In this document: one piece after another, positions 1 to 64,000 of the stretch | Layout of the letters: each line of letters begins with the position of its first letter | How positions within the stretch are numbered: the stretch's first letter is position 1 | From: Candidatus Binatia bacterium | GTDB taxonomy: Bacteria; Desulfobacterota; Binatia; Bin18 | Direction of reading: 5' to 3' | Length of the DNA stretch: 64,000 bases | Assembly (NCBI GenBank): GCA_963422435.1 | Contig: OY729511.1 | Location: 244,208 to 308,207 of the forward strand | Program-made: the position numbers and the translations under genes | The notes under the pieces: model-generated | Databases searched by the model: none | Told to the model about the DNA's origin: nothing | What the model saw: only the letters and a program-made list of their open reading frames with translations

Positions 1-856
1 CGGTGACCGTTTTGAGATAGGCAAAGAAAAGAATATCCTCCGGGTTGCGTCCGTTCTGCTCGGCCTGTTTCCGCGTTGCCCGGATGGTCTGCCGCGCAAT
101 GTCAGGCGTCGGGGCAGCGATAAACACGCACTCGGCATGGTGGGCGGCAAATGCCTGTCCACGCGATGAAGAGCCGGCCTGGTATAACACCGGGGTGCGT
201 TGCGGGGACGGTTCGGACAGATGGCAGCCCTCCATCTTGTAATACTTACCCTCGTGGACGACGTTCCGCACCTTGGTCGGATCGGCGTAGATGCCACGCT
301 GCCGGTCTTTGACCACCGCCCCATCCTCCCAGCTCGATTCCCACAGCTTGTAGCATACCTCACAATACTCATCCGCCATGTCATAGCGCTCGTCATGTTC
401 GGGCAAACCGGCCCGGCCATAGCTGCGCCCGGTACTTTCCAGGTAGGAGGTCACGATATTCCAGGCCACCCGGCCCTTGGTGAGATGATCGAGCGTGCTG
501 ATGAGCCGGGCAAACGTGAAGGGGTGATACTGGAGGATCGAACTGGTAAAGGCGAAACCCAGGTGTTCGGTTGCCGCATCCATAGCTGGGACCAACAACA
601 TGGGGTCATTCACCGGTGTTTGCGTGGCCTGGGTCAGGGCGGCCTCCCGGTTGCCCCGGAACACATCGTACACGCCAACAACATCGGCCAAAAACAGGGC
701 GTCGAATTTGCCCCGTTCCAATACTTTGGCAAGTGTAATCCAGGTATTGAGATCGGTGTAGTTCTCCATCCGATCTTCCGGTCGGACCCACAGGCCAGGC
801 GATTGGTGGACCACACAGTTCATATGAAAGGCGTTGAAATAGATGCGTTTGCGCAT
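1..856 (-). CDS. NtaA/DmoA/DszA-family FMN-dependent monooxygenase (LLM class), 3' end outside the window
   Basis: Manual translation from ATG 856: MRKRIYFNAFHMNCVVHQSPGLW...LERGKFDALFLADVVGVYD...PVNDP, typical of this family. AGGA lies upstream. The + ORF 200..871 is its antisense shadow. Confidence 0.9.
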   Translation of the reverse strand, partial: MRKRIYFNAFHMNCVVHQSPGLWVRPEDRMENYTDLNTWITLAKVLERGKFDALFLADVVGVYDVFRGNREAALTQATQTPVNDPMLLVPAMDAATEHLGFAFTSSILQYHPFTFARLISTLDHLTKGRVAWNIVTSYLESTGRSYGRAGLPEHDERYDMADEYCEVCYKLWESSWEDGAVVKDRQRGIYADPTKVRNVVHEGKYYKMEGCHLSEPSPQRTPVLYQAGSSSRGQAFAAHHAECVFIAAPTPDIARQTIRATRKQAEQNGRNPEDILFFAYLKTVT

Positions 857-965
857 GATCCATTCCTATAGAAAGGAGCAGCGAACCTCAACCTGTGTGC
901 CCGTCCTTCGAGAGTAAACGCCGCTGCCGCACCATTCAGGGTCGGCCAGAATCAACTAGAACCAG

Positions 966-1002
966 AAAAGCCGTGGGGTGACGGTCATCCCCCTGCGGCT
1001 TT
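966..1002. terminator. Intrinsic terminator-like hairpin
   Basis: aaaagccgtgggg...ccccctgcggcttt inverted repeat with A/T tails, just past the 3' end of the acyl-CoA dehydrogenase remnant. Confidence 0.55.
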
Positions 1003-1003
1003 C

Positions 1004-1786
1004 CTACTCCCAGGTCGGAACCAGTGGGGGTTGAAGCTGCTGCGGGTCGAGCTGGAGTTCATGCACACTCAAGGACGACAGGCAAAAGTCACTGGGCGGA
1101 TGTTGCATGGTTGCGGTCGCGCCATCGCGAAACAGACGCTCCAGCGTCGAGGGCTTAAAGATGGCGTGACCGCCGCCCATTTCGAGCGCCGCCCATTTCG
1201 AGCGCCGAGCGGGTCGCCGACAATATATTTTGCCTTGAAGTAGGTGACTAATACCTCTGCCGTCTGTCCTTCGACTGTCGTGCCATACTGCTGTGGGCGG
1301 GCGGTATAGCGCCGGCGTTCATAGGCTTCGTCGGCCAGCCAGGCAACATAGCGCAACAGCCAGCGGGCGGCTTCCAGTTGGGCGCTCATCCTGGCAACCC
1401 GGCGCCGCATATCTGGGTGATCAGCCAAGGACTGCCCATAGCCTTTGGGTTTCAGCTTGCCCTGTTTGGCCGCCAGCTCAGCCACCCATTTTTTGATTCC
1501 ATCCGGCAGGCCCGAGTGCATCAGCGAGGCCAGAGTCGCGGCGTGCATGTTGAACGAGAGCGCGGTCGACGCACAGCCCTGGGCGATTTCCTCGGCAGCA
1601 ATGGTATAGCCAAGCAGCCCGACCTCCTGGCCGCCATATGCCTTGGGCACGACCAGGCCGTAAAAGCCGGCCTCCCGGAGCGCCGCATAATTCTCCTTGG
1701 GCGGCGAGCCATCCCGGTCGTGCTCGGCCGCGCGGGTCGCAAAGTCGGCAGCGAGCCGACGGGCAACTGTCTGGCATCGCCCGCAC
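1004..1786 (-). pseudogene. Acyl-CoA dehydrogenase family pseudogene
   Basis: ACAD motifs present (FATRAAEHDRDG...VPKAYGG, IAQGCASTALSFNMH, LERLFRDG) but no in-frame start. The middle domain is missing between AAKQGKL and KPKGYGQ. Frame changes near 1170-1215, where a 16-bp tandem duplication lies. Confidence 0.85.
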
Positions 1787-2992
1787 TTATGCCGCCTCCA
1801 GCCAGCGCTGCGACATCGCGCTGAATTCCTCGCGCAGGGCTGGCATCACGTCGGCGGCAAACAGGTCCATGTTTTTAATGACCCGATGATGCGGTATATC
1901 GCCCGCGTGCAGGAGAGGGAGCAGCAGGCCGAAGCCGAGTTCGTTGACCAAATGGGCAAGGCGCTCGCGCACGGTCCTGGCGCTCCCCACGACACAGTAG
2001 CCGCGCTCGTTGAGCTGCTTGAAATCTATGTTTTCCCAATCAAAGTCGGCCGCGCGGGCAAGAATGCGTTTCATGGAGGCCGCAGACGTGTAGCCCGGCG
2101 GGAAGAACATTTGCCATTTATGGCGCAGGCCGTAGTGGTAGAGCCACAGGATATGGGCTTCGGCTTCTTCTTCCGCGCGGCTGTCCGTCTCGGCCACGTA
2201 GACCGGCAGGAGGTGGCCCATTTGGTACGGTGAGGCTTCGTAGCCATACTGGTCCGCGGCTTCGCGATAGGCATCGAAGAACCACTTCACCAGGTCATCC
2301 GGCATGAACACCGCAAGATAGGGATATTTGCGGGTGGGATGGGCGCACCATTCCACGGTTTCCTTACTCCCGAAGCCGGGAATCCAAATCGGCGGGTGCG
2401 GTGTCTGGATGGGACGTGGCCAGACATTGACATAGCGAACTTGATAATGCTCGCCGTCAAAGTAAAACGGGCCGGTCTCGGTCCAGGAACGGATGATCAG
2501 GTCGTGCGCTTCGCGAAAGCGCGCCAACGAATGGGTGGGATTGATACCCAGGGAAAAGTATTCATCTCCGATGCCGCGCACAAAACCGGAAATAATCCGC
2601 CCGCCGGTCACGACATCGAGCATGGCGACTTCTTCGGCGACCCGGAGGGGGTGGTCGCGGAGCGGCAGGCCGTTGCCGAACATCGCAATTTTCATCCGCG
2701 AGGTCCAGCGGGCCAACAGGGCGGCCATAATGTTCGGCGACGGCATGGTGCCGTAGGTGTTCTGGTGGTGCTCGTTGACACACACGCCTTCGAACCCCAG
2801 CTTTTCGGCATATTCAAGCTGATCCAGATATTGATTGTAGACCGTATGCCCTTTTTCGGGATCGTAGTATTTATTCGAGAGCGTCACCCAGGCCGATTCA
2901 TGTTTGGTCTTGTCATCAAAGTCGTCGGGCAGGTCGGGCCACGGCATAAGGTGGAAGTTGTAAAACTGCCTGCGCTGCTCCTTTGCGAACAA
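1787..2992 (-). CDS. LLM-class flavin-dependent oxidoreductase; the expected start codon reads AGG at 2971
   Basis: NEHHQNTYGTMPSPN, PLRVAEEVAMLD and PHPPIWI luciferase-like motifs. Confidence 0.85.
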   Translation of the reverse strand: MFAKEQRRQFYNFHLMPWPDLPDDFDDKTKHESAWVTLSNKYYDPEKGHTVYNQYLDQLEYAEKLGFEGVCVNEHHQNTYGTMPSPNIMAALLARWTSRMKIAMFGNGLPLRDHPLRVAEEVAMLDVVTGGRIISGFVRGIGDEYFSLGINPTHSLARFREAHDLIIRSWTETGPFYFDGEHYQVRYVNVWPRPIQTPHPPIWIPGFGSKETVEWCAHPTRKYPYLAVFMPDDLVKWFFDAYREAADQYGYEASPYQMGHLLPVYVAETDSRAEEEAEAHILWLYHYGLRHKWQMFFPPGYTSAASMKRILARAADFDWENIDFKQLNERGYCVVGSARTVRERLAHLVNELGFGLLLPLLHAGDIPHHRVIKNMDLFAADVMPALREEFSAMSQRWLEAA

Positions 2993-3076
2993 AGCGGCGA
3001 GAGCGTTTCCCCCTTGGCTGTAGCCGTGACGGAATGACGGCAGGAACCGGCTGGCGATACGGAAGCGTGGATTGCC

Positions 3077-3559
3077 TTAGTCCTGAATCATTCTCTTTTC
3101 AGCCCAGCCCTTTTCAAACGGCGTCCAGAACTCAAACTTGACGCGCAGGGTCTGGATTTTCCACTCGCCGTTGATCCGCACATAGTCGTCGCTATATTTG
3201 GCCGCGCCCCACACGGCTTTATCCCCGTCTTTCTCGATCATGGTGCAGGGCTGAAACAGATACCACTGACCCGTGGCCGTGTCGCCGTCAACTTCAATGA
3301 TGGGATTCATGACGTTGTGCACGGCAAACGGAATGACTCTGGTCGCCCCGGTGAAAAACTTCCGAATGGCTTCCCGACCGTCGTATTTGCCAAACACGTC
3401 AACCCCGCCGTCCCACACGCCGTCTTCGGCAAACAGCTCGGCAATCCCGTCCGGGTTGTAGCCGTTGTCACAATGCGCGCAGTATTCGGCCTTGACTTTT
3501 TTAATGGCCTCAATGTCTTCCAAAACCTGGAGCCGTTGGGCTAACTCGTCAACACTCAT
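3077..3559 (-). CDS. NTF2/SnoaL-like domain protein (BaiE/LinA-like dehydratase fold)
   Basis: LEDIEAIKKVKAEYC...LFAEDGVWD...HNVMNPIIEVDGDTATGQWY; AAGGAGG upstream of MSVDEL. Confidence 0.85.
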   Translation of the reverse strand: MSVDELAQRLQVLEDIEAIKKVKAEYCAHCDNGYNPDGIAELFAEDGVWDGGVDVFGKYDGREAIRKFFTGATRVIPFAVHNVMNPIIEVDGDTATGQWYLFQPCTMIEKDGDKAVWGAAKYSDDYVRINGEWKIQTLRVKFEFWTPFEKGWAEKRMIQD

Positions 3560-3607
3560 ACTGCCCTCCTTATGCAACTCGTCGGTTACAGCGCTACTAT
3601 TGAATCT

Positions 3608-4174
3608 CTATTCTTGGCCTGCGTCAAACGCGAGGCCGGTCTTCTTGATCTCCTCTAACACCCCTGGGCCGGTTTGGTCTATCTGCTCGGCCACGCTGGG
3701 TGGAAAAGCGATATCCTGCATATCGTGCACGCCGCCGGTAATGAATACTTGGAGGAAGCCTTCGTCATTGCCTATATTCGTGAAGCTGCGACACACGCCT
3801 GGCGGCACTGAGAGCGTGTCAAATTGATTCAGTACCATTGCGTGTTCTCCGTCATCGCCCCACTGGATTTTGAATGTCCCTTTGAGGCAGGTAAAAATCT
3901 CATGCGTCTGGTGATGGGCGTGCAGTCCTGGCCCTTGGTTGGGTGGGCACACGGCAAGAGTCATGGAATAGCCGTCGGCTCCAGCAATTGGGGCCGGCCC
4001 AAACGGTCCTTCTCCACCCTTAGAAGAGATAACGGGCAAGAGCTTACGGGCGTAGATGTGGTCCCGAGCTTCCAACGGAATTTTGTCGTTCTGCATGGCT
4101 GGAATGGGCTTCAAGTCCTGGAAGCGGGCGATGCGGGCTGCCATGTCTTCGGGGCTCACCGAGATCGTTTTCAT
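3608..4174 (-). CDS. Cupin domain protein
   Basis: GPGLHAHHQTHEIF and SVPPGVCRSF cupin motifs. Confidence 0.85.
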   Translation of the reverse strand: MKTISVSPEDMAARIARFQDLKPIPAMQNDKIPLEARDHIYARKLLPVISSKGGEGPFGPAPIAGADGYSMTLAVCPPNQGPGLHAHHQTHEIFTCLKGTFKIQWGDDGEHAMVLNQFDTLSVPPGVCRSFTNIGNDEGFLQVFITGGVHDMQDIAFPPSVAEQIDQTGPGVLEEIKKTGLAFDAGQE

Positions 4175-4294
4175 GCTGGCCTCCTTGGGCGTTGCAGTTT
4201 GGGCAACCGTCAGAAATAATCGTCACCATAGCCAAGCTTGTACCGTTTGCAAAGATATTATGGTCAAGCGCAGAGAGCAGATGAGGGAGTGTGC

Positions 4295-5632
4295 ATGCAG
4301 TTTGTTCTTCTATTCATGGGATTACTGGTCTGGAGCGGACCCAGTTGGGCGCAAGATGAGCGAAGCGTCATGACCCGAGAAACCGTCCTGCAATGGGTGC
4401 AGCAGTATCAAGACGCCCAGCCGGAGTTTACGCCCGGCGAGACGCTGGGGCTGAGCGAGTTGGACAAGATACGGCCCTTTGTGCCGCCCGGCTATTTTGA
4501 AGAGTTTCAGTTTCCGGAAGTGACCTTTGACATCAGCTCCCCGGGCGATTACCCCCCGCGCACGGACTATCTCGCAGCAACAGAGAAGTTCGCCGGCCAA
4601 ACCCAGCTTGCCGAGGACGGCAGTCTGAGGAACTATACTGCCGGCCAACCGTTTCCCGTAGACCAGCTGGACCCGGCAGACCCGATCGCGGGTCTCAAGG
4701 TTGGCTGGAATTTTAATTTCCGCTGGCAGCATTATGGGATCAAAGTCGGGAATTTCGCCACGATCATGATCAAGCCGGGGGGGACGCACGGTGCGCTGTC
4801 GGGCTTACCCGAGGCTCTGATTCAACCGGGTGGCACCGTTGAGCGGGTGCTCCTCCAGCGCTACCAGCGGGTGTATCATAGCCATCTGGCCATGCTGCCC
4901 GAGCAGAATTACACCCTGCCCGTTGACGGTGCCGCTGAATTTGAGTGGAAAGACATTAACGACTTTACCGACCCGTATGAAATGCGTGGCTTGCGCGTGC
5001 TCATCCAGCGTTCGAGCGACCCGCACCGGGCAGATCAGGCGTGGACCTATGTTCCATCCCTGCGCAAAGTCCGGCGTGTGTCCGCGGAAGAGAAGGCAGA
5101 TTCTTTCCAGGGCTCAGATACGACTCTCGATGATTTCTTCGGCTTCTCCGGGCGAGTGCTGGATTACAACTGGACCTTCCACGGCTGGAAAGATGTGCTG
5201 CATATCATGAACTCGCCCCATGCCCATGCGCGCTATTACGGTCCCGCGGGCCGGGCGCCACTCGGACCGTGGGAGCTACGCAAGGCCATGGTGGTCGAGC
5301 TCAAGCCCAGGCGGGCGCATCATCCCTACAGCAGCAAGCTCCTGTTTATTGACGCCCAGACCTATCGGGTGACCTCCGGCATGGCGTTCAACCAGGAAGG
5401 GGCATTGTGGAAGGTGTGGGGCATGCAGAACTCCTGGTCCGAAGCCGCGCCGCACCTGCCGGAAATGAATACGGGCACGTATCTCAGTCGTTACCTTGGC
5501 GTCACCGTCGTTGACGTCAAAACCGGCCAGGCATCGTTATTTCCGGCGCTGGATATGGGTTATCCGGAGGTGGATGTGGAGGAGGTGCTGAGCCTGTACG
5601 ATGTGAACAAGTTGACCGAGGGACGGCGCTAG
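4295..5632 (+). CDS. DUF1329 family secreted protein
   Basis: Signal peptide; NYTAGQPFP, AWTYVPSLRKVRR and HHPYSSKLLFID motifs. Confidence 0.85.
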   Translation: MQFVLLFMGLLVWSGPSWAQDERSVMTRETVLQWVQQYQDAQPEFTPGETLGLSELDKIRPFVPPGYFEEFQFPEVTFDISSPGDYPPRTDYLAATEKFAGQTQLAEDGSLRNYTAGQPFPVDQLDPADPIAGLKVGWNFNFRWQHYGIKVGNFATIMIKPGGTHGALSGLPEALIQPGGTVERVLLQRYQRVYHSHLAMLPEQNYTLPVDGAAEFEWKDINDFTDPYEMRGLRVLIQRSSDPHRADQAWTYVPSLRKVRRVSAEEKADSFQGSDTTLDDFFGFSGRVLDYNWTFHGWKDVLHIMNSPHAHARYYGPAGRAPLGPWELRKAMVVELKPRRAHHPYSSKLLFIDAQTYRVTSGMAFNQEGALWKVWGMQNSWSEAAPHLPEMNTGTYLSRYLGVTVVDVKTGQASLFPALDMGYPEVDVEEVLSLYDVNKLTEGRR

Positions 5633-5653
5633 GAAGGACACGAGGCCGGAGCC

Positions 5654-6982
5654 ATGCGATTGGGTCTGACATTCTCACTCCTTGTTTTCAGCCTCTGCTT
5701 TACGCCCGCGGTATGGGCCGACTCGCCTGCCGCGGCAAAAACCTGGCGGGTGGCAGGCGAGCTGACCGAGGCGGAGCGTGAGATGTTCGATCCTCGGACC
5801 GATACGCCCCGCGACCCTGAGCGACCGTATATGCCGGCCGAGCGCTATCCGTTTCAGCCGCCCTATACCGCGGAAGAGATGGGCTATCGGGCCATGGAGT
5901 TCAGCCACTCGCCGCGCTGGTCGTGCAATTTTGTCGATGTTAGTGGGGCGCTGACCGCACACGGGTATCTCATTACGGATAAAATGCACAGCCCAATATT
6001 CTATGTTCCAAATGCAAAGGGCCTGCAGGGCTTAGAAGGCGAGCTATACGGAACGAAACCAGGTGAGCCGACACGAAAAATAACCGGGCAAACTTTTTTC
6101 CCACCGGAGAACCTCGGCAACCAGATGTTTATGACCCAGTACCGGGCTGGACAAGAGGCGCTCACCCGATGGGACCTCTTTGTGTATTCACCTACCCTGC
6201 GCCGGGTCCGTCGTCAGCCTCAGCCGCGCAGGGGGGATAAATTGGCGCAAGGAGCTGAGAGTTTTGACGATATCTTTGGCCGTGATCCCTGGGAGTTTTC
6301 TTGGAAGCTGATTGGCGTAGACACGCTGTCACAAACCGTTCGCTTCCCTAATACCCGGCCAACCGTGACCCTCGGCAGGTCCGATGGTACACTCCACGAC
6401 GTCCCAACGGATCAGATTAAGATGATGGGGGATGACTACCCTTTTTATACCAGAGAGGGCGGCATTGATTGTTGGGTACTTGAAACTACAGTCAAGGAAG
6501 AGTGGCTCCCTTACTATTATGCCCCGAAGATTATTTATTGGTTAGATAAACACTACTTTTATCCCTTGCGGATCGAGCAGTACGGACGAGACGGGAATCT
6601 TATTTTTGTGGAAACCCGTATTGCCACATACCGTAATCCAAATATGGGGGATCAAGGGTACGGGCTGCTATTCAATCATTACTGGGATGTGACACTGGAT
6701 TATATGCGCTATAGCGTCCACGACACACACCATCTCAAAGAATGGTCAACCGAGGATCAGGAGGTCTTTTTCAGTCCCGGGGTGCTCCCGCGGGTCTGGT
6801 ATTTTGCGCAACTGAAAAGCCAGTCGGAAGTCCCTGTCCCGGAGCAGTATTTTCTGCGGCCGACCCTGGACCGGGAGAAGTTTCCCCAGCATCGCAAGAT
6901 AGAACTCTCGGCCGACATTGAAGAGAAAATTCGCGCCCAGGAGGAAGCCGGACATTTGGTGTTTATAGAGGAGGAGAAGTAA
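5654..6982 (+). CDS. DUF1329-like / outer-membrane lipoprotein-sorting-like secreted protein
   Basis: Signal peptide (PAVWA); YSPTLRRVRR motif and IEQYGRDGNL. Confidence 0.75.
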   Translation: MRLGLTFSLLVFSLCFTPAVWADSPAAAKTWRVAGELTEAEREMFDPRTDTPRDPERPYMPAERYPFQPPYTAEEMGYRAMEFSHSPRWSCNFVDVSGALTAHGYLITDKMHSPIFYVPNAKGLQGLEGELYGTKPGEPTRKITGQTFFPPENLGNQMFMTQYRAGQEALTRWDLFVYSPTLRRVRRQPQPRRGDKLAQGAESFDDIFGRDPWEFSWKLIGVDTLSQTVRFPNTRPTVTLGRSDGTLHDVPTDQIKMMGDDYPFYTREGGIDCWVLETTVKEEWLPYYYAPKIIYWLDKHYFYPLRIEQYGRDGNLIFVETRIATYRNPNMGDQGYGLLFNHYWDVTLDYMRYSVHDTHHLKEWSTEDQEVFFSPGVLPRVWYFAQLKSQSEVPVPEQYFLRPTLDREKFPQHRKIELSADIEEKIRAQEEAGHLVFIEEEK

Positions 6983-7039
6983 GGCGGTCGGGTCCTGCCC
7001 TGATACGACCGGCTCAATACTCCTCCAGCTCTGGGCCGT

Positions 7040-8047
7040 CTACCGCAATGCCACCGCCTTGTCCCGCAGGCGCGGCAGCGAAAACCACAGATCGTTACAC
7101 CGCTCCATCTCCTCTTCGTCGAGGCGCATCTCGACCGCGGGGAGAGACTGTTGGAGTTGTTCGGCTGAGGTTGCGCCGACGATCGGCGCGGTAACTTCGG
7201 GTTGGGCGAGCACCCAGGCAATCGCCACTTGCGCCAGGGATTTATTGCGCGTGGCAAAGAATTCCTTGAGTTGTTCAACCGCGGCGAACTGGGTTGCCTG
7301 CCAGTAGCGCTGGCGGTAAATCTCCCCGGCTCTGCCACCCAGGGCAAAACGCGTTGCCGCGGCCGGTTCGGCGCCGGCTCTGTGCTTGCCGGTCAGAAAC
7401 CCGCCGGCAAGCGGATTATACGGAATCATGCCAATATCCTGTTCGCGACACAGGGGAAAGAGTTCGTGCTCAATTTCGCGGAACAGCATATTGTAGCGCG
7501 GCTGAACACAGTCGAAGCGCGCCAGACCCAGCTTGTCGCTCTGCCATAATGCCAGGGCCAGACGCCAGGCCTGGAAATTTGAGCAACCGATATAACGCAC
7601 CTTGCCCTGATGGACCAGGTCGTCCAGGGCCTGTAGGGTTTCCTCTATCGGCGTTTTCGGGTCGGGCGCATGGACCTGGTATAGGTCGATATAATCCGTC
7701 TGCAACCGCGCGAGACTCGCCTCAACCGCGGCGCAGATATGCTTGCGCGAGAGGCCCCGGTCATTTGGCCGGTCACCCATTGCGCCCCAGCATTTGGTGG
7801 CCAGGACGATGTCCTCGCGCCGACCTTTTAACCATTTACCGACAATCTCCTCGGTGCGTCCTGCGGTTTCAACGCCACCACCGGCCGGATACACGTCCGC
7901 GGTATCAAAAAAATCCACGCCGTTCTCGAAGGCAGTATCCATAATAGCGAAGCTCTGGGATTCTTCGCACTGACGCCCAAAGGTCATTGTGCCCAGGCAG
8001 ATTTCAGCAACCTTCAGGCCGGTTCGCCCCATGCGCTTTGTTTGCAT
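7040..8047 (-). CDS. Aldo/keto reductase
   Basis: GLKVAEICLGTMTFG, FFDTADVY, LQTDYIDLYQVH, YIGCSNF. Confidence 0.95.
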   Translation of the reverse strand: MQTKRMGRTGLKVAEICLGTMTFGRQCEESQSFAIMDTAFENGVDFFDTADVYPAGGGVETAGRTEEIVGKWLKGRREDIVLATKCWGAMGDRPNDRGLSRKHICAAVEASLARLQTDYIDLYQVHAPDPKTPIEETLQALDDLVHQGKVRYIGCSNFQAWRLALALWQSDKLGLARFDCVQPRYNMLFREIEHELFPLCREQDIGMIPYNPLAGGFLTGKHRAGAEPAAATRFALGGRAGEIYRQRYWQATQFAAVEQLKEFFATRNKSLAQVAIAWVLAQPEVTAPIVGATSAEQLQQSLPAVEMRLDEEEMERCNDLWFSLPRLRDKAVALR

Positions 8048-8172
8048 TCTCCCTCCTCTTTTTTCCGTCTTGCCAGTCCGGTGTCAGTCTGGGGTTTTTG
8101 AGATGACTCGTATATGATTGTATTCAGACCGGATCGCAAGAGGGAATCTACAAACAACGATAGGAGACATCT

Positions 8173-9609
8173 ATGGCACGCCAAACAAAAACGCAGGCAA
8201 AGGTCGTTCCGTTACAGCCCCGTAGGAAACCGTCTTCGGTTGCCCTGGACCCACGGCAGGCAAAAGCATTACGCAGGCAGGATGCGGCTCATCTCGTCCA
8301 CGGCTTTGTTCCGCTCGGCTTGCAGCAAAACAAAGGGGTGCCCGTTTTTGTCAAGGGCCAAGGCATCTACCTCTGGGATACGGAAGGCAAGAAATATATC
8401 GACGGCCTCGCCTCCCTGTGGAATGTACATATCGGACACGGGCGAAAAGAAATCAATCGCGCTGTGGCCGAGCAGATGAAGCAGTTGGCCTTTGCGCCCA
8501 CGCTGATCGGCCCGACTTCGGTCCCGACCGTCCAACTGGCGGCCAAGCTGGCCAAGATCGCGCCCAAGGGCCTGAGTCGAGTGATCCTGACCTCGGGCGG
8601 CTCGGAGTCGAACGAATCGATGATCCGTCTGGTCCGCGCGTATTGGAAAGCCAAGGGGCAGCCTAAAAAGACGAAATTCGTCACCCTGGAACACGGCTAT
8701 CACGGCACATCGAGCGGAGCCGCGTCGCTGACCGGCATTCCGCTTTTTCATAATCAAGTCGATCCCGGCCTGCCGGGTGTCATCCATATGCCTCGTCCGT
8801 ATAGCTATCGCGAGAACAACGGCGCGGAGGATCTCGAAAAAATCATTACGCGTGAAGGGGCGGATACGGTTGGGGCTTTTGTAGCCGAACCGATTCAGGG
8901 CGTTGGCGGCGTGATTGTTCCGCCCGACGGCTGGTGGCCCAAGATTCGGGAGATTTGCTCGCGCCATAATATCCTGATGGTGTGTGACGAAGTCATTACC
9001 GGCTTTGGCCGCACCGGGACGATGTTTGCCTCGACCGGCTTTGGCGTTGTCCCGGACATTCTTGTTTCGGCAAAAGGCGTCACGAGCGGCTATCTGCCGC
9101 TTGGAGTGGTCCTGTTCAAAGAGGACATCTTCCAGACCTTTTTGGAGACTGGCGATGATTACGCCTTCTGGCACGGCTATACCTATACTGGCCATCCAAC
9201 CGTCTGCGCCGCGGCCCTGGCCAATCTCGAAATCATCGAAAAGGAAAAACTCGTCCAGAACGCCCGCACCCAGGGGCGCTATTTACAAAAACAGTTAGCC
9301 GCTCTGCACGAGCTGCCCATCGTGGGCGATACGCGCGGCAAGGGCCTGATCGCCGCGGTTGAACTGGTCAGAGATAAAGCCACCAAGGAGATGTTTCCGG
9401 CCGAGCTGCGCATTGCGCAACAGGTCTGGGAAAAAGCCTTGGATAACGGCTTGATTACGCGCGTGGCGGGCGCGAATAATATCGCGCTCTGTCCGCCTCT
9501 CATCATCACCCGAGAGCAGATTGACGAAATGGTGAGTACGCTGGGCAGGGCGATTCGAGAAGTGGCGGAGGAGCTTGACGGCGAGTGGCAGAAGGCGGGC
9601 GGCAAATAA
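8173..9609 (+). CDS. Class III PLP-dependent aminotransferase (omega-amine transaminase-like)
   Basis: SGGSESNE, GYHG, DEVITGFGRTG, AKGVTSGYLPLG, HGYTYTGHP. Confidence 0.95.
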   Translation: MARQTKTQAKVVPLQPRRKPSSVALDPRQAKALRRQDAAHLVHGFVPLGLQQNKGVPVFVKGQGIYLWDTEGKKYIDGLASLWNVHIGHGRKEINRAVAEQMKQLAFAPTLIGPTSVPTVQLAAKLAKIAPKGLSRVILTSGGSESNESMIRLVRAYWKAKGQPKKTKFVTLEHGYHGTSSGAASLTGIPLFHNQVDPGLPGVIHMPRPYSYRENNGAEDLEKIITREGADTVGAFVAEPIQGVGGVIVPPDGWWPKIREICSRHNILMVCDEVITGFGRTGTMFASTGFGVVPDILVSAKGVTSGYLPLGVVLFKEDIFQTFLETGDDYAFWHGYTYTGHPTVCAAALANLEIIEKEKLVQNARTQGRYLQKQLAALHELPIVGDTRGKGLIAAVELVRDKATKEMFPAELRIAQQVWEKALDNGLITRVAGANNIALCPPLIITREQIDEMVSTLGRAIREVAEELDGEWQKAGGK

Positions 9610-9653
9610 CAGACATACCACGTCAAAAAAATTGACAGGGGCGGCGCCGAGAG

Positions 9654-10937
9654 TTGTCCCTGTCTCTTCCCTTGTCCTCCGTAGCCCGGAGACCGTTCGT
9701 GCGGCGTATCCGTCTCGCGCTTCTTGTCGCCTGCTTACTCACGAGCTTGCCAGCCCAGCTCTGGGCGGAAGCTACCCCTGCCCAGCCCGGCGCGATTGTC
9801 CTTGAGGGCTCTGCCCTGCCCTTCTTATCCGGTCTCTCCCTCTCGCAGATGCAGGTATTCACCTTCCGTCACGCGGCGCTGACGCCCATCCCCTTCCAGA
9901 TTGACGAACGCGACCGACGTGGCCGATGGGTTATCAAGGCCGGCCCACGTCCCAGCCAAGACGATCAGCCAGGGCGGTTTGACTCGAACGATGCGATTGT
10001 TTTTTTGAGACGGGATCTGGGAAAGCGCGCCACCGCGGCAGCGTTTTCAGCAGGCAGCTGGCATGAGGTGCGCCTCGGCTCTCACGAGACCCCGCTTGGC
10101 TTTGTCTATATTCGGGTGGGAGTGCAATCGACTCAGCCCACCCGGCCCGGCTTCATTCGCTACGACCCCCAACAGGATCACGTCTATGCCGAAGGCTATA
10201 GCGTGGCCTTTGACACGCCGCTACCCAGCCACCTCGCTTTTGTGGACTCGCCGGGCGATCTGGGCCAGAACCTTATCTCGCATATTGGCGTTGAGGCTGA
10301 GGTCGATTTTCTGGGTGGGCTGCTGAATATCCGGCGGACCGACAAAGACCTGCACGCCCGGCTGTACGGCTATACCCAGGGCCCGGTTCGGCTGATTCGC
10401 CGCGCGCGCTATTGGTTTCCCCTGCCCTTTGGCCTGCGCGCGAGGGGACGGATTGATCTCATCTTTTATCCGAACTTTGTCGAGGGCACGGCCCTGGTCA
10501 AGCTCAAGATTCCGCCGCGTTTTATTTTGGTCGATGGCGAGGTCAGCACCTATTTCAATTTCCTCAATTTCGGCCAGGCTCAGTTGTTGCATACAGACGA
10601 GGCGCCCGTGAGAGAAGAACAGTCTCCGCGCTGGGCCGCCTTACAGCTCCCCACGGGCCAAACGCTCTTACTGGTCATGCGTCTCGAAGGCGGACTCCAA
10701 CAGCTTGAGCAACAGACGTATTTTTCCAACACCGGACCGCCGCACAGCGGGCAGCCGTCTTTTGGATTTCATTTTTCCAATATCGCGCGGCTGGCCGCAG
10801 GAAGATACCGGCTCTCCGCCTTCGGCGTGCTGCTGGAAACGACCGACCCGGAGGTCATTCGATCCACCGCCGCCTTTTTCCTGTCGCCCCCACCCGTACG
10901 CGTGGCACCCATAAGCGGAGCCGGATACGACGAGTAG
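9654..10937 (+). CDS. Hypothetical secreted protein (start uncertain)
   Basis: 427-aa ORF with signal-peptide-like segment (LWA-E) and PIPFQIDERD motif; no function recognised. Confidence 0.7.
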   Translation: MSLSLPLSSVARRPFVRRIRLALLVACLLTSLPAQLWAEATPAQPGAIVLEGSALPFLSGLSLSQMQVFTFRHAALTPIPFQIDERDRRGRWVIKAGPRPSQDDQPGRFDSNDAIVFLRRDLGKRATAAAFSAGSWHEVRLGSHETPLGFVYIRVGVQSTQPTRPGFIRYDPQQDHVYAEGYSVAFDTPLPSHLAFVDSPGDLGQNLISHIGVEAEVDFLGGLLNIRRTDKDLHARLYGYTQGPVRLIRRARYWFPLPFGLRARGRIDLIFYPNFVEGTALVKLKIPPRFILVDGEVSTYFNFLNFGQAQLLHTDEAPVREEQSPRWAALQLPTGQTLLLVMRLEGGLQQLEQQTYFSNTGPPHSGQPSFGFHFSNIARLAAGRYRLSAFGVLLETTDPEVIRSTAAFFLSPPPVRVAPISGAGYDE

Positions 10938-10971
10938 GTATCGGTCTGGCGAGGAGCACACCGAAGAAGGC

Positions 10972-12063
10972 TTAGACCCCCTGCTCAACCAGGTTCCAGC
11001 CGGCCGCGCAGAGCTGCTTGCACTTCTCCCCTCGGGTGATGGCTTCGGGCGAGCTGGCATTGCCTTCGAGGCCGCGCTTATAGACGCCCTGCACGATGGC
11101 AGCCAGCCGGAAAAGCGAAAACACCAGATAGAATTTCCACTCCGGGATGTCTTGCTTGCCCGTCTTCTGACAGTACCAGGCGACATATTCCTCTTCGGAC
11201 GGGATGCCGTAGCTTGCGGAGTCCAGGCTGGTCAGGTCACCGCGCATATCATCCGGGACATAATACGGCAGACAGTTATAGGCCAAATCGGATAAGGGCG
11301 CGCCCAGCGTACTCAGCTCCCAGTCCACCACGGCCAGCACCCTGGGCTCGGTATGATGAAAAATCATGTTTTCCAGACGGAAATCTCCGTGGGCGATGGT
11401 TGTTTCGTGATGCGCCGGCAGATGTTCGGGTAGCCATTGCATGAGGTTTTCCATGGCCGGCAGGTCATCGGTTTTGCTGGCCTCATACTGTTTGGACCAG
11501 CGCCGCACCTGGCGTTCCATATATCCGCCAACCTTGCCATAGCCTTCCAGCCCAACGGCCCGAAAATCGACCCGATGGAGTTTGGCCATGACGTCGACCA
11601 TAGCCTGGTAGATCTCGCGGCGTGCCGCCGGTGCCAACTCGGGCAATTCATAGCCACGGAAGACCCGACCATCCACAAAATCCATGATATAGAAGTCCAC
11701 CCCGATGACGCTGGGGTCCTGACACAGGACGTAGGGCTTCGCGACCGGCACATCAGTCTGCCACAAGGCCGAAATGACCCGAAACTCACGGTCAACCGCG
11801 TGGGCCGAGGGCAGGAGTTTGCCCGGCGGTTTTTTGCGCAGCACATAGCGCCGGCCCGCGCCGTCGGTCAACACAAAGGTCGGGTTGGACATACCGCCCC
11901 GGACCTGACCAACGTGTAATGGCGCACTAAAGCCGTCCACGTGTTCCTGCATATAACGTTCAAGGGCGGCTTCATCAAAGCGATGCTGGTCCAGCACCGG
12001 CGCGGTTTCGGTGGTGAGAGACGTACGCGGTGCCAGCATCATTTCAGCTTCAGGTGTTGTCAT
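10972..12063 (-). CDS. APH-family phosphotransferase (ACAD10/11 N-terminal-like)
   Basis: GGMSNPT, YVLRKKPPGKLLPSAHAVDRE, HGDFRLEN, DWELSTLG. Confidence 0.92.
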   Translation of the reverse strand: MTTPEAEMMLAPRTSLTTETAPVLDQHRFDEAALERYMQEHVDGFSAPLHVGQVRGGMSNPTFVLTDGAGRRYVLRKKPPGKLLPSAHAVDREFRVISALWQTDVPVAKPYVLCQDPSVIGVDFYIMDFVDGRVFRGYELPELAPAARREIYQAMVDVMAKLHRVDFRAVGLEGYGKVGGYMERQVRRWSKQYEASKTDDLPAMENLMQWLPEHLPAHHETTIAHGDFRLENMIFHHTEPRVLAVVDWELSTLGAPLSDLAYNCLPYYVPDDMRGDLTSLDSASYGIPSEEEYVAWYCQKTGKQDIPEWKFYLVFSLFRLAAIVQGVYKRGLEGNASSPEAITRGEKCKQLCAAGWNLVEQGV

Positions 12064-12154
12064 AGCTTCCCTCCCCGGAAACGTTCGGGCGTGCGGTTTT
12101 CGACCTGTTTCAAACACTCCCGCAGGCAGAACGCAAGGCCGGAGCGTATCGCAG

Positions 12155-12715
12155 TTAGAGAATCCGGGTCTCTCGCTGGCGACCCAGTTCGACTAAATGG
12201 AGTCGGCCATCGCGCACCTCCAGACGGGTACACGAACAGTTATCCGGTTCAAAGCAGATAACTCGATCATCCTGCGTGGCCGCGCCGACCGCCACGTTAA
12301 TGGCAATAAAGTGGGAGCTGACCACGGTTGTAGTCTTGAGAACGACCAAAGCCGCAACGACCTGATCCCGCCACTCCTGGTATTGAGGCGCAAGCTCACT
12401 CCAACGACCGCGCATGGCCTGTCTGAGCCAATCTGCGCGGTCTTGCAAATCTTGCGTTGGAGAAGGGATTTCAGCCACCGCCGGTTCGATTCGGGCCTGG
12501 ACTTTCCAGCGTTTCTCAAACGCCGCGGCGGTCTGGCGCGTGCGCTGGAGCGTGCTGGTGACAATGGGCAGCGGTCCCAGCCCTTCCAATTCGTTCGCTA
12601 TGGCTTCAGCTTGGGCCAAACCGATGGCGTCGAGTCCGGGGTCATAGGCTTGGTCAAAGCCGGCGCTGGCCCGCCCGTGACGGATGAGATACAGCGTTGG
12701 AGGAGTCGTAGGCAT
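12155..12715 (-). CDS. Histidine phosphatase family protein
   Basis: LIRHG motif, RTRQTA, SHFIAIN. Confidence 0.9.
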   Translation of the reverse strand: MPTTPPTLYLIRHGRASAGFDQAYDPGLDAIGLAQAEAIANELEGLGPLPIVTSTLQRTRQTAAAFEKRWKVQARIEPAVAEIPSPTQDLQDRADWLRQAMRGRWSELAPQYQEWRDQVVAALVVLKTTTVVSSHFIAINVAVGAATQDDRVICFEPDNCSCTRLEVRDGRLHLVELGRQRETRIL

Positions 12716-12748
12716 GCTTGTCCTTGGTAGTGGGCGTTTGCGCATCCG

Positions 12749-13474
12749 TCAGCTTACATCCGGAGGCCTCTTCGGCGGGAGGCTGCGAAGGGCGTTTGCA
12801 GTCAGAGCATTCAGCAGTTCCTGCAAGAAATCGTCCTGTTCAAACCTTGTGATAAGGGCCTGCCAGAGGGCGGGGTCGGTGTAGCCACGAATGCACGGGA
12901 TGACAAACTGTTCACGGTAGGCATTCAAGGCGTCGGTGTACAGGCTGAGTCCGGTTCGATACTGTTCCAGCCCGCCCCGATAGCGGGATAACGCCTCGAT
13001 ATAGACCGCACGAGCCTGGCAGTATGCCCCCTCTGAGAGCAGCTTTTTCCGGTACGCCGCGTCAGCTTCAAGAAATTCCTCATGGGCCAATCGTATATCC
13101 TGTTCCGACTGCCGGCGTGCCGCTGCGTGTTGTTCTTTCAACTGGGTAAGCAGGGTCCGCTTGGGTCGAACGATGGTCCGACGGATTTTTCCAATCTGTC
13201 GAGCTAATGTTAGGTCGTAGTCCTCGGGGGGATGGAGGCGTGAGTTCTGGTAGATGGCCTCCTGTCCCTGGGTTTTCGATTCTGCCTCACGGACCGTTCC
13301 CTGAGTAGTCCGCAGCCCATGCAAAAGAAAGCCAACGCTTCTCTCGACCTCTTTCAGGTGGTCGCCACAGGCCGCAAAAGTTACACCAGCACTCGATAAC
13401 CAGACAATACACACCCAGCAGACCGAGCCCCAGTGACAAAGAACCAGAGCACAGGAGAAACGAGCGCTTCGCAT
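12749..13474 (-). CDS. Hypothetical secreted, largely helical protein
   Basis: Open ORF in operon-like spacing, with hydrophobic N-terminus and coiled-coil-like body. Confidence 0.65.
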   Translation of the reverse strand: MRSARFSCALVLCHWGSVCWVCIVWLSSAGVTFAACGDHLKEVERSVGFLLHGLRTTQGTVREAESKTQGQEAIYQNSRLHPPEDYDLTLARQIGKIRRTIVRPKRTLLTQLKEQHAAARRQSEQDIRLAHEEFLEADAAYRKKLLSEGAYCQARAVYIEALSRYRGGLEQYRTGLSLYTDALNAYREQFVIPCIRGYTDPALWQALITRFEQDDFLQELLNALTANALRSLPPKRPPDVS

Positions 13475-13475
13475 C

Positions 13476-13910
13476 TTACGCAGGCAGGACGGTAACAGTG
13501 AGGGAATAGGCAATACTGTCTTTCAAGAGCCCGCGCACATAGCAGCCCTTTTCTGCTCGTGTGACCACAGTCCGCACCGTTTCTTCAGGCGCGGCACTGC
13601 GCACGGTCAGGTCAACGTCTATGGTTTTCACAAAGCCTTTTGTGTTCGACCTGGCGGAAACCGACGCTCCGGCGAGCGGCACTTGGCGCGCCCGCGCAGT
13701 GATCTCGAGGGACATCAGCAGACAGCCACACAAGCTGCCCAAGAAGGCCGTAATCGGGTCGGGGGCAGCGCCATTACCGCCTGATTCTTCGGGCTCATCA
13801 AGCGTCCAGGTATGCTGACCGGCTCGGAGTTCGACCGTACCTGAATCGCTCGCAAGAGAGCCGACAGCATGACGAAAACCACCCTGAGCCGGCGCTATGC
13901 TGCTGTCCAT
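13476..13910 (-). CDS. OsmC family protein
   Basis: DEPEESGGNGAAPDP, LGSLCGC and second Cys in AEKGCYV. Confidence 0.88.
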   Translation of the reverse strand: MDSSIAPAQGGFRHAVGSLASDSGTVELRAGQHTWTLDEPEESGGNGAAPDPITAFLGSLCGCLLMSLEITARARQVPLAGASVSARSNTKGFVKTIDVDLTVRSAAPEETVRTVVTRAEKGCYVRGLLKDSIAYSLTVTVLPA

Positions 13911-13941
13911 CGCGCTTTTGATTCCGGGCCACCGCTCTTAC

Positions 13942-14385
13942 TTAAAACTCGATCAGTTCTAACACGGTTCCGTCAGGATCGTGGAAGCAGACAAAACGGG
14001 TCGGCCCGCCGCCGAGAACGGTCTCCTGTGGCGGCGAGAGAAATTTGACCCCCTTGGCTTTGAGGTCTTCGTACTCCTGCATCAGGTTTTTCGTCTTGAG
14101 GGCAATGCGGGCGATACCGGCATGGGCGAGATGTGGATAGGGAGTCCCCTCCGTCTTGGGCTGCTGCCATTCGATCAGGTCGATGCGCGTCGCATGGGGA
14201 TTGTCACCCAGCATCAAGAGCGCGGCCCGTGCCTGTCCGTTCGGAATCTGGAGGCCGACGTCCAGTTGCGGGCTGCTGCCGGTACCAAGATCGTTGACGA
14301 CCCGAAAGCCCAGCATTTGATAGAACGCGAGCGAGCGTTCAAAGTCGGAGACATTGATGTTGACATGAAAAATACTTTGAATCAT
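13942..14385 (-). CDS. VOC/glyoxalase family protein
   Basis: FHVNINVSDFERSLAFY and FHDPDGTVLELIE. Confidence 0.9.
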   Translation of the reverse strand: MIQSIFHVNINVSDFERSLAFYQMLGFRVVNDLGTGSSPQLDVGLQIPNGQARAALLMLGDNPHATRIDLIEWQQPKTEGTPYPHLAHAGIARIALKTKNLMQEYEDLKAKGVKFLSPPQETVLGGGPTRFVCFHDPDGTVLELIEF

Positions 14386-14444
14386 GGGTTCCTCTCTTCT
14401 CATGAGTAAACGGACCAGCATTTACCTATCTATTGAGGGCATGT

Positions 14445-15719
14445 TTACTCATTTGTGTCCGGAGCATCGAGCGGGTAGGCAATCGCTTCAACCTGAGGAG
14501 TCTGCTGTCGAGCCTGCTCGGTCCGGAAGGTTTGTTCGAGTTCGCGGTCCAGGACGCCTTCGGCGACATAGCCGGTAAACGCACGCTGCACCGTACCGTC
14601 AGGAGCAAACAGGAAACTGCTGGGCAAGGCGAATACATGATAGCGCAGACCGATCTCGTCCGACGGATCGCGGCCGATGGCGTACGGGATATTGTATTTC
14701 TGGACAAAGTCCCGCACGCCGTCTTCTTCACTCTGCAAGGCAACCCCGATAACGGCAAATCCGTGGCGTTTATACTTGTGATACATGCGGACCAGAGCCG
14801 GCGTTTCTATAACACAGGGGCCGCACCAGGTCGCCCAGAAATTGACCAGGACTACTTTTCCCTCATAGTCGGACAAACTCACCCGGTCGCCATCAATGGT
14901 CGTCAGGGTAAAATTATAGTCGCCGTATCTATTCCGCACCGATAGCGGGTCAGACGCAACCGACGTGGAAACGCCTGCTTCTTGTGCCTCGCTGACCAGG
15001 AGCGCTTCCGGGTTCAAAAAAGTCAGCCGCGACGAGACCCAGGCCAGCTTATCGGTAAAGATGAGCAGGCCGACCAGGACGAGCAGCATGCCAGCCGCCA
15101 CCTCCATTTGCCGCAGATAGCCCTTCAGCCCTTGGAAGAGCGACAGAAAGCCGTTCAGGCAGGCGGCAGAGAGTATAAACGGGATGCCGAGGCCAAGCGA
15201 ATACACCGCCAGCAGGAGAACCCCCTGACTGAGCGTCTCGGTCGTGGCGGCTAGGGCCAGGATACCCGCCAGAATCGGGCCAACGCACGGCGTCCAGCCA
15301 AAGGCGAAAAACAGCCCGGCCACAAAAGCCCGGATCATACCGGGCTCCGCGGGCTCTTTGGAAAAGCGCCGCTCCCGGAGTAAGGCCGGGATGGGCAATA
15401 CCCCGGCCAGGTGCAGGCCCAGGACCATAATGCCCAGTCCGGCGATGCCTTTGAGTATCCCCAGGTTTGATCTGAGCAGCCCACTCACCACAGAGGCCGA
15501 GGCGCCAAGGGCAATGAACACCAGAGAGAAACCACACACAAAGGGCAGGCTCTTGAGCAGCGCACTGGTCATCAGGTGGGCCGAGCGCTGGCGGGCGGTG
15601 AGTTGTTCAAAACTCATACCGGTAATAAAGGTCAGATAGCCGGGCACAATAGGCAGGACGCACGGCGAGGCAAAAGACAGAAAACCTGCCAGCAGGGCAA
15701 TACCAAGTCCGATATCCAT
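14445..15719 (-). CDS. CcdA-TlpA fusion (DipZ-like disulfide reduction protein)
   Basis: SFASPCVLP and GWTPCVGP in the membrane domain; NFWATWCGPC thioredoxin domain. Confidence 0.92.
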   Translation of the reverse strand: MDIGLGIALLAGFLSFASPCVLPIVPGYLTFITGMSFEQLTARQRSAHLMTSALLKSLPFVCGFSLVFIALGASASVVSGLLRSNLGILKGIAGLGIMVLGLHLAGVLPIPALLRERRFSKEPAEPGMIRAFVAGLFFAFGWTPCVGPILAGILALAATTETLSQGVLLLAVYSLGLGIPFILSAACLNGFLSLFQGLKGYLRQMEVAAGMLLVLVGLLIFTDKLAWVSSRLTFLNPEALLVSEAQEAGVSTSVASDPLSVRNRYGDYNFTLTTIDGDRVSLSDYEGKVVLVNFWATWCGPCVIETPALVRMYHKYKRHGFAVIGVALQSEEDGVRDFVQKYNIPYAIGRDPSDEIGLRYHVFALPSSFLFAPDGTVQRAFTGYVAEGVLDRELEQTFRTEQARQQTPQVEAIAYPLDAPDTNE

Positions 15720-15804
15720 CGTTCTTTTTCCTGTCGTCTGCCGTGTTGCGCCGCGTTGGTGCGTAAGCCGTCAAAAAATAAGGGGGTTTTCCGGTGTACT
15801 GCTG

Positions 15805-15894
15805 TGGCGGAGAGGGGGGGATTCGAACCCCCGATACCCGAAGGTATACACGATTTCGAGTCGTGCGCAATCAACCGGACTCTGCCACCTCTCC
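15805..15894 (-). tRNA. tRNA-Ser(CGA)
   Basis: GGAGAGGTGGCAGAG...CACGA-CT CGA AA-TCGTG anticodon arm, long variable arm, GGTTCGAATCC T-loop, encoded CCA end. Confidence 0.97.
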
Positions 15895-15920
15895 GACTCC
15901 TTAGCGAAACTCGCCCCTCA

Positions 15921-16469
15921 CTATAGGCGATTTCCAGACAAGCGCAAAGACGGGTCGGCCGCCGGCTCTTTCTTGTGACGGGACCGTTTCTCCCGGAAGA
16001 AGCGTTGGAGCAACGTTCGACACTCCTCTTCACACACCCCACTCGTGACGTCCAGGCGATGATTCAGGCGGGTATCCAGGGCAATATTATACAGCGATCC
16101 CGCAGCGCCAGCCTTGGGGTCAAAACAGCCAAAGACGAGGCGTTTGACCCGTGCGTACACTAGCGCCCCCATGCACATGAGACAGGGCTCAACCGTTGTG
16201 TACAGCGTCGCGTCTACCAGCCGGTAATTCTTGAACCGCTGCGTGGCGTGTCGTACGGCCTGGATTTCCGCGTGAGCCGTCGGGTCGCTGGTTGCAACCG
16301 GCATATTATGGCCCCGGGCGATGATGTGCTCCTCCAGGACGACGACTGCACCAATGGGCACTTCGTCTGCGGCTTCGGCCAGGGCGGCTTCGGCCAGGGC
16401 GAATTGCATCCAGGCTCTATCCTGTTCCACCTGTCGGTCCGTTCCGGGAGAGTCGTTTTCAACTGACAT
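15921..16469 (-). CDS. tadA: tRNA adenosine(34) deaminase
   Basis: EVPIGAV, DPTAHAE, EPCLMC, DPKAGA. Confidence 0.95.
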   Translation of the reverse strand: MSVENDSPGTDRQVEQDRAWMQFALAEAALAEAADEVPIGAVVVLEEHIIARGHNMPVATSDPTAHAEIQAVRHATQRFKNYRLVDATLYTTVEPCLMCMGALVYARVKRLVFGCFDPKAGAAGSLYNIALDTRLNHRLDVTSGVCEEECRTLLQRFFREKRSRHKKEPAADPSLRLSGNRL

Positions 16470-18054
16470 TTTCGACGGCTCGCAACGGCACCCATTCCTG
16501 GCTCTGCTTCTTCTGGTCCTGCACAATGCGGCGCAACTCGTCCAGCGTTCCGACCCCTCCCCGGCTGCCGACAATGCTCTCGACCGCGAGGTCGTAACTC
16601 TCGATGGCGTTGAGCAGGTCCCGAGACCAATCGGCAACCTGTCGGACGGCTCCCGGCGTAAACAGGTCAGCCGCAAAAAGCAGGCGTTCCTCAGGCAGAT
16701 AGACGATCAACATGCCATCCACATGCCCGGTCTCAATCGGATAGACAATAACCACCCGATTTTCGTCAACGAAAAACTTGCGTTCATTCTTGACCGCTTC
16801 AATCACCGCAACTCTCGGGCGACGCTGGAGGCTGTCCGGGACTTGGGTATGCAGAGCGCGAAACACGTCTTGGAAGAGTGAGACGTTCAGCGCGCTGGTC
16901 ACCACAATCGTATCGGCTGCCACATAGGTCCGCAGCCCGCCCGCGTGCTCACTATGAAAATGCGTATTCACGACAAACCGGACCGGCTTGGTTGGAAATC
17001 GCCGGCGTAAGGTATCCAGCACCGCGCGTGAGTGCGCATCATCCTGCGGGGCCTCAACCACAATCAAGTACTCGCCCATCTCAACCGCCAGGCTCTGATA
17101 TCGCCCCCCGACAATATGCATCACCCCTGGCGCAAGGTCGCGCAACGCGAGCGACGAAGCGGGCGTATCGACCGGGCGGCCCTGAGCAATCTGCCGGAGC
17201 ACCCAGTGAGAGCTCTGTTCTCCGCGTGCTCCGTCCCACTCTTGCGGATGCTCAATTTCTTCCGGAATGATAAAGTCCACGTGCGACAGATCAATATCAT
17301 TCTGAATGACGTCAACATGTTCAACCATGATGGTCTGGCCGTCGACCCGATAGATGCGTTCAAATGGGAGTTTCAGCTTGCCGACTTGACGCCAGTCGGA
17401 AAAAAACACTTCGTTCTGCACATCGCCGTACAACGGGTCATCTTCAACAAAGACGACCTTGGTCAGCAGTCGCGTTTCCGAGTCTATAGCTAACAGAACA
17501 AGTTGGGTATTGTCGTTAAATGAGACGACCACCTGGCGGCGCCCGTGAATCGTTTGATCCATCAGACGCAGAAAGGAGTTCGAACGACTCAGCGCATGAA
17601 TCAGGACGGAGACGGGCGAACGGCGCAGCTCTTTGTGACGGGCGGCAATACGAGCCGCCGACATCGCCCGGCGGCAGGGGATCTCAAAGCCGTCGCAGCC
17701 GAGTATGGCGCCGTCGAGTCCGTTCATGATTTCGGTGTAGGCCCAGGTTTCCTGGAAGGGATAGACCAGCGTACGCTCCCACTCATAGCGCACGCGGCCC
17801 TTCTCTAGGTCTCGGAACAGCACATAACGAAATTCTGACACCTTGCGGGGCTCGGCTCCGGGACGAGGGCTCAGGTCGGGCTCAAAATTCTCGCCATGAC
17901 TGATAATCCGCTGGCTTTTGAGGTCCAGCAGAACTGGCCGTTCGCCAATGGCGAGTACGGCCGAATTCACAAAAACCTTGGCAGGCTGGGCAGCGGCAGG
18001 AGCAAGGCCAAAGAGCAGCGGCAGGCAGACTCCCCAGACCAAACGTACCGCCAT
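16459..18054 (-). CDS. Secreted MBL-fold metallo-hydrolase with N-terminal extension
   Basis: Signal peptide; VNTHFHSEHAGG (HxHxDH variant with Glu), GHVDG, ADLF. Confidence 0.85.
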   Translation of the reverse strand: MAVRLVWGVCLPLLFGLAPAAAQPAKVFVNSAVLAIGERPVLLDLKSQRIISHGENFEPDLSPRPGAEPRKVSEFRYVLFRDLEKGRVRYEWERTLVYPFQETWAYTEIMNGLDGAILGCDGFEIPCRRAMSAARIAARHKELRRSPVSVLIHALSRSNSFLRLMDQTIHGRRQVVVSFNDNTQLVLLAIDSETRLLTKVVFVEDDPLYGDVQNEVFFSDWRQVGKLKLPFERIYRVDGQTIMVEHVDVIQNDIDLSHVDFIIPEEIEHPQEWDGARGEQSSHWVLRQIAQGRPVDTPASSLALRDLAPGVMHIVGGRYQSLAVEMGEYLIVVEAPQDDAHSRAVLDTLRRRFPTKPVRFVVNTHFHSEHAGGLRTYVAADTIVVTSALNVSLFQDVFRALHTQVPDSLQRRPRVAVIEAVKNERKFFVDENRVVIVYPIETGHVDGMLIVYLPEERLLFAADLFTPGAVRQVADWSRDLLNAIESYDLAVESIVGSRGGVGTLDELRRIVQDQKKQSQEWVPLRAVENVS

Positions 18055-18164
18055 GCTGATGCTCCTCCGTTTTTTCATTCGGACTCTGTGTTCCGGGGGT
18101 CTCTCGGCTAGGGGCGGCTGCTCCACCGCCCCCAGGGGCGTCGTCCAAGAGAGAGAGCAGCGGG

Positions 18165-18788
18165 CTAACCGGTCAGGCCAATTCGGACCTCTTCGTAACT
18201 CGGCCGGCTTTTCAACCGCTCGGCCCAGGCCGCGACGTGTGGAAATGGACTGAGGTCGAGCCCCAGTTTGTCGCCCAAGCCAAGAAACGGGGTGAAGGTA
18301 AGGTCAGCCAGGCTATAGTCGCCCAGGAGATAGTCTTGATCCTGGAGTCGTTCTTCGAGTTGCGGAAAGAGCGCGTTGAGTTGGTCGGTATTCCGGGCCA
18401 TACGTTCCGGGTCTTGCTCCGCTTTGGGTTTCCGGCTGGTATACAGCAGACGAATGAGCGGTGGTACGAACTGGCTGTTACACAGTTCGATGAGGAGCCG
18501 CATTTCAGCCTTGGCAGCCGGCGCCGACGGAGAGAGCGCCGGCGTTGGATAGGTGTCTTCCAAATACTCGTTACAGATGGCCGACTCATAGACCCAGGCC
18601 CCTTCTTCGACCAGCACCGGAACCTTCCCGTACGGGTTAATCGCCAGAAACCACGGTTCTTTTTGTTCTTTGCTCGGCAGGTCTATGAGAATGCGATCAA
18701 AGTCGAGCGCTTTTTCTTTGAGAACAATCCTTGTTCTCATGGCGAACGGTCAGGGCAGATAGTCGAACAGCTTTCTCTTGATAGTCAT
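18165..18788 (-). CDS. Glutathione S-transferase family protein, probable selenoprotein (UGA at codon 13)
   Basis: GAGGAG then ATG 18788: MTIKRKLFDYLP-UGA-PFAMRTRIVL, continuing in frame into INPYGKVPVL...ESAICNEYL...YSLAD. The ORF track starts only at 18740. Confidence 0.88.
18719..18739 (-). promoter_or_regulatory. Putative bacterial SECIS element
   Basis: UGAGAACAA-GGA-UUGUUCUCA perfect 9-bp stem with G-led loop, loop starting 19 nt after the UGA. Confidence 0.78.
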
Positions 18789-18879
18789 ACGTGGCTCCTC
18801 TCCGCGTTGTCTCCATAGCTCTTCAAGGGCTGACCTTAGAAAGACCGGGCGTGTACGTCAAGTCTCTTCATCTAGCCTG

Positions 18880-19932
18880 CTAGGATTCAATCATCTCGGC
18901 AAAGGCCTGCATGAACTGACGCATCTGTTCGAGCGTGCCAATGCTCAGCCGAAAACTGCCGTCAATCACGGGCTTGCCCCGCATATTGCGGACCAGGATG
19001 CCGTGCTCGCGCAGTGCGCTTTCAACCACCTCGCACTCTTGTGGCGGCCAGACGAGCAGATAGTTGCCGCCTTGTCCAAAATATCGCACGCCCAAACGCT
19101 GAAGCTGTTGCGTCACCCACTCCCTGGCGGCTTGGACCCGTTGGACGTACTGTTCAACATAGGCGCGGTCGGCGAGAGCGGCTTTTCCGGCGGTCACCGC
19201 AAAGGCGTTAATATCATAGGGGCCGGTGACGCGGCTGAGCCGACTCACCAGCTCGGGCTGACCAATAGCGAAGCCTAAGCGCAACGCAGCCAAGCCCGCA
19301 GATTTGGACAGCGACTGAAGCACCACAACATTGTCCAACTCAAGCGCGGCCGGCAGGACCGACTTCTTCGTGAAGTCCGCGTATAACTCATCAACCACAA
19401 CCAGAGTATCGGGCACAGCCTGTGCCAACTCCAGCAAGGTCTGCGGTTCGAGCAAGGTGCCGGTTGGATTGTTGGGATTGCAGATAAAGCATAACCGAGG
19501 CTTATGCGTGAGCCGTTCACGCATGGACTCAAGCGGAAAACTCAAATCGGCAGGATACAGGACCTCATCCTGTTGCATGCTGTGCTGGAGCGCGCACGGC
19601 TTGTAATAACCGAAAGTCGGCGCGGTTGTCAGAAAGGTGCTCCCCTTTTCGCCGTACACATCGAAGATCGTGTGAATGGCCGCATCCACCCCGTTAAAGG
19701 CTTCAACGTAGTGAGCCGGGACGTTGACGGACGCCGCATACGCCTCATTCAGACCAGCGTATTCCGGATAGGTCGCATAGGCACCGGGCGGGAGACTCCG
19801 AATAGCCTCGACCACTCTCGGGCTCGGCCCAATTGTATTTTCGTTAAAGTCGAGGCGCAGCATGGGTCGTCGCCCTTCAAGCGGGGCAACATAGGGTTCA
19901 AGCTGCTCGACTTCAGACTTGGCCTTAATCAT
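18880..19932 (-). CDS. hisC: Histidinol-phosphate aminotransferase
   Basis: LDFNEN, CNPNNPTG, VDELY, SLSKSAGLAALRLG. Confidence 0.9.
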   Translation of the reverse strand: MIKAKSEVEQLEPYVAPLEGRRPMLRLDFNENTIGPSPRVVEAIRSLPPGAYATYPEYAGLNEAYAASVNVPAHYVEAFNGVDAAIHTIFDVYGEKGSTFLTTAPTFGYYKPCALQHSMQQDEVLYPADLSFPLESMRERLTHKPRLCFICNPNNPTGTLLEPQTLLELAQAVPDTLVVVDELYADFTKKSVLPAALELDNVVVLQSLSKSAGLAALRLGFAIGQPELVSRLSRVTGPYDINAFAVTAGKAALADRAYVEQYVQRVQAAREWVTQQLQRLGVRYFGQGGNYLLVWPPQECEVVESALREHGILVRNMRGKPVIDGSFRLSIGTLEQMRQFMQAFAEMIES

Positions 19933-19962
19933 AACCGTGCCGTCCCGTGATTCCGCCTGCCG

Positions 19963-20886
19963 TTACACAAAATGGGGCAGAATGTCTTGTCCATAGTGTT
20001 CGAGCTGAGACGGAATGTCAGTCGGCGGACAAATAGGCCGGAGCACAAATTTATCACAACCAACTTCGACAAAGTGCGCGATCTGCTCCACGCACTCTTG
20101 GGCTGAGCCGATCAGCGAGCGCCGCATGATGACCTGCGGGTCGACCCGCAGACCGTGGAAGAACGGCGCAACCGTTTTCAGGGCTGCGGCCCGATCTTCG
20201 CACACATGAGTGAAGAGCAGCACCCCGGCCTCACGCGGATCAATCGTCCGCCCGTATTCCTCCCCATACACCTTGAGTTTTTCCATATCGCGCTGAAACT
20301 CGACAGGTGAAGTCAAGGCGGGGAACCAGCCGTCCCCGAGACGGACGACGCGTTTGAGAATTGCGTCACTCTTGCCGCCAATCCAAATATCGAGCGCACC
20401 CTGCTTCGGTTTGGGCTCAAGCGTCACATCCTCAAAATGGTAGAACTCTCCCTGATGCGTGACGTGCGACTCGGTCCACAGCTTGCGCAGAATCTCGATC
20501 CCTTCTTCGAGACGACGGCCACGGGCTTGAGGCGGCACCCCACACGCAACCAGATCGCGCGGATCGTTGCCGCTCCCGACAGCCATGATCATCCGACCGT
20601 TTGAAAGATAGTCGAGGGTGGCATAGGTCTTGGCCACCTGGACCGGATGTCGCGCCGGCAGGGTAAAAACACTCGGTCCCATTTTCAGGCGCGAGGTGCG
20701 CCCGGCAATCATGGCGAACAAACAGGAGATGTCCAGCGTGGGGTTGAGGGTCACAATATGATCGGACAACCATAACGAATCCAGCCCGGCGGCCTCTGCC
20801 GCTGCTGCGCTGTTGCACAGGAGTTCGGGGTCGGGTAAGCCATACTTCCACTGTCCAAAGCCGATACCGATTTTTACGCCACTCAT
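19963..20886 (-). CDS. LLM-class (possibly F420-dependent) oxidoreductase
   Basis: [38 protein letters not shown]. Confidence 0.9.
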
Positions 20887-20986
20887 GCTGCTCCTCCGCA
20901 CTCTTTCCGACGTGTGCTTCTCGCTGTATATAGGTGAAGCTATCAGACCGGAGCAAAGAGTACAGACCAACGAGGGAGCGTACACT

Positions 20987-21379
20987 ATGGGCAGTAAAGT
21001 CGAGAAGACCGAAGAGGAATGGCGCGCGCAGCTCACCCCCGAGCAGTTTGCCGTCTGTCGGATGAAGGCGACCGAGCGACCGTTCTCGGGCGCATACAAC
21101 ACGTGCAAAGATGAGGGTATCTATCAGTGCGTGTGTTGCGGCACCGAATTGTTTTACTCATCCACCAAATACGAATCGGACAGTGGTTGGCCCAGCTTCT
21201 GGGAGCCAGCGCAGCCGGACAGCGTACGCCTGGAGACAGACCAGAGCCACGGCATGATCCGGACCGAAGTGCTGTGTAATACCTGTGATGCCCACCTCGG
21301 CCATGTCTTTGACGATGGCCCACCACCGACCGGACAGCGCTACTGCATGAACTCCCTTTCGCTTCAGCTCAAGACGTAA
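20987..21379 (+). CDS. msrB: Peptide-methionine (R)-S-oxide reductase, Zn-binding
   Basis: [36 protein letters not shown]. Confidence 0.96.
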
Positions 21380-21466
21380 AAAAGAGGATGGGCCTCTGTC
21401 CTTGCTGACAAGCCCTTTTCGTCGGTAGAGACAGAGAGTAGCAGCAGGCCAGCCAAGGCGCCCAGG

Positions 21467-21567
21467 ATGGCTCGTTTGTTTAACGACATCACCGAAACCA
21501 ACTGGTTGTTATTCTGGCCAACTCGGCTGAACGGTATGTGAGTACGGCGCTGGTTGAGGACCTCTAG
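21467..21567 (+). pseudogene. cysK: Collapsed cysteine synthase A remnant
   Basis: Start MARLFNDITET joined out of frame to end LVVILANSAERYVSTALVEDL*; both match CysK termini from memory. Confidence 0.72.
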
Positions 21568-21582
21568 GGCGGACGATCTCCC

Positions 21583-21780
21583 CTACCCCTTCGGCTTGAC
21601 CAGCTTGAAAACTTTACGGATGACAGCCGAGGTATTCTCATACGGGGCAGCCGCGCCCAGATCCGTAATCTCCATATAGCGATCCCGAATCTGTTCCGGC
21701 TGTGGAATCGTCTGAGGGTCAAACAGCGCCCCGGCTGCTTCCCGGACTTCTATCTTGGCGTAATAGCCCGCCCCCATGAG
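21583..21780 (-). pseudogene. C-terminal fragment of an SDR (MFE-2-like) dehydrogenase
   Basis: GAGYYAKIEVREAAGALF...PQPEQIRDRYMEITDL resembles the tail of these SDRs; no N-terminal Rossmann fold upstream. Confidence 0.55.
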
Positions 21781-22061
21781 GTGTACGTCAATCAGCGACC
21801 GAACCTTGAGCAGCATAGTAAAACTGTCATCAGCTTGCTGGACCGTATTTACGAGAAAACGAGCAAAACGCTCTGCCGAGGAAATCAGAAACACCTTAAA
21901 GAGCAAGAAGAAAAGCTCAAAGACTTGAGAATCAAAAAATCGGGAGGCTTCGTAGCGCTTGGACCAGACGGGTCAAAAATTATTATGACTGGAACAACAG
22001 ACTCCTAGAAGCAGTATCCCTTTCCAACCGCTCATAATCCTCCCCTGTCACTTGTGTGCGC

Positions 22062-22355
22062 CTACAAACACGTTCCATAAAGGCTCCCTGCACCTTTGAC
22101 GCACTGGTTGCCGGGACCACAGTCCGTGTCAAACTTGCACGTATTACCCTGCTTTCCAGTGAAATCGCGCGGGTTTCTTGAAGGGCGGCGATCATTATCG
22201 TTTCCAGGGAATAAACCACCCACGCACTATCCGTAGAGAGAGCCGCTGGCTTTCACACACCTTGAGCCAGGCTTACAATCCGTATCGAACATACAAGCAG
22301 TAGCAGGAGCCGCCCACAGGACGGACACACAGAGGCACAAGACAAGGCGATACAT
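22062..22355 (-). pseudogene. Secreted cysteine-rich two-repeat peptide gene with an in-frame TAG at codon 43
   Basis: AAGGA then MYRLVLCLCVSVLWAAPATA-CMFDTDCKPGSRCVKASGSLYG*C...CKFDTDCGPGNQCVKGAGSLYGTCL*. Confidence 0.82.
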
Positions 22356-22743
22356 TGCGTTTCCTTCTTGCACCTCTCAAGTCCCGGCGGGATTGCCGGG
22401 CCGTATCTACTGCACAACAGTGAATGGAGTGGGCCCTGCATATTCACCACAACGCGGGGCATGACTCCCGCGCAGCATGGTGGTTCTTGTATTCAGCAGG
22501 CGACCCGACTCAACGGACACACCGCTGGCAGTAGCTGGACGAGACGATGCCTAATGGGAGAAGGAATATCAATGGTAGGGATAGAGACAGATTAAGCTTT
22601 ACGACCGGAAACGAGGAAAGGCTGTTTTGATAAGAGCGCTTCGCCCAGATATACAAGGAGGCAACATATTCTCCCCTCCCTCCGATCCTGCTACAACACA
22701 TCCCAGAACAATTTGAGCATATTGCATTTGCCGCTACGCCAAG

Positions 22744-22768
22744 GCCTGTCTTGAGCGGAGTCGAAAGG
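22744..22768 (+). repeat. Mini-element copy, intergenic (25-bp variant)
   Basis: gcctgtcttgagcggagtcgaaagg; its end runs into the purine-rich RBS region of the next gene. Confidence 0.75.
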
Positions 22769-22777
22769 AGGGAGTCG

Positions 22778-24232
22778 ATGTCAGCACACCAGACAGCCGA
22801 GCACATTCATTCACAATTGAGCCATCCGGTTATTGACTCAGACGGTCACTGGATCGAGTTTGAGCCCGCGGCCATGGACTATTTGCACGAGGTCGCGGGA
22901 GAGCGCGTAGTTGAGCGCTACAGCCAGGTTGCCAACCAGTTCGGCAATAGGAAATGGGCAGGCCTCTCGGAAGAGGAACGCCGCGACCGGCGGATGCTCC
23001 AGCCGGCCTGGTGGGGGGTGCCGACCAAGAATACGCGTGACCGTGCGACGGCCATGCTGCCCAAGCTGCTGTACGAACGCCTGGATGAGCTGGGCATCGA
23101 CTTTGGGGTGATCTACCCGACCGGAGGAGCGCTGTTTGCCCCGTTTCTACGCGATGACGAAATCCGCCGGGCGGCCTGTCGTGCGTTTAATATGTATACA
23201 GCCGACCAGTTCAAGGGCCTGCAAGACCGCCTGACTCCCGCCGCGGTGGTGCCGATGTTTACCCCGGAGGAGGCGATTGAAGAGTTGGAGTTCATTAAGA
23301 GCAAAGGCTTTAAGGTGGCCATGCTGTCCAGCCTGATCCGGCGTCAGGTTCCGGCGGTGGCGCGTAAAGCCCCCGAGGCCGGCCGCTATGCAATCTGGCA
23401 CGATACCCTGGGTATAGACAGCGCGCATGATTATGACCCGGTCTGGGCGAAATGCCTCGAAGTGGGGATCCCACCCAGCTTTCACTCGGCCTCGTCAGGC
23501 ATTGGGATGCGGGCCTCGATTTCCAATTTTGTGTACAACCACATCGGCCATTTTGCCCAGGCCGGAGAGGCGGTGTGTAAATCCATCTTCATGAACGGCG
23601 TGACGCGGCGTTTCCCGGAACTGCGCTTTGCCTTTTTGGAAGGCGGCGTGGGGTGGGCCTGCGGCCTGTATAGCGACCTCATCGGGCACTGGAAAATTCG
23701 CAACCCCAAGGCCCTGGATAATGTGAATCCCGCCAATCTGAACCAGGAAATGCTGGTCAATTTGTTCCAGAAATATGGCTCGCCCGCAGCGGTGGAAAAG
23801 CTGGGGCAGAAAGCGACTCAGGCCCATCTCGGCCTGCTCACCAAGGAGCCGGAAAAACTGGACGACTTCGCGCCCTGCGGGATTGAGCGCGCCGAAGACA
23901 TCCGCGACCTGTTCGTGCCGAATTTCTACTTTGGCTGCGAGGCCGACGACCCGCTGAACGCCTGGGCCTTCAACACCACCGTCAATCCGTATGGGGCCAA
24001 GATCAACGCCCTGTTTGGTTCGGACATCGGCCACTTCGATGTGCCGGACATGGCCGGGGGGTTGCCCGAGGCGTATGAAAACGTTGAGGACGGGGTGATG
24101 ACGGACGGTCATTTCAGGGATTTTGTGTTCGCAAATCCCGTCCGCTTCTGGAGCGCCGTCAACCCGGACTTCTTTGCGGGAACGGTGGTGGAGTCACAGG
24201 CGCGGGCGCTGGTGGCGGAGGGGGATGCTTAG
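22778..24232 (+). CDS. Amidohydrolase family protein (Amidohydro_2)
   Basis: IDSDGH, RRFPELRFAFLEGG, FYFGCEADD, GSDIGHFD. Confidence 0.92.
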   Translation: MSAHQTAEHIHSQLSHPVIDSDGHWIEFEPAAMDYLHEVAGERVVERYSQVANQFGNRKWAGLSEEERRDRRMLQPAWWGVPTKNTRDRATAMLPKLLYERLDELGIDFGVIYPTGGALFAPFLRDDEIRRAACRAFNMYTADQFKGLQDRLTPAAVVPMFTPEEAIEELEFIKSKGFKVAMLSSLIRRQVPAVARKAPEAGRYAIWHDTLGIDSAHDYDPVWAKCLEVGIPPSFHSASSGIGMRASISNFVYNHIGHFAQAGEAVCKSIFMNGVTRRFPELRFAFLEGGVGWACGLYSDLIGHWKIRNPKALDNVNPANLNQEMLVNLFQKYGSPAAVEKLGQKATQAHLGLLTKEPEKLDDFAPCGIERAEDIRDLFVPNFYFGCEADDPLNAWAFNTTVNPYGAKINALFGSDIGHFDVPDMAGGLPEAYENVEDGVMTDGHFRDFVFANPVRFWSAVNPDFFAGTVVESQARALVAEGDA

Positions 24233-24613
24233 CTACAACACCAGTCCGGCTCACCCGCGGCGTGGCCGTGGCGCTCGGCCCGGAGCTGACGCATACCGTC
24301 CAGCATATGCTGCCGGTCAATGGGTTGGGCGAGTTCATTCTGAAACTCCTGTCTGAAACTCCTGTCTGAAACTCCTGTCTGAAACTCCTGTCTGAAACTC
24401 CTGGTAGAGCCGCATGATATTGGGCAGCATCCGCTCGGGCTCACGCCAGCCGGCGTAGATGTCGGGATCCAATTGCCGACATGCCCCTGGAAGGCCAGGG
24501 GCGTGACATCACTTACACCCAGTTCACCGTTACGCCTGGATATGGGCCCAGGCTTTCGGAGCGCCCTCCTCAATCCCCGTCCGCCAGCCTGCGGGAGTGA
24601 TAGAGTCATGCAT
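24229..24613 (-). pseudogene. MBL-fold hydrolase pseudogene (multiple deletions, frameshifts, VNTR)
   Basis: Fragments in shifting frames: MHDSITPAGWRTGIEE...WAHIQA / NGELGVS-DVTPLAFQGHVGNWI / YAGWREPERMLPNIMRLYQEFQ. The HxHxDH core is absent. Confidence 0.62.
24339..24403. repeat. Perfect tandem repeat, 13 bp x 5
   Basis: (tctgaaactcctg)5 read directly. Confidence 0.97.
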
Positions 24614-24627
24614 AGGACTGCCCGCGT

Positions 24628-25728
24628 TTAGAGGTTGAATAAGCGGGCGGCGTTCTCACTTAATATCTTTTTCTTCAGTCCGTCCGACAGATCAGGCCGC
24701 TCATAGAGGGCTTTAACTGAATCCGGGCACATGCAGTCCCAGTGCGAGTAGTCCGAAGCATAGATGAGGCGCTCTTCCCCGATCAGTTGGGCCACGAACG
24801 GAATGGTCTTTTCTTCCGGCTCGACCGCGAAAAAGCAGTGCTCGCTCGCAATCCAGGCCTCAGGGCTGCGTTGCTGCCAGGGCATTTGCTGCGGCAGCAG
24901 CTCATAGTGCTCGTGGAGCCGATCCATCATCCACGGGACCCAGCCGGCGCCGGCTTCCATAAAGGCCACCTTCAGCTTCGGGAAGCGCTCCAAAATTCCC
25001 CCGGAGGCAAACGAGGCGACGGCCAGCATGGTGTCAAGCGAATAGAAGGCATGCTTGAACACGTAGCGATCAAAGCGATCAACACCCGCGGAGTTGGTTG
25101 AGATGATATGCGCACAAATGGGGACGCCCAGGCCCTGGGCTTCTTCCCAAATCGGGTCGAACTCGGCTTCGTGCAAGAGCTTGCCGCCGAAATTCGTCAG
25201 GACCTGGACCCCGACCATGCCAAGTTGTTCGACCGCCCGTCTGATTTCGACCCGAGCCGCCTCAGGGTCCTGCATGGGAATCATGGCGATGCCTTTGAGG
25301 CGGTCAGCATAGGGTTTGCAGTATTCAGCCAGCCAGTTGTTATACGCAACCGAGACCGCCATACCCAGGCCAGGATCTTCAATGGACGCTGCGGCACCGA
25401 GCCCGATAAAGGTCCCGAACAGGACGGCGATGTCGATCCCTTCGAGATCCATATCGGGGATACGCTTGTGCGGGTCCTGCATCCCCGCACGGTCCCAACC
25501 CCATTGGTGGGCGGGTTTCTTGGGCTCAGGCCACATGCCGAGTTGGCCGTAGAAGTCACGCCGGCTGGGCCACATTTTGCCCTCAACCACCAGATGCTTG
25601 CGACCATCCGGGTAGCTCACCCAACAGGGTGCGTCCTTATGATAGCGCTCGGGCAATAACTCAACCCAGTTGACAGCCTTCTCATCGACATGTCCATCGG
25701 CATCAATGACGGTATAGTCAGGTCTCAT
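24628..25728 (-). CDS. Amidohydrolase family protein (Amidohydro_2)
   Basis: IDADGH, DMDLEGID, ERFPKLKVAFMEAG, ASDYSHWD. Confidence 0.92.
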   Translation of the reverse strand: MRPDYTVIDADGHVDEKAVNWVELLPERYHKDAPCWVSYPDGRKHLVVEGKMWPSRRDFYGQLGMWPEPKKPAHQWGWDRAGMQDPHKRIPDMDLEGIDIAVLFGTFIGLGAAASIEDPGLGMAVSVAYNNWLAEYCKPYADRLKGIAMIPMQDPEAARVEIRRAVEQLGMVGVQVLTNFGGKLLHEAEFDPIWEEAQGLGVPICAHIISTNSAGVDRFDRYVFKHAFYSLDTMLAVASFASGGILERFPKLKVAFMEAGAGWVPWMMDRLHEHYELLPQQMPWQQRSPEAWIASEHCFFAVEPEEKTIPFVAQLIGEERLIYASDYSHWDCMCPDSVKALYERPDLSDGLKKKILSENAARLFNL

Positions 25729-25764
25729 GTTTCCCTCCTATGTCTTTTTCTTTCCACCTGCTCG

Positions 25765-27948
25765 CTAGGGCGTCACATAACGCCGACGAAATTCCGCGTA
25801 CTCTATTGCGGCCCGGAGCGCGGCAACCGCTCGATGGGCGCTGGGGTAGCACACCCGACCGGCTGCGCGGACAGCCAGGGGGCCGGCATTGCCGTACTCC
25901 CCAGCAGTATAGACGAGTTCGGTGGTCGTGAGGACTGGTTTCTTATGCTTGTCTGAAGCCTCGACCGCGGCTGCGGCATAGCGCCGCTCCTGGTTTTCAT
26001 GGAATCCGGCCATACGCTCCAAGCCGTAGTCCGGATAGAATGTCCCGCCCTTGAACCCGTGGGCGGTTGCGGCCTGAATACCCAAGCCAAGGTGCAGCAC
26101 CGCATCGACCTCGGGGTGGGCACAGACGAGGTCCAGGATCTCAGGAACCGTATCGCGGGTCTCGCCGCCCGCCAGATCAATCGGATTGTTGTGGCTCCAG
26201 CGGGCCGGGACCAGAGTACTGATCGTCTCGACCAAGTCTTGGGGGAGAGGGATAAGGTCGAGCCCCGCCTGGGCGCAGGCATCCGCGGTCAGGACCCCCC
26301 AGCCGCCAACGGTGGTAAAGACCACGACTCGTCTCCCGTGTGGGAGCGGCTGGGTCGCCAGGGTTGCCGCCCACTCAAAGGCGTGTTCGATCGTCGGCGC
26401 TCGCACTATGCCAAACTGGCGACACAGCCCATCAAAGACACGGTCATCCGTCGCCAGTGAACCGGTGTGCGATAAGGCCGCCCGCTGTCCCTCTGCGGCA
26501 GCGCCGCCTTTCACCAGCACCAAAGGTTTGCGCTGGGTGAGCGCACGGACGGCGTCAATAAAATGAGGACCGTCAGGAATGCCCTCGAGATAGGCAAGCA
26601 CGACATCGGTTTCCGGGTCGGCCGCAAAATATTCCAGATAATCGGCGATATTCGTGTGGGCCGAGTTGCCGGCAGAGACCGCCTTACTCACGCCGACTCC
26701 GGTCTGGACGGAATAGTTCAAAAAGGCCGACAGCAGGTTCCCGCTCTGACTCACAACGGACAGGCGACCCGCCGGGGGATACGGCGCCACAATCTGGGCG
26801 CACATGGATACCGGCGTCGAGATCACTCCTTGACCGTTCGGCCCGGCCAGCAGCATGCCGAGTTCCTGGGCGGTTTCGACGAGTTCGTTTTCCAGGCGTC
26901 GCCCCGCCTCTCCCGCCTCCCGATAGCCCCCACTGGCGACAAAGGCGGCCCGCACGCCGATCTTGGCACAGGAACGCAGGAGTGCGACATTGGCCGCAAC
27001 GGGGGTACACACAAAGAGGAGGTCTGCCTTATTCGGCGGAATTTCCTCTACCGTCCGATAGCTTGGTTGGCCGAGAATCTCCGCGCCGTCACGATTGACC
27101 GGAAAGATGTCGCCCCGATACCCGAAGCGTCTGAGGTTGTGCAGAGAGACAAAGCCGAATTTCCCCGGATGTGAGGACGCCCCGGCCACGACCACGCCAC
27201 GCGGGTGAAACAGCGGGCGGAAGCGTTCCAGGGTCTCTTCAGGGGTACGCCTTTGCACGGTTGGTCTGGTGCGGGGCGTCTTATTCGTGACGACCAGCGC
27301 GTCAACCGCAACGGGTTTGCCGTTGACAACAATCAGCGGATTCACATCCACGCTCTCAATGTCGGGCCGTTCGACGGCCAGGCGGCTCAGCCCGACCAGG
27401 AGATCGGCCAGGGCATCGAGGTCAACCGGATCTTCACCACGAAACGGTTGGGTGACCAGATGTTTGAACCGCAGCCCCTCAACCATGGCACTCGCTTGCG
27501 TGTGGGAGAGCGGCGCTAGAGCAAAGACCACATCGCCGAGCGCTTCGGTCAGAACGCCGCCAAGTCCCAGGAGTACGCACGGGCCAAACTGAGGATCGCG
27601 GACCATACCGGCGATCAACTCTCGGCGCCCGACAACCATCTCGGCGACGAGCAGACCGACTTCGCCATCGTCATCCCGACGTCGCGCCCACAGCGCGTGC
27701 GCCGCCCGCTCAACCGCCTGGACCGTATCAAGGCCGAGGCGGACGAGGTTCCGTTCGGTCTTGTGAGGAATACGCGCCCCGCACAGTTTTACCACAACCG
27801 GCAAGCCAATATCCATTGCCGCACGCCCAGCCTCGGAGGGGTCCTGGACGAGGACCCCTTGAGAAATGACGCCCCCATATCCGGCAAGCACCCGCTTTGA
27901 TTCATACTCGGACAGGGTCGGGGTTTGCGGCTCAATCGAACGTTTCAT
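25765..27948 (-). CDS. ADP-forming acyl/acetate-CoA ligase, beta-alpha fusion
   Basis: N-terminal ATP-grasp (SEYESK, HKTE, RDPQFGP, DVNPL) then CoA-binding domain (GPNGQG, SQSG, SHTGSLA, NNPIDL). Confidence 0.9.
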   Translation of the reverse strand: MKRSIEPQTPTLSEYESKRVLAGYGGVISQGVLVQDPSEAGRAAMDIGLPVVVKLCGARIPHKTERNLVRLGLDTVQAVERAAHALWARRRDDDGEVGLLVAEMVVGRRELIAGMVRDPQFGPCVLLGLGGVLTEALGDVVFALAPLSHTQASAMVEGLRFKHLVTQPFRGEDPVDLDALADLLVGLSRLAVERPDIESVDVNPLIVVNGKPVAVDALVVTNKTPRTRPTVQRRTPEETLERFRPLFHPRGVVVAGASSHPGKFGFVSLHNLRRFGYRGDIFPVNRDGAEILGQPSYRTVEEIPPNKADLLFVCTPVAANVALLRSCAKIGVRAAFVASGGYREAGEAGRRLENELVETAQELGMLLAGPNGQGVISTPVSMCAQIVAPYPPAGRLSVVSQSGNLLSAFLNYSVQTGVGVSKAVSAGNSAHTNIADYLEYFAADPETDVVLAYLEGIPDGPHFIDAVRALTQRKPLVLVKGGAAAEGQRAALSHTGSLATDDRVFDGLCRQFGIVRAPTIEHAFEWAATLATQPLPHGRRVVVFTTVGGWGVLTADACAQAGLDLIPLPQDLVETISTLVPARWSHNNPIDLAGGETRDTVPEILDLVCAHPEVDAVLHLGLGIQAATAHGFKGGTFYPDYGLERMAGFHENQERRYAAAAVEASDKHKKPVLTTTELVYTAGEYGNAGPLAVRAAGRVCYPSAHRAVAALRAAIEYAEFRRRYVTP

Positions 27949-28146
27949 AACGGTACGGTTACCCCTCCTGGTCAGTCGTGTCCGCGCCTCGTCATAAGGA
28001 ACAGGGTGAACGGGCCTGAAAAGTACGAAATACTAGCACACCCGGGGCCGCTCGGGCAGGCGGCAGCGGACCGTGGTCTTGAGGGGTTGCTTTCACACAG
28101 GTGAGGCATTAGTTATTGTGCACCTCGCAGACGAAAAGGGGACAGC

Positions 28147-29049
28147 GTGAACGCTTCGGTCAGGCTTATCGAACAAGTGATTCCTTCAACGGTTGCCATT
28201 CAGGTCACCGTTCCCGCTCAGCATCAATCTGCCCAACTGTTAGGCACTGAGCGTATGGGGTCCGGGGCAGTGGTGAGTCCGGACGGCTATATTCTGACCG
28301 TCAATTACATTGTTATTGGCGCGTCTCAGGTTCAGGTCAGTATGATTGACAACACCCAGCTTGAAGCCGAAGTCGTGGCCCAGGATTTTGCGAGCGGAAT
28401 TGCCATATTAAAAATATCTCAAACCGGCTTTCCCGCCGTCCCGCTCCAGCTTTCCACGGCACTGCACGCAGGCGATGAGGTGTTCCTGGTCGCCAGTGCA
28501 GGAGAAAAAAATGGCCGGCGGGTGAATGGCGGCGGACTCACCTCGGTTTCCCAGTTTGATGCCTACTGGGAGTATAGCCTGGAGCGGGCGTTGACGAGTA
28601 CGGCTATGAATCCGGGCTTAGGCGGCGGTCCCATGTTCGATATGCATGGCCGTATGGTCGGCGTCGTTTCCCTCAACCTCAATGAGATTGGAAAGTTTTC
28701 CCTGGCTATTCCAGTTGAGCACTTCACCGAACATCAAGACGAACTCCTGCGGTATGGACGGCGGGTCACCCGGCCCTCACGCGCCTGGATCGGCATGTAT
28801 TCGTATACGCTCAAAGAACACGTCGTTATCGCGGGCCTGTTATCCGACGGTCCAGGTGCCAAATCGGGGTTGAAAACCGGAGATGTGGTTCTCGCCATCG
28901 ACGAGAAAGAAGTCGCCGACCGACGCGCCTTTTATGAGCAGCTCTGGAGCCGGCCCGCTGGCGAGACCATTCTGTTTCGTGTCTTTCGGAATAATGCCGT
29001 CCAGAGTGTTCCGGTCGTTTCCGGCAATGTCGAGGAATTTTTCGGCTAA
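28147..29049 (+). CDS. S1C/HtrA-like trypsin + PDZ protein, apparently lacking catalytic His and Ser
   Basis: GSGAVVSPDGYILTVNYIV, MNPGLGGGP, C-terminal PDZ (GLKTGDVVLAID). Confidence 0.85.
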   Translation: MNASVRLIEQVIPSTVAIQVTVPAQHQSAQLLGTERMGSGAVVSPDGYILTVNYIVIGASQVQVSMIDNTQLEAEVVAQDFASGIAILKISQTGFPAVPLQLSTALHAGDEVFLVASAGEKNGRRVNGGGLTSVSQFDAYWEYSLERALTSTAMNPGLGGGPMFDMHGRMVGVVSLNLNEIGKFSLAIPVEHFTEHQDELLRYGRRVTRPSRAWIGMYSYTLKEHVVIAGLLSDGPGAKSGLKTGDVVLAIDEKEVADRRAFYEQLWSRPAGETILFRVFRNNAVQSVPVVSGNVEEFFG

Positions 29050-29177
29050 GCCCTATTCCTGTCAGCAACCGTCTGTCGCAGATCCCCCGCCCCGGTGGGC
29101 TTCCTCATCCCTTTTGACGTATCCCATAGCCCTTTCTTGCCGCGAGTCTGATACAATATCCACAGGGAGGGCGGCGT

Positions 29178-30833
29178 ATGGAAGCGCGGATGCAACTTGG
29201 GAATTATCTTGTCGCATATTTGCGCAAGATGGGTTTGACCCACCTGTTTGGGATTCCTGGTGATCTGGTCATTCAGCTTTTCATGAAATTCGGCCAGCCC
29301 CACGATATCCGAGTCATCACCTCTTCGCATGAGCCGGGTGCCGGCTTTGCCGTCGATGGATATGCGCGGGCCACCGGAAAAATCGGCGTCCTGTGTGTGA
29401 CCTACGGGGCCGGGGGGCATAACGTCGTGAATAGCGTTGCCGGCTCATATTCCGAACGGGTGCCGGTCCTGGTCATCAGCGGGGGGCCGGGCGAAGAAAA
29501 GCGGAAACTCGGGGTGTTAGTCCATCACCAAGCCAGAGAGATTGAATCCCAATTCCATATTTTTCAGGAGATTACCTGTGCCGCGAAAATCGTTGACGAT
29601 CCACGGACCGCGGCAACAGACATTGACGAGGTTGTCCAGAATATCTGGCGTCACCAGCAACCGGGCTATATCGAGATCCATCAGGATATGGTTGAGCAGG
29701 AGATTAGCGTTCCGCCGCGGATCAGAAATTGGGACGGCGGCTTTTCTCGAACCCGGTCCGATGCCCAAAAGGTTGAGGAAGCGGTCCGGGAGACAACTGC
29801 CCGTCTCAATCAGGCCCGCAAACCAGCCGTTATCATTGGTATTGAAACATTTCGGCATCATCTCACCACCGACATCATTACCCTGGTCGAAAAGATCGGA
29901 GGACCCTGCCTGACGACCGTTTTGGCCAAGGGCGCTTTCCCCATGGATCATTCCCAATATATGGGCGTTCATATTGGGGCCATCTCGCCGGCGCCCATCC
30001 GCAGACGGATTGAGGAGTCCGACCTGGTGCTCCACCTGGGTTCCCTCCTGACGGATATGAATCTGGGCTCACAGCCGCAATACATCGATCGTCACCACTC
30101 AATCTGGGCCGCGGAGAATAGGGTTCACGTCAGCTTTCATACCTATACCGATGTCACCATTGAAGATTACGTCCAGTCTTTGCTGCGGGCTCCGCTCAGG
30201 CTGCATCGGGAAGAGGTGGCCTATTATGACAATCTCGCTCCGCAGCCGCCCGGAGAGAATCGGACCATTCAGGTCTCGGATATGTTGTGGGAAGTCAATA
30301 CCTTCCTGGATGGACGCAAAGGCTATATGGTTGTGGCTGAAGCCGGCGACATGCTGTTCGCCGGGTTGGATATTAAAATCGGCCAAGGCGGCGGCTATCT
30401 CGCCCAGGGATACTATGCCTCGATGGGCTTCGGCGTCCCCGGCGCACTCGGTGCTCAACTCGGGACCGGCCAGCGGCCGCTTGTGTTGTGTGGAGACGGG
30501 GCCTTTCAAATGACAGGCTCAGAGATCTCGCACGCACCCCGCCACAAACTCAATCCCATTGTCCTGGTCATGAATAACGGCGGCTGGGGCATTTTTCGGC
30601 CGGTGTCCGAGCGGCAGGACTTGCTCACCCTCCCCCCGTGGCCCTATGCCACCCTGGCTAAAGAGTGGGGCGGCCAGGGGTTGCAGGCCACTACAGTCCA
30701 AGAGCTGCGCCAAGCCTTATTGGAAGCCGAGCAGACCTCGTCTTTTGTCATCATTGAGGTTATGGTGTCGCCGCGTGACTTATCGCCGGTCACGGAAAAG
30801 TATATCAAAGCCTCGGTTGGCAGGAGCCAATAA
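29178..30833 (+). CDS. TPP-dependent alpha-keto acid decarboxylase (indolepyruvate/phenylpyruvate type)
   Basis: FGIPGD, HEPGAGFAVDGYAR, VHH, GDGAFQMT...NN. Confidence 0.9.
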   Translation: MEARMQLGNYLVAYLRKMGLTHLFGIPGDLVIQLFMKFGQPHDIRVITSSHEPGAGFAVDGYARATGKIGVLCVTYGAGGHNVVNSVAGSYSERVPVLVISGGPGEEKRKLGVLVHHQAREIESQFHIFQEITCAAKIVDDPRTAATDIDEVVQNIWRHQQPGYIEIHQDMVEQEISVPPRIRNWDGGFSRTRSDAQKVEEAVRETTARLNQARKPAVIIGIETFRHHLTTDIITLVEKIGGPCLTTVLAKGAFPMDHSQYMGVHIGAISPAPIRRRIEESDLVLHLGSLLTDMNLGSQPQYIDRHHSIWAAENRVHVSFHTYTDVTIEDYVQSLLRAPLRLHREEVAYYDNLAPQPPGENRTIQVSDMLWEVNTFLDGRKGYMVVAEAGDMLFAGLDIKIGQGGGYLAQGYYASMGFGVPGALGAQLGTGQRPLVLCGDGAFQMTGSEISHAPRHKLNPIVLVMNNGGWGIFRPVSERQDLLTLPPWPYATLAKEWGGQGLQATTVQELRQALLEAEQTSSFVIIEVMVSPRDLSPVTEKYIKASVGRSQ

Positions 30834-30868
30834 AAAATCAAGCTGCACGGAAAGAGAGGAGAGAACAC

Positions 30869-31522
30869 GTGAAGATTGCCATTTTGGGAGGAACCGGAGA
30901 ACAAGGTCCTGGCCTGGCCCTGCGCTGGGCACTCGCGGGAGAAGAGGTCATTATCGGCTCACGCCAACAGGAAAAAGGAGAGCGCGTGGCGACCGAGCTC
31001 AACCAAGAACTCGGGAAGGACCTCCTGCGCGGCACAGATAATGTCACGGCCGCGGCAGAAGCTGACGTGGTGTTTATCACCGTGCCGTATTCAGCTCACG
31101 TCAAGACGATAGAGTCGGTGAAAGATCATCTCAAGGGGAAAATCTTTGTGGACGTGTCGGTTCCGCTCGACCCGGATAACGCCCGGCGGGTGAGCATGCC
31201 GGAAGCGGGCTCGGCAACAGAAGAGGCGAAACACATCCTGGGCGACGATGTCCAGGTCGTATGTGCGTTACAAAACATTTCCGCCCACCTCTTACGTGAT
31301 GTCAACACCCCAATTGATTGCGATGTACTGGTCTGTGGAGAGAAAGACGCCCGACCGACGGTGATTGAGCTGGTGCGGAAACTCGGCATTCACCCGGTTG
31401 ACGTCGGCCCACTGGCCGCCGCCAGTTTGATAGAGCCGATTACCGCCCTGCTCATTCGTTTGAATATCAGGAATAAAGTGCATTCCGCCGGGATTCGGAT
31501 CACCGGACTCTCCGAAAACTAG
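30869..31522 (+). CDS. npdG: NADPH-dependent F420 reductase
   Basis: ILGGTGEQGPGLALRWA, IGSR, ALQNISA, EPITALLIRLN...AGIRITG. Confidence 0.9.
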   Translation: MKIAILGGTGEQGPGLALRWALAGEEVIIGSRQQEKGERVATELNQELGKDLLRGTDNVTAAAEADVVFITVPYSAHVKTIESVKDHLKGKIFVDVSVPLDPDNARRVSMPEAGSATEEAKHILGDDVQVVCALQNISAHLLRDVNTPIDCDVLVCGEKDARPTVIELVRKLGIHPVDVGPLAAASLIEPITALLIRLNIRNKVHSAGIRITGLSEN

Positions 31523-31550
31523 ACCCGCCCGATTTCCCTACCACAGCAAT

Positions 31551-31582
31551 AAAAAAGGCCCTACTTGTGTAGGGCCTTTTTT
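31551..31582. terminator. Bidirectional intrinsic terminator
   Basis: aaaaaaggccctac-ttgt-gtagggcctttttt between the convergent npdG and groEL. Confidence 0.92.
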
Positions 31583-31606
31583 GATGAGGACTCGGTATAG
31601 GGGAGA

Positions 31607-33289
<1,683 letters not shown>

Positions 33290-33302
33290 CTAATATCCCG
33301 GA

Positions 33303-33593
33303 TTATCCTTCGACCACGCCGAGGATATCATCCTCGCGCATAATCAAGTGCTCTTCGCCGTCGATCTTGATCTCTGTCCCGGCGTATTTGCCAAAGAGCA
33401 CCTTGTCACCTTTCTTGACATCAAGTGGGGTGACCCGGCCATCTTCTCCGACCTTCCCGTTTCCGACGGCGGTCACCTTCCCCTCTTGGGGTTTTTCCTT
33501 TGCGGTATCCGGAATGATGATTCCACCTGCAGTCTTCTCTTCTTCCGCAATCCGCTTGACAATAATCCGATCCTGTAGAGGTCGAATTTTCAT
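33303..33593 (-). CDS. groES: Co-chaperonin GroES
   Basis: [21 protein letters not shown]. Confidence 0.99.
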
Positions 33594-33678
33594 ACCTCGT
33601 CTCCTTTCTCTCAGACGTGTTTCCTTAACTGTGAATCTTCTCTATGGGAGGGATTCCACCCCCGCTCGGGCTGGGGGG

Positions 33679-33706
33679 AAAATAATCACTCTTCTGGTGT
33701 TGTCAA
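33679..33706 (-). promoter_or_regulatory. Putative sigma70 promoter of groESL
   Basis: TTGACA-N16-TATTTT on the minus strand. Confidence 0.5.
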
Positions 33707-33716
33707 CCGTCAGCAC

Positions 33717-33986
33717 TCAGAATTTTCGCTTTCGGGACTCTTCTTCAAAATACCGACGATACAGGACATCCCATTCCGTACTTCCTTGGGCAACTTTTCT
33801 CGACAGGGAATGAATCTTTCGCCGCACCGCCGCATCGATTGCGTCTCCCTGCTGAAAGTAAGCGCTCAATATCCGTTTACTCTCGATCAATGCCCCTCTT
33901 TCATTGACAATCTTGCCTTCCGCGGAAATGGTCCGCAGAGCCGAACGAGCCAAGGCGGTAATGCGATTATCGGACAGATCACTCAT
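33717..33986 (-). CDS. DUF507 family protein
   Basis: IDAAVRRKIHSLSRKVAQGSTEWDVLYRRYFEEE. Confidence 0.8.
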   Translation of the reverse strand: MSDLSDNRITALARSALRTISAEGKIVNERGALIESKRILSAYFQQGDAIDAAVRRKIHSLSRKVAQGSTEWDVLYRRYFEEESRKRKF

Positions 33987-34258
33987 AGCGCAAAGTCTCG
34001 CTCTTCAGCCAGGCGTCGCTTAATGAGCTGGACGACCTTATAGCGATCAACCGTTGGCGTTTTCTGGATATGCGCTTCGGCTAACCGCTCGGCTTCCTTT
34101 TCAAGGGCGGCCTCTTGGCGGAAGTTCGCGAGTAACGCGCTCGCAACCTTATTCGCAATCGCAGCCCGTTGCCCACTCAGGCGGACCGCGCCCTTGGTGC
34201 ACAATGCCTCCACCAGAACCTGGCTCACATGGCGACAGAGTGCTTCTGGGTCTTGCAT
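33983..34258 (-). CDS. DUF507 family protein (start uncertain)
   Basis: EAALEKEAERL...IKRRLAEERDFAL; stop overlaps the paralogue's start. Confidence 0.7.
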   Translation of the reverse strand: MQDPEALCRHVSQVLVEALCTKGAVRLSGQRAAIANKVASALLANFRQEAALEKEAERLAEAHIQKTPTVDRYKVVQLIKRRLAEERDFAL

Positions 34259-34339
34259 GTTAGGGTAGCATAGCTGGTGCTGGCGCTGTTTGGCAACCCC
34301 GTCTTGACAAGAAAAACAAGGTTTGAGATGGGACCTTGA

Positions 34340-35560
34340 GTGACGCAGCAAAGACTTGCCTCAGGCCAATCTCCTTCAAATTTTCCCTCAGGCTATTGGG
34401 AACATATTGCCACATATCTCGAAGAAGGCTTGGCAATCGTCGATAATCAGCACAATATCGTATTCTTTAATGCCGCCGCGGAATCCCTCACCGGTGTCGC
34501 CCAAACACAAGTCCGAGGGATTTCGTATACCCAGGTTTTTGGCGAGAATCCCTGGATTGTGGCCCTCATCCGGAGGGCGCAGGAACCCGGCTATAGCTGG
34601 ACGGCAGGAGAGGGAGAGTTACGAGACCGCTTTCGCCACGTCGTGCCGGTCCGTGTCACCTGTTCTCCTATTTTCGACCAAGACGACGCTCCCCTGGGGT
34701 TTGTCCTGCTCTTACACGATCTGGGCCACCAGAAAGAACTGGAAGAGGAGAAACAGCGGGATGACCGACTGACCTCCCTTGGCATGGTGGCTGCCGGACT
34801 TGCGCACGAAATCAAAAATCCCCTGGCGGGCATCCGAGGCGCGGCTCAACTCCTCCAGTCTCGGGTCAAGACCGACCAGTCTGCGGTCAAATACACGACC
34901 ATCATGGTGGACGAGATTGACCGCCTCAGCGCGCTTCTTGAGCAGTTGCTTGAGCTATCGGCGTATCCCCACTTTGATCCGCAGCCGGTCAACATCCATA
35001 AAACGATCACCGATGTTCTGCTGCTCGAACAAGAAGCGGCCTCCAAAGGAACAACCGTCCAGACCCATTTTGACCCGAGTTTGCCGCTCGTGTTCGGTGA
35101 TGAAGCGCGCCTCGCCCAAGTCTTTCGCAACCTGATCAAAAACAGTTTACAGGCCCTCCGCAGGCAACGTGGTGGAGTCCTCAGCATTGCAACAAAAATG
35201 GCGACAGACTTTCATCTGGTGCGTCTGCCTCTTGACCGGACTGTCCCTCTTCAGCCAGGGAGCATTGCTACTCCTACTCAAACGCAGCCCCCAGACGCTC
35301 CAGAAAGACAACCTCTCTACGACAAATACGCCGGCGGTCGTTTTCTGTGCGTTATTTTCGCTGACAACGGGCCAGGGATTCCCCCAGATCATCTCCCCCA
35401 TCTGTTCACCCCGTTTTTTACCACCAAGAGCCAGGGCACGGGCTTGGGCTTACCTGTCAGCCAACAGATTATTGCTCAACACGGGGGGACCATTCGGGTA
35501 GAAAGCAGCCCTGGGCAAGGGGCGGGCTTCCAGGTGTATTTACCCGTCCCACCAGGATAG
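34340..35560 (+). CDS. PAS-domain sensor histidine kinase, NtrB-like
   Basis: AGLAHEIKNPLAGIRGAAQLL, NLIKN, DNGPGI, FTPFFTTK, GTGLGL. Confidence 0.92.
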   Translation: MTQQRLASGQSPSNFPSGYWEHIATYLEEGLAIVDNQHNIVFFNAAAESLTGVAQTQVRGISYTQVFGENPWIVALIRRAQEPGYSWTAGEGELRDRFRHVVPVRVTCSPIFDQDDAPLGFVLLLHDLGHQKELEEEKQRDDRLTSLGMVAAGLAHEIKNPLAGIRGAAQLLQSRVKTDQSAVKYTTIMVDEIDRLSALLEQLLELSAYPHFDPQPVNIHKTITDVLLLEQEAASKGTTVQTHFDPSLPLVFGDEARLAQVFRNLIKNSLQALRRQRGGVLSIATKMATDFHLVRLPLDRTVPLQPGSIATPTQTQPPDAPERQPLYDKYAGGRFLCVIFADNGPGIPPDHLPHLFTPFFTTKSQGTGLGLPVSQQIIAQHGGTIRVESSPGQGAGFQVYLPVPPG

Positions 35561-35566
35561 GATGCT

Positions 35567-36994
35567 GTGGTGAACGGAACGATTCTCATTGCCGATGATG
35601 AATATCTCATCCGCCAGGTTCTGCGTGATGCGCTCACCGAGCACGGCTATCACGTCGAAGCAGTCGCGACCGGCTCTCAAGCCTGGGCGGCCTTGCAAGA
35701 ACAGGCGTTCGATCTGGCCTTTGTCGATATTCGCATGCCGGGACTCAACGGTTTAGATCTCTTACAGAAGACGCAAGCCGCTCAGATCGATCTCCCGATC
35801 ATCATTATGACCGGTCAGACCACGCTGACCAATGCGATTGAGGCGATGAAGCATGGGGCCTTTGACTATTTGCCAAAACCGTTCGACCTCGATGACGTTC
35901 ACGCTCTGGTCTCCCACGTCATAGAAGCCAAACGGCTCACGGCCAATACCGAACGTCCACTGCCGGCCATCCAAGGCCGCGATGAGCAGATCATCGGCAG
36001 TGGCGCGGCCATGCAGCAGGTGTACAAAACCATCGGACGTATCGTCCGCAGTGATGCAACCGTACTCCTTCAGGGCGAAAGTGGCACGGGCAAAGAGCTG
36101 GTGGCAAAAGTGATTCATCACTACTCAGCCCGCTGGCGAGCGCCCTTTATCGGGGTGAACTGTTCAGCCATTCCGCTCGATTTACTCGAAAGCGAGCTAT
36201 TCGGCCACGAACGTGGGGCATTCACAGGGGCGGTTGAGCGGCATGCCGGGAAGTTTGAACAGGCTGCTGGCGGAACGCTTTTTCTGGATGAAATAGGCGA
36301 CATGCCCCCATCGCTTCAGGCAAAACTGCTCCGTGTCCTCCAGGAGCGTGAGTTCACCCGGGTCGGCGGAAGCCAGACACTCCAAGCGGATGTTCGCATC
36401 ATCGCGGCCACGAATCAGGACCTGGCAACCGCAGTCAAAGAAAAACGTTTTCGGGAAGATTTGTATTTTCGTCTTCGCGTTGTGCCGATCACCCTGCCCC
36501 CACTGCGCCAACGGCGCGAAGATATTCCTGAGCTTACCGCCCATTTTCTCGATAAGATTACGCAGGAGGTGGGGACCGCGGCAACAGGGATTACCCCCGA
36601 GGCACAAGCCCTGCTCACCACGTATTCCTGGCCGGGGAATGTGCGAGAGTTGGAAAACACCCTCCTCCGAGCTGCCGTCCTCAGCCCGAGTCCGTTACTG
36701 ACGGCAGCAGATTTCTCGCTCCCACAGGCGAGAACTCCGCTGCCGGTCGATCTCGCAGAACTCTCATTCGAGGAGGTCGTTCAGCGTCAACTCACGGCCT
36801 ATCTTCAGCAGCCCGACCTGCTCGAGACCGGGGACCTGCATGCGGTCGTTATCAGCCAGGTTGAAAAGCCTCTGATTGAACTCGTCCTGCACCATACTCG
36901 CGGTAATCAACTCAAGGCCGCGGAGATTCTGGGGATTAATCGCAATACCTTACGCAAGAAAATGACGGACCTCAAAATAGCCGTCAAAAAATGA
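35567..36994 (+). CDS. Sigma-54 response regulator, NtrC-like
   Basis: Receiver domain, [14 protein letters not shown], Fis-type HTH ([10 protein letters not shown]). Confidence 0.95.
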
Positions 36995-37006
36995 GCGGCC
37001 CCTCAC

Positions 37007-37645
37007 ATGCCCTTCTCTTTTCCCAGTCCGTTCTACGCCATGGCTGACACATTAAATCGGCCCGACCTGTCATTCCAGGGATTGATCCACCAGCTGTGCG
37101 CCGGAGGCGTACAGCTCCTCCAGTTACGCGTCAAACAGCAGCCGACGCGAGATTTTGTCTCGCTTGCCACAGTAGTCCAACGCATTTGCCACGCCTCTCA
37201 GTGTACGCTCATCATCAATGATCGGGTGGATGTTGCCCTGGCAGTTGAGGCTGACGGCGTCCATCTCGGTCAGGAGGACCTGCCACTGACCGCGGCACGC
37301 AAGATCGTTGGAGGCGAGAAGATTATCGGCGTTTCAACCCACACCGCTCAGCAAGCCCTGACCGCAGAGCAGGAGGGCGCTGACTATATTGGATTTGGGC
37401 CGCTATTCGGCACAACGACCAAGGCGACCGGCTACACCGCCCGCGGCCTTGAGCAGTTGCAAGAGGTACGTCAACAGGTCCATATTCCTATTGTGGCGAT
37501 TGGCGGGATTACCGCCGAACGGGCGCCGGCGGTACTCCAGGCTGGCGCAGATGCGGTCGCCCTGATTAGCGATATTGTTCTCGCCCCTGATATCCAACAT
37601 CGGGTCAAGGCCCTGCTTGGGCAGCTCGACCGCCTCGAACGTTGA
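37007..37645 (+). CDS. thiE: Thiamine-phosphate synthase
   Basis: QLRVK, INDRVDVA, GVHLGQED, GVSTH, TTTK, AIGGI. Confidence 0.96.
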   Translation: MPFSFPSPFYAMADTLNRPDLSFQGLIHQLCAGGVQLLQLRVKQQPTRDFVSLATVVQRICHASQCTLIINDRVDVALAVEADGVHLGQEDLPLTAARKIVGGEKIIGVSTHTAQQALTAEQEGADYIGFGPLFGTTTKATGYTARGLEQLQEVRQQVHIPIVAIGGITAERAPAVLQAGADAVALISDIVLAPDIQHRVKALLGQLDRLER

Positions 37646-37700
37646 AAGAAAAAATGGGCGGGCAGAGTATGGCTCGCGCTCCTGACACTCCAGAAGCGTG

Positions 37701-39074
37701 TCACCCCTCTTCCACCAGTTCTTCTTCGGGTTCGGCAAAGGTGTCGACCAGGCTGTCAAACCGGGTGCACTCGCTCCGCCAGGCCAGGCGGACCGTGCCG
37801 ATTGGGCCGTTGCGTTGCTTGCCGATAATGATTTCCGCGGTCCCCTCTTCTTCCGACTCCGGGTGATACACCTCGTCCCGGTAAATGAACATGATGACAT
37901 CGGCATCCTGTTCTATGCTTCCGCTCTCGCGGATGTCGGACATCACGGGCCGTTTGTCCCCACGAAGTTCGACCTGGCGGTTGAGCTGGGAGAGGGCCAC
38001 CACCGGGATGTTCAGTTCTTTGGCCAAGGCCTTCAAACTGCGGGATATCTCGGCCAGCTCCTGGGTCCGATTCTCCTGCGCGGTCAGACCGCGCATCAAC
38101 TGGAGATAATCAATGATAATCAGGCCGAGGTTGGCATCGCGTTTTAACCGCCGCGTTTTGGCCCGGAGTTCCAGGACGTTCTGGCCGGGCGTGTCGTCAA
38201 TATAAATCGGCGCTTCGGCCAAGCGTCCTGCGGCCATAGCCAGGCGGGGAAAGTCCCGTTCGGCCAAATATCCGGCGCGGACTTTGGCATTGTCCACCCG
38301 TGCCTCCGTACACAGCATCCGCATGACCAGTTGTTCTTTCGACATTTCGAGCGAGAAAATACCGACCGCGGTTTGGGTCTGCATGGCTACATACTGAGCG
38401 ATATTCAACACAAAGGCGGTTTTGCCCATACTGGGCCGAGCCGCGATAATCACGAGGTCGGACGGCTGGAGCCCGGCCGTTTTTTGATCGAGATCGAGAA
38501 ACCCGGTCGGCACGCCGGTCACCAGTTCCTTGCGTTCGTACAACTGCTCAATGGTCTTGATCGTGTCCATAATCATATCGCCGACCTTGGAGAAGGCCGG
38601 GCGAATGCGCTGCTCGGACACGTCAAAAATCAAGCGCTCGGCTTCATCAAGGAAGTGCTCAATATCCTCCTGGCCGGTAAAGGCCCGCTCAAGGATATTG
38701 CCGGACACGGTAATCAAACTGCGCAGCACTGCCTTTTCCCGTACGATCCGCGCATAGTAGGCAATGTTGGCCGCACTCGGCACCTTATCACTCAGTTCGG
38801 CGAGATAGGTCGCGCCGCCAATCGCCTGCAAGGCGTCCCGGGTTTTGAGGGCGTCGGTTAAGGTAATCAGGTCAATCGGTTCACCCCGCTCGGTCAGGGC
38901 GAGCATGGTCAGAAAGATGGTCCGATTGGTCTCGCGATAGAAGTCATCCGGCCCCATGACCTCGATCACCCGGTCCAAGGCATGGGCATCCAACAGAATG
39001 CTGCCCAGGACAGACTCTTCCGCCTCCAGGCTCTGCGGCGGCACTTTGCGTAAGGCACCTTCAAGCGTTGACAC
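37701..39074 (-). CDS. dnaB: Replicative DNA helicase
   Basis: PPQSLEAEESVLG, AARPSMGKT, DYLQL, RESGSIEQDAD, KQRNGP; GTG start after an AAGGA. Confidence 0.98.
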   Translation of the reverse strand: MSTLEGALRKVPPQSLEAEESVLGSILLDAHALDRVIEVMGPDDFYRETNRTIFLTMLALTERGEPIDLITLTDALKTRDALQAIGGATYLAELSDKVPSAANIAYYARIVREKAVLRSLITVSGNILERAFTGQEDIEHFLDEAERLIFDVSEQRIRPAFSKVGDMIMDTIKTIEQLYERKELVTGVPTGFLDLDQKTAGLQPSDLVIIAARPSMGKTAFVLNIAQYVAMQTQTAVGIFSLEMSKEQLVMRMLCTEARVDNAKVRAGYLAERDFPRLAMAAGRLAEAPIYIDDTPGQNVLELRAKTRRLKRDANLGLIIIDYLQLMRGLTAQENRTQELAEISRSLKALAKELNIPVVALSQLNRQVELRGDKRPVMSDIRESGSIEQDADVIMFIYRDEVYHPESEEEGTAEIIIGKQRNGPIGTVRLAWRSECTRFDSLVDTFAEPEEELVEEG

Positions 39075-39139
39075 AGCCCTCTGTCCTTCCTTCTTTCTGC
39101 GGACGGCACCCACAGGGCGGGTGGGTACACAGAAACTGC

Positions 39140-39967
39140 TTACTCGTCCAGCGTGTCCCGCACAAAAGCAAAGAGACGAGACAGTTCGGTTAAACCATGA
39201 GCGATACGTGGCCCATACCAGCACAGCGCCATGCCATCCACACAGTAGAAGTGACCGCCGCGGCCGGCTGCGGTCTCCTGGAGTGGCGCGAGATGGACGA
39301 AGTGCTTTTCCGCAAAGGGATAGGGCTCACTCGGGAGCAGAACGAGGTGGGGGTCCGCGGCAACCACTTCGTCAAGGGAGAGAGAAAAATATCGCTCGTC
39401 CTTTGCGCGAAAGATATTCTCTCCACCACACCGCCACAGCATATCGTCGCTATACGTCTCGTGATTAAAGGACATCCAAGGCTTACGCCAGATAGGACAG
39501 AATACGCGGAGCCGTCCACCCGCTTTGAGCCCGACCGTGCTCTCCTCGTATTGCTGCCAGAGTGCTAGCGCCAGTGTCCGGGCCTGCGCCTGACAGCCGA
39601 TGAGCGGACCGAGCTGCTCCACCATTCGTATCCCCTCTGCTACCGTGCGCGGAGCGGTGACATACAGCGGCAACCCCCGTTTTTCCAGCGCGCCGAAGTC
39701 CTCCTGCCGATTCTCCTCATCGTTGACAATAACGAGGTCGGGCTTCAGGCGCTCAATTGTGTCAAGGTCAGGGGTTTTGGTACCACCGACGCGCGCCACA
39801 CCTGTCACCCCATTGGGCGGATGGGTACAATAGGCCGTCACGCCGACAACACGCTCACCCGCCCCAAGCGCAAACACCGTCTCGGTAATACTTGGGACGA
39901 GCGAAATAATGCGCTGCGGTACCTGCGGGAGCGCAACAGAACGTTTGTAAGCGTCCAGAAATTCCAT
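39140..39967 (-). CDS. Helical-backbone metal/cobalamin-binding protein (BtuF/TroA-like)
   Basis: RIISLVPSITE, VGGTKTP, PSEPYPF, WYGPR. Confidence 0.85.
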   Translation of the reverse strand: MEFLDAYKRSVALPQVPQRIISLVPSITETVFALGAGERVVGVTAYCTHPPNGVTGVARVGGTKTPDLDTIERLKPDLVIVNDEENRQEDFGALEKRGLPLYVTAPRTVAEGIRMVEQLGPLIGCQAQARTLALALWQQYEESTVGLKAGGRLRVFCPIWRKPWMSFNHETYSDDMLWRCGGENIFRAKDERYFSLSLDEVVAADPHLVLLPSEPYPFAEKHFVHLAPLQETAAGRGGHFYCVDGMALCWYGPRIAHGLTELSRLFAFVRDTLDE

Positions 39968-39976
39968 GGGTTCGGC

Positions 39977-40300
39977 TCAGGGTTTGTCCTTCGCCTGTTG
40001 CAGAATGGCTTCTAATTTTTGGCGTTCCTCTTGGGTAACTTCTTCGACAGTGTCGGCGGGGCTCTCTTCAGAGGCCGGCTGAGCAAGGACCTGGCTGTGG
40101 ACTGTTGTCTTCTCTTCCTCAGGACCGAACAGGCCAATTCGACGTAGTTCTTCTTCCATCATAAAAATCGCCCCAATAAACAGCGCCAACCCCACACACG
40201 CCATAAGGAGCAGGAGTTTCGGGATCCACAGCCAGCGTCTTTTTTTACGCGTTGTTTTACGCCTTGATGCTGCCGGTCGAGTCTTTTTCTGCCGGGCCAC
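39977..40300 (-). CDS. Hypothetical single-pass membrane protein
   Basis: Basic N-terminus, one hydrophobic helix, acidic tail. Confidence 0.7.
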   Translation of the reverse strand: MARQKKTRPAASRRKTTRKKRRWLWIPKLLLLMACVGLALFIGAIFMMEEELRRIGLFGPEEEKTTVHSQVLAQPASEESPADTVEEVTQEERQKLEAILQQAKDKP

Positions 40301-40312
40301 GCTCTTGCCTCC

Positions 40313-41512
40313 TTAGGGCTGCTGCGGATATCGGTTGATGACCGCTCGGACGGCCTCCCATCCGCTCCGCTGATGCCAGCCCTCCGCTCCATTATACCAT
40401 TTCAGGCCAATAGATTGGAAACGTGTATGCCGAGCCGCAAGCGTGAACCACAAGCGTGCGGTCCGACCATAGAACAGCTTGGTGGCAAAGGACAGCCGGG
40501 CCAGCTTCTTACCGAGCCAGGACTGGGCGAGCGTCCGGGTATAGGCATCAAACGAGCAATCCTTAGTCCGCAGCGCCTCGCGGATGGCCCGCGCAGCAAA
40601 GGATCCGTATTCAAACGCAAAGGAAATACCCTCCCCCATAAGCGGCTCAGCTCCTGCTGCATCGCCGACGAGCACAACATGGGGGGCAGCAAGTGGTCGT
40701 TCGGGGGCATAACCGTAAATGGGAAAAGCCCGTAGCCGTCGGGTTTGCCCGGCTGCCGTCGCTCTACTGAGAGCGTCGATTTCTGCGCTGAGACAATCCT
40801 GGAGGGCCGCGTTTGAGAAAGAACTGACGCCCAATGAATAAATACCGAGGTTCACATGCGCAACCTGATCAATCAGACAGGGGAAGGCCCATAGGTAGCC
40901 CCGTAACCCAGCCTGGACGGGCAGGAAATTAAAGTCGTAGCGCTGCTCGACGAAGCCGTCCCAGTCTGTTTCTGAGACCGGAACATCGGTCATCATGGCC
41001 TTGCCGACTGGCTGGCGAGTCGGCCCGATCAATTGTCGTCGCACCCGGCTCCCGGACCCGTCCGCCCCGACCACGATCCGAGCGCGATACGTCGTCTTTT
41101 CGGTCACCACCCGAATGCCGCCCGGCTCTCGAACCAACTGGATGACCTTTTCCCCCTGCCGGATTTCCGCCCCGCGTTCCTCAGCGATCCGCACGAGCAA
41201 AAAATCAAACTCGTTCCGTCGAATGATGGAACACATCCCCCCTTCCTCGCAGACGACCTCGTGTCCGGGTAAGGCCTGGACACGAGCCCGGTTGACCTGG
41301 ACGTGCGGAACGGTCAAAGGAATCTCCAAGGCGTTGAGACAATCAAGGGTATGGGGGATGAGCCCGCCGGCACAGATCTTCTCCCGGGGATGAACGGCTT
41401 TGTCGAGCAGGAGAATATTGCAAGCGAGCGCAGGGTCAGCCCGCAACAGATTGAGCGCGGTTGCGGTCCCGGCCGGACCAGAACCAATAATAATGATGTC
41501 AAAGCACTCCAC
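40313..41512 (-). CDS. FAD-dependent oxidoreductase, geranylgeranyl reductase family
   Basis: IIGSGPAG, PREKICAGG, GADGSGS, GDAAG...GEGI. Confidence 0.9.
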   Translation of the reverse strand: MECFDIIIIGSGPAGTATALNLLRADPALACNILLLDKAVHPREKICAGGLIPHTLDCLNALEIPLTVPHVQVNRARVQALPGHEVVCEEGGMCSIIRRNEFDFLLVRIAEERGAEIRQGEKVIQLVREPGGIRVVTEKTTYRARIVVGADGSGSRVRRQLIGPTRQPVGKAMMTDVPVSETDWDGFVEQRYDFNFLPVQAGLRGYLWAFPCLIDQVAHVNLGIYSLGVSSFSNAALQDCLSAEIDALSRATAAGQTRRLRAFPIYGYAPERPLAAPHVVLVGDAAGAEPLMGEGISFAFEYGSFAARAIREALRTKDCSFDAYTRTLAQSWLGKKLARLSFATKLFYGRTARLWFTLAARHTRFQSIGLKWYNGAEGWHQRSGWEAVRAVINRYPQQP

Positions 41513-41620
41513 AGCAGGGGGAGCCGTCTGAAAGCAGATGGTTAGCCGTCAATCATGGGAACTTCTTCGGTCACGAACCAGACGAGGTTGGGGTGGTCTG
41601 TGAACTTCAGTTTCACCCGC

Positions 41621-42034
41621 TCAGAGCCCAGACCGCGGTTCGACATTGGCCCAAATCCAGTCCACAATTTCTTGGGTACTAGCTCCGGGGGTAAACACTT
41701 TTTTCACGCCGACTTGCATCAGTCCGGGCATATCGTCTTCCGGGACGATCCCCCCACCAAAAACCGTGACATCCTCGGCTCCCCGTTCTTTGAGCGCCCC
41801 CAGAATAGCCGGGAATAGGGTCATATGCGCCCCGGAAAGAATGCTTAACCCAACGGCGTCCACGTCTTCCTGCACGGCGGCCTCGGCGATCATTTCCGGC
41901 GTCTGATGTAAGCCGGTATAGATTACCTCAAAGCCAGCGTCCCTGAGCGCGCGGGCGATAATCTTTGCGCCGCGGTCATGACCATCGAGTCCAGCTTTTG
42001 CAACCAGGATGCGGAGTATTTTTTCTTCGGACAC
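41621..42034 (-). CDS. Acyl-CoA mutase cobalamin-binding small subunit
   Basis: GLDGHDRG B12 motif, SILSGAH, FGGG. Confidence 0.95.
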
Positions 42035-42056
42035 ACCAACCTCCAAAAAAACTTCG

Positions 42057-43688
42057 TCACAGCCAGGCAGGATCCTGATAGACGCCAAACACCTCACGAT
42101 AGACATCGGAGATTTCGCCCACCGTACAATACGCCTTGACGGCATCGATCAGGACTGGCATCAGGTTCTGTCCGTTACGCGCCGCGGCATGGACACGGCC
42201 CAGATGTTCTTCGGCCGTGGCCTTGTCACGCTCCTGTTTGACCTGCTTGACCTGGGCAATCTGGCCCCGCTCCACTTCCGGATCGATCTTGAGGATTTCC
42301 AGCGGTCGTTCTTCTTCAACCGCGTGCGAATTCACCCCAACAATGACCTTCTCCTTGGCATCCAGCTGTTGCTGATAGCGATAGGCCGCGTCGGCTATTT
42401 CCTTTTGCGGAAAGCCGATATTGATCGCGCGGATAATACCGCCGAGTTCGTCTATCCGGTCGATATAGGCGAACGCCTCCTTCTCCATCCGGTCCGTCAG
42501 GGCTTCGATGGCCCAACTGCCGCCCAGCGGATCGACGAAATTTGTGACTCCGCTCTCTTCCGCAATAATTTGCTGGGTCCGCAGCGCGACCGTGACCGAC
42601 TCTTCAGTCGGGAGGGCCAGGGTCTCGTCCATGGAATTGGTATGCAGAGACTGGGTGCCACCCAGGACACCCGCCAGGGCCTGAATCGCCACCCGCACGA
42701 CGTTATTGACCGGTTGCTGAGCCGTCAGGCTGACACCAGCCGTCTGGCAATGCGTCCGCAGCAGCAGCGAGCGGGGATTCTTTGCGCCAAAGCGCTCCTT
42801 CATGATCTTGGCCCACATCCGGCGAGCCGCTCGCAGTTTGGCAATTTCTTCAAAAAAGTCGTTGTGGACATCAAAGAAAAAAGATAGCCGCGGGGCAAAC
42901 TCGTCAACATCGAGCCCGCGTTCCACCCCAGCTTGGACATAGCCAATGCCGTCGGCCAGGGTGAAGGCCAATTCCTGTACCGCGGTCGAGCCGGCTTCGC
43001 GGATGTGATAGCCCGAAATCGAGACGGCGTGCCAGCGCGGCACCTCCTTGGCACAGAATTCAATCATATCGGTGACAACACGGACGGCTGGTTCGGGCGG
43101 GCAGATCCACTCTTTCTGGGCGATATACTCCTTGAGCATATCGTTCTGGATCGTCCCGCTGATCTGACTGCGCGGGATGCCCTGTTTATCGGCAACCGCA
43201 ATATACATGGCGAGTAAAACACTGGCCGTGCAGTTCACCGTCATCGAGGTGGAGACTGTATCGAGCGGAATGTCCTGGAACAGGCGCTCCATATCTTTTA
43301 TGGTCGAGACCGACACGCCTTCACGACCAACCTCGCCCAATGAGCGCGGATGATCCGCGTCATAGCCCATCAGCACCGGCATATCAAAGGCGGTTGACAG
43401 ACCGGTTTGGCCCTCGGACAACAGCAGCTTAAAGCGTTGATTCGTATCCTCGGGCGTCCCAAACCCGGCGAATTGCCGCATGGTCCAGTAGCGGCCCCGA
43501 TACATGCTCGGGTAGACCCCGCGGGTGTAAGGGTATTCCCCTGGATAGCCTATCCCTTCGAGGTTGGAGCCGTTGAGGTCGTCCGGCGTATAGACGGGCT
43601 CAATCTCCATATCGGAGATGGTCGAAAATCGCTGCGAACGTTCCTCCTGTTGAGGATATTTCTCATGCAACCACTCTTGCTTATTCAT
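42057..43688 (-). CDS. icmA: Acyl-CoA mutase large subunit, isobutyryl-CoA mutase type
   Basis: [15 protein letters not shown] (Phe), KEYIAQKE (Gln), [15 protein letters not shown]. Confidence 0.8.
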
Positions 43689-43811
43689 GCTTCCTCCGAA
43701 AGAACCACCTGTCTCTTCAGCATATTCGCTGTACGTCCCAAGTCCTTTTGGGACCAACAAATTTTACGCTACATAGCACGACGAGCCCGCCCGGAATAGG
43801 GCGCGCGCGTC

Positions 43812-44594
43812 TTATTTTCCAGCAAACTTCGCCGCTCGTTTTTCAAGAAACGCAGCCATCCCTTCGGCCTTGTCCTGCGTCGCAAACGTAAACCCAAAAG
43901 CCTCCGTTTCAAAACGACAGCCATTGACAATATCCATATCAATACCGGCATTAATGGCCGCCTTTGCCTGCTGAACGGCAATAGGTGGTTTTGTTGCCAG
44001 CTTGTGGGCGAGGGTTTTTGCCTCATTCACACATTCGGCCACAGGGACGACGCGATTGGCCAAGCCGTAGCGAAGCGCGGCCGCGGCATCAATCATATCG
44101 CCAGAGTAGATCAGTTCTCGGGCCAGCGGCAACCCAATACGACGCGCCAGGCGCTGGGTGCCGCCAAAACCGGGAATGACCCCGAGGTTGATTTCGGGCT
44201 GACCGAACTTGGCCGTATCCGCAGCAATAATCATATCACAGGCCAGGGCGAGTTCTATGCCGCCCCCCAGGGCAAAGCCGTTGACCGCGGCAATTACGGG
44301 AATGGGCATCTCCTCAAGTGTCCGCGCCACGCGGAGTCCCAAGGACGCAAAGGTTTTTCCCTCCAAGGGGGACATCGACACCATCGCCGAGATATCCGCT
44401 CCGGCCACAAAAGCGCGGTCGCCCGCGCCGGTCATCACAAGACAGCGGAGCCCGGCATCCTGCTGGACCGCGGCCAGACAGTCCGCAATCTCATTCAGGG
44501 TGGCGGGATTCAGCGCATTCAGACTCTTGGGGCGATTGATGCTCAGGATGCCGATCTCCCCTTCTTTTTCAAACAGGATATTTTCATACGTCAT
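43812..44594 (-). CDS. Enoyl-CoA hydratase (crotonase)
   Basis: AFVAGADI, NGFALGGGIE, GQPEINLG, PGFGGTQRL. Confidence 0.93.
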   Translation of the reverse strand: MTYENILFEKEGEIGILSINRPKSLNALNPATLNEIADCLAAVQQDAGLRCLVMTGAGDRAFVAGADISAMVSMSPLEGKTFASLGLRVARTLEEMPIPVIAAVNGFALGGGIELALACDMIIAADTAKFGQPEINLGVIPGFGGTQRLARRIGLPLARELIYSGDMIDAAAALRYGLANRVVPVAECVNEAKTLAHKLATKPPIAVQQAKAAINAGIDMDIVNGCRFETEAFGFTFATQDKAEGMAAFLEKRAAKFAGK

Positions 44595-44595
44595 A

Positions 44596-45552
44596 TTAGT
44601 ACTCCGGCTGCTCCTCAAAGTAGTGAAACGTGTTGAGAAAGCGGATGGTCCGGCTCTTTGAGCGCATCACCACGGAATGCGACTCGCCCCCCCCGGGAAA
44701 AAACCGCACCCCGTGCAGATAGTTCCCGGTTGTCACCCCGGTTGCGGCAAAGACCATGCTGCCTCGGGCGAGTTCTTCGGCCGTATATTTTTTCCGAATA
44801 TCGTCCACTCCACTCTCGCGCAGTTGTTCAAATTCCGCCGCATTCCCCGGCTGGAAGCGGGCCTGAATCTCCCCGCCCAAACACCGCAGGGCCGCCGCGG
44901 CGAGAATACCCTGTGAGGCGCGGCCCGTCCCAACCAGCAGGTCAATCCCGGACTCCTCCCGCGTGGTGGCTAAAGCCGCCGACAAGTCCCCATCACTGAT
45001 CAGGGTGATATGGACGTCGATGTCACGCAGTTCGCGCAGCAGCTTGGCATGGCGCGGCCGGTCAAGCATGACCACCCCCAGGTTTTGCGGTTTGACCCCT
45101 TTCACTGCTGCGAGGGCGGCAAGATTGTCACCCATCGACTTATCCAGATCAATCACCCCTCGGCCCCGCGGTCCGACCGCAATTTTCTCCATGTACACAT
45201 CAGCGGGACAGCGGAGAAACCCCCCTTCTTCGGCAACGGCAATGGCCACAATCGCATTGGGCGCGCCGAGTGCGCAGGTGGTTGCCCCTTCAAGCGCATC
45301 GACCGCGACCTCAATGGTCGGGCCCGTCCCTGTCCCGAGCACTTCGTCGACGTACAGCATGGGCACCGAGTCTTCATCTCCCTCGCCGAGGACGAGGTGG
45401 CCCCTGAACTCGATATCAGGGAACAGCCGGTGCATGGCCTCCACAGCGGCAGCGTCGGCAACGGCTTCATCTCCCCGCCCCATATGGGCCGCGGCGGCTA
45501 AAGCCGCAGCTTCTGTCACCCGAACGAATTCAAGCGCGAGGTTTCGATCCAT
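44596..45552 (-). CDS. glpX: Class II fructose-1,6-bisphosphatase
   Basis: VRVTEAAALAA, GEGDED, DALEG, LDRPRH, FAATGVT. Confidence 0.93.
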   Translation of the reverse strand: MDRNLALEFVRVTEAAALAAAAHMGRGDEAVADAAAVEAMHRLFPDIEFRGHLVLGEGDEDSVPMLYVDEVLGTGTGPTIEVAVDALEGATTCALGAPNAIVAIAVAEEGGFLRCPADVYMEKIAVGPRGRGVIDLDKSMGDNLAALAAVKGVKPQNLGVVMLDRPRHAKLLRELRDIDVHITLISDGDLSAALATTREESGIDLLVGTGRASQGILAAAALRCLGGEIQARFQPGNAAEFEQLRESGVDDIRKKYTAEELARGSMVFAATGVTTGNYLHGVRFFPGGGESHSVVMRSKSRTIRFLNTFHYFEEQPEY

Positions 45553-45583
45553 GCGGAATCTCTTTGTTGCTCCCGATATCCAC

Positions 45584-46807
45584 TTACACTAAGGCCTGCA
45601 CTTGTCCGCGAATCACGTGCTCCATCAAACGCCAAGCCTCAGCCACAAGTATATTCGTCGCTCTGGCACACGGCTCGTTATAGCCCACAGCCGGAGACGC
45701 CGGCGTACGGTCATGAGACGAGAGCACAGCAAACGGCACGGGGTCGGACGAGTGGGTCTTGATCGCGACGGGCGTGGCGTGGTCGGGCATCAGCAGGATG
45801 GTCCACTCGGGAAAAGCAGTCAGACCATCCAGGATCGTCCCCACGACCTTCTCGTCGAAATCCTCAAGCGCTTGGACCTTTTTATCAGCCGCCCCCATAT
45901 GACCGGCTTCGTCCGTTGCCTCAATGTGCAGGAAGAGAAAATCCTTGTCACGCAGGGCGGCCAAACCATATTCGGCCTTGCCGAGATAATTCGTATCAAG
46001 AAAGCCGGTCGCGCCGGGCACCTGGATCACCTCAAGCCCGGCCAGGACGCCAATACCACGGACCAGATCAACTGCGGAAATGACCGAACCGCTGAGCCCG
46101 AAACGTTCGGCGATGGTCGGTACGGCAGGACGGCGGCCCTGTCCCCACAGCCAGATCGAGGAGACCGGCTTATGCCCCGCAGCCTGACGCCTGGCATTGA
46201 CGGGGTGCTCGGCACAAATCCCCTGAGCACGTTGCATCAGCGAGCACAGGAGGGCGCTGCCGTCTCCCTGGGGCCAATGTCCCTGGACGGCTTGCCCGGT
46301 AATATCGTGCGGTGGCGTGGTGTCCATCTTTTCCTTGCCGCCGTGCCAGACCAGCAGGTGTCGATAGCTTACGCCGGGATAAAAGGAAAACTCAGCGCTG
46401 CCCAACTCGTGCTGAAGCGTCTCAATCAACTCGGCCGCGTCCGCGCTGGGGATGTGGTCGGCCGCAAAATCAAGCATGATTTCGGCTCCATCGGCTGCCC
46501 GGCCCAGGGTCACCAGATTGCACCGAAACGCAATATCTTCCGGCCCCAGGTCCACCCCCATACTGGCCGCTTCAATGGGCGAGCGGCCGGTGTGGTATTG
46601 ACGCGGGTCGTAGCCGAGCAGACTCAGGGTCCCGACATCGCTGCCCGCGGGATAGCCCGCGGGAATCGTCTGGGTGAGGCCAAATATCCCGTGGGAGGCA
46701 ACATGGTCCATATGCGGTGTCCGCGCGTACTCAAGCGGCGTTTTCCCGCCGAGTTCGGCGACCGGCCAGTCCGCCATACCATCACCTTGGAGAACGATGT
46801 ATTTCAT
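45584..46807 (-). CDS. apgM: ApgM-type cofactor-independent phosphoglycerate mutase / proposed homoserine kinase
   Basis: GDGMAD, GSDVG, DEAGH, PDHATP, HSSDPVP. Confidence 0.88.
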   Translation of the reverse strand: MKYIVLQGDGMADWPVAELGGKTPLEYARTPHMDHVASHGIFGLTQTIPAGYPAGSDVGTLSLLGYDPRQYHTGRSPIEAASMGVDLGPEDIAFRCNLVTLGRAADGAEIMLDFAADHIPSADAAELIETLQHELGSAEFSFYPGVSYRHLLVWHGGKEKMDTTPPHDITGQAVQGHWPQGDGSALLCSLMQRAQGICAEHPVNARRQAAGHKPVSSIWLWGQGRRPAVPTIAERFGLSGSVISAVDLVRGIGVLAGLEVIQVPGATGFLDTNYLGKAEYGLAALRDKDFLFLHIEATDEAGHMGAADKKVQALEDFDEKVVGTILDGLTAFPEWTILLMPDHATPVAIKTHSSDPVPFAVLSSHDRTPASPAVGYNEPCARATNILVAEAWRLMEHVIRGQVQALV

Positions 46808-46812
46808 ACCTC

Positions 46813-48234
46813 TCACCCATCTAGGAATCCGTGAACAGGAGATGCCTGCCTGCGCTCAAGCGCGCCGAAAATTGCGGCCCGGGCACTATGATAATCGGCC
46901 GGCGATGCAATCGGCCTGTTGGCGGAATGCGCGGCCACCCCACGCAACCGTCCTTCGTGGTAGCGCCGCTTAAAGTCGGTAAACTTGAGCCCATGGGCAG
47001 TGGATATCACAACGACCCGTTCGTGTGACCGGAGCTGCCCGCTACGCGCCAGTTTCAGCAGGACGGCGAGCGCCACCCCGGTGTGCGGACAGTTGAACAG
47101 GCCGGTCAAGTCCGCCAGTGCCGACGCTTCGGCCAGCTCTTCTTCGCTGGCCTGCTCAACAATGCTATCGAAGGTCTGGAGGACCCGAATGGCTTTCTGC
47201 ACACTGACCGGGTTCCCGATCTGAATGGCTGACGCCAGGGTTTTTTTGGCTTTGACTGGGCGATATTTTTCAAAGCCGGTGATAAAACTCTTGTATAATG
47301 GATTGGCGCGTTCGGCCTGGGCACAGACGAGACGGGGCAGGCGGTCAATCAGCCCAAGTTCCTGCATGAGCAGGAATCCTCGTCCGATTGCCGTGACGTT
47401 GCCCAGATTCCCGCCAGGGACGATCACCACATCGGGGACTTCCCAGTCAAACTGCTGAACAATCTCAATCGCAATGGTCTTCTGCCCCTCAAGCCGCAGA
47501 CTGTTCATCGAATTGGCCAGATAGATGTTTTCTTTTGTACACAGCTCGCGCACAACCCGCATACAGCCGTCAAAATCGGTATCGAGCGACAAGGTCAGCG
47601 CCCCGTTTGCCATGGGCTGAATGAGTTGGGCCGTAGACACCCGATTACGGGGCAGAATCACAATAGCCGGGATGCCGGCCGCAGCGCAGTAGGCGGCCAG
47701 GGCGGCTGACGTATCGCCGGTTGAGGCGCACGCAACTGCGGGAATGGACACGCCGTCGGCAATCATCTGCTTCACCATGGAGACGAGCACGGTCATGCCC
47801 AGGTCCTTGAATGACCCGGTATGGGAGTTGCCACACTGTTTGACCCACAGATCGTCAAGACCGATGTGGCGTCCGAGTCGCTCGGCCCAGAACAGATTGG
47901 TGCCGCCCTCATAGGTGGAAACAATGTTCGCGTCGTCAATAGTCGGACACACCATTTCTTTCTTGCCCCACACCCCACTGCCATAGGGGTAGAGTGTCCG
48001 CCGATAGCGCTCGTCAAACAAATGTCGCCATTCTTGGGGCGTTCGCGTCTTGAGCGCGGCGATATCGTGCTGGACATCTAATAGCCTGCCGCAGGTCGGG
48101 CAGTAATACAGGATCTCGTTGAGCGGGTGTTCACCGGGGCAGCCCGCCGCACAGCCGAACCAGGCCCGAAACGGAGACGGGTTCGGGGCCGTCAGCGGAA
48201 GAGCAGGAACGTCTGTCATCGCGCCGTGTGTCAT
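46813..48234 (-). CDS. thrC: Threonine synthase
   Basis: [34 protein letters not shown]. Confidence 0.95.
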
Positions 48235-48273
48235 ACCGGTCTCTGACCGCCTCTTGCCATCCGGGCCGTTGCG

Positions 48274-49593
48274 TTAGCCAAGACTCTCCTCAATGCGGAC
48301 ATACACGGACTTGCCATACACGATAGGCAACCGATCGACTAATGTCATCGCCGTCTTCAAATTCCGTTCAGGTGCGGCATGCGTCCGCATGACCAGGGGC
48401 ACGGTATTATCGCCTTCGCTCCGCCCGCGCTGAATCACCGAGGCAATGCTGATGTCCTGGTCGCCTAAAATCCCGCTGATCTGGGTCAGCACCCCAGGAC
48501 GGTCAACGGCCATGAAACGCAGATAATACTCGCTTACCAGCTCATCCATGGGCCGGACCGCGGCCGGCTTCAGCTCCGTCCAGGCACAGCCCAGCGGTGG
48601 CTGGGGCTGTTGCTGCTTCGTCTGCGCCCGCGCGCTCTCAACCACGTCAGACAAGACTGCCACCGCGGTCGGCAAACTGCCCGCTCCCTGTCCGAATTGG
48701 AGGGACGAGCCGAGGGCTTCGCCTTGCGTAAAGATGGCATTATACGCGCCGCCCACACCTGCCAGCAGACTGTCCAGCGGGATCATGGTCGGATGGACCC
48801 GGGCTTCCAGCACACCGGACTCTTCCTTGGCAATCGCCAACAGCTTGAGCGCATAGCCGAACTCGCGCGCAAAGGCGATATCGATCTGATCGAGTTGCCG
48901 AATCCCTTCGGTGTAGACGGCATCGACCGGCACCCGCACGCCAAAGGCGAGCATAATGAGCAGCGTCAGCTTCTGAGCGGCGTCAATGCCATCGACATCC
49001 ATACGGGGGTCGGCTTCCGCCAAGCCCAACTCCTGGGCGCGGTGCAGGACGGGCGTAAACTCGGCGCCGTCCTCACTCATCCTCGCCAGGATGTAATTAC
49101 AGGTGCCGTTCACAATCCCGAACAGCGCCTTGTTACGGTCGGCGACAAAGCCTTCCCGCAGCGTCCGAATAACCGGAATGCCGCCGGCCACGCTGGCCTC
49201 AAACCCCAAGCGCACCCCCTGCGCTTCCGCCGCGGCAAACACCTCGTCGCCGTGGAGGGCCAGCAGGGCTTTGTTGGCCGTCACCACGGCTTTGCCCCGC
49301 GCCATCGCTTCCAGAACCAGAGCCCGAGCGGGGTCGGTTCCGCCAATGAGTTCCAGAACAATATCGACCTCGGCATCATGCACGACGCTCCACGGGTCGG
49401 CCGATACACGCACACCGGGGAGCGGCGGATGCGGCTTTGCGGCGATGCTCCGACTCGCAACGTGGACGAGTTGCAGGGGAACTCCTATTTTTCGCGCAAA
49501 CGCATCGCGCTGCCGGTCCAGGAGGTGGACCACGCCGGAACCAACCGTCCCCAGGCCAATGAGACCAAGCTTGACTCCCTCCCTCGCCATCAT
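48274..49593 (-). CDS. hom: Homoserine dehydrogenase with ACT domain
   Basis: [32 protein letters not shown]. Confidence 0.96.
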
Positions 49594-50852
49594 ACCGCTC
49601 GAAGCTTTTTCCCCGCCGGCCCGGCCGGTCCTGCGCCTGTCCTGAGCGGAGTCGAAGGGCCCAGTCGAGGGGCCGGAGCACTGACGCTGCCAAAGGCTCT
49701 ACGGATACCGCGGACCGCCTGTCGGGTCCGATGCTCATTCTCGATCAATGCAAAGCGAACGTAGTCTTCCCCATACGGCCCAAAACCGATTCCCGGGGAC
49801 ACCGCGACCTTGGCTTCCGTCAGGAGAAATTCCGCAAAAGCCATGGAGCCCATGACCCGTAGCGGCTCCGGGATGTGCGCCCAGACAAACATCGTGCCTT
49901 TGGGTTTGGGGATAGGCCAGCCCACCCGCTCCAGGCCGTCAATCAGGACATCGCGGCGAAGACGATAGCGCTGGCGCATGTCTTCCACGCAGTCCTGGGG
50001 GCCGTTCAAGGCCTGAATCGCGGCGATTTGAATGGGCTGAAAAATACCGTAGTCAAAATAGCTTTTGAGCCGGCCCAGGGCCATGATCGCCTCGGGATTA
50101 CCGCAGGCAAAGCCCACCCGCCAGCCCGGCATATCGTAGGATTTCGACAGGGTAAAGAACTCGACCCCAATCTCTTTTGCGCCCGGCACCTGAAGAAAGC
50201 TCGGCGGCGTATAGCCGTCAAAAAAGAGGTCGGCATAGGCAAAGTCGTGAATGACAAACAATTTATGCTCACGGGCAAATTCCACGACGCGCGTAAAAAA
50301 CTCAAGGTCCACAACGGCCGTTGTCGGATTATGCGGGAAGCACAGCAGCAAGACCTTGGGCCGCGGCCAGCACTGCTGAACCGTTTCCTGAAGGGAGGTA
50401 AAGAAATCTTCCCCCGGTCGGAGCGGAACGACCCGCAAATCGGCATTGGCCATCACAATCGAATACTGATGGATGGGATAGGTCGGACTCGGGCAGATGG
50501 CCACGTCACCCGGACCGAGAATCGACAGCGCCAAATGGGATAAGCCTTCTTTCGAGCCGATGGTCACAATGGACTCGGACTCGGGATCAAGCTCTACCTC
50601 AAAGCGGCGTTTATACCACTCACAGATCGCCAGGCGCAGTTTGTACAGCCCGCGGGAGGTTGAATAGCGATGATTCTGCGGCTTGGTCGCGGCCTCAACC
50701 AGCTTGTCCACCACATGCTGCGGAGAGGGATGGTCGGGATTGCCCATCCCAAAATCAATAATATCCTCCCCCGCCCAGCGGGCCTCCATTTTCATCGTGT
50801 CCAGGGTGGCAAACAGATAGGGCGGAAGCCGTTTAATACGTGGGAATTCCAT
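49590..50852 (-). CDS. Class I/II PLP aminotransferase (AlaC-like)
   Basis: [35 protein letters not shown]. Confidence 0.9.
49624..49671 (+). repeat. Two nested copies of the 24-bp mini-element
   Basis: gccggtcctgc[gcctgtcctgagcggagtcgaagg]gcccagtcgaggg; inner copy 49635-49658. Confidence 0.78.
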
Positions 50853-50954
50853 GCTGCCTCACCTCTGAGGAGACAGGCGGTTCAGCCCATCTCCGGCAGG
50901 GTCTCCATTACTGCTAAGGATATAGGGGATTTACTGAAACCGGTCAAACCTCTG

Positions 50955-51282
50955 GGGTTTGAGATTGCTATCTCCGTTCCTCCTGGTTGATTATCTCTCC
51001 TCCGTGGGGAAACGTTCTTCTGTCCACTTTCTGTGGCGTCCTACATTACGTGCCCCGGACGATGAGTTCGTTCTTGAGTTGACAGTGGCAGCCGGATGTG
51101 AAGCCATCGTCACTCACAACATCCGCGATTTTGCTCAAGCACAGCGCTTTGTAGCGGAGAAAATGTCCACGCTGCTCACCGAGGAATACCTGGAGGAGCG
51201 CGCCCGACGGGCAGACCCCGCTGCGGTTGATCGAATTTTAGCGCAGGCGCCGGATGTGCCTCCGGTCCCGGGGGATGAATGA
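50955..51282 (+). pseudogene. Degraded PIN-domain toxin fused to an antitoxin C-terminus
   Basis: FEIAISVP (other frame), then FLWRPTLRAPDDEFVLEL...IVTHNIRDF (PIN) joined to VAEKMSTLLTEEYLEERARR...VPPVPGDE (antitoxin tail). Confidence 0.75.
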
Positions 51283-51301
51283 GTCCCGTCATAGATCAAT
51301 C

Positions 51302-51420
51302 TCTGCGTCCGGCTGCCCCGCGGCCAGGGCATTCAGCCAGGCCAAACACAAATCACGCGAGCGGGTGCGGCCAGAGGTGGCGGTTTCCTGGCGTTCGACA
51401 ATCGGGAAGGTCGAATAGAT
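51302..51420 (-). repeat. 119-bp direct repeat of the RM gene 3' end (partner 52854-52972)
   Basis: 111/119 identical by manual comparison; encodes alternative tail IYSTFPIVERQETATSGRTRSRDLCLAWLNALAAGQPDAEIDL* (stop at 51289). Confidence 0.95.
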
Positions 51421-51428
51421 AGGGCGCG

Positions 51429-52211
51429 TCACGCGGCTAAACGGTCGAGCTTCCGTTGAAGGTCGTCTCTCGCGTCAAGCGACGCGACCGCGGTATCGGC
51501 GATATTGGTCAATCGGGCAAGGTCAAGCCGGGGGATCTCCTGCTGATTTTCAAACACGATGACGGATTCAAAAGACAGCTCTTTAAGCAGGAAATGTGAG
51601 AGCATGATTGTTGTCAGTCGCGCCTTGTCGCGGTTCGGAACGCCATACAGGAACACCGGTATATCTTGCTTGCCCCGGAGACGGTAATCCACGGGATAGC
51701 TGTCGCCGTCCGGGATTTCAGGAGGAACATAGTCCGCTTCAATTTTATCCGTACCAACTATGGTGACAAGCAACGCCTTGAGGTCTTCATAAAATGTCGA
51801 GGCCACATGCGCCCGGCTCAGCATAGTCAAGTCGTACACCTTGGTTAACGCTTGGCCGAAGTTGAACAGGGCGTCGGCAAGGTGCTCCGGCGCGACCGCA
51901 ACGGAAAACACTCCATCCCGCTCCTCAATACCGGCCTCTCGCACCACCTGCTCCCGCAGAGCGGCGCGTGTGCCGGTGAAGAGTGCGTCCACATCGTGCT
52001 CATAGCTGATGTGCATCAACGTGTGACCCCGGTCACTCAAGATCACCCCGCCGGTTCGGGTCTCGGAGAGATAGACCGGGTAACGGTCTCCGTCAGGAAA
52101 AGTGAAAGGGGTGTCCAGCATGAGCACGCCATCGTCACGTGTGTGGACGCGGACCTGTGCGCACAGACCTTCACACAGCGTCTTTTCCAGCGACGTGCGA
52201 TCAAGCACCAT
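51429..52211 (-). CDS. DUF1828 (+DUF1829-like) domain protein
   Basis: TPFTFPDGD...ILSDRGHTL DUF1828 signature; C-terminal STFYED...YPVDY segment. Confidence 0.82.
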   Translation of the reverse strand: MVLDRTSLEKTLCEGLCAQVRVHTRDDGVLMLDTPFTFPDGDRYPVYLSETRTGGVILSDRGHTLMHISYEHDVDALFTGTRAALREQVVREAGIEERDGVFSVAVAPEHLADALFNFGQALTKVYDLTMLSRAHVASTFYEDLKALLVTIVGTDKIEADYVPPEIPDGDSYPVDYRLRGKQDIPVFLYGVPNRDKARLTTIMLSHFLLKELSFESVIVFENQQEIPRLDLARLTNIADTAVASLDARDDLQRKLDRLAA

Positions 52212-52665
52212 TGAACAATTGTCCTTGTTCTTCTGGAACGGGGAGCTCCTGGACACCACAATCCTTAATCAGACAGACAAGCGCACCCTCAAGGTTCTGA
52301 TACCGATCCGTCTTCTCGGCATAGCTGTCCACCCTCTTTCCCGCCGCTATGGCTTCGGCTGTGGCGCGATGAATATGACAGTCGTAACGAATATCCCCAT
52401 GCCGATGGCTGGAACCGTTGTAACGAATAAGACTAAGAGACTTCTCGCCCTCTCGTATCAAGGCGGGACCACACGAGAAGTCCTTCTCGTCGTTCATGTT
52501 CTGTCTTTGGTACAGCCGGTATCTGACGCCATCATTAGTTTTTGCGTCATAATTCCGTTGCCTGTGGCCGGGCTTTTCAACCCAGCGAGCGGCAGGATTC
52601 GTGACCCGTTTCAGACTGGAGCGAAGCTTGTCCAGGTCATCGTTTGAAAAACGTTGGTCAGTCAC
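52201..52665 (-). CDS. Hypothetical His-rich protein (DUF6978/DUF6516-like)
   Basis: LIRYNGSSHRH...CHIH motif; stop overlaps the DUF1828 start. Confidence 0.72.
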   Translation of the reverse strand: MTDQRFSNDDLDKLRSSLKRVTNPAARWVEKPGHRQRNYDAKTNDGVRYRLYQRQNMNDEKDFSCGPALIREGEKSLSLIRYNGSSHRHGDIRYDCHIHRATAEAIAAGKRVDSYAEKTDRYQNLEGALVCLIKDCGVQELPVPEEQGQLFNGA

Positions 52666-52840
52666 GACTGAATCTCTACGATTTTCAGATTCCCAAGATC
52701 AAACACCACATAGAGCAGAAATCCGCTCTCGGATTAATTTCTTTCCGGCGGTATGCGGCCAGACCGTCTTGTTTTTCTGACATATGAATTTTCTCCCGAA
52801 ATACAGGGGAACCAAAGTGAGTTCGCAATGCACCGCCCCC

Positions 52841-55800
52841 TCACCCCGCCACTTCTGCGTCCGGCTGCCCCGCGGCCAGGGCATTCAGCCAGGCCAAACA
52901 CAAGGCGCGCGAGCGGGGGCGGCCATACCTCGCGGTTTCCTGGCGTTCGACAATCGGGAAGGTCGAATAGATGTAGCGAATGTCGTCGCGGTCGGTGATG
53001 CCGTACAGATGAAAGAACACCGCGTCGAGCTTGGCCCGTAGGCGCAAGCGGCGTTCCTCGTCCCACACGAACGGCGGCTTGACATTGCCCAACGCATCCA
53101 CATGGTCCAAGTCACGGGCGAAGGGGGCCATGTCGTGGGCGGTGTAGGTGAGTTCCAGCACGGCGGCGCGGACAATCTCCCCGGCAGTCTTGGGGCCGAA
53201 ACGGACTGCTTGAAAGCGGTCGAGTGGCACGACCGGCATCTGTTCCAGAGCGTACCACGTGAAATGCGTTGCCGGTACTTTCTGCCGCGCTACGTAGTCG
53301 AACGGCGCAGCATTCAGATTTGCGACAATCAGGCTTGCCTGTAACGCCGTATCATCAGCGCTATCAAGGAACGGGAGCACGGGAAGCGTATTCCCCGCAC
53401 CGGCACACGGGATGATGGCCGCAATCATCGTCCGCATATTGGTAGCTGCGGTAATGTCCTTGAACGCAATGACCCACTGGCTCGGCCAGGACCAGCGCTC
53501 CGCGGCGTCTTTCACGTAATAGCGCGGCTTCGGACTGCGACTAAAATCGGCCTTTTCTGAGTTGGGAATAGCTTCCTGCTGACCGGGACGGAAAAGGTTG
53601 TCCTGGTTTAAGATTGTATCCGCAGCACGATGGTCAAAGGCTTGCACCATCGTGCCCTCGTACAGCGGCAGCCACTCCCCGCTCGGACTACCAAAGCGAT
53701 GACCGCCAATCGGCCACGCGCCCTCCCCTTCTTCCAACTCTTTCCGCGTGCGGAACAAGCCGGAGTCGTTCGCCATGTGAAACATGGTCGAATATCGCAC
53801 CGGCCACGCCCGGACTTCCTCGTCACCGGAACGATCCACCAACACCGGCAGGCGGCCGTAGATAGCGGTCGTCAGCCTGGCGTCCCGCCGGGTACGGAAG
53901 ATGGGCGCGGTGCCGGTGTTGGGATTCACGCGGGCAAAGTCGGCCGCGGTCAGCGGAAAGCAGCGCTCCGGGTCGTTGAGTTCGGAGACATCCTGTAGAA
54001 AAAACGCGCAGTGGGCCGACTCACTGAACGAGGCCGGGCTGGCCACAAACGCACAGAACTTGAAGCGGCTATCCACATCCGGGAAGAACGGCGGCGCGTT
54101 GAACTTGGTTCTGCGATTCTCAAAGTCGTACAACGCCCGCAACCGCCCTTCCGTTGCGACACTCTGAAAAAATTCCGCAGCGGTTTTGTCCGACGCAATG
54201 CCGGACGGCACCAGCAGGCCGATCATGCCCGTCGGCTTGACCAGCGTCATGGCCCGCTCAACAAACAATGAGTATAGATTCACATCGCCCCGCGACAACA
54301 AAGGATAATCGCCACAGGTGCGCGCCATGCGTGTAGTCGTGGCCGCCCGTTCGTTCGCCTTGGCAAAATCACGGCTGAGCGGGTCGCCGTCCGTTTCCAG
54401 CGCGGCAATCAGGCGCTTGCGGTCGGACGCTCGCTGAGCATGGGCAATCTCGGGCCGGCGGGCCGCGAACCATTCGACCTGTTGCAGCTTGATACGGTCC
54501 CACGGCGGGTTGCCGACCACCGCATCAAAACCGCCGTCTGGCTCCACATTTTTCATATTTGTCCACACCCCAGGGAATGCAGCCTGCCAGTTCAGAAAGC
54601 GCTCTTCGACCATGAGCGTGCACCCCCGTTCCAACAGCCCGGCGAACCGTTCACCGTCGGGTGTCGCAGTCGAGACGGCGCACCGCCCCTGCGCAATGTC
54701 GAGCGGGTCGCCCAAACGGCCCTCGAAAAAGGCGTGAAGCGCGGCAGTGTCGGCGCGGTCCTGCACGTCCAGCCAGTCGAAGGCGTGCAGCAGGGCCAGA
54801 AACGCGTCGAGCGGCGCAGTCAGAGCTTCCACTTGGGCAAAGGTGTGTGCGGACCGGTGGGCCTCGGCAATCTCGGCGTCTGTCAGATGCTCCACCACCT
54901 GCATGGCGTCAGCCGCATCCGCGGCCCGGTTTACTGGCTCGTGGATGAACAGCCCATGACCACCGGCACTCATCTTCTCTATGCCCTGGCGCGCCCAGCA
55001 GCCGAACAGACTGTTGCCACAGCGCAAATGGTGATCCAGAAAGCTCAGCGGTGCCCCCACGGTGAACGTGTGCAGCCAGAGCGAGACCTTGGCCAGTTCA
55101 ACGGCCATCGGGTTTTTGTCTACGCCATAGACGCAACGCTTGAGCACCATGCGCCGAATGATATGCCGGTCGTCAAGCTGTTCCGCGTCCATGGTCCAGC
55201 CGCGCTCGCCGGCATTCTTCAGGATAGTGGTGCGCATAGCGTCAATCCGCTCGGTCAACGGCGAAACATAGCCGGCAACCGTGGCCTGAGCCTCGGCAAG
55301 CGCGGCAATCACGCTGTCGGCCAGATAGTCCACCAGACTGACCAGAAAATGCCCGGAGCCCATAGCCGGGTCGCAGATTTTCAGTTCCAACAGCCGCTCA
55401 GCAGGATCGTGCCGCTTGAGGTCGTGCCGCTTGAATCCGCCGCCCAGCCGACTCCGGGCGTACTTGGCCACGGTGGCAGTGAACGTGTCCAGACGGGCCT
55501 GCACCAAGGGCTCGACCGTTTCCCGGATAATTACACCCACCAGGTCGTCCGGGGTGTAATAGCTGCCCGAGCCCTTGCGGGCGAACACATTGGGCCGCAC
55601 GCTGATTTCGCCGCCAGCGCGCACAACTTCGTATTCGAGCAGGCGTTCATAAATCGAGCCGAGTTGCTGCACGCTCAGGTCACGGTAGTTGATATAGCGC
55701 CGACCCTCTTCCGTCTGCTCAAACGACAGCGCGTCAATGACATCGGCCATGACCGCATCGCCCAACCGAACAGCCGCCAGCAACGGCGTGCGCTGCCGGT

Positions 55801-56935
55801 CGAACAGACCGCCGTTATAGGGCGGCAGGCCAATCGATGTGTCGCCGTGGTCAATCGCCCGGCACAGATCGTCGATGACCGCCCAGTAACGGGCCGCGCG
55901 GGCCGAGAAAGTATCGCCCGCGTCCTTGCGACGCCCGACATCACGCCGCACCTTGTCGCGCAGGCCGTAGTCGTCGTAGCGATGGTCCCGGACCGGCAGC
56001 AGATCACGGTCTTCGGCATACAGGAGAAACAACAGTCGGTAGAGCAGAATCAAGGCCGCGTCACGCACCTCGGCCAACGGCGCGTCCGGGGCAGCTTCGG
56101 CAATGGCCCGCGCCAGGCTGGGAAAGACCTGTTTGAAAACCAGTTCGGACAGGTCAGCGGCAACGCGTTCTTCGTAGAGCTGGCCCTCATCAAGAACGCG
56201 CTGGTGGAGCGTGCGCGAGTCCGCGCTGGCCGGACCGGACAGAAAGGCATTGCGACGAAAAAAGAGTACGAACAGCGTGAGGCAGTGCCGGCGCTCGGCC
56301 TCGGACAGCGCGAACAGGCCGTCGTTATGGCCGGGCAGACCCAGGATCGGCGCCAAATCAAGCTCGAAGAACTGTTCCGACACGGACCGCGCGCCAGCCC
56401 AATACAGCCGCCACTTGACTCCATTAGTCAGTACCCCCCAGCGCAGCGTACCGTTCGTCAGGTCGTCCACCCGTCGCAGGTAGCGCAACATCTGAGTCGA
56501 AGGCGCGGTCTCCTCACCCTGCCGCTCGGAGCGCCGGTCAAGCGGGCGTTGCCAACGCTTGGACTCGACCACGGCCAAGCCGTATTCATACCGTTTCCAT
56601 TCCTGCCGGTAGCGGTTGGCACGATCCTTGGTCGCTTCGTCTGCAAAGAGCAGACCGTCCGGCACATCGTCCCGCCCGCGTGACGAGAGATTCTGTTGGC
56701 GCAGGCTGGCCGTCCAGCCCAAGGCTCCGAGTACCGGCCAGATCAGATCGTCCTCGGTCTGGCTCTCGTTGGGGGTCTGGCCGGTCGGGAAGCGGTCGAA
56801 TATATTCCGCAGCGCCCGTTCACATTCGTCCAGCGCAGCGTCGTCAACGGCCTGCCAGTCAGATAACTGCGCGATGGATTCCGTCAGAAAATCGCGGGCA
56901 AACAGACTGCCCTGGACTGCGCTCTCAATGTTCAC
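52841..56935 (-). CDS. Type IIG fused restriction endonuclease / N6-adenine methyltransferase (Eco57I-like)
   Basis: N-terminal PD...ESK nuclease motif, GSYYTP, DPAMGSGHFL, GNPPW, C-terminal specificity region. Confidence 0.92.
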   Translation of the reverse strand: MNIESAVQGSLFARDFLTESIAQLSDWQAVDDAALDECERALRNIFDRFPTGQTPNESQTEDDLIWPVLGALGWTASLRQQNLSSRGRDDVPDGLLFADEATKDRANRYRQEWKRYEYGLAVVESKRWQRPLDRRSERQGEETAPSTQMLRYLRRVDDLTNGTLRWGVLTNGVKWRLYWAGARSVSEQFFELDLAPILGLPGHNDGLFALSEAERRHCLTLFVLFFRRNAFLSGPASADSRTLHQRVLDEGQLYEERVAADLSELVFKQVFPSLARAIAEAAPDAPLAEVRDAALILLYRLLFLLYAEDRDLLPVRDHRYDDYGLRDKVRRDVGRRKDAGDTFSARAARYWAVIDDLCRAIDHGDTSIGLPPYNGGLFDRQRTPLLAAVRLGDAVMADVIDALSFEQTEEGRRYINYRDLSVQQLGSIYERLLEYEVVRAGGEISVRPNVFARKGSGSYYTPDDLVGVIIRETVEPLVQARLDTFTATVAKYARSRLGGGFKRHDLKRHDPAERLLELKICDPAMGSGHFLVSLVDYLADSVIAALAEAQATVAGYVSPLTERIDAMRTTILKNAGERGWTMDAEQLDDRHIIRRMVLKRCVYGVDKNPMAVELAKVSLWLHTFTVGAPLSFLDHHLRCGNSLFGCWARQGIEKMSAGGHGLFIHEPVNRAADAADAMQVVEHLTDAEIAEAHRSAHTFAQVEALTAPLDAFLALLHAFDWLDVQDRADTAALHAFFEGRLGDPLDIAQGRCAVSTATPDGERFAGLLERGCTLMVEERFLNWQAAFPGVWTNMKNVEPDGGFDAVVGNPPWDRIKLQQVEWFAARRPEIAHAQRASDRKRLIAALETDGDPLSRDFAKANERAATTTRMARTCGDYPLLSRGDVNLYSLFVERAMTLVKPTGMIGLLVPSGIASDKTAAEFFQSVATEGRLRALYDFENRRTKFNAPPFFPDVDSRFKFCAFVASPASFSESAHCAFFLQDVSELNDPERCFPLTAADFARVNPNTGTAPIFRTRRDARLTTAIYGRLPVLVDRSGDEEVRAWPVRYSTMFHMANDSGLFRTRKELEEGEGAWPIGGHRFGSPSGEWLPLYEGTMVQAFDHRAADTILNQDNLFRPGQQEAIPNSEKADFSRSPKPRYYVKDAAERWSWPSQWVIAFKDITAATNMRTMIAAIIPCAGAGNTLPVLPFLDSADDTALQASLIVANLNAAPFDYVARQKVPATHFTWYALEQMPVVPLDRFQAVRFGPKTAGEIVRAAVLELTYTAHDMAPFARDLDHVDALGNVKPPFVWDEERRLRLRAKLDAVFFHLYGITDRDDIRYIYSTFPIVERQETARYGRPRSRALCLAWLNALAAGQPDAEVAG

Positions 56936-57066
56936 GTGCCCAGATTTCTTGTGTTGTTATTGATGTGGGAGGAACCGCAGAGGAAGTCAGAAACCCGCTG
57001 AAACCCAGAGTGCTCTCTTCTGGAACACTCTCCGTCTCTGCACCCAGCCCAGTGCCGCAAACAGCG

Positions 57067-59271
57067 CTACCCCACCCGGGCCAACTCCAGCCGGCCGGCC
57101 CAGCGATCTTCGAGAACGGCGCGCAGCCGGCGGGATTCGGCTGTCGTCAGGTTAGGGTCGCGTTCGAGCCAGGCCAGGGCTTCGTCTCGCGCGGTTTCCA
57201 GCAGTTTGCTGTCGCGCACGATATTGGCCACCCGGAAGTCGGGCAGGCCGGACTGGCGCGTGCCCAGAAACTCGCCCGGCCCGCGAAACGCCAGGTCGGC
57301 TTCGGCAATTTTGAAGCCGTCGTCGGTTTCCGTCATGACCTGAAGACGCCGCAGGGACTCGTCGCCCGGCGCGTACTGGGCCAGCAGCAGACACAATGAG
57401 GCCGCCTGCCCGCGCCCGACTCGTCCGCGCAACTGGTGCAACTGGGCCAGGCCGAAGCGTTCGGCATGCTCAATCACCATGACCGTCGCGTTGGGCACGT
57501 CAATGCCAACCTCAATGACGGTGGTCGAAACGAGCAGGTGATGCTCGCCGGCCTTGAAGCGCTGCATGACCGCGTCTTTTTCGTCGCCCTTCATGCGGCC
57601 GTGGACGAGCCCGACCGAATATTTGGCAAAGAAAGTCTGGGCCAGCTCTTTGGCCATGGAGGTCGCGGCCTTCAGGTCGGACTTCTCGGATTCCTCAACC
57701 AACGGATAGACCACATAGGCTTGATGCCCCCGTTCGAGCTGGTCTTTAACCAGATGATATGCCTTTTTCCGCTCGCCTTCATGGAACACATGGGTCGTAA
57801 TCGGCTTGCGGCCCGGCGGGCGTTCGTCCAGGGCTGAGACATCCAGGTCGCCGTACAGGGTCAGGGCCAGGGTGCGGGGGATGGGGGTGGCGGTCAGCAG
57901 CAGAATATCTGGATTCGCGCCCCGTTTCCGCAAGGCGGCGCGCTGCATCACCCCAAAGCGATGCTGCTCATCCACAATGGCCAAGCCCAGATGCTGAAAG
58001 CGCACGCCCTCCTGGATCAGGGCGTGCGTGCCAACCGCCATCTCGACCTCGCCCCGTTCCAGGAGCCCGTAGATCTCTTGTTTCCGTTTTGGGCGGATTT
58101 CTCCGGTCAGCAGCGTCATGGACAGGCCGAGCTGCTCGGCCAGCGGCGTCAGCGTCCGGTAGTGCTGCTCGGCCAGGAGTTCCGTCGGAGCCATGAAGGC
58201 CACCTGGTAGCCGCTATCGAGGGCGGCCAGGGCCGCAAAGAAAGCCACGATGGTCTTGCCCGAGCCAACATCTCCCTGGACCAGGCGGTTCATCGGGTGG
58301 GGAGCGGCCATATCCAGAAAAATCGCCTCGACCACTCGCTCTTGGGCCGCGGTCAATTGGAACGGCAGGATACCGTACACCTGCCGGACGAGCGGCCCCG
58401 GCACAATGGACAACCCCTCTTCCCGGACGGTATTGCGCCGGCGCAGCGCCATCCCCAGTTGCAAATAAAAGAGTTCGTCGAACACGACCGCCCGATGCGC
58501 CTGAGAGGTAGCCGCATTGAGTTCAGCAACCTCAGCATCGAGCGAAGGGCAGTGCAACTGCCGCAGGGCGTGACTGAGCGGCATCAGGTGCAGGCGCTCA
58601 CAAATGTCCTGCGGCACGCCGTTGGAGACCTGATCGACATAGAGGTCAACGGCACCCTGCACGACCCGCCGCATGGCAGCCACCGTCATTTCGGTGGTCT
58701 TATTATAAATGGGCAAGACGCGGGCGGTCTCGTCGTCTTCCTCCAGCGGCTCCATGTCCGGGTGGATCATCCACTTGCCACCCTTCATGCCCTTCTCAAC
58801 CTTGCCGTACAGCAGGACCCGCTGACCAAGCTGATAGCGCTGCTGAAAATAGCGATGCTGGTGATACCACAGCAGAAAGAGAAAACCGGTTTCGTCTCGG
58901 ACAACGGCTTCAAGCACCCAGCGACGCCGACGGGCCAGAAAGCGACGTTCCATCCGGGCGATTTGGCCGCTGACCGCCGTCTCATCTCCCATCTGAAGAT
59001 GACAGATTTGCTTGATTTCGCGCCGGTCCTGATAGCGGAAGGGAATATGGTAGAGCAGGTCTTCGACCGTTGCTATGCCCAGCCGCGCCAACTGCTCGGC
59101 CCGACGCGGGCCCACGCCTTTGACATACTGCACCGAATTTTTGAGCGCCGGTCCTGAGCCCGGTCGAAGGGGCGGCTGAGACGAACGAAAAGACCGCACC
59201 GGAGCAGCCTTCCCCTCTCCCCTCTCCCCTAGCCCCTGTCCCCTGTCCACTTTTGACTTTCCGCCAGCCAT
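57067..59271 (-). CDS. recG: ATP-dependent DNA helicase RecG
   Basis: VKGVGP, QGDVGSGKT, DEQHRFG, TATPIPRT, QLRGRVGRG, RGPGE. Confidence 0.97.
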   Translation of the reverse strand: MAGGKSKVDRGQGLGERGEGKAAPVRSFRSSQPPLRPGSGPALKNSVQYVKGVGPRRAEQLARLGIATVEDLLYHIPFRYQDRREIKQICHLQMGDETAVSGQIARMERRFLARRRRWVLEAVVRDETGFLFLLWYHQHRYFQQRYQLGQRVLLYGKVEKGMKGGKWMIHPDMEPLEEDDETARVLPIYNKTTEMTVAAMRRVVQGAVDLYVDQVSNGVPQDICERLHLMPLSHALRQLHCPSLDAEVAELNAATSQAHRAVVFDELFYLQLGMALRRRNTVREEGLSIVPGPLVRQVYGILPFQLTAAQERVVEAIFLDMAAPHPMNRLVQGDVGSGKTIVAFFAALAALDSGYQVAFMAPTELLAEQHYRTLTPLAEQLGLSMTLLTGEIRPKRKQEIYGLLERGEVEMAVGTHALIQEGVRFQHLGLAIVDEQHRFGVMQRAALRKRGANPDILLLTATPIPRTLALTLYGDLDVSALDERPPGRKPITTHVFHEGERKKAYHLVKDQLERGHQAYVVYPLVEESEKSDLKAATSMAKELAQTFFAKYSVGLVHGRMKGDEKDAVMQRFKAGEHHLLVSTTVIEVGIDVPNATVMVIEHAERFGLAQLHQLRGRVGRGQAASLCLLLAQYAPGDESLRRLQVMTETDDGFKIAEADLAFRGPGEFLGTRQSGLPDFRVANIVRDSKLLETARDEALAWLERDPNLTTAESRRLRAVLEDRWAGRLELARVG
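59147..59170 (+). repeat. 24-bp mini-element copy in the recG 5' region
   Basis: gccggtcctgagcccggtcgaagg, read as PLRPGSGP on the coding strand. Confidence 0.75.
59212..59260. repeat. Degenerate heptamer tandem repeat (7 x 7 bp)
   Basis: cccctct cccctct cccctag cccctgt cccctgt ccacttt tgacttt. Confidence 0.75.
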
Positions 59272-59278
59272 ACCCCTC

Positions 59279-62200
59279 TTATCCGTGATATTCCTGAAGC
59301 GGGCACACGCCGAGCAGGCCCCGCTTGAGGCGGGTAATGCCTTCGACCGCTGCTTCCGCTCCCGCCAGCGTCGTAAAATACGGCACCTGACACTCCAGGG
59401 AACTCCGCCGAATCGAAAAGGAATCCTTGATAGACTGAGCCCCCTCGGTCGTATTAATGACCAGATCGATCGAGCCCGCCTGGAGGGCATCCACAATATG
59501 CGGGGAACCTTCCAGAACTTTATTCACCATCTCAACAGACAGCCCGTGCTGCCGGAGAAATGCACAGGTGCCGCGCGTCGCCACCATAGAGAAGCCATTC
59601 TCCGCCAACTGTTTGGCAATAGGCAGGGTGGCAGGTTTATCGCGGTCACGAACACTCAGGAAGACCTTGCCCGTTTCCGGCAAGATATTCCCCGCCGCAA
59701 ATTGCGCTTTGACAAAAGCCATGGCAAAGGACTGGTCCACCCCCATGACTTCGCCGGTTGACTTCATTTCCGGTCCCAGGATGGTATCCACGCCGGGGAA
59801 TTTAATAAACGGAAAAACCGCTTCTTTGACGTTGACATGAGCGGGAATGACTTCCTGGGTAAAACCCAGTTCGTCCAGGGTTTTCCCCGCCATGACGCGC
59901 GCGGCTATCTTTGCCAGCGGAATGCCGATCGCCTTACTCACAAACGGCACGGTCCGTGAGGCGCGCGGATTCACCTCGATCAGAAAAACCTGCTGATCCT
60001 GAACGGCGAACTGGATGTTCATCAGGCCAACCACGCCCAACTCTCGGGCCAACAGAGTGGTTTGCCGCCGAATCTCAGCCTGCACCGCGGCCGACAGGGT
60101 GCGCGGCGGGAGCGAACACGCACTGTCACCGGAGTGGACACCGGCGAGTTCGATATGTTCCATAATGCCGCCGATCACCACAGCCCGGCCGTCGCTCAGA
60201 GCGTCGACATCAACCTCGGTGGCGTCATCCAGGAATTGATCGATCAGGACCGGCCGCTCCGCGGACACGGACACGGCCTCGCGCATATAGCGTCGCAGGC
60301 TTGCCTCGTCATACACCAGCTCCATGGCCCGTCCGCCCAGAACATAGGAGGGACGGACCAGCACCGGATAGGCAATGTCCTGGGCGATAACCACGGCTTC
60401 CTCAACCGACCGGGCGGTGCCATTGGCAGGCTGTCGCAGGTCGAGCCGTTCGAGCATCCGCTTAAACCGTTCGCGGTCCTCGGCCCGGTCAATGGCATCT
60501 GGCGGCGTGCCCAGAATTGGCACCCCGGCCCGTTCGAGCGGCACGGCCAGCTTGAGCGGTGTCTGCCCGCCGAACTGAACAATGACCCCATACGGCTGTT
60601 CGCGCTGTACGATACTCAGCACATCTTCCAGCGTCAGCGGCTCAAAATACAGCTTGTCAGACGTGTCATAATCTGTGCTGACGGTCTCGGGGTTACAGTT
60701 CACCATAATGGCTTCAAAGCCGTCTTCTTTGAGCGCAAAGGCGGCGTGCACGCAGCAATAGTCGAACTCGATGCCCTGGCCGATCCGATTCGGCCCGCCA
60801 CCCAGAATGATCACCTTCTTGCGATCAGTCGGCTGGGACTCGTCTTCTCCTTCGACTTGGCTCAGGACAGGCCCTTCGTAGGTTGAGTATAAATAGGGCG
60901 TGTGGGCCACAAATTCGGCGGCGCAGGTGTCTACTGTTTTATAGACCGGAATCACGCCCAGACGTTCGCGTTCGGCCCGGACGGCATCCTCGCTGACACC
61001 GAGCAGACGGCCAAGATGGACGTCAGAAAAGCCCATCTGTTTCGCCCGGCGCAACAGGCCGGGCGGTAATACCGCCCCGGTGGTCTCATCCGTCCCCCCC
61101 GCCCGCTGGACCTCTTTTTCGCACTCTACGATGTGCCCGATATTATCGAGAAACCACGGATCGATTTTTGAGAGCTGATAGAGTTCATCCACACTCATGC
61201 CCAGGCGGAGCGCTTCCGCCACAAACCACAACCGCTGGGCGTTTGGGGTTTGCAGGGACGCGCGCAGGGCGTCCAGCGGCGTCTCGGCGGGTAGAGATTC
61301 AAACCCGTAGCTGTCGATTTCGAGCGAACGCAGGGCTTTCTGAAGCGCCTCCTTGAAGGTCCGACCTATGGACATGGCCTCACCGACCGATTTCATCTGC
61401 GGTCCGAGCAAATCCCGCGCTTGGGGAAATTTGTCAAAAGTAAAACGCGGCATCTTGACCACTACATAGTCGATCGTGGGTTCAAAAGAGGCTGGTGTCT
61501 CGCGCGTAATATCATTCGGAATTTCGTCCAGGGTATAGCCCACAGCCAGTTTTGCGGCAATTTTGGCAATCGGAAAGCCGGTGGCTTTACTCGCCAGAGC
61601 CGACGAGCGGGACACCCGGGGGTTCATTTCAATCACGACCAGCCGACCGGTCTCCGGGTGGACGGCGAACTGGATATTGGACCCGCCCGTGTCCACCCCA
61701 ATCTCGCGGATGATGCGCAGGGCCGCATCCCGCATGAGTTGGTATTCCTTATCGGTCAGGGTCTGGGCGGGCGCGACCGTAATGGAATCACCGGTATGGA
61801 CGCCGAGCGGGTCGAAATTTTCGATGGAACAGATGATGACCACATTGTCCTGGGTGTCACGCATCACTTCCAGTTCAAACTCTTTCCAGCCGGCGATTGA
61901 CTCCTCAATCAGAACCTCATGGGTGGGAGAGGCCTGCAAGCCCCACTCGACAATGGTCTGAAACTCCTGCGGGGTCTGGACGATCCCGCCCCCGGCCCCC
62001 CCAAGAGTGCGGGACGGTCGGATAATCAACGGCAGGCCCAAGGTCTCGCGCAAGGCATAGGCTTCCTCAAGAGAGTGGATATAGCCGCTCCGGGGCAGGT
62101 CCAGCCCGATGCGCTCCATGGCCGCCTTGAACAAGTCTCGGTCTTCGGCTTTCTTGATGGCCGGTAGCTTGGCCCCGATGAGTTCCACTCCGTAGCGGTC

Positions 62201-62524
62201 GAGAATACCGGCTTCGGCCAGGTCAATGGCCAGATTCAAACCGGTCTGGCCGCCAATGGTCGGCAGCAGGGCGTCTGGACTTTCCCGTTCAATAATTTTT
62301 TCAAGGACGGGCCGGGTCAGCGGCTCAATATAGGTCCGATCGGCAAAATCGGGGTCGGTCATAATTGTGGCCGGATTCGAGTTGACGAGTATGACGCGGT
62401 AGCCCTCCTCTTTGAGCGCCTTGCAGGCCTGGGTGCCTGAATAATCGAATTCACACGCCTGGCCAATCACAATGGGGCCGGAGCCAATCAGTAAAATGGA
62501 ATGGAGGTCTGTACGCTTGGGCAT
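59279..62524 (-). CDS. carB: Carbamoyl-phosphate synthase large subunit
   Basis: [23 protein letters not shown], two ATP-grasp halves, MGS domain. Confidence 0.99.
60849..60872 (-). repeat. 24-bp mini-element inserted in frame in carB
   Basis: gcctgtcctgagccaagtcgaagg; gives [18 protein letters not shown]. Confidence 0.88.
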
Positions 62525-62547
62525 GGTGTGTATCTGCTGGTCAGGAA

Positions 62548-63696
62548 TCAGCCGCGAAACTGCTCCATCAGCGCAGTGAAGCGCCGGAATAAGTAGTCTG
62601 CGTCATGGGGCCCCGGAGAAGACTCGGGATGATATTGCACGGAAAAGAGCGGCTCCTGTCTATGCCGCAGGCCTTCGACCGTCCGGTCGTTCAGGTTGAG
62701 ATGGGTGACTTCCGCCCGCTCGGATAACGAGTCCACGTCCACACAGAAACCGTGATTCTGCGCCGTAATTTCAACTTTCCGGGTGGTGAGGTCCATCACC
62801 GGCTGGTTGCCTCCGTGATGGCCGAATTTGAGTTTATAAGTTTGTCCACCCAAGGCCAGACCCAGAATCTGGTGTCCCAGACAGATGCCAAACAGGGGGA
62901 TTTTTCCCACCAGCGCAGCGATATTCTCCTTGGCATAGGGCACCGCCTCCGGGTCGCCCGGACCATTCGACAAAAAAACGCCATCCGGCTTGAGGCGCAG
63001 CACCTCTGTCGCAGGAGTGTGCGCCGGCACGACCCGGATCCGACAATCGGCCTCAACCAGATGGCGCAGGATGTTGAACTTCACCCCAAAATCGTAGGCA
63101 ACCACGAAGAAGCGCGGCTCGGGCGCCTGTCCCTTTTGTCCCGCCCCTTGCTGGCGATATCCGCCCTCCAGCTCCCAATAGCCTTGGGACCAGTCATACG
63201 GCTCGCTGCAGGTGACCTCTTTCACCAGATCGCGTCCGACCAAGCCAGGCGCGGCTTGGGCTTTTTCCACCAACCGCTTGGCATCAAGGTCACGGGTCGA
63301 GATCACGCCCTGTTGGGCGCCGCCATCACGAATACGACGGACGAGCGCCCGGGTATCAATGCCCTGAATGCCCACAATGTCATGCTCGCGCATATAGGCT
63401 GCCAGGCTCTTCTGAGCCCGCCAGTTGCTGGGCCGCTCCCAGTATTCCTTGACCACAAAGCCTTCAACACAGGGCTGACGGGATTCGACATCTTCGGCAT
63501 TGACCCCGACATTGCCGATCTCGGGATAGGTCATGGTAACGATCTGGCCTGTATAGGAGGGATCGGTCAGAATCTCCTGATAGCCGGTCAGCGCGGTGTT
63601 AAAGACGATCTCGCCAACCGCTTCTCCCTGAGCGCCAAAAGCGCTCCCCTCAAAAACCGTCCCATCGGCAAGGGCTAAGAGTGCTGTGGGTCTCAC
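62548..63696 (-). CDS. carA: Carbamoyl-phosphate synthase small subunit
   Basis: [30 protein letters not shown]. Confidence 0.99.
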
Positions 63697-64000
63697 GCCG
63701 GTTGGCCCTCCTGTTCACGGTCATCGTACACGACCCGGCCCTCAACCATGGTCAGCCGCACCTTGCCGGTCAACTCCCAACCGGCAAACGGCGTATTCTG
63801 ACTGCGCGACGGGGAGGCGAGTGGCTCCAGCCACCAACTCGCTCGCGTGTCAAAGATCGTCAGGTCCGCTGGCCTGCCCACCGCAAGCGTGCCGTAGGGC
63901 AGCCCCAGAATACGAGCCGGGTTTATGGTCAGTTTCCGCACCGCTTCAGAGAGCGATATCTCCCCGTCCTGGACTAAATGCAGCGTCAACGGCAGGGCCG
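63693..64000 (-). CDS. pyrC: Dihydroorotase, 3' part only
   Basis: [25 protein letters not shown]; directly upstream of carA. Confidence 0.9.

What the first reader, a model, noticed from the sequence alone, without database searches (positions are those of the whole stretch)
18165..18788. Probable selenocysteine glutathione S-transferase missed by the ORF caller
Seen: strong RBS, ATG, 12 codons, TGA, then PF and an intact GST body; a perfect 9-bp hairpin with GGA loop follows the UGA. Known: GSTs of this type carry a catalytic Cys or Ser in a (C/S)PF motif here, bacterial SECIS elements lie just 3' of the UGA, and Sec-GSTs have been predicted from marine metagenomes but are little studied. 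The annotated 191-aa ORF would lack its active site.
Basis: partly seen in the sequence, partly recalled or inferred. Interest (0 to 1): 0.8.

Follow-up and report, generated by a model that had tools for sequence, protein, structure and literature searches.

The report
Selenocysteine glutathione transferase gene in Binatia
The apparent stop codon near the start of this glutathione-transferase gene almost certainly encodes selenocysteine at the catalytic site, so this is a real, routinely mis-called gene, but of a selenoprotein kind already predicted from ocean metagenomes.

Summary

**What is there.** On the minus strand (window 18788-18165) lies a 207-codon GST gene. It has a Shine-Dalgarno site, an ATG and a TGA at codon 13. 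A perfect 9-bp hairpin with a GGA loop starts 10 nt after the TGA.

**Evidence that the TGA encodes selenocysteine:**
- The TGA is kept in all 26 orthologues I read from related genomes and in 25 of 27 metagenome relatives.
- The eight codons before it vary only synonymously.
- Full-length homologues carry Cys at that position (CPF/CPY).
- The hairpin core is paired in 32 of 32 distinct sequences, with two compensatory positions. It meets all four published bacterial SECIS constraints.
- The only two non-TGA relatives (TGC, GGA) both have a damaged hairpin.
- The complete 3.9-Mb genome (titles of near-identical records: Candidatus Binatia) has selA, selB, selD and tRNA-Sec.
- It has at least six other selenoprotein genes with hairpins of the same geometry.

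**Novelty.** Sec-containing GSTs were predicted in 2005 and 2008 and are listed in a 2026 review. This scan has already noted Sec-GSTs on other DNA, including Binatia. So this is a new member of a known kind. It is mis-called as a 191-aa protein in nearly all public protein sets. Its substrate is unknown.

The parts
18165..18788 (-). Complete selenoprotein GST gene: 207 codons plus a TAG stop, with UGA = Sec at codon 13.
   Evidence: Translation with TGA=U. Pfam GST_N_2/GST_N_3/GST_N plus GST_C. AlphaFold2 model with mean pLDDT 86.8 and a canonical GST fold. Orthologues are colinear in 26 genomes.
18795..18803 (-). Shine-Dalgarno sequence GGAGAGGAG, 6 nt upstream of the ATG at 18788-18786.
   Evidence: Read directly. 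An (A/G)GGAG(G) core is kept upstream of the start in the orthologues printed.
18750..18752 (-). In-frame UGA (codon 13), read as selenocysteine. It aligns with the catalytic Cys of CPF/CPY homologues.
   Evidence: TGA in 26 of 26 orthologues, in 28 of 28 named genome loci, which overlap that set, and in 25 of 27 metagenome loci. Cys in 10 of 10 full-length homologues. It aligns with the Cys of TCPFSQR in PDB 6v91 and 4qq7.
18719..18739 (-). SECIS hairpin. The 5' arm is 18739-18731, the GGA loop 18730-18728 (+23 to +25 from the U of UGA) and the 3' arm 18727-18719. The conserved core is the inner 7 bp.
   Evidence: Folding. 99.4% of cells paired against 38-48% in slid controls. Core paired in 32 of 32 distinct sequences, with AU/GC exchanges at two positions and an invariant GGA loop. 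Hairpin MFE -8.7 kcal/mol.
18738..18740 (-). Internal ATG (Met17) that gene callers use as the start of the truncated 191-aa ORF. It lies inside the 5' arm of the hairpin.
   Evidence: ORF list. 95 of the 96 best database clusters are 181-193 aa. The G025 orthologue has CAG (Gln) here, so this start is not conserved.

Best explanation
The gene encodes a 207-residue cytosolic-type glutathione transferase whose catalytic residue is selenocysteine (motif LP-U-PFA, the counterpart of the CPFA motif of Cys-type, omega-like GSTs).

How translation most likely works. It starts at the ATG at 18788. At UGA codon 13, SelB carrying Sec-tRNA(Sec) is recruited by the hairpin 10 nt downstream. That hairpin has a 7-9 bp stem and a GGA triloop at +23 to +25. 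Sec is inserted instead of termination. These steps are inferred from the established bacterial Sec pathway. What is shown here is the conserved UGA, the hairpin, the coding signal on both sides of the UGA and the presence of the machinery.

How the enzyme most likely works. Sec13 sits at the N-terminal end of helix alpha1, next to the conserved glutathione-binding elements (cis-Pro in VPVL, and the ES motif). It would act as a selenolate nucleophile that forms a selenenyl-sulfide with glutathione. That makes the enzyme a GSH-dependent reductase, thiol-transferase or lyase, or a peroxidase, rather than a classical conjugating GST. This part is inferred, and the substrate is unknown.
For: 1. 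**Machinery.** selA, selB and selD score over their curated cut-offs, and a tRNA-SeC with anticodon TCA lies beside selA.
2. **Conserved TGA.** It is at the same codon in G000, in 24 of 24 same-genus genomes and in one genome of another family. All 16 of the 151 class genomes with a match at E <= 1e-55 also show one TGA.
3. **Coding signal upstream.** Codons 5-12 keep the same amino acid in 26 of 26 sequences while using 2-5 synonymous codons each.
4. **Cys pairing.** Cys aligns with U in 10 of 10 full-length homologues. One metagenome relative has TGC.
5. **Hairpin conservation.** The core is paired in 32 of 32 distinct sequences. Two positions exchange AU for GC, and the GGA loop is invariant.
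6. **Published SECIS model.** All four constraints quoted in PMC13188914 (Fig. 2 legend, passage read) are met: loop 3 nt, stem 9 bp, G in the first two loop positions, 19 nt from the UGA to the loop, and MFE -8.7 kcal/mol.
7. **Natural control.** The two relatives without TGA both have a damaged stem, while 25 of 25 with TGA keep at least 7 contiguous pairs.
8. **More distant Sec-GSTs.** Three TGA-GSTs at 32-38% identity have a hairpin at the same distance with different stem sequences.
9. **Other selenoprotein genes.** The same scan returns six further genes of known selenoprotein families in this genome, with loops starting at +22 to +24: four UGSC, one DsbA-like (UPYC) and one CMD/AhpD-like (CNLU).
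10. **Genetic code.** TGA is an ordinary stop here: 927 of 2,370 long ORFs end in it.
11. **Position in the fold.** U13 lies between beta1 (residues 5-9) and alpha1 (residues 14-25) in a model with pLDDT 86.8.
Against: - No direct evidence of selenium incorporation or of the full-length protein exists. Everything is comparative.
- The folding energy of the region is not significant against shuffles (z = -0.52).
- The nearest paralogues in the same genome have Ser, not Cys, at the position. The chemistry of the subfamily is therefore not uniform.
- selA was not found in G003, which has the TGA orthologue. Its selB and tRNA-Sec are present, and the assembly has 170 contigs.
- G027 carries a distant TGA-GST but no selA, selB or tRNA-Sec was found.
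- The orthologues are close kin, so counts across them overstate independence.
- The enzymatic role is inference only. No NCBIfam equivalog reaches its cut-off, and the neighbouring genes give no pathway clue.
Confidence: 0.9

Rival explanations
1. Termination plus re-initiation. The UGA is a true stop, the 12 upstream codons form a short leader ORF, and the functional product is the 191-aa protein started at Met17. The hairpin would act as a translational regulator.
For: An ATG lies 4 codons after the UGA, and gene callers choose it everywhere. Sec insertion is generally inefficient (established knowledge), so some ribosomes probably do stop at the UGA.
Against: - The upstream peptide KRKLFDYLP is homologous to strand beta1 and the active-site loop of full-length Cys homologues (IKLYDYPQCPF...). 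It is not an independent leader.
- The G025 orthologue has Gln instead of Met17.
- No Shine-Dalgarno sequence precedes Met17.
- The 191-aa product would lack beta1 and the catalytic residue.
- The Met17 ATG is buried in the hairpin's 5' arm.
Confidence: 0.04
2. The UGA is decoded as something other than Sec. Two routes are possible: Cys, through Cys-tRNA(Sec) made when selenium is scarce, or near-cognate read-through (Trp or Cys).
For: Cys is tolerated at the site: P0013 and L111 carry TGC. That the Sec pathway can yield Cys under selenium limitation is recalled knowledge, not tested here.
Against: - The complete dedicated Sec machinery is present.
- A SelB-type hairpin is kept only where TGA is kept.
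- TGA is a normal stop in this genome.
- If Cys were the intended residue, TGC or TGT would be a cheaper solution. Yet TGA persists in 26 of 26 genomes.
Confidence: 0.04
3. It is a pseudogene: a nonsense mutation in a decaying GST gene.
For: A single in-frame stop near the 5' end is what a fresh nonsense mutation looks like in one genome. One metagenome relative (L118) has Gly at the site together with a second nearby substitution.
Against: - The same TGA is present over 67-100% protein identity in at least 30 genomes.
- Variation upstream of it is synonymous only.
- No other stops or frameshifts occur in any of the 26 orthologues.
- Cys-pairing and a covarying SECIS are present.
Confidence: 0.01

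Closest known systems
Sec-containing glutathione S-transferase (GST-like) selenoprotein family. It was predicted in the Sargasso Sea (PMC1088965, Table 1: 4 sequences, COG0625) and in the GOS data set (PMC2398784, table passage: 12 Sec, 1,036 Cys homologues). The 2026 review PMC13188914 lists it (table passage: PF13409, one representative accession).
   Same: GST fold with PF13409 as the best Pfam hit. An in-frame TGA is paired with Cys in homologues. A bacterial SECIS lies directly downstream. There is no experimental characterisation, and annotation pipelines truncate the gene.
   Different: The published members come from marine surface metagenomes and are few. This clade sits in Candidatus Binatia genomes (record titles). 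It is in Sec form in every genome where I found it, and about a hundred public protein clusters represent it in truncated form. I could not fetch the published representatives, so whether this clade and the marine sequences are the same subfamily is untested. In this class I saw at least three TGA-GST subgroups only 32-38% identical to each other. The review lists a single form.
Omega-class GSTs (human GSTO1, PDB 1eem) and other Cys-type GSTs.
   Same: A (C/U)-P-F-A motif at the start of helix alpha1. The thioredoxin-like N-domain keeps the cis-Pro (VPVL) and ES glutathione-binding elements. Human GSTO1 matches at E = 7.8e-19. The expected chemistry is a mixed (seleno)disulfide with GSH, giving reductase or thiol-transferase activity rather than conjugation (established for omega GSTs, inferred here).
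   Different: This protein is 207 aa against about 241 aa. It has no N-terminal extension: only 4 residues precede beta1. It has Sec instead of Cys, and identity is low.
Burkholderia 'stringent starvation protein A'-annotated GSTs (PDB 6v91; 4qq7, which has bound glutathione).
   Same: They are the best solved-structure matches by sequence (E = 6e-26, about 31-32% identity). Their TCPFSQRCRLVL motif aligns with LPUPFAMRTRIVL.
   Different: The NCBIfam SspA equivalog model scores 62.6 bits against a cut-off of 314. Nothing suggests an RNA-polymerase-associated role.
Artificial seleno-GSTs (active-site Ser or Cys converted to Sec; review PMC9944854, passages read).
   Same: Sec is placed at the GST active site beside bound glutathione.
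   Different: Those are engineered theta-, zeta- and insect-class enzymes. They gain glutathione-peroxidase activity of the order of natural GPx. This one is natural and untested.

Membership tests
Sec-containing GST-like selenoprotein family (Zhang, Fomenko & Gladyshev 2005) | GST N- and C-terminal domains (COG0625 / PF13409) | tested here: met
   PF13409 72.7 bits, PF13417 60.4, PF02798 58.4 and PF00043 47.1, all over their cut-offs. Foldseek TM 0.74-0.84 to many GST structures.
Sec-containing GST-like selenoprotein family (Zhang, Fomenko & Gladyshev 2005) | In-frame TGA conserved in at least two different sequences (criterion quoted in PMC1088965, methods passage) | tested here: met
   26 of 26 genome orthologues and 25 of 27 metagenome loci.
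Sec-containing GST-like selenoprotein family (Zhang, Fomenko & Gladyshev 2005) | At least two Cys-containing homologues aligned with the TGA | tested here: met
   10 of 10 full-length homologues have Cys: P0013, P0109 and P0113-P0121. L111 has TGC.
Sec-containing GST-like selenoprotein family (Zhang, Fomenko & Gladyshev 2005) | Bacterial SECIS just downstream: 3-9 nt loop, 4-16 bp stem, G in the first two loop positions, 16-37 nt from UGA to loop, MFE <= -7.5 kcal/mol (PMC13188914, Fig. 2 legend) | tested here: met
   Loop GGA (3 nt), 9-bp stem, 19 nt spacing and MFE -8.7 kcal/mol. Covariation shown.
Sec-containing GST-like selenoprotein family (Zhang, Fomenko & Gladyshev 2005) | Host genome has the Sec-decoding trait (selA, selB, selC, selD) | tested here: met
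   All three protein genes score over their cut-offs. tRNA-SeC with anticodon TCA.
Sec-containing GST-like selenoprotein family (Zhang, Fomenko & Gladyshev 2005) | Sequence kinship with the published representatives | not tested
Sec-containing GST-like selenoprotein family (Zhang, Fomenko & Gladyshev 2005) | Selenium actually incorporated at the UGA | not testable with these tools
   Needs 75Se labelling or mass spectrometry.
Omega-class GST | Catalytic Cys in a CPF(A) motif at the N-terminus of helix alpha1 | tested here: met
   UPFA, with U13 directly before helix 14-25. It aligns with the Cys of the CPF motif in the best PDB matches.
Omega-class GST | N-terminal extension before beta1 and a length of about 240 aa (recalled) | tested here: not met
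   207 aa, with beta1 starting at residue 5.
Stringent starvation protein SspA (NF007016) | Score over the curated equivalog cut-off | tested here: not met
   62.6 bits against 314.
Maleylacetoacetate isomerase / zeta GST (TIGR01262) | Score over the curated equivalog cut-off | tested here: not met
   79.3 bits against 171.05.

The most novel reading that the evidence does not exclude
This Binatia GST orthogroup may be an obligate selenoenzyme. Sec is kept in every genome where the orthologue was found, over more than 30% protein divergence. That suggests the reaction needs selenium chemistry that Cys cannot supply.

The boldest reading is that it is a natural glutathione peroxidase, or selenenyl-sulfide reductase, built on the GST scaffold. 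It would be the natural counterpart of the artificial seleno-GSTs, which reach GPx-like activity (PMC9944854). It would operate in an organism where no full-length canonical GPx match was found: the best PF00255 hit is 31.8 bits and covers model positions 2-59 of 108.

The GGA triloop and 7-bp SECIS, shared by three GST subgroups with unrelated stem sequences, would then mark either an old Sec-GST lineage or repeated Cys-to-Sec conversion.
Probability: 0.25. Interest if true: 0.6.

Novelty: new member of a known kind. Interest (0 to 1): 0.35.

Why it matters
No natural Sec-containing GST has been characterised biochemically. The family exists only as predictions: PMC13188914 says the functions of nearly all such predicted selenoproteins remain uncharacterised (passage read).

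This locus offers a clean, complete-genome example with its cognate selA, selB, selC and selD. It has a minimal and well-defined SECIS. It also has natural Cys and Gly variants for comparison.

It shows that a large soil- and sponge-associated clade is truncated to 191 aa in public protein sets. That truncation removes the active site and hides Binatia's selenoproteome of at least 7-8 genes. No paper in the searched library pairs Binatia with selenocysteine (0 papers). A search for 'Binatota' with 'selen*' gave 10 papers; I saw titles and abstract openings only, and none concerns selenoproteins.

For annotation, it is one more case for Sec-aware gene calling.

Tried and rejected
- **RNA evidence.** No RNA run holds more than 0.20 of the sampled words. 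Contigs of two metatranscriptome libraries of one study (X3, X4) cover 18150-18803 with 51 differing letters in 654, so they come from a relative at about 92% identity. They bridge the TGA site. But these are contigs from libraries that may contain DNA. Seven of the 47 differences were not listed, so I cannot say the TGA is kept there. X1 and X2 gave only short pieces, and their RNA label is a guess. This is no evidence for or against expression.
- **Gene neighbourhood.** The neighbours are an hisC-like aminotransferase upstream, a 555-aa metallo-beta-lactamase-fold protein downstream, an F420-dependent LLM oxidoreductase and a tadA-like deaminase. They give no pathway clue, and I did not test whether the neighbourhood is conserved.
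- **GST class by fold.** Many classes match equally well (phi, Ure2p, zeta, SspA-like, beta-etherase). The fold search therefore does not assign a class.
- **NCBIfam.** No equivalog reaches its cut-off.
- **Origin of Sec.** The tree has 43 rows. I left out the truncated 191-aa database clusters and used only 3 of the own-genome paralogues. The 27 Sec orthologues and the Cys form P0013 make one clade (support 100/99). The G027/G035 Sec pair joins it at 88/81 with a long-branch warning. The G025 second Sec-GST lies apart. The number of Cys-to-Sec events is unresolved.
- **Alternative genetic code.** Rejected, because TGA ends 927 of 2,370 long ORFs.
- **Literature.** The search for 'Binat' with 'selenoprotein' gave 17 papers. 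The 10 listed are unrelated medical papers, and the other 7 were not seen.

Full report
**1. Observation.**
The feature lies on the minus strand.
- A Shine-Dalgarno sequence GGAGAGGAG (18803-18795) sits 6 nt before the ATG at 18788.
- Twelve codons follow (MTIKRKLFDYLP), then TGA at 18752-18750, then PFAMRTRIVL.
- An uninterrupted GST body runs to TAG at 18167-18165.
- Read with TGA=U, the product is 207 residues. Its Pfam matches are GST_N_2 (72.7 bits), GST_N_3, GST_N and GST_C.
- Ten nucleotides after the UGA begins a perfect 9-bp hairpin, UGAGAACAA-GGA-UUGUUCUCA (18739-18719).
- Under table 11 the longest ORF is 191 aa and starts at Met17. That ATG lies inside the 5' arm of the hairpin.

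The bulk folding energy of the region is not unusual: z = -0.52, and 58 of 200 shuffles fold at least as well. Hairpins of this specific kind are rare, however. They occur at 34 of 20,960 comparable TGA sites in the genome for stems of 9 bp or more, and at 280 of 20,960 for 7 bp or more. None of the 10 non-Sec GST paralogues of the same genome has one at the matching position.

**2. Genome and Sec machinery.**
The window belongs to a single-contig genome of 3,921,111 bp with 98.6% completeness. Titles of near-identical public records name the organism as Candidatus Binatia MAGs.
- selA scores 592 bits.
- selB scores 385 bits.
- selD scores 306 bits.
- A tRNA-Sec scores 70.7 bits against Rfam. 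ARAGORN calls it tRNA-SeC with anticodon TCA, and it lies directly beside selA.
- TGA is an ordinary stop here: 927 of 2,370 stop-to-stop frames of at least 300 codons end in TGA. A reassigned genetic code is therefore excluded.

**3. Conservation of the TGA.**
- In a search of 41 genomes, G000, 24 of 24 same-genus genomes and one genome of another family (G025, 68% identity) each have one orthologue with exactly one in-frame TGA. The other 15 genomes have only hits of at most 46% identity as their best match, and those carry no stop.
- I read all 26 orthologues. The TGA is codon 13 in each, and no other stop or frameshift occurs.
- In an even sample of the class (151 genomes, 74 genera), 16 genomes have a match at E <= 1e-55. 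All 16 carry the TGA. They belong to two genera of one family.
- 28 of 28 named genome loci, which overlap the above, also have the TGA.
- Among the 27 metagenome loci I read (of 40 returned), 25 have TGA, one has TGC and one has GGA. The 13 not read are 11 distant loci at 25-30% identity and 2 that lack the N-terminus.

**4. Translation continues across the TGA.**
- Codons 5-12 (RKLFDYLP) encode the same residue in 26 of 26 sequences while using 2-5 synonymous codons each. This is the signature of purifying selection on a translated frame.
- The peptide is homologous to strand beta1 and the active-site loop of full-length homologues.
- In G025 codon 17 is CAG (Gln), so the start used by gene callers is not even available there.

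**5. Cys/Sec pairing.**
- All 10 full-length homologues I aligned have Cys at the U position, in CPF or CPY. They are P0013 at 68% identity and nine others at 38-47%.
- The best solved-structure matches align their CPF cysteine with it. These are the Burkholderia SspA-annotated GSTs 6v91 and 4qq7 (E = 6e-26). Human GSTO1 (1eem) also matches, at E = 7.8e-19.
- The nearest paralogues inside this genome mostly have Ser, and one has Cys.

**6. The hairpin as a SECIS.**
- On the 26-genome alignment, 99.4% of cells are paired against 38-48% when the 3' partner is slid. Two of the nine pairs show changes on both sides.
- Adding metagenome relatives gives 52 TGA-bearing sequences with 32 distinct 40-nt segments. 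The inner seven pairs are paired in 32 of 32. Position +18/+30 runs AU 14, GU 8, GC 10. Position +21/+27 runs AU 4, GC 28. The outer two pairs are looser (30 of 32 and 25 of 32). The GGA loop is invariant.
- These changes are synonymous third-position changes (AGA/AGG, ACA/ACG, ATT/ATC, GTT/GTC). The covariation is therefore not forced by the protein.
- Codon 20 (AGG, Arg) and codon 23 (CTC, Leu) never vary, although other Arg and Leu codons in the gene do.
- All four constraints of the published bacterial SECIS model are met (PMC13188914, Fig. 2 legend, passage read). The loop is 3 nt, the stem 9 bp, G occupies the first two loop positions, 19 nt separate the UGA from the loop, and the hairpin MFE is -8.7 kcal/mol.

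A natural control supports this. The TGC locus L111 has a GTT-to-GTC change with no compensation, leaving 4 contiguous pairs and -4.2 kcal/mol. The GGA locus L118 has lost the loop-closing pair. By contrast, 25 of 25 TGA loci keep at least 7 contiguous pairs, at -9.5 to -12.9 kcal/mol. These are only two cases among related sequences, so this is suggestive rather than statistical.

Three more distant TGA-GSTs (32-38% identity; G025, G027, G035) carry hairpins at the same distance with different stem sequences. GGA sits at +23 to +25 in each, although for the G025 paralogue the predicted fold puts a GAU loop at +24 to +26.

**7. Other selenoprotein genes in the same genome.**
I scanned for TGA sites with open, coding-like frames on both sides and a downstream hairpin of at least 7 bp. 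The scan returned 7 candidates. One is this GST.

The other six all fall in known selenoprotein families:
- four UGSC proteins (PF24696, 104-182 bits);
- a DsbA-like protein with UPYC;
- a CMD/AhpD-like protein with CNLU.

Their loops start at +22 to +24, as here.

**8. Structure and likely chemistry.**
The AlphaFold2 model was built from 24 aligned sequences with C in place of U. Its mean pLDDT is 86.8 and its pTM is 0.82. Residue 13 lies between beta1 (5-9) and helix alpha1 (14-25). This is the catalytic position of thioredoxin-fold Cys-GSTs (established knowledge).

P57 of VPVL and S69 of the ES motif are invariant in the alignment. That they bind glutathione is established knowledge for GSTs, not something tested here. 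Foldseek finds the generic cytosolic GST fold (TM 0.74-0.84) without singling out a class.

By analogy with omega-type GSTs, I infer a selenolate nucleophile that forms a Se-S adduct with glutathione. The enzyme would then be a reductase, thiol-transferase or lyase, or a peroxidase. Artificial seleno-GSTs gain GPx-level activity (PMC9944854, passages read).

**9. Points against or unresolved.**
- selA was not found in G003, which has the orthologue. selB (387.8 bits) and tRNA-Sec (49.8 bits) are there, and the assembly has 170 contigs.
- In G027, which carries a distant TGA-GST, none of selA, selB or tRNA-Sec was found. This remains unexplained.
- selA is present in 113 of 151 class genomes, so the Sec trait is widespread in the class.
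- There is no direct evidence of selenium insertion.

**10. Comparison with what is known, and novelty.**
- GST is one of the 15 new selenoprotein families of the Sargasso Sea study (PMC1088965, Table 1: 4 sequences).
- GOS found 12 Sec forms against 1,036 Cys homologues (PMC2398784, table passage).
- A 2026 review lists 'GST-like protein, PF13409' and says such proteins remain uncharacterised (PMC13188914, passages).
- This scan has already reported Sec-GSTs on other DNA: e1-1117580 in Binatia and e1-4376679.

The finding is therefore a new member of a known kind. Three things are added here:
- a complete-genome case with its own machinery;
- a sharply defined 7-bp plus GGA SECIS, with natural non-TGA controls;
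- the demonstration that 95 of the 96 best public protein clusters (P0002-P0097, 62-94% identity) are 181-193 aa and cover at most 92% of the query. Only P0013 (204 aa) reaches the N-terminus. I checked the actual start of the short forms for P0020 only; P0095 starts further in, and P0099, outside that set, also starts at Met17.

Supplementary files of the cited papers were closed. They may list sequences that would show whether this clade was already included.

**Verdict.** Observation confirmed and interpretation supported. My confidence that the UGA encodes Sec is about 0.9. The enzymatic role is inferred. Interest is moderate to low because the kind is catalogued.

Noticed in passing
Outside the window: L105 (G000:C1:113016-114044, +), L106 (2686625-2687326, +), L107 (3581338-3581943, -), L108 (2812004-2813044, -), L109 (862793-863356, -), L110 (69009-69551, -): Six further genes have an in-frame TGA followed by a 7-9 bp hairpin. 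Four are UGSC-family proteins (PF24696), one is a DsbA-like protein with UPYC, and one is a CMD/AhpD-like protein with CNLU. All belong to known selenoprotein families.
   Followed up: partly
L010:1393-3708 (-), = G000:C1 about 3415554-3417869: selD is the C-terminal half of a 772-aa ORF. The N-terminal half is a pyridine nucleotide-disulphide oxidoreductase domain (PF07992, 96 bits), so this is a fused SelD. From recall, such fusions have been described.
   Followed up: partly
L048 (G027:C85:29266-30411): A distant TGA-GST (LYSCHT*PYAHRTRIVL) with an 8-bp hairpin and a GGA loop lies in a genome where selA, selB and tRNA-Sec were not found. It could be a mis-binned contig, an assembly gap or a relic gene.
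   Followed up: partly
L118 and L111 (metagenome loci, codon 10 of the match): These are natural non-Sec variants of the orthologue. L118 has GGA (Gly) plus an Ile-to-Asn change that opens the hairpin. L111 has TGC (Cys) with an uncompensated stem mismatch.
   Followed up: partly
L047 (G025:C15:396734-397933): G025 carries a second TGA-GST of a different subgroup (MYHWPT*PYCQKVRIAL, 38% identity) as well as the orthologue. It has its own hairpin at the same distance.
   Followed up: partly
window 14742-14918 (-) (G000:C1:258949-259125): This is the only hit to the glutathione-peroxidase model PF00255 that passes its cut-off in the genome. It is partial: 31.8 bits, covering model positions 2-59 of 108, inside a 441-aa open frame. 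No full-length canonical GPx match was found with this query.
   Followed up: no
window 16459-18126 (-), 18880-19932 (-), 19963-21108 (-), 15921-16676 (-): The neighbours on the same strand are a 555-aa metallo-beta-lactamase-fold protein with a hydrophobic N-terminus, an hisC-like aminotransferase (262 bits, just under the 276.55 cut-off), a TIGR03619-family F420-dependent LLM oxidoreductase and a tadA-like deaminase. No link to the GST is evident.
   Followed up: no
window 18150-18803: Contigs from two metatranscriptome libraries labelled sponge metagenome (one study) hold a relative of the whole gene at about 92% identity. This hints that members of the genus live in sponges. It is not evidence of expression.
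   Followed up: no

Follow-up and report, generated by a model that had tools for sequence, protein, structure and literature searches.

The genome under study (G000) carries a dispersed family of 23- or 24-nt repeat units that is best read, with a probability of roughly 60%, as a set of miniature, non-autonomous insertional repeats and as selfish DNA. Whole units with defined ends have been added at new sites, and a target duplication of fixed length is absent. The original prediction, made from a 64,000-nt stretch of this genome (the window), had proposed a REP-like micro-element that spreads in trans and generates peptide insertions. This proposal is supported by an excess of copies, by empty sites in relatives and by in-frame units in intact genes.

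Sequence and putative hairpin of the unit

The unit has the form R-GCCTGTCCTGAGC-N2-3-GTCGAAGG. A consensus over 67 copies reads RR-GCCTGTCCTGAGC-N-GTCGAAGG-G and shows no terminal GTAG or CGTC tag. Scanning the window with the pattern GCCKGTCCTGAGCNNNGTCGAAGG returned matches at 22744 (forward strand, two mismatches), 49635 and 59147 (both forward, no mismatches) and 60849 (reverse strand, no mismatches), while none of 100 shuffles used as control gave a match. The scan confirms the four full copies that had been predicted, together with an older copy that a newer one has interrupted.

The putative stem, made up of CCU/AGG and a G-C pair around tandem G.A, is very weak. When the four window copies were folded as RNA, their energies were no better than those of shuffles (z = +0.2 to +1.0). 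Arm variants among the 81 genomic copies produce limited covariation, and the sole double compensatory change, from C-G to U-A, occurs in three copies that may have originated in a single lineage. The predicted hairpin with tandem G.A pairs is weakly supported. Rfam searches at the gathering threshold found only tRNA in the window and nothing at the units, and a search of positions 48000-62000 at E-values up to 5 was likewise negative at the units. A weak Ysr141 match inside recG was dismissed because, at 33 bits, it fell far short of the cut-off of 196.

Units in the window and their alleles in related genomes

Genes in the window were called with our own crude finder based on ORFs and codon usage, supplemented with Pfam, and sites were compared among related genomes, including the nearest relative, G007. 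The first unit (22744-22767, forward; pattern match) has variant arms (CTTGAGC ... GTCGAAAG) and lies inside a Shine-Dalgarno region, with the ATG (22778) of a 484-aa Amidohydro_2 family gene (22778-24232, forward; ORF call and Pfam) 10 nt downstream. AAGG is found on both of its flanks. The site is filled in three genomes (G000, G007 and G043) and empty (CCAAGG|AGGGAG) in 17 other congeners.

The second site lies in the C-terminal tail of a 420-aa class I/II aminotransferase ORF (49590-50852, reverse), whose Pfam domain ends at residue 369. Here, an inner unit of exact consensus with the loop GGA (49635-49658, forward) sits within the loop of an outer unit that is older and decayed. Allele comparison places the left half of the outer unit (GCCGGTCCTGCG) at 49624-49635 (forward, ends uncertain by 1-3 nt) and its right half (CCCAGTCGAGGGG) at 49660-49672 (forward). 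Read antisense, the inner unit yields PSTPLRTG within the last 22 residues of the ORF. The tail exists as a series of alleles with zero, one and two units, measuring 90-91, 115 and 139 nt. It is empty in G016 and G043, holds one unit (GCCTGTCCTGAGCCAGGTCGAAGG) in G012, G019, G001 and G018, and is present as the two-unit, 139-nt allele in G000, G007 and G006. These empty, one-unit and nested two-unit alleles bear out the split copy predicted at 49624.

The remaining two units are located in and next to carB. A GCCGGT variant with the loop CCG (59147-59170, forward) occupies the CarB-RecG spacer, antisense to RecG and 14 nt upstream of its predicted GTG start, from which RecG (57067-59133, reverse; ORF call and Pfam) measures 688 aa. 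The Pfam RecG_wedge match starts at residue 2 counted from this start. Among 26 readable genomes, only G000 and G007 are filled at the RecG leader; the other 24 read GAGC|GGCGG without a unit. Contigs of sequencing run X6 contain both units, with two base changes at 59149-59150, and contigs of two RNA runs represent a relative whose RecG leader resembles the empty allele.

The carB unit (60849-60872, reverse; pattern match and translation) has the loop CAA and is in frame within the intact gene for the 1081-aa carbamoyl-phosphate synthase large subunit (59279-62524, reverse; ORF call and Pfam). Its predicted peptide, PVLSQVEG, is inserted at residue ~552, between the oligomerisation domain and the second pre-ATP-grasp domain. 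Five of 28 genomes are filled at this site and 23 are empty: G000, G007 and G012 have one unit, G014 has two tandem units, and G006 has a 132-nt composite. A similarity search with the CarB segment returned distant taxa only, at 61-74% identity, and was uninformative on empty sites.

The peptides quoted in the original prediction (PVLSQVEG, PSTPLRTG and PLRPGSGP) are correct translations of their frames. Its count of four copies in coding sequence was overstated, since only the CarB copy is clearly gene-internal; of the others, two belong to 5' leaders and one to a C-terminal tail.

Copies across the genome and the phylum

The family extends well beyond the window. Allowing up to three mismatches, 81 copies were found in the whole genome versus none for the reversed pattern, and 76 exact-arm pairs were found versus 0-3 in 30 shuffled-arm controls. 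Intergenic sequence, which makes up 11.5% of the genome, holds 48 of the 81 copies, and 30 lie in predicted genes, including those for GatB, GcvT and SecA. The 24-nt form accounts for 28 of the 30 genic copies versus 30 of the 48 intergenic ones (Fisher p = 0.003). Of the unit's six reading frames, one always contains a stop and five are stop-free. The unit-bearing genes are intact and give strong Pfam matches (CarB, GatB, GcvT, SecA and others). As a whole, the copies surviving in genes are tolerated insertions only, in the 24-nt form and in a stop-free frame, where the predicted translation gains eight residues.

Nested pairs occur in the aminotransferase tail, in SecA, at G000 position 108278 and in GatB of G014, and tandem arrays with a 24-nt period occur in CarB of G014 and in G198. 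No replichore strand bias was obvious by eye in this genome, in which the skew is weak and asymmetric. A sister repeat family in G000 has the same arms, an internal GTAGCG and a long loop, and often forms inverted doublets (read by eye, uncounted).

Beyond this genome, the family is present in 22 of 24 congeners sampled, at 0-282 copies per genome. Its distribution in the phylum is patchy, with a match in 69 of 251 genomes. Furthermore, 54 viral contigs contain an exact match. When ORFs lying up to 2.5 kb from the unit at these 54 viral loci were clustered, no family was present in more than three loci.

Gain and loss of units at orthologous sites

Sister species provide empty sites matching each of the four window loci, as well as GcvT, GatB, SecA and the Ald leader; altogether, empty sites are known at eight G000 loci and eight G007 loci. 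Clean empty alleles were found at every locus examined. Filled sites have gained exactly 24 nt, or 48 nt if nested, with a target duplication of no fixed length. Among six genomes compared, GcvT is filled in G000 only, the Ald leader in G000 and G014, and GatB in five, while SecA carries a 48-nt nested pair in two.

Comparison with the nearest relative shows changes in both directions. G007 has 51 unit loci: G000 shares 27 of them and lacks the unit at eight, while one is ambiguous and 15 are without orthologous flanks. Two of the eight loci unfilled in G000 differ by exactly 24 nt. Conversely, G000 has units in GcvT and in the Ald leader, plus one nested copy, that are absent from G007. The unit is gained at new sites and is also subject to loss or to exchange between lineages.

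The position of many copies close to gene starts raises the alternative that the unit is a selected cis-element and not selfish, either a site for protein binding or a hairpin that controls translation by masking the ribosome-binding site. A predicted start follows within 30 nt of 14 intergenic copies, 11 of which are in sense orientation (binomial p = 0.057). The unit's 3' arm, GAAGG(G/A), re-creates the Shine-Dalgarno sequence in the 22744 and Ald leaders, and the arms are highly uniform within the genome. However, close species differ in the presence of the unit at every examined locus, and genic copies occur equally in both orientations (15 sense, 15 antisense). Orthologous copies also drift, as in GatB of G007 with two changes in 25 nt, or decay, as seen for several copies in G000, and neither Rfam nor folding provides a signal. 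A target preference for purine-rich AGG/GG could by itself yield the start-proximal bias. We therefore consider a selected cis-element very improbable and retain the reading of the family as selfish insertional repeats, some of which may have been co-opted where they rebuild a ribosome-binding site.

Junctions and target sites

Direct repeats at the junctions of nine resolved sites, read by eye, measure 0, 0, 1, 2, 3, 3, 4, 4 and 6-8 nt. A k-mer test on the junctions of 67 copies found a 5-nt match in none and a 4-nt match in two. The targets include Shine-Dalgarno regions and positions beside sequence that is rich in G or resembles the element itself. Units have also entered the loop of a copy already in place, and insertion of this kind gives rise to the nested and tandem forms. 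Flanks at the insertion points showed no signal of complementarity at offsets up to 4; at offsets up to 10, stems of at least 6 were found at seven sites versus 2.4 +/- 1.6 at random. This excess is weak, and targeting of hairpin loops thus applies to the nested copies and one further subset and is not general.

The variable junctions could also point to a process without any dedicated enzyme, in which host template switching or microhomology-mediated repair copies another unit, and slippage yields the tandem and nested forms. Junction identities of 0-8 nt are often part of the unit itself, with some junctions sharing 4-8 nt with its own end (CGAAGG at CarB, AAGG at 22744); further examples are GCTTG at locus L291 and TCCTGG-like sequence at GatB and locus L284. 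The tandem arrays of 24-nt period fit this process as well, as does the failure of six transposase and recombinase profiles to match in G000 (one of them, Y2_Tnp, with an uninformative control). Microhomology copying does not predict, however, that the cleanest recent insertions (GcvT, Ald and RecG) are complete canonical units with a junction identity of only 0-1 nt. Moreover, 74 of the 81 copies retain the non-complementary bases at the G.A positions, indicating that units are copied from other copies and are not products of intrastrand hairpin correction. The unit is also found in distant families and in viral contigs ranging from 37 to 74% GC. Host copying is, on these grounds, an unlikely source of the family.

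Search for a mobilising enzyme

Profile searches of G000 gave no match to Y1_Tnp (PF01797)/RAYT, TnpB, IS110 DEDD, RVT_1 or Resolvase (serine recombinase); Y2_Tnp was also without a match, with a control that was uninformative. The genes flanked by units in G000 are housekeeping genes only. One unit-flanked ORF of 227 aa (823918-824601) was set aside, as it bears no likeness to a transposase when judged by eye.

These results bear on the possibility that the units are classical REPs moved by a RAYT (Y1 HUH transposase) whose gene was recently lost, leaving the G000 copies as a decaying legacy. IS200/IS605 and RAYT enzymes typically leave no target duplication on insertion and no scar on loss. 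The sister family, which shares the arms of the unit and combines an internal GTAGCG with frequent inverted doublets, agrees with such an origin, and Y1_Tnp is common, occurring in 175 of 251 phylum genomes (70%) and in 16 of the 20 genomes with at least eight copies. The latter proportion (80%), however, is no enrichment over the background. Y1_Tnp gave no match in the copy-rich genomes G000, G013 (236 copies) and G280, and G175 is not among the matches listed. The Y1-like genes of five relatives (G017, G023, G006, G024 and G015) have no unit at their flanks. Furthermore, the copies are singletons, with no inverted neighbour pairs within 150 nt among the 81, they lack the terminal tags, and the insertions that G000 has gained relative to G007 speak against a mere legacy. 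A recently lost RAYT is therefore improbable.

For the insertional repeats as we read them, a folded single strand and a trans-acting enzyme form a tentative mechanism, somewhat less likely than not. The unit would move as a folded single strand, and a structure-specific nuclease or strand-transferase acting in trans might recognise the imperfect hairpin CCUGAG/CGAAGG with its tandem G.A. Such an enzyme would not be a Y1/RAYT transposase of G000 and may be external, for example supplied by phages that carry the unit. Since the searches found no mobilising enzyme, we infer this mechanistic half of the explanation.

Comparison with known repeat families

The closest counterparts by description are the small dispersed repeats (SDRs) of Nostocaceae, a family of cyanobacteria, which Elhai and colleagues are said to have described in 2008 as units of 21-27 nt with mobility inferred from orthologous loci. 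They are reportedly nested and predicted to form a hairpin, and an enzyme that mobilises them is not known. The present unit resembles SDRs in its size of 23/24 nt, its dispersal, its orthologous empty sites and its nesting. In contrast, it belongs to a different phylum, and many of its copies are in frame within conserved genes; no sequence relation was recognised in a comparison by description only. One account reports insertion of SDR5 into the short palindrome HIP1 and states that SDRs had not been detected beyond the Nostocaceae (PMC5861425).

REPs and REPINs are described as short (20-40 bp), imperfect palindromes that reach high copy numbers, mostly outside genes and in part within them (Bertels & Rainey 2011, PMC3116915; Di Nocera et al. 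2013, PMC3733652). The unit fits these in size, copy number (81) and mostly extragenic location with some genic copies. It differs from REP/REPIN-RAYT systems in the missing GTAG/CGTC tag, its singleton copies and the lack of a Y1/RAYT match in the genome, as well as in a very weak stem with conserved tandem G.A mismatches. Rickettsia palindromic elements (RPEs) are ~100-150 bp long and not known outside Rickettsia, and bacterial MITEs duplicate their target over a fixed length. PMC3733652 presents RPEs as selfish palindromes in frame within functional protein-coding genes and bacterial MITEs as elements of 70-300 bp with terminal inverted repeats. Like RPEs, the unit occurs in frame inside functional genes, but it measures 24 nt and adds eight residues. 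Like MITEs, it is non-autonomous, dispersed and polymorphic among relatives, whereas it is only 23-24 nt long and has junction repeats of variable length, from 0 to 8 nt.

A literature search by motif strings returned primer coincidences only, and none of the papers found on REPIN/RAYT and in-frame palindromic elements describes the unit in its main text. The family is a new addition to the smallest mobile repeats of the REP/SDR type; REPs within genes and mobile repeats of such minute size were both known before.

Implications

The family described here offers unusually clean material for studying the movement of the smallest bacterial repeats, among them SDRs, CGTC-type REPs and RAYT-less REPs, with exact 24-nt gains, empty sites in sister species and stepwise alleles of zero, one and two units. 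Some insertions postdate the split from the nearest relative, in a genome unmatched by the usual transposase profiles. The same predicted eight-residue insert is tolerated by the essential enzymes CarB, GatB, GcvT and SecA. In automatic annotation, such units will add to the number of 'hypothetical' peptide motifs and displace the boundaries called for genes at either end.

A more far-reaching proposal, which we regard as doubtful at present, is that the unit spreads without a known transposase class, through either a new structure-specific enzyme acting on a G.A-mismatched mini-hairpin or host replication or repair. It would then be carried between lineages by phages and serve as a phylum-wide source of eight-residue inserts in essential proteins and of rebuilt ribosome-binding sites. 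In that case, this genus, in which genomes range from 0 to 282 copies and insertions postdate the separation of species, would lend itself well to studying how RAYT-less micro-repeats move.

Two repeat families with shared arms

The genome that holds the window (G000; 3.92 Mb in a single contig, 58.6% G+C) contains two repeat families with common arms. The short element, family 1, has the consensus RR-GCCTGTCCTGAGC-N2-3-GTCGAAGG-G. The pattern is present in the window at 22744 (+, 2 mismatches), 49635 (+), 59147 (+) and 60849 (-), and matches none of 100 dinucleotide-preserving shuffles. Genome-wide, the arm pair CCTGAGC and TCGAAGG, spaced 1-16 nt apart, occurs 76 times, versus 0-3 times in thirty shuffled-arm controls. 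The copy count proposed in the original prediction bore out a dispersed family: CCTGTCCTGAGC-N2-3-GTCGAAGG, which includes the conserved left flank, yields 31, 51, 67 and 81 copies at 0, 1, 2 and 3 mismatches, whereas the reversed control pattern gives no match at any of these levels.

Family 2 is a sister with a long loop (CCGTTCGT-CCTGAGC-GTAGCG..AGCGAAG-TCGAAGG), represented by 24 exact-arm copies with loops of 14-15 nt, among them G000:C1:63431-63458, 172910-172937 and 210731-210758, outside the window. Many lie beside an inverted partner (GCTCAGCACGAACGG), forming long REPIN-like hairpins. A third repeat, CCCTCTCCCC-loop-GGAGAGGG-CYRGGGTGAGGGG, whose loop often holds the 23-nt unit, is found at window 59200-59250 and, for example, at G000 2451853-2451869 and 3373848-3373864. 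The 870-nt spacer that precedes the 22744 unit also contains a stretch of ~130-190 nt (window ~22380-22575) with many matches, at 74-89% identity, in most congeners; it looks like another dispersed element.

Window copies and their empty alleles

Genes were called with our own ORF and codon-usage finder and proteins identified with Pfam. Four copies had been assigned to coding sequence, but only the one at 60849 (-) is clearly gene-internal: it lies in frame in carB, reads PVLSQVEG and separates the oligomerisation domain (residues 423-507) from the second pre-ATP-grasp domain (568-679). The copy at 49635 (+) falls past the Pfam domain of a 420-aa aminotransferase ORF, within its C-terminal 22 residues, with the antisense reading PSTPLRTG. 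Those at 59147 (+) and 22744 (+) precede predicted starts, the RecG start by 14 nt and an amidohydrolase-family ATG by 10 nt, respectively.

Uninterrupted alleles, which a mobile unit was predicted to leave in related genomes, were found in congeners at every locus examined. For carB, the empty form YSTYEG/EDES is present in 23 of 28 genomes; G000, its nearest relative G007 and G012 have a single unit, G014 has two in tandem, and G006 carries a 132-nt composite that includes a family-2 element. The RecG-leader 24-mer is restricted to G000 and G007 among 26 readable genomes, with an independent unit elsewhere in the spacer of G041. In the left flank of this unit, a near-identical strain (run X6) has T, T for C, G at window 59149-59150, and G007 has a further combination of bases; these positions appear to vary freely.

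At the aminotransferase tail, where anchors are present in 13 of 27 loci, the distance between them rises in steps: 90-91 nt when empty (G016, G043), 115 nt with one unit (G012, G019, G001, G018) and 139 nt with two (G000, G007, G006). The copy originally described as split at 49624 is explained by this series, because the second unit inserted inside the first, after its CCTGAG. The 22744 site is filled in G000, G007 and G043 and reads CCAAGG/AGGGAG in 17 empty genomes; the insertion therefore sits inside the ribosome-binding site, which is rebuilt by the unit's own 3' end. In G001, the carB region occurs near both ends of the single contig (G001:C1:49801-50247 and 5103782-5104228), as are the 22744 and 49635 loci, probably an untrimmed circular overlap in the assembly.

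Gain, and inferred loss or exchange

Loci outside the window were compared between G000 and five relatives (G007, G012, G019, G006, G014). Among these six genomes, the GcvT copy is confined to G000 and the Ald-leader copy to G000 and G014, GatB is filled in five and empty in G019, and in SecA both G000 and G007 have a nested pair of units, 48 nt in all. This SecA (L012, G000:C1:3353121-3356849) is unusually long at 1242 aa; the match to its P-loop domain falls into two stretches, with the nested pair in the region between them. A 32-kb segment (G000:C1:1447056-1479025) holds five family-1 units and one family-2 copy, each on the minus strand. The Ald-leader and GcvT units, which are the two youngest insertions and have identical 24-mers, are among them, and the cluster may reflect local hopping.

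Reciprocally, 51 unit-carrying G007 loci were mapped onto G000: 27 are shared, one of them with an extra nested unit in G000, the unit is missing from G000 at 8, 1 is ambiguous, and for 15 G000 has no orthologous flanks. Among the eight, the length difference is exactly 24 nt at L291 and L284, and at the rest it is a composite of 68-177 nt. Third-repeat composites in this size range are found in G007 at L260, L275, L272, L270 and L303 but not at the orthologous G000 sites. The sets of genomes sharing insertions conflict, G043 having the 22744 copy without the carB copy and G012 the reverse; we therefore infer that at least one seamless loss or at least one allele exchange between lineages must have happened.

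Genic copies and translation

Intergenic DNA is strongly enriched in units, with 48 of 81 copies in the 11.5% of the genome that is non-coding (binomial p about 1e-24). A further 30 (15 sense, 15 antisense) fall within predicted genes, and 3 at gene edges. The genic hosts, all full length, include CarB, SecA, GatB, GcvT, two aminotransferases, a DEAD-box helicase, class-I LysRS and a radical-SAM protein. The expected frame-preserving enrichment is evident, since the 24-nt form makes up 28/30 genic versus 30/48 intergenic copies (p = 0.003). Five of the six unit frames are essentially stop-free, and the sixth holds the TGA of CCTGAGC. Two predicted genes terminate at their 3' edges within a sense-oriented unit, where this TGA presumably serves as the stop codon. 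The length bias, open frames and full-length hosts point to translation of the unit and to purging of insertions that are not tolerated. Hypothetical proteins from metagenome bins often contain peptides such as SLSKGE, VRPELVEG and FDKLRANG, which look like translation products of the present repeat super-family.

Structure, junctions and distribution

An imperfect hairpin had been proposed, with the stem CCUGAG/CGAAGG and tandem G.A pairs. Arm variation among the 81 copies is compatible with it: the second stem pair is C-G in 76, U-A in 3, U-G in 1 and C-A in 1, the first G.A becomes G-C in 5, and other arm changes retain pairing in roughly half of cases. Predicted folding energies of the four window copies, however, are no better than those of shuffles, and the variation fits a hairpin without proving one.

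Direct repeats flanking the insert, read at nine resolved sites, measure 0, 0, 1, 2, 3, 3, 4, 4 and 6-8 nt; family-1 insertions show no fixed target duplication. The following base is G in 61 of 67 copies, and the three preceding bases are mostly purines. Targets resemble parts of the unit (CGAAGG at carB, AAGG at 22744, TCCTGG-like at GatB and L284); in four cases the target is the loop of a unit already in place. A general test for complementary flanks was only weakly positive.

The core is present in 22 of 24 sampled congeners (0-282 copies; controls 0-1). Of 251 genomes sampled evenly across the phylum, 69 have one copy or more, and twenty, from many families, at least 8 (maximum 261). The unit is also capable of tandem expansion, as seen at L253 (G198:C104:4562-4651), where four or more copies follow one another head to tail with a 24-nt period, one frame reading (GPVLSKVE)n. 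The pattern, with 20 specified bases, also matches 54 stretches of IMG/VR viral contigs of 37-74% G+C (chance estimate <1).

Candidate mobilisers and relation to known elements

Unit clusters flanking an HUH/RAYT gene had been suggested as a sign of a mobiliser; none was found at the Y1-like genes of relatives, whose flanks lack the unit. A profile search of G000 gave no match to Y1_Tnp, TnpB, IS110 DEDD, RVT_1 or Resolvase, nor to Y2_Tnp, whose control was uninformative. Y1_Tnp shows no enrichment with copy number: 175 of the 251 genomes sampled from the phylum have it, as do 16 of the 20 that are rich in copies; it is absent from copy-rich G000, G013 and G280 and, among the matches listed, from G175. 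No gene stands out near units in G000 or near viral copies.

Passages of PMC3733652 describe REPs inside genes, as well as REP classes that lack a dedicated transposase, and passages of PMC3116915 describe REPIN-RAYT systems. Family 1 lacks three defining features of REP/RAYT elements, namely the end tag, the doublets and a cognate RAYT. Nor does it have the defining characters of a MITE. The closest analogue is the SDR elements of Nostocaceae (Elhai 2008), reportedly 21-27 nt long. Family 1 shows the features by which SDRs are described, but they belong to a different lineage and the sequences look unrelated. A literature search outside supplementary tables found no description of the family-1 unit.

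Except for how many copies are coding, the original prediction of a REP-like micro-element that generates peptide insertions is supported. Family 1 is a genuine micro-repeat, active now or until recently; it inserts a precise 23/24-nt unit, which essential genes tolerate in frame.

Follow-up and report, generated by a model that had tools for sequence, protein, structure and literature searches.

The 24 nt at positions 60849..60872 of the window (the whole stretch of 64,000 nt that was analysed), within carB, are an insertion, since empty alleles of the gene exist. They are one copy of a dispersed repeat unit which was probably inserted into carB of an ancestor of the species, and the unit is probably a stripped-down derivative of a nuclease-associated repeat that was spread in trans. 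Since the discovery of the RPEs of Rickettsia, selfish repeats have been known to occur in frame in essential genes, and what moves them is a long-standing question on which the genus studied here bears. The genus provides clean natural experiments for this purpose, i.e. exact unit ends, at least ten pairs of filled and empty alleles, reused hot spots, and nested copies.

The insert in carB

The gene carB (59279..62524, minus strand) was assigned by its open reading frame and by phmmer. It codes for the large subunit of carbamoyl-phosphate synthase (CPS) with 1081 aa, which matched the large chain of the E. coli enzyme (1bxr_A) with 1444 bits over residues 1–1060. The 24-nt repeat unit, identified by string match and by the empty alleles, also lies on the minus strand and reads GCCTGTCCTGAGC-CAA-GTCGAAGG, the general form of the carB-type unit being GCCTGTCCTGAGC-NNN-GTCGAAGG. 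Its in-frame translation is PVLSQVEG, corresponding to residues 550–557 of CarB. Allowing up to 3 mismatches, the window contains the carB 24-mer three times, versus an expectation of 0.00 from 100 shuffles, and the genome contains it 34 times, versus 0 for the backwards control; a second exact copy (24/24) is located at G000:2451294. The 24-bp in-frame element which an initial annotation had proposed in carB is thus present on the minus strand at a frequency far above chance. The same annotation had described an 18-nt core with CGAAGG repeated on both sides. Indeed CGAAGG is found on both sides, but the unit comprises the whole 24 nt including the right CGAAGG, while the left one is carB's own, belonging to the host codons TAC GAA GG which are also present in the empty alleles.

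An exact 8-aa gap had been predicted for close relatives, and it was found. Among the same-genus carB loci in which the linker was read (19 loci), 14 showed a gap of exactly 24 nt at the insert site, and the 24 letters at 60849 were also absent from a contig of a public run (X7). The distance from YS[ST]Y to LGGGPNR is 24 residues here, compared to 16 in 13 empty loci and 17 in L020. Across the genus, this first site contains single, tandem, and composite inserts, with the same 8 aa in L010 and L011, two tandem units in L016, and a 44-aa composite insert in L037. The insert is unchanged in contigs of three runs (X2, X3, and X5), which cover a 321-nt stretch including the insert with 0 differences and which are near-identical and possibly the source of the DNA itself.

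The insert site is a variable linker which connects the oligomerisation domain with the second synthetase half. In an AlphaFold model of CarB (22-row alignment; mean pLDDT 68), the insert is placed in a coil (residues 526–564) with pLDDT below 50. Conserved parts of the protein, such as residues 337–412, were modelled equally poorly, and therefore the model lends weak support to a location of the insert in a surface loop.

A second insertion hot spot of carB was recognised by comparison with relatives. It follows GFES at about residue 411 (61285..61300, minus strand) and is empty here, while relatives have either one unit in reverse orientation (L037, L017) or an inverted pair (L011, L018). 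A 5-gene tree and the carB tree both divide the carB-positive genomes into two non-sister groups, which calls for two gains, for precise losses, or for an exchange of alleles. The topologies of trees calculated from the upstream and the downstream part of carB conflict with each other, which suggests recombination.

Dispersed copies and their insertion sites

The consensus of the repeat family is [G]CCTGTCCTGAGC-NNN-GTCGAAGG[G]. Allowing up to 3 substitutions, 80 dispersed copies were found in the genome (G000) and 0 in the reversed genome, the majority of the copies being intergenic. The unit occurs with 2–56 copies each in 24 of the 28 genomes of the genus (control 0), and in a sample of the phylum it was present in 20 of 301 genomes versus 1 control match. 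These numbers bear on an alternative in which the insert is an ordinary lineage-specific indel of the variable linker in CarB, or a peptide favoured by selection on the protein, and resembles other loci by coincidence. The linker indeed varies in length, since E. coli CPS is 7 residues shorter and L020 has one extra residue at this position. An indel is contradicted by the full-length match at the second locus and by the dispersed copies lacking from the control, and a protein-level cause is excluded because the copies are used in five frames and are mostly intergenic. The probability of this explanation is therefore negligible.

Also within the window, a 24-mer scan revealed a copy with 1 mismatch, GCCGGTCCTGAGCCCGGTCGAAGG, approximately 110 nt past the stop codon of carB, its orientation being the reverse of that of the copy in carB (59147..59170, plus strand). 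At the orthologous site, L016 has no copy (gap 0), and L011 has one. The same scan revealed a copy nested in an older degenerate copy (49635..49658, plus strand), the outer copy consisting of GGTCCTGC, the unit, and GCCCAGTCGAGGGG. A degenerate copy with 2 mismatches to the 23-nt consensus was detected by a consensus scan (22745..22767, plus strand). By our reading, several intergenic copies immediately precede start codons, have the sense orientation, and include a GAAGGGAG-like sequence.

The unit is non-palindromic, contains TGTC, and has a potential stem of 3 bp only; no stable fold was obtained for the 24 nt on either strand (DNA minimum free energy −1.4 kcal/mol, z = +1.09). With respect to the replichores defined by GC skew, 43 copies versus 37 were counted for the two orientations, and since the cumulative skew has its extremes at non-opposite positions (2.12 and 3.33 Mb), this orientation test is uninformative. 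A search of the whole window with Rfam at gathering thresholds yielded one tRNA (15808–15894) and nothing at the copies. A literature search with the box strings returned, among the matches listed, only primers and unrelated sequences.

In-frame copies were found in at least ten real genes, namely carB and nine Pfam-confirmed open reading frames encoding GatB, a class I/II aminotransferase (HisC-like), GcvT, SecA, a peptidase M1 (pepN), PMT_2, a DEAD helicase, HlyD, and an epimerase. Copies 436836, 1689998, 1454106, and 1899862 were scored as possibly coding and were excluded from the count of Pfam-confirmed genes. The open reading frame across copy 108284 (L051) had no Pfam match and was left out of the coding count. 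The unit is open in five of the six frames, and the peptides of the five frames used are PVLSxVEG, ACPEPxRR, PSTxLRTG, LRxGSGQA, and PFDxAQDR. For genome annotation this means that copies of the unit yield these recurrent peptides both within real proteins and in spurious open reading frames. In-frame copies probably survive since their length of 24 nt is divisible by three, since five frames are open, and since they would reside in tolerant loops. Selection for the 3-nt spacer, and thus for the 24-nt form, was not significant in coding copies (9 of 10 versus 51 of 70 other copies; Fisher p = 0.44). Dispersal, open frames, and coding copies taken together agree with the earlier description of a very small non-autonomous element that is tolerated in frame.

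As a further alternative, the unit could be a selected DNA or RNA signal which is kept for the host; for example, it could serve as a binding site or influence recombination or DNA uptake in the manner of the Neisseria NTS, and the coding copies would be by-products. The pair of NTS and SsnA modulates transformation in N. meningitidis (PMC11893778), and the copies preceding start codons could be read in the same way. Selfish spread fits better to the low copy numbers, the patchy occurrence in the phylum, and the insertions in enzyme cores, and we regard a selected signal as very unlikely.

Ten pairs of filled and empty alleles from the genus were compared, and the alleles of each pair differ by exactly 24 nt (gap 0 after removal). 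Across these ten pairs, no consistent target duplication was found, the identity between flank and element end ranging from 0 to 6 nt depending on the site. The target logo of the junctions showed no consensus and no conserved target tetranucleotide. Insertion at sites resembling the element's own end had been supposed initially; the flanks resemble the element ends only weakly (permutation p = 0.12 left, 0.078 right, and 0.03 combined), and the flanking CGAAGG is not a general target duplication. Sites have been used more than once, resulting in tandem, nested, and inverted copies. In gatB, single and nested inserts are found, and in five nested cases, assessed by eye, the inner unit interrupts the outer copy at CCTGA|GC.

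Such junctions could also arise if host replication or repair copied the units by template switching guided by microhomology, with no dedicated enzyme involved and with the nuclease gene described below merely located in a repeat-rich spot. The 6-nt identity (CGAAGG) between flank and unit end at the first carB site, the right flank GCCGGT in hisC resembling the start of the unit, the one constant internal position at which nested copies enter, and the combined likeness of the flanks to a tandem junction, weakly above chance, would all fit this explanation. At pepN, the second carB site, and gcvT, however, only 0–2 nt of common sequence are found, and simple slippage leaves identical unit ends at ten unrelated sites unexplained. 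Also considering the association with the nuclease gene, we consider template switching rather unlikely.

The small GIY-YIG nuclease gene and the longer repeat

The sole small GIY-YIG open reading frame in G000 encodes P0002, a single-domain protein of 98 aa (PF01541, E = 5e-18, residues 3–74). Among solved structures, it is closest to the UPF0213 proteins 1zg2 (E = 7e-19) and 1ywl, and a search of NCBIfam with P0002 assigned no family. The P0002 gene is bracketed by box repeats in G000, and an inverted bracket of boxes is also present in G004, G039, and G014. The boxes CCTGAGC ... GTCGAAGG are common to the 24-nt unit and to the longer hairpin repeat at P0002. In G000, the longer form reads CCGTTCGTCCTGAGC with CGTC inside, and beside the P0002 gene it folds into a stem of 11 bp (−8.7 kcal/mol, z = −1.67). 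Only part of the copies of the longer form contain CGTC, position −1 being T in 18 of 45.

At 80 homologous nuclease loci from many phyla, the box motif was found within 200 nt upstream in 67 and downstream in 74 cases, and on both sides in 61, while the counts for a control pattern were 0 and 0. This very strong association between motif and gene across phyla argues against template switching, in which the gene has no part. Within the genus, homologues of P0002 are present in only 7 of 28 genomes, and approximately 13 of 28 genomes (by eye) have no GIY-YIG match in an open frame below 250 aa. The latter include the copy-rich genomes G007 (56 copies), G006 (45), and G031 (30), whereas G013 and G017 have a nuclease homologue and 0 copies of the 24-nt unit. 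Therefore, copy number does not track the nuclease gene, and the many copy-rich genomes without a small GIY-YIG gene are a point in favour of template switching.

For the probable derivation from a nuclease-associated repeat, we propose the following course. The unit would be a one-armed derivative, with the 3′ arm lost, of a nuclease-associated hairpin repeat of the Ssn/SRM type. The nuclease would act as the mover of the unit by cutting single-stranded DNA at the unit edges in trans, and host ligation or repair copying would then complete the insertion. Edge-cutting followed by ligation or repair copying could account for both the fixed length and the lack of a target duplication. Where the nuclease gene has been lost, the unit would stay as a relic. 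In carB, read-through of the copy would add eight residues to the protein. Since GIY-YIG enzymes act by hydrolysis of DNA and are not known to form a covalent intermediate, joining by other factors has to be assumed.

More tentatively, and with rather less than even chances, the 24-nt one-armed unit could itself be the substrate of a cut-and-rejoin or cut-and-copy process on single-stranded DNA driven in trans by an Ssn-type GIY-YIG nuclease. If so, it would be among the smallest mobile DNA units, with insertion without target duplication, possible precise excision, and preferred re-entry at its own CCTGA|GC. Ssn nucleases would then be the long-sought mobilisers of CGTC-type REPs and of RPE-like in-frame insertions. 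The question of Ssn-type mobilisation is directly testable in this genus because of the exact ends, the allele pairs, and the box motif, which accompanies one clade of small GIY-YIG genes in different phyla.

Comparison with known systems

In the IS200/IS605 'peel and paste' and REP/RAYT systems, transposition is guided by single-strand structure, with exact ends and no target duplication, while a GIY-YIG hydrolase is not known to rejoin DNA by itself. The unit resembles these systems in outline, as exact ends and the lack of a target duplication are common to both and a single-strand mechanism is plausible here; it differs in that no Y1 transposase was found in G000 and no target tetranucleotide is conserved. 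A REP/REPIN-type element moved by a RAYT, i.e. an IS200/IS605-like Y1 transposase, would agree with a size near that of REPs (20–40 bp), the absence of a target duplication, and the occurrence of singlets, inverted pairs, and clusters as for REP/BIME (PMC3733652). It is nevertheless highly improbable: Y1_Tnp (PF01797) had no match in G000, G007, G012, and G002, G006 alone having matches, and the unit is non-palindromic and without a GTAG tag.

The closest architecture was reported by Chenal et al. 2025 (PMC11893778) for Ssn nucleases, which belong to CDD family cd10448, and their NTS/SRM repeats, with cleavage of single-stranded DNA next to the repeat. As here, a small single-domain GIY-YIG gene (94 aa for N. 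meningitidis SsnA, 98 aa here) is located between inverted short repeats which are also dispersed genome-wide, the systems occur in many phyla, and the orientation of the repeat is given by a non-palindromic 5′ part (PMC11893778). As judged from gene and repeat arrangement, the nuclease-repeat bracket found here is the Ssn/SRM architecture of that study, though the published SRM pattern matches none of the repeats. This pattern, HGTCWY...RNCYNB, was found in none of the 80 copies and at none of the 80 nuclease loci (within 200 nt), the boxes here being CCTGAGC and GTCGAAGG; in the whole genome it had 52 matches versus 28 in the reversed genome, none of them on a copy. The Ssn/SRM repeat is a hairpin-forming inverted repeat of 20–50 nt, while the 24-nt unit does not fold and appears to have lost the 3′ arm. 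NTS seldom lie within genes (2% in N. meningitidis 8013), and the portion of the article considered here mentions no in-frame copies and does not address coding insertions or mobility (PMC11893778).

CGTC-tagged REPs, including RPE-4 and RPE-6 of Rickettsia and CGTC-1 of Neisseria, were described by Di Nocera et al. 2013 (PMC3733652), who, in the sections considered, found no dedicated transposase or other enzyme for these repeats. Like the unit, these short repeats are present singly, as dimers, or in clusters, and several species have in-frame copies in known genes (PMC3733652). They are palindromic stem-loops with CGTC (PMC3733652), whereas the unit has TGTC and no palindrome, CGTC being present in part of the long form; the main text of that study gave 0 matches to the boxes of the unit (PMC3733652).

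MITEs are likewise non-autonomous, dispersed, and polymorphic between relatives, but the unit lacks terminal inverted repeats and a target-site duplication and is 3–10 times shorter. RPEs of Rickettsia are palindromic and have a length of approximately 100–150 bp. According to Ogata and co-workers (2000/2002), they are reportedly selfish repeats that enter essential genes without shifting the frame, are read through, and are accommodated in loops. In-frame insertion with predicted read-through is a common feature of RPEs and of the unit in carB and the nine other confirmed genes, while the unit is non-palindromic and belongs to an unrelated lineage. The likeness to RPEs at far shorter length, noted at the outset, holds with a unit of 24 nt. 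In-frame REP/RPE insertions are already known.

The carB insert and its empty alleles

On the minus strand of the window, positions 60849-60872 (tac gaa ggG CCT GTC CTG AGC CAA GTC GAA GGa gaa) hold a 24-nt unit read as PVLSQVEG. It is enclosed by carB (59279-62524, minus strand), a 1081-aa ORF matching the E. coli carbamoyl-phosphate synthetase large chain 1bxr_A with 1444 bits over residues 1-1060. At the insert, 7 residues more than in E. coli were counted on the printed alignment, between E550 and A553; the oligomerisation domain is reported to meet the second synthetase half of CarB at this position (Thoden et al. 1997).

The carB linker was surveyed in 30 loci of relatives, of which 23 were readable by regular expression; DNA-level reading revealed no insert in four of the seven missed loci. 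The spacing from YS[ST]Y to LGGGPNR was 16 residues in 13 empty same-genus loci (without the unit), 17 in L020 and 24 in the genome holding the window (G000), and all four out-of-genus loci read by regular expression had 16-17 linker residues. At the DNA level, empty same-genus alleles read TACGAAGG(G/C)GAAGAC, an exact 24-nt gap. The identical 24 nt were present in carB of L010 and L011, while L016 carried two tandem units and L037 a 44-aa composite built of related modules. Contigs of the public sequencing runs X2, X3 and X5 crossed the insert stretch with zero differences, being near-identical to the window DNA and possibly its own source, so that they are not fully independent, whereas a contig of X7, labelled as another organism, left out 24 letters at 60849. 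Empty and filled loci together with these contigs thus establish the insert as real and polymorphic. The exact 8-aa (24-nt) gap that the initial annotation expected in CarB of close relatives was found in 14 of 19 same-genus loci, which lack the insert, and in the X7 contig.

The carB-positive genomes formed two non-sister groups in a five-gene tree and in carB trees, a distribution that calls for more than one insertion into the same site, exact loss of the unit or an exchange of alleles. One genome, G001, had two full-length carB matches with 95-96% identity to carB of G000. A second carB site, after GFES, was occupied by a single unit in reverse orientation in L037 and L017; in L011 and L018 it held an inverted pair. 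At this second hot spot (window ~61285-61300, minus strand; CarB residue ~411) G000 differs from GFESTNGSVETP, the reading of most relatives, a difference that might be a scar of excision or deletion.

Copies, junctions and reading frames of the unit

With up to three mismatches allowed, the 3.92-Mb genome held 34 occurrences of the carB 24-mer (none in the control), among them another exact copy at G000 2451294. The consensus CCTGTCCTGAGC-N2-3-GTCGAAGG, searched with up to three substitutions, yielded 80 copies in G000, 40 per strand, versus none in the reversed genome (31, 20, 16 and 13 copies with 0, 1, 2 and 3 substitutions). In the logo of 38 good copies, conservation extended from the G before CCTGT through the G after GAAGG, with three variable central bases and random flanks. 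The consensus scan placed window copies at 22745, 49636, 59147-59170 (intergenic, with an empty orthologous allele) and, on the minus strand inside carB, 60849. The sole Rfam match in the window was a tRNA gene (15808-15894, minus strand).

Units with up to two mismatches were present in 24 of 28 genus genomes (2-56 copies; control 0). When the phylum was sampled evenly, a search with up to one mismatch gave units in 20 of 301 genomes and 17 of 200 genera (control pattern: 1 match), with 61 copies in one genome; in another family, four identical units lay head to tail at a spacing of exactly 24 nt (G206:C104:4562-4656). Outside the window, 10 of the 80 G000 copies (e.g. 616332, 2451295, 3150116) were enclosed by a second repeat, CTCTCCC..GGAG(A)G, unit, GG..GGGGTGAGGG, which looks like another hairpin family entered by the unit or travelling with it. 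Four intergenic G000 copies (222862, 1477314, 1745639, 1454106) lay in sense orientation and stopped 10-25 nt short of a probable start codon; the GTCGAAGGGAG at their end looks like a ribosome-binding site.

A systematic scan of the locus sets revealed 10 sites, two of them intergenic, at which removal of exactly 24 nt left the empty orthologous allele at gap 0. The gatB site was filled in seven of 25 genus loci (one nested-double, one 6 nt shorter) and empty in 18, the aminotransferase site was filled in four of 25, carried a 15-nt extra piece in one and was empty in 20, the pepN site was filled in four of 24 loci read, and the gcvT site in one of 22, G000 only. The 15 bases at the aminotransferase site, CCCCGGCACCCCGGC (PRHPG) in L093 of genome G014, lie precisely at the unit position of other genomes and may be a decayed or partly deleted unit.

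Flank and element end have 6 nt in common at the first carB site and 0-3 nt elsewhere; hence there is no target-site duplication. The CGAAGG repeat reported in the initial annotation on both sides of the insert must be reinterpreted, since the left one consists of carB's own codons. Similarity of the flanks to a tandem unit junction was only weak (p = 0.12 for the left side, 0.078 for the right and 0.03 for both combined). In five nested cases, identified by eye in context listings, the inner unit interrupted the outer copy at CCTGA|GC.

By codon-usage score, 13 of the 80 G000 copies had an open frame of coding character on either side. Spanning ORFs were extracted for the flagged copies except carB plus seven borderline ones (19 in total), and ten of these were searched against Pfam. 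Nine were real genes with the copy within or between domains, encoding GatB, a class I/II (HisC-like) aminotransferase, GcvT, SecA, an M1 aminopeptidase, a PMT_2 glycosyltransferase, a DEAD-box helicase, an HlyD-type adaptor and an epimerase/DUF1731 protein; Pfam gave no match for the tenth. Including carB, at least 10 genes thus carry an in-frame unit. Five frames are in use (PVLSxVEG, ACPEPxRR, PSTxLRTG, LRxGSGQA, PFDxAQDR), and only one frame has a stop (LS*). Being read in five frames among these genes, the unit cannot have a protein-level cause. In secA (G000:3353121-3356867, outside the window), a 1248-aa open frame, a nested double unit ACSE-PVLSPVEG-PGRRAG stands at residue 739, in a stretch without Pfam match between the P-loop and wing/scaffold matches.

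A GIY-YIG nuclease gene and the spread of the unit

G000 has one small GIY-YIG ORF, P0002 (G000:63114-63407, outside the window; 98 aa; PF01541, E = 5e-18), for which the UPF0213 proteins 1zg2 and 1ywl are the closest relatives of solved structure. Repeat modules flank the gene on both sides, among them two unit-family copies and a longer form, CCGTTCGTCCTGAGC-GTAGCGGAGCGAA-GTCGAAGGATGAACGG, which folds as a hairpin with an 11-bp stem. In G004, G039 and G014 the homologous gene has the long form on both sides, running with the gene upstream and inverted downstream, and the same main orientations were found at 80 public loci of P0002 homologues (L160-L239; proteins 56-91% identical). There, CCTGAGC-N1-25-GTCGAAGG occurred within 200 nt upstream at 67, downstream at 74 and on both sides at 61 loci (control 0 and 0), the usual flank form being the hairpin CCGTTCG(T/C)-CCTGAGC-YT-GTCGAAGG-(A/G)YGAAYGG. 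The 24-nt unit retains the core of this form with a truncated 5' arm, while 3 nt remain of the 3' arm, and folding of the unit gave no hairpin (z = +1.09). By record title, the loci belong to Binatia, Nitrospirota, several proteobacterial classes, Methylomirabilis, Verrucomicrobia and Fibrobacterota; such close homologues under so many phylum labels suggest that the gene, along with its flanking repeats, has often been transferred horizontally.

The unit is thus of fixed length, enters without target duplication, re-enters its own copies and reuses hot spots, and its boxes are tied to one nuclease gene clade. We propose that it would be mobilised in trans, on single-stranded DNA, by a P0002-type nuclease, with host joining or copying completing the process. 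Against nuclease-driven spread count the presence of P0002 homologues in only seven of 28 genus genomes, the lack of any small GIY-YIG ORF in roughly half of the 28 (by eye), including the copy-rich G007, G006 and G031, and the occurrence of a homologue with 0 units in G013 and G017. Relics left behind when the gene was lost would account for this pattern, and so would spread by host repair, which needs no nuclease. RAYT was not found in G000, G007, G012 and G002.

Relation to known systems

The pairing of nuclease and repeat is already published: Chenal et al. 2025 (PMC11893778) describe a repeat-gene-repeat architecture of the ssDNA-specific nuclease SsnA with NTS/SRM repeats. P0002 and its homologous loci share this layout, but the published SRM pattern matched 0 unit copies and 0 of the 80 nuclease loci, and the text of that article contains no mention of in-frame copies. 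In-frame REP-like insertions are established for RPEs and for GTAG- and CGTC-tagged REPs, the latter two occurring inside genes (PMC3733652). Judged against the main texts of both articles, whose supplementary tables could already list the motif, the box motif is new in lying outside the published SRM definition and in its association, across phyla, with a single GIY-YIG clade. Also new are the one-armed 24-nt form with exact ends and the natural set of filled/empty pairs with nested or tandem reuse.
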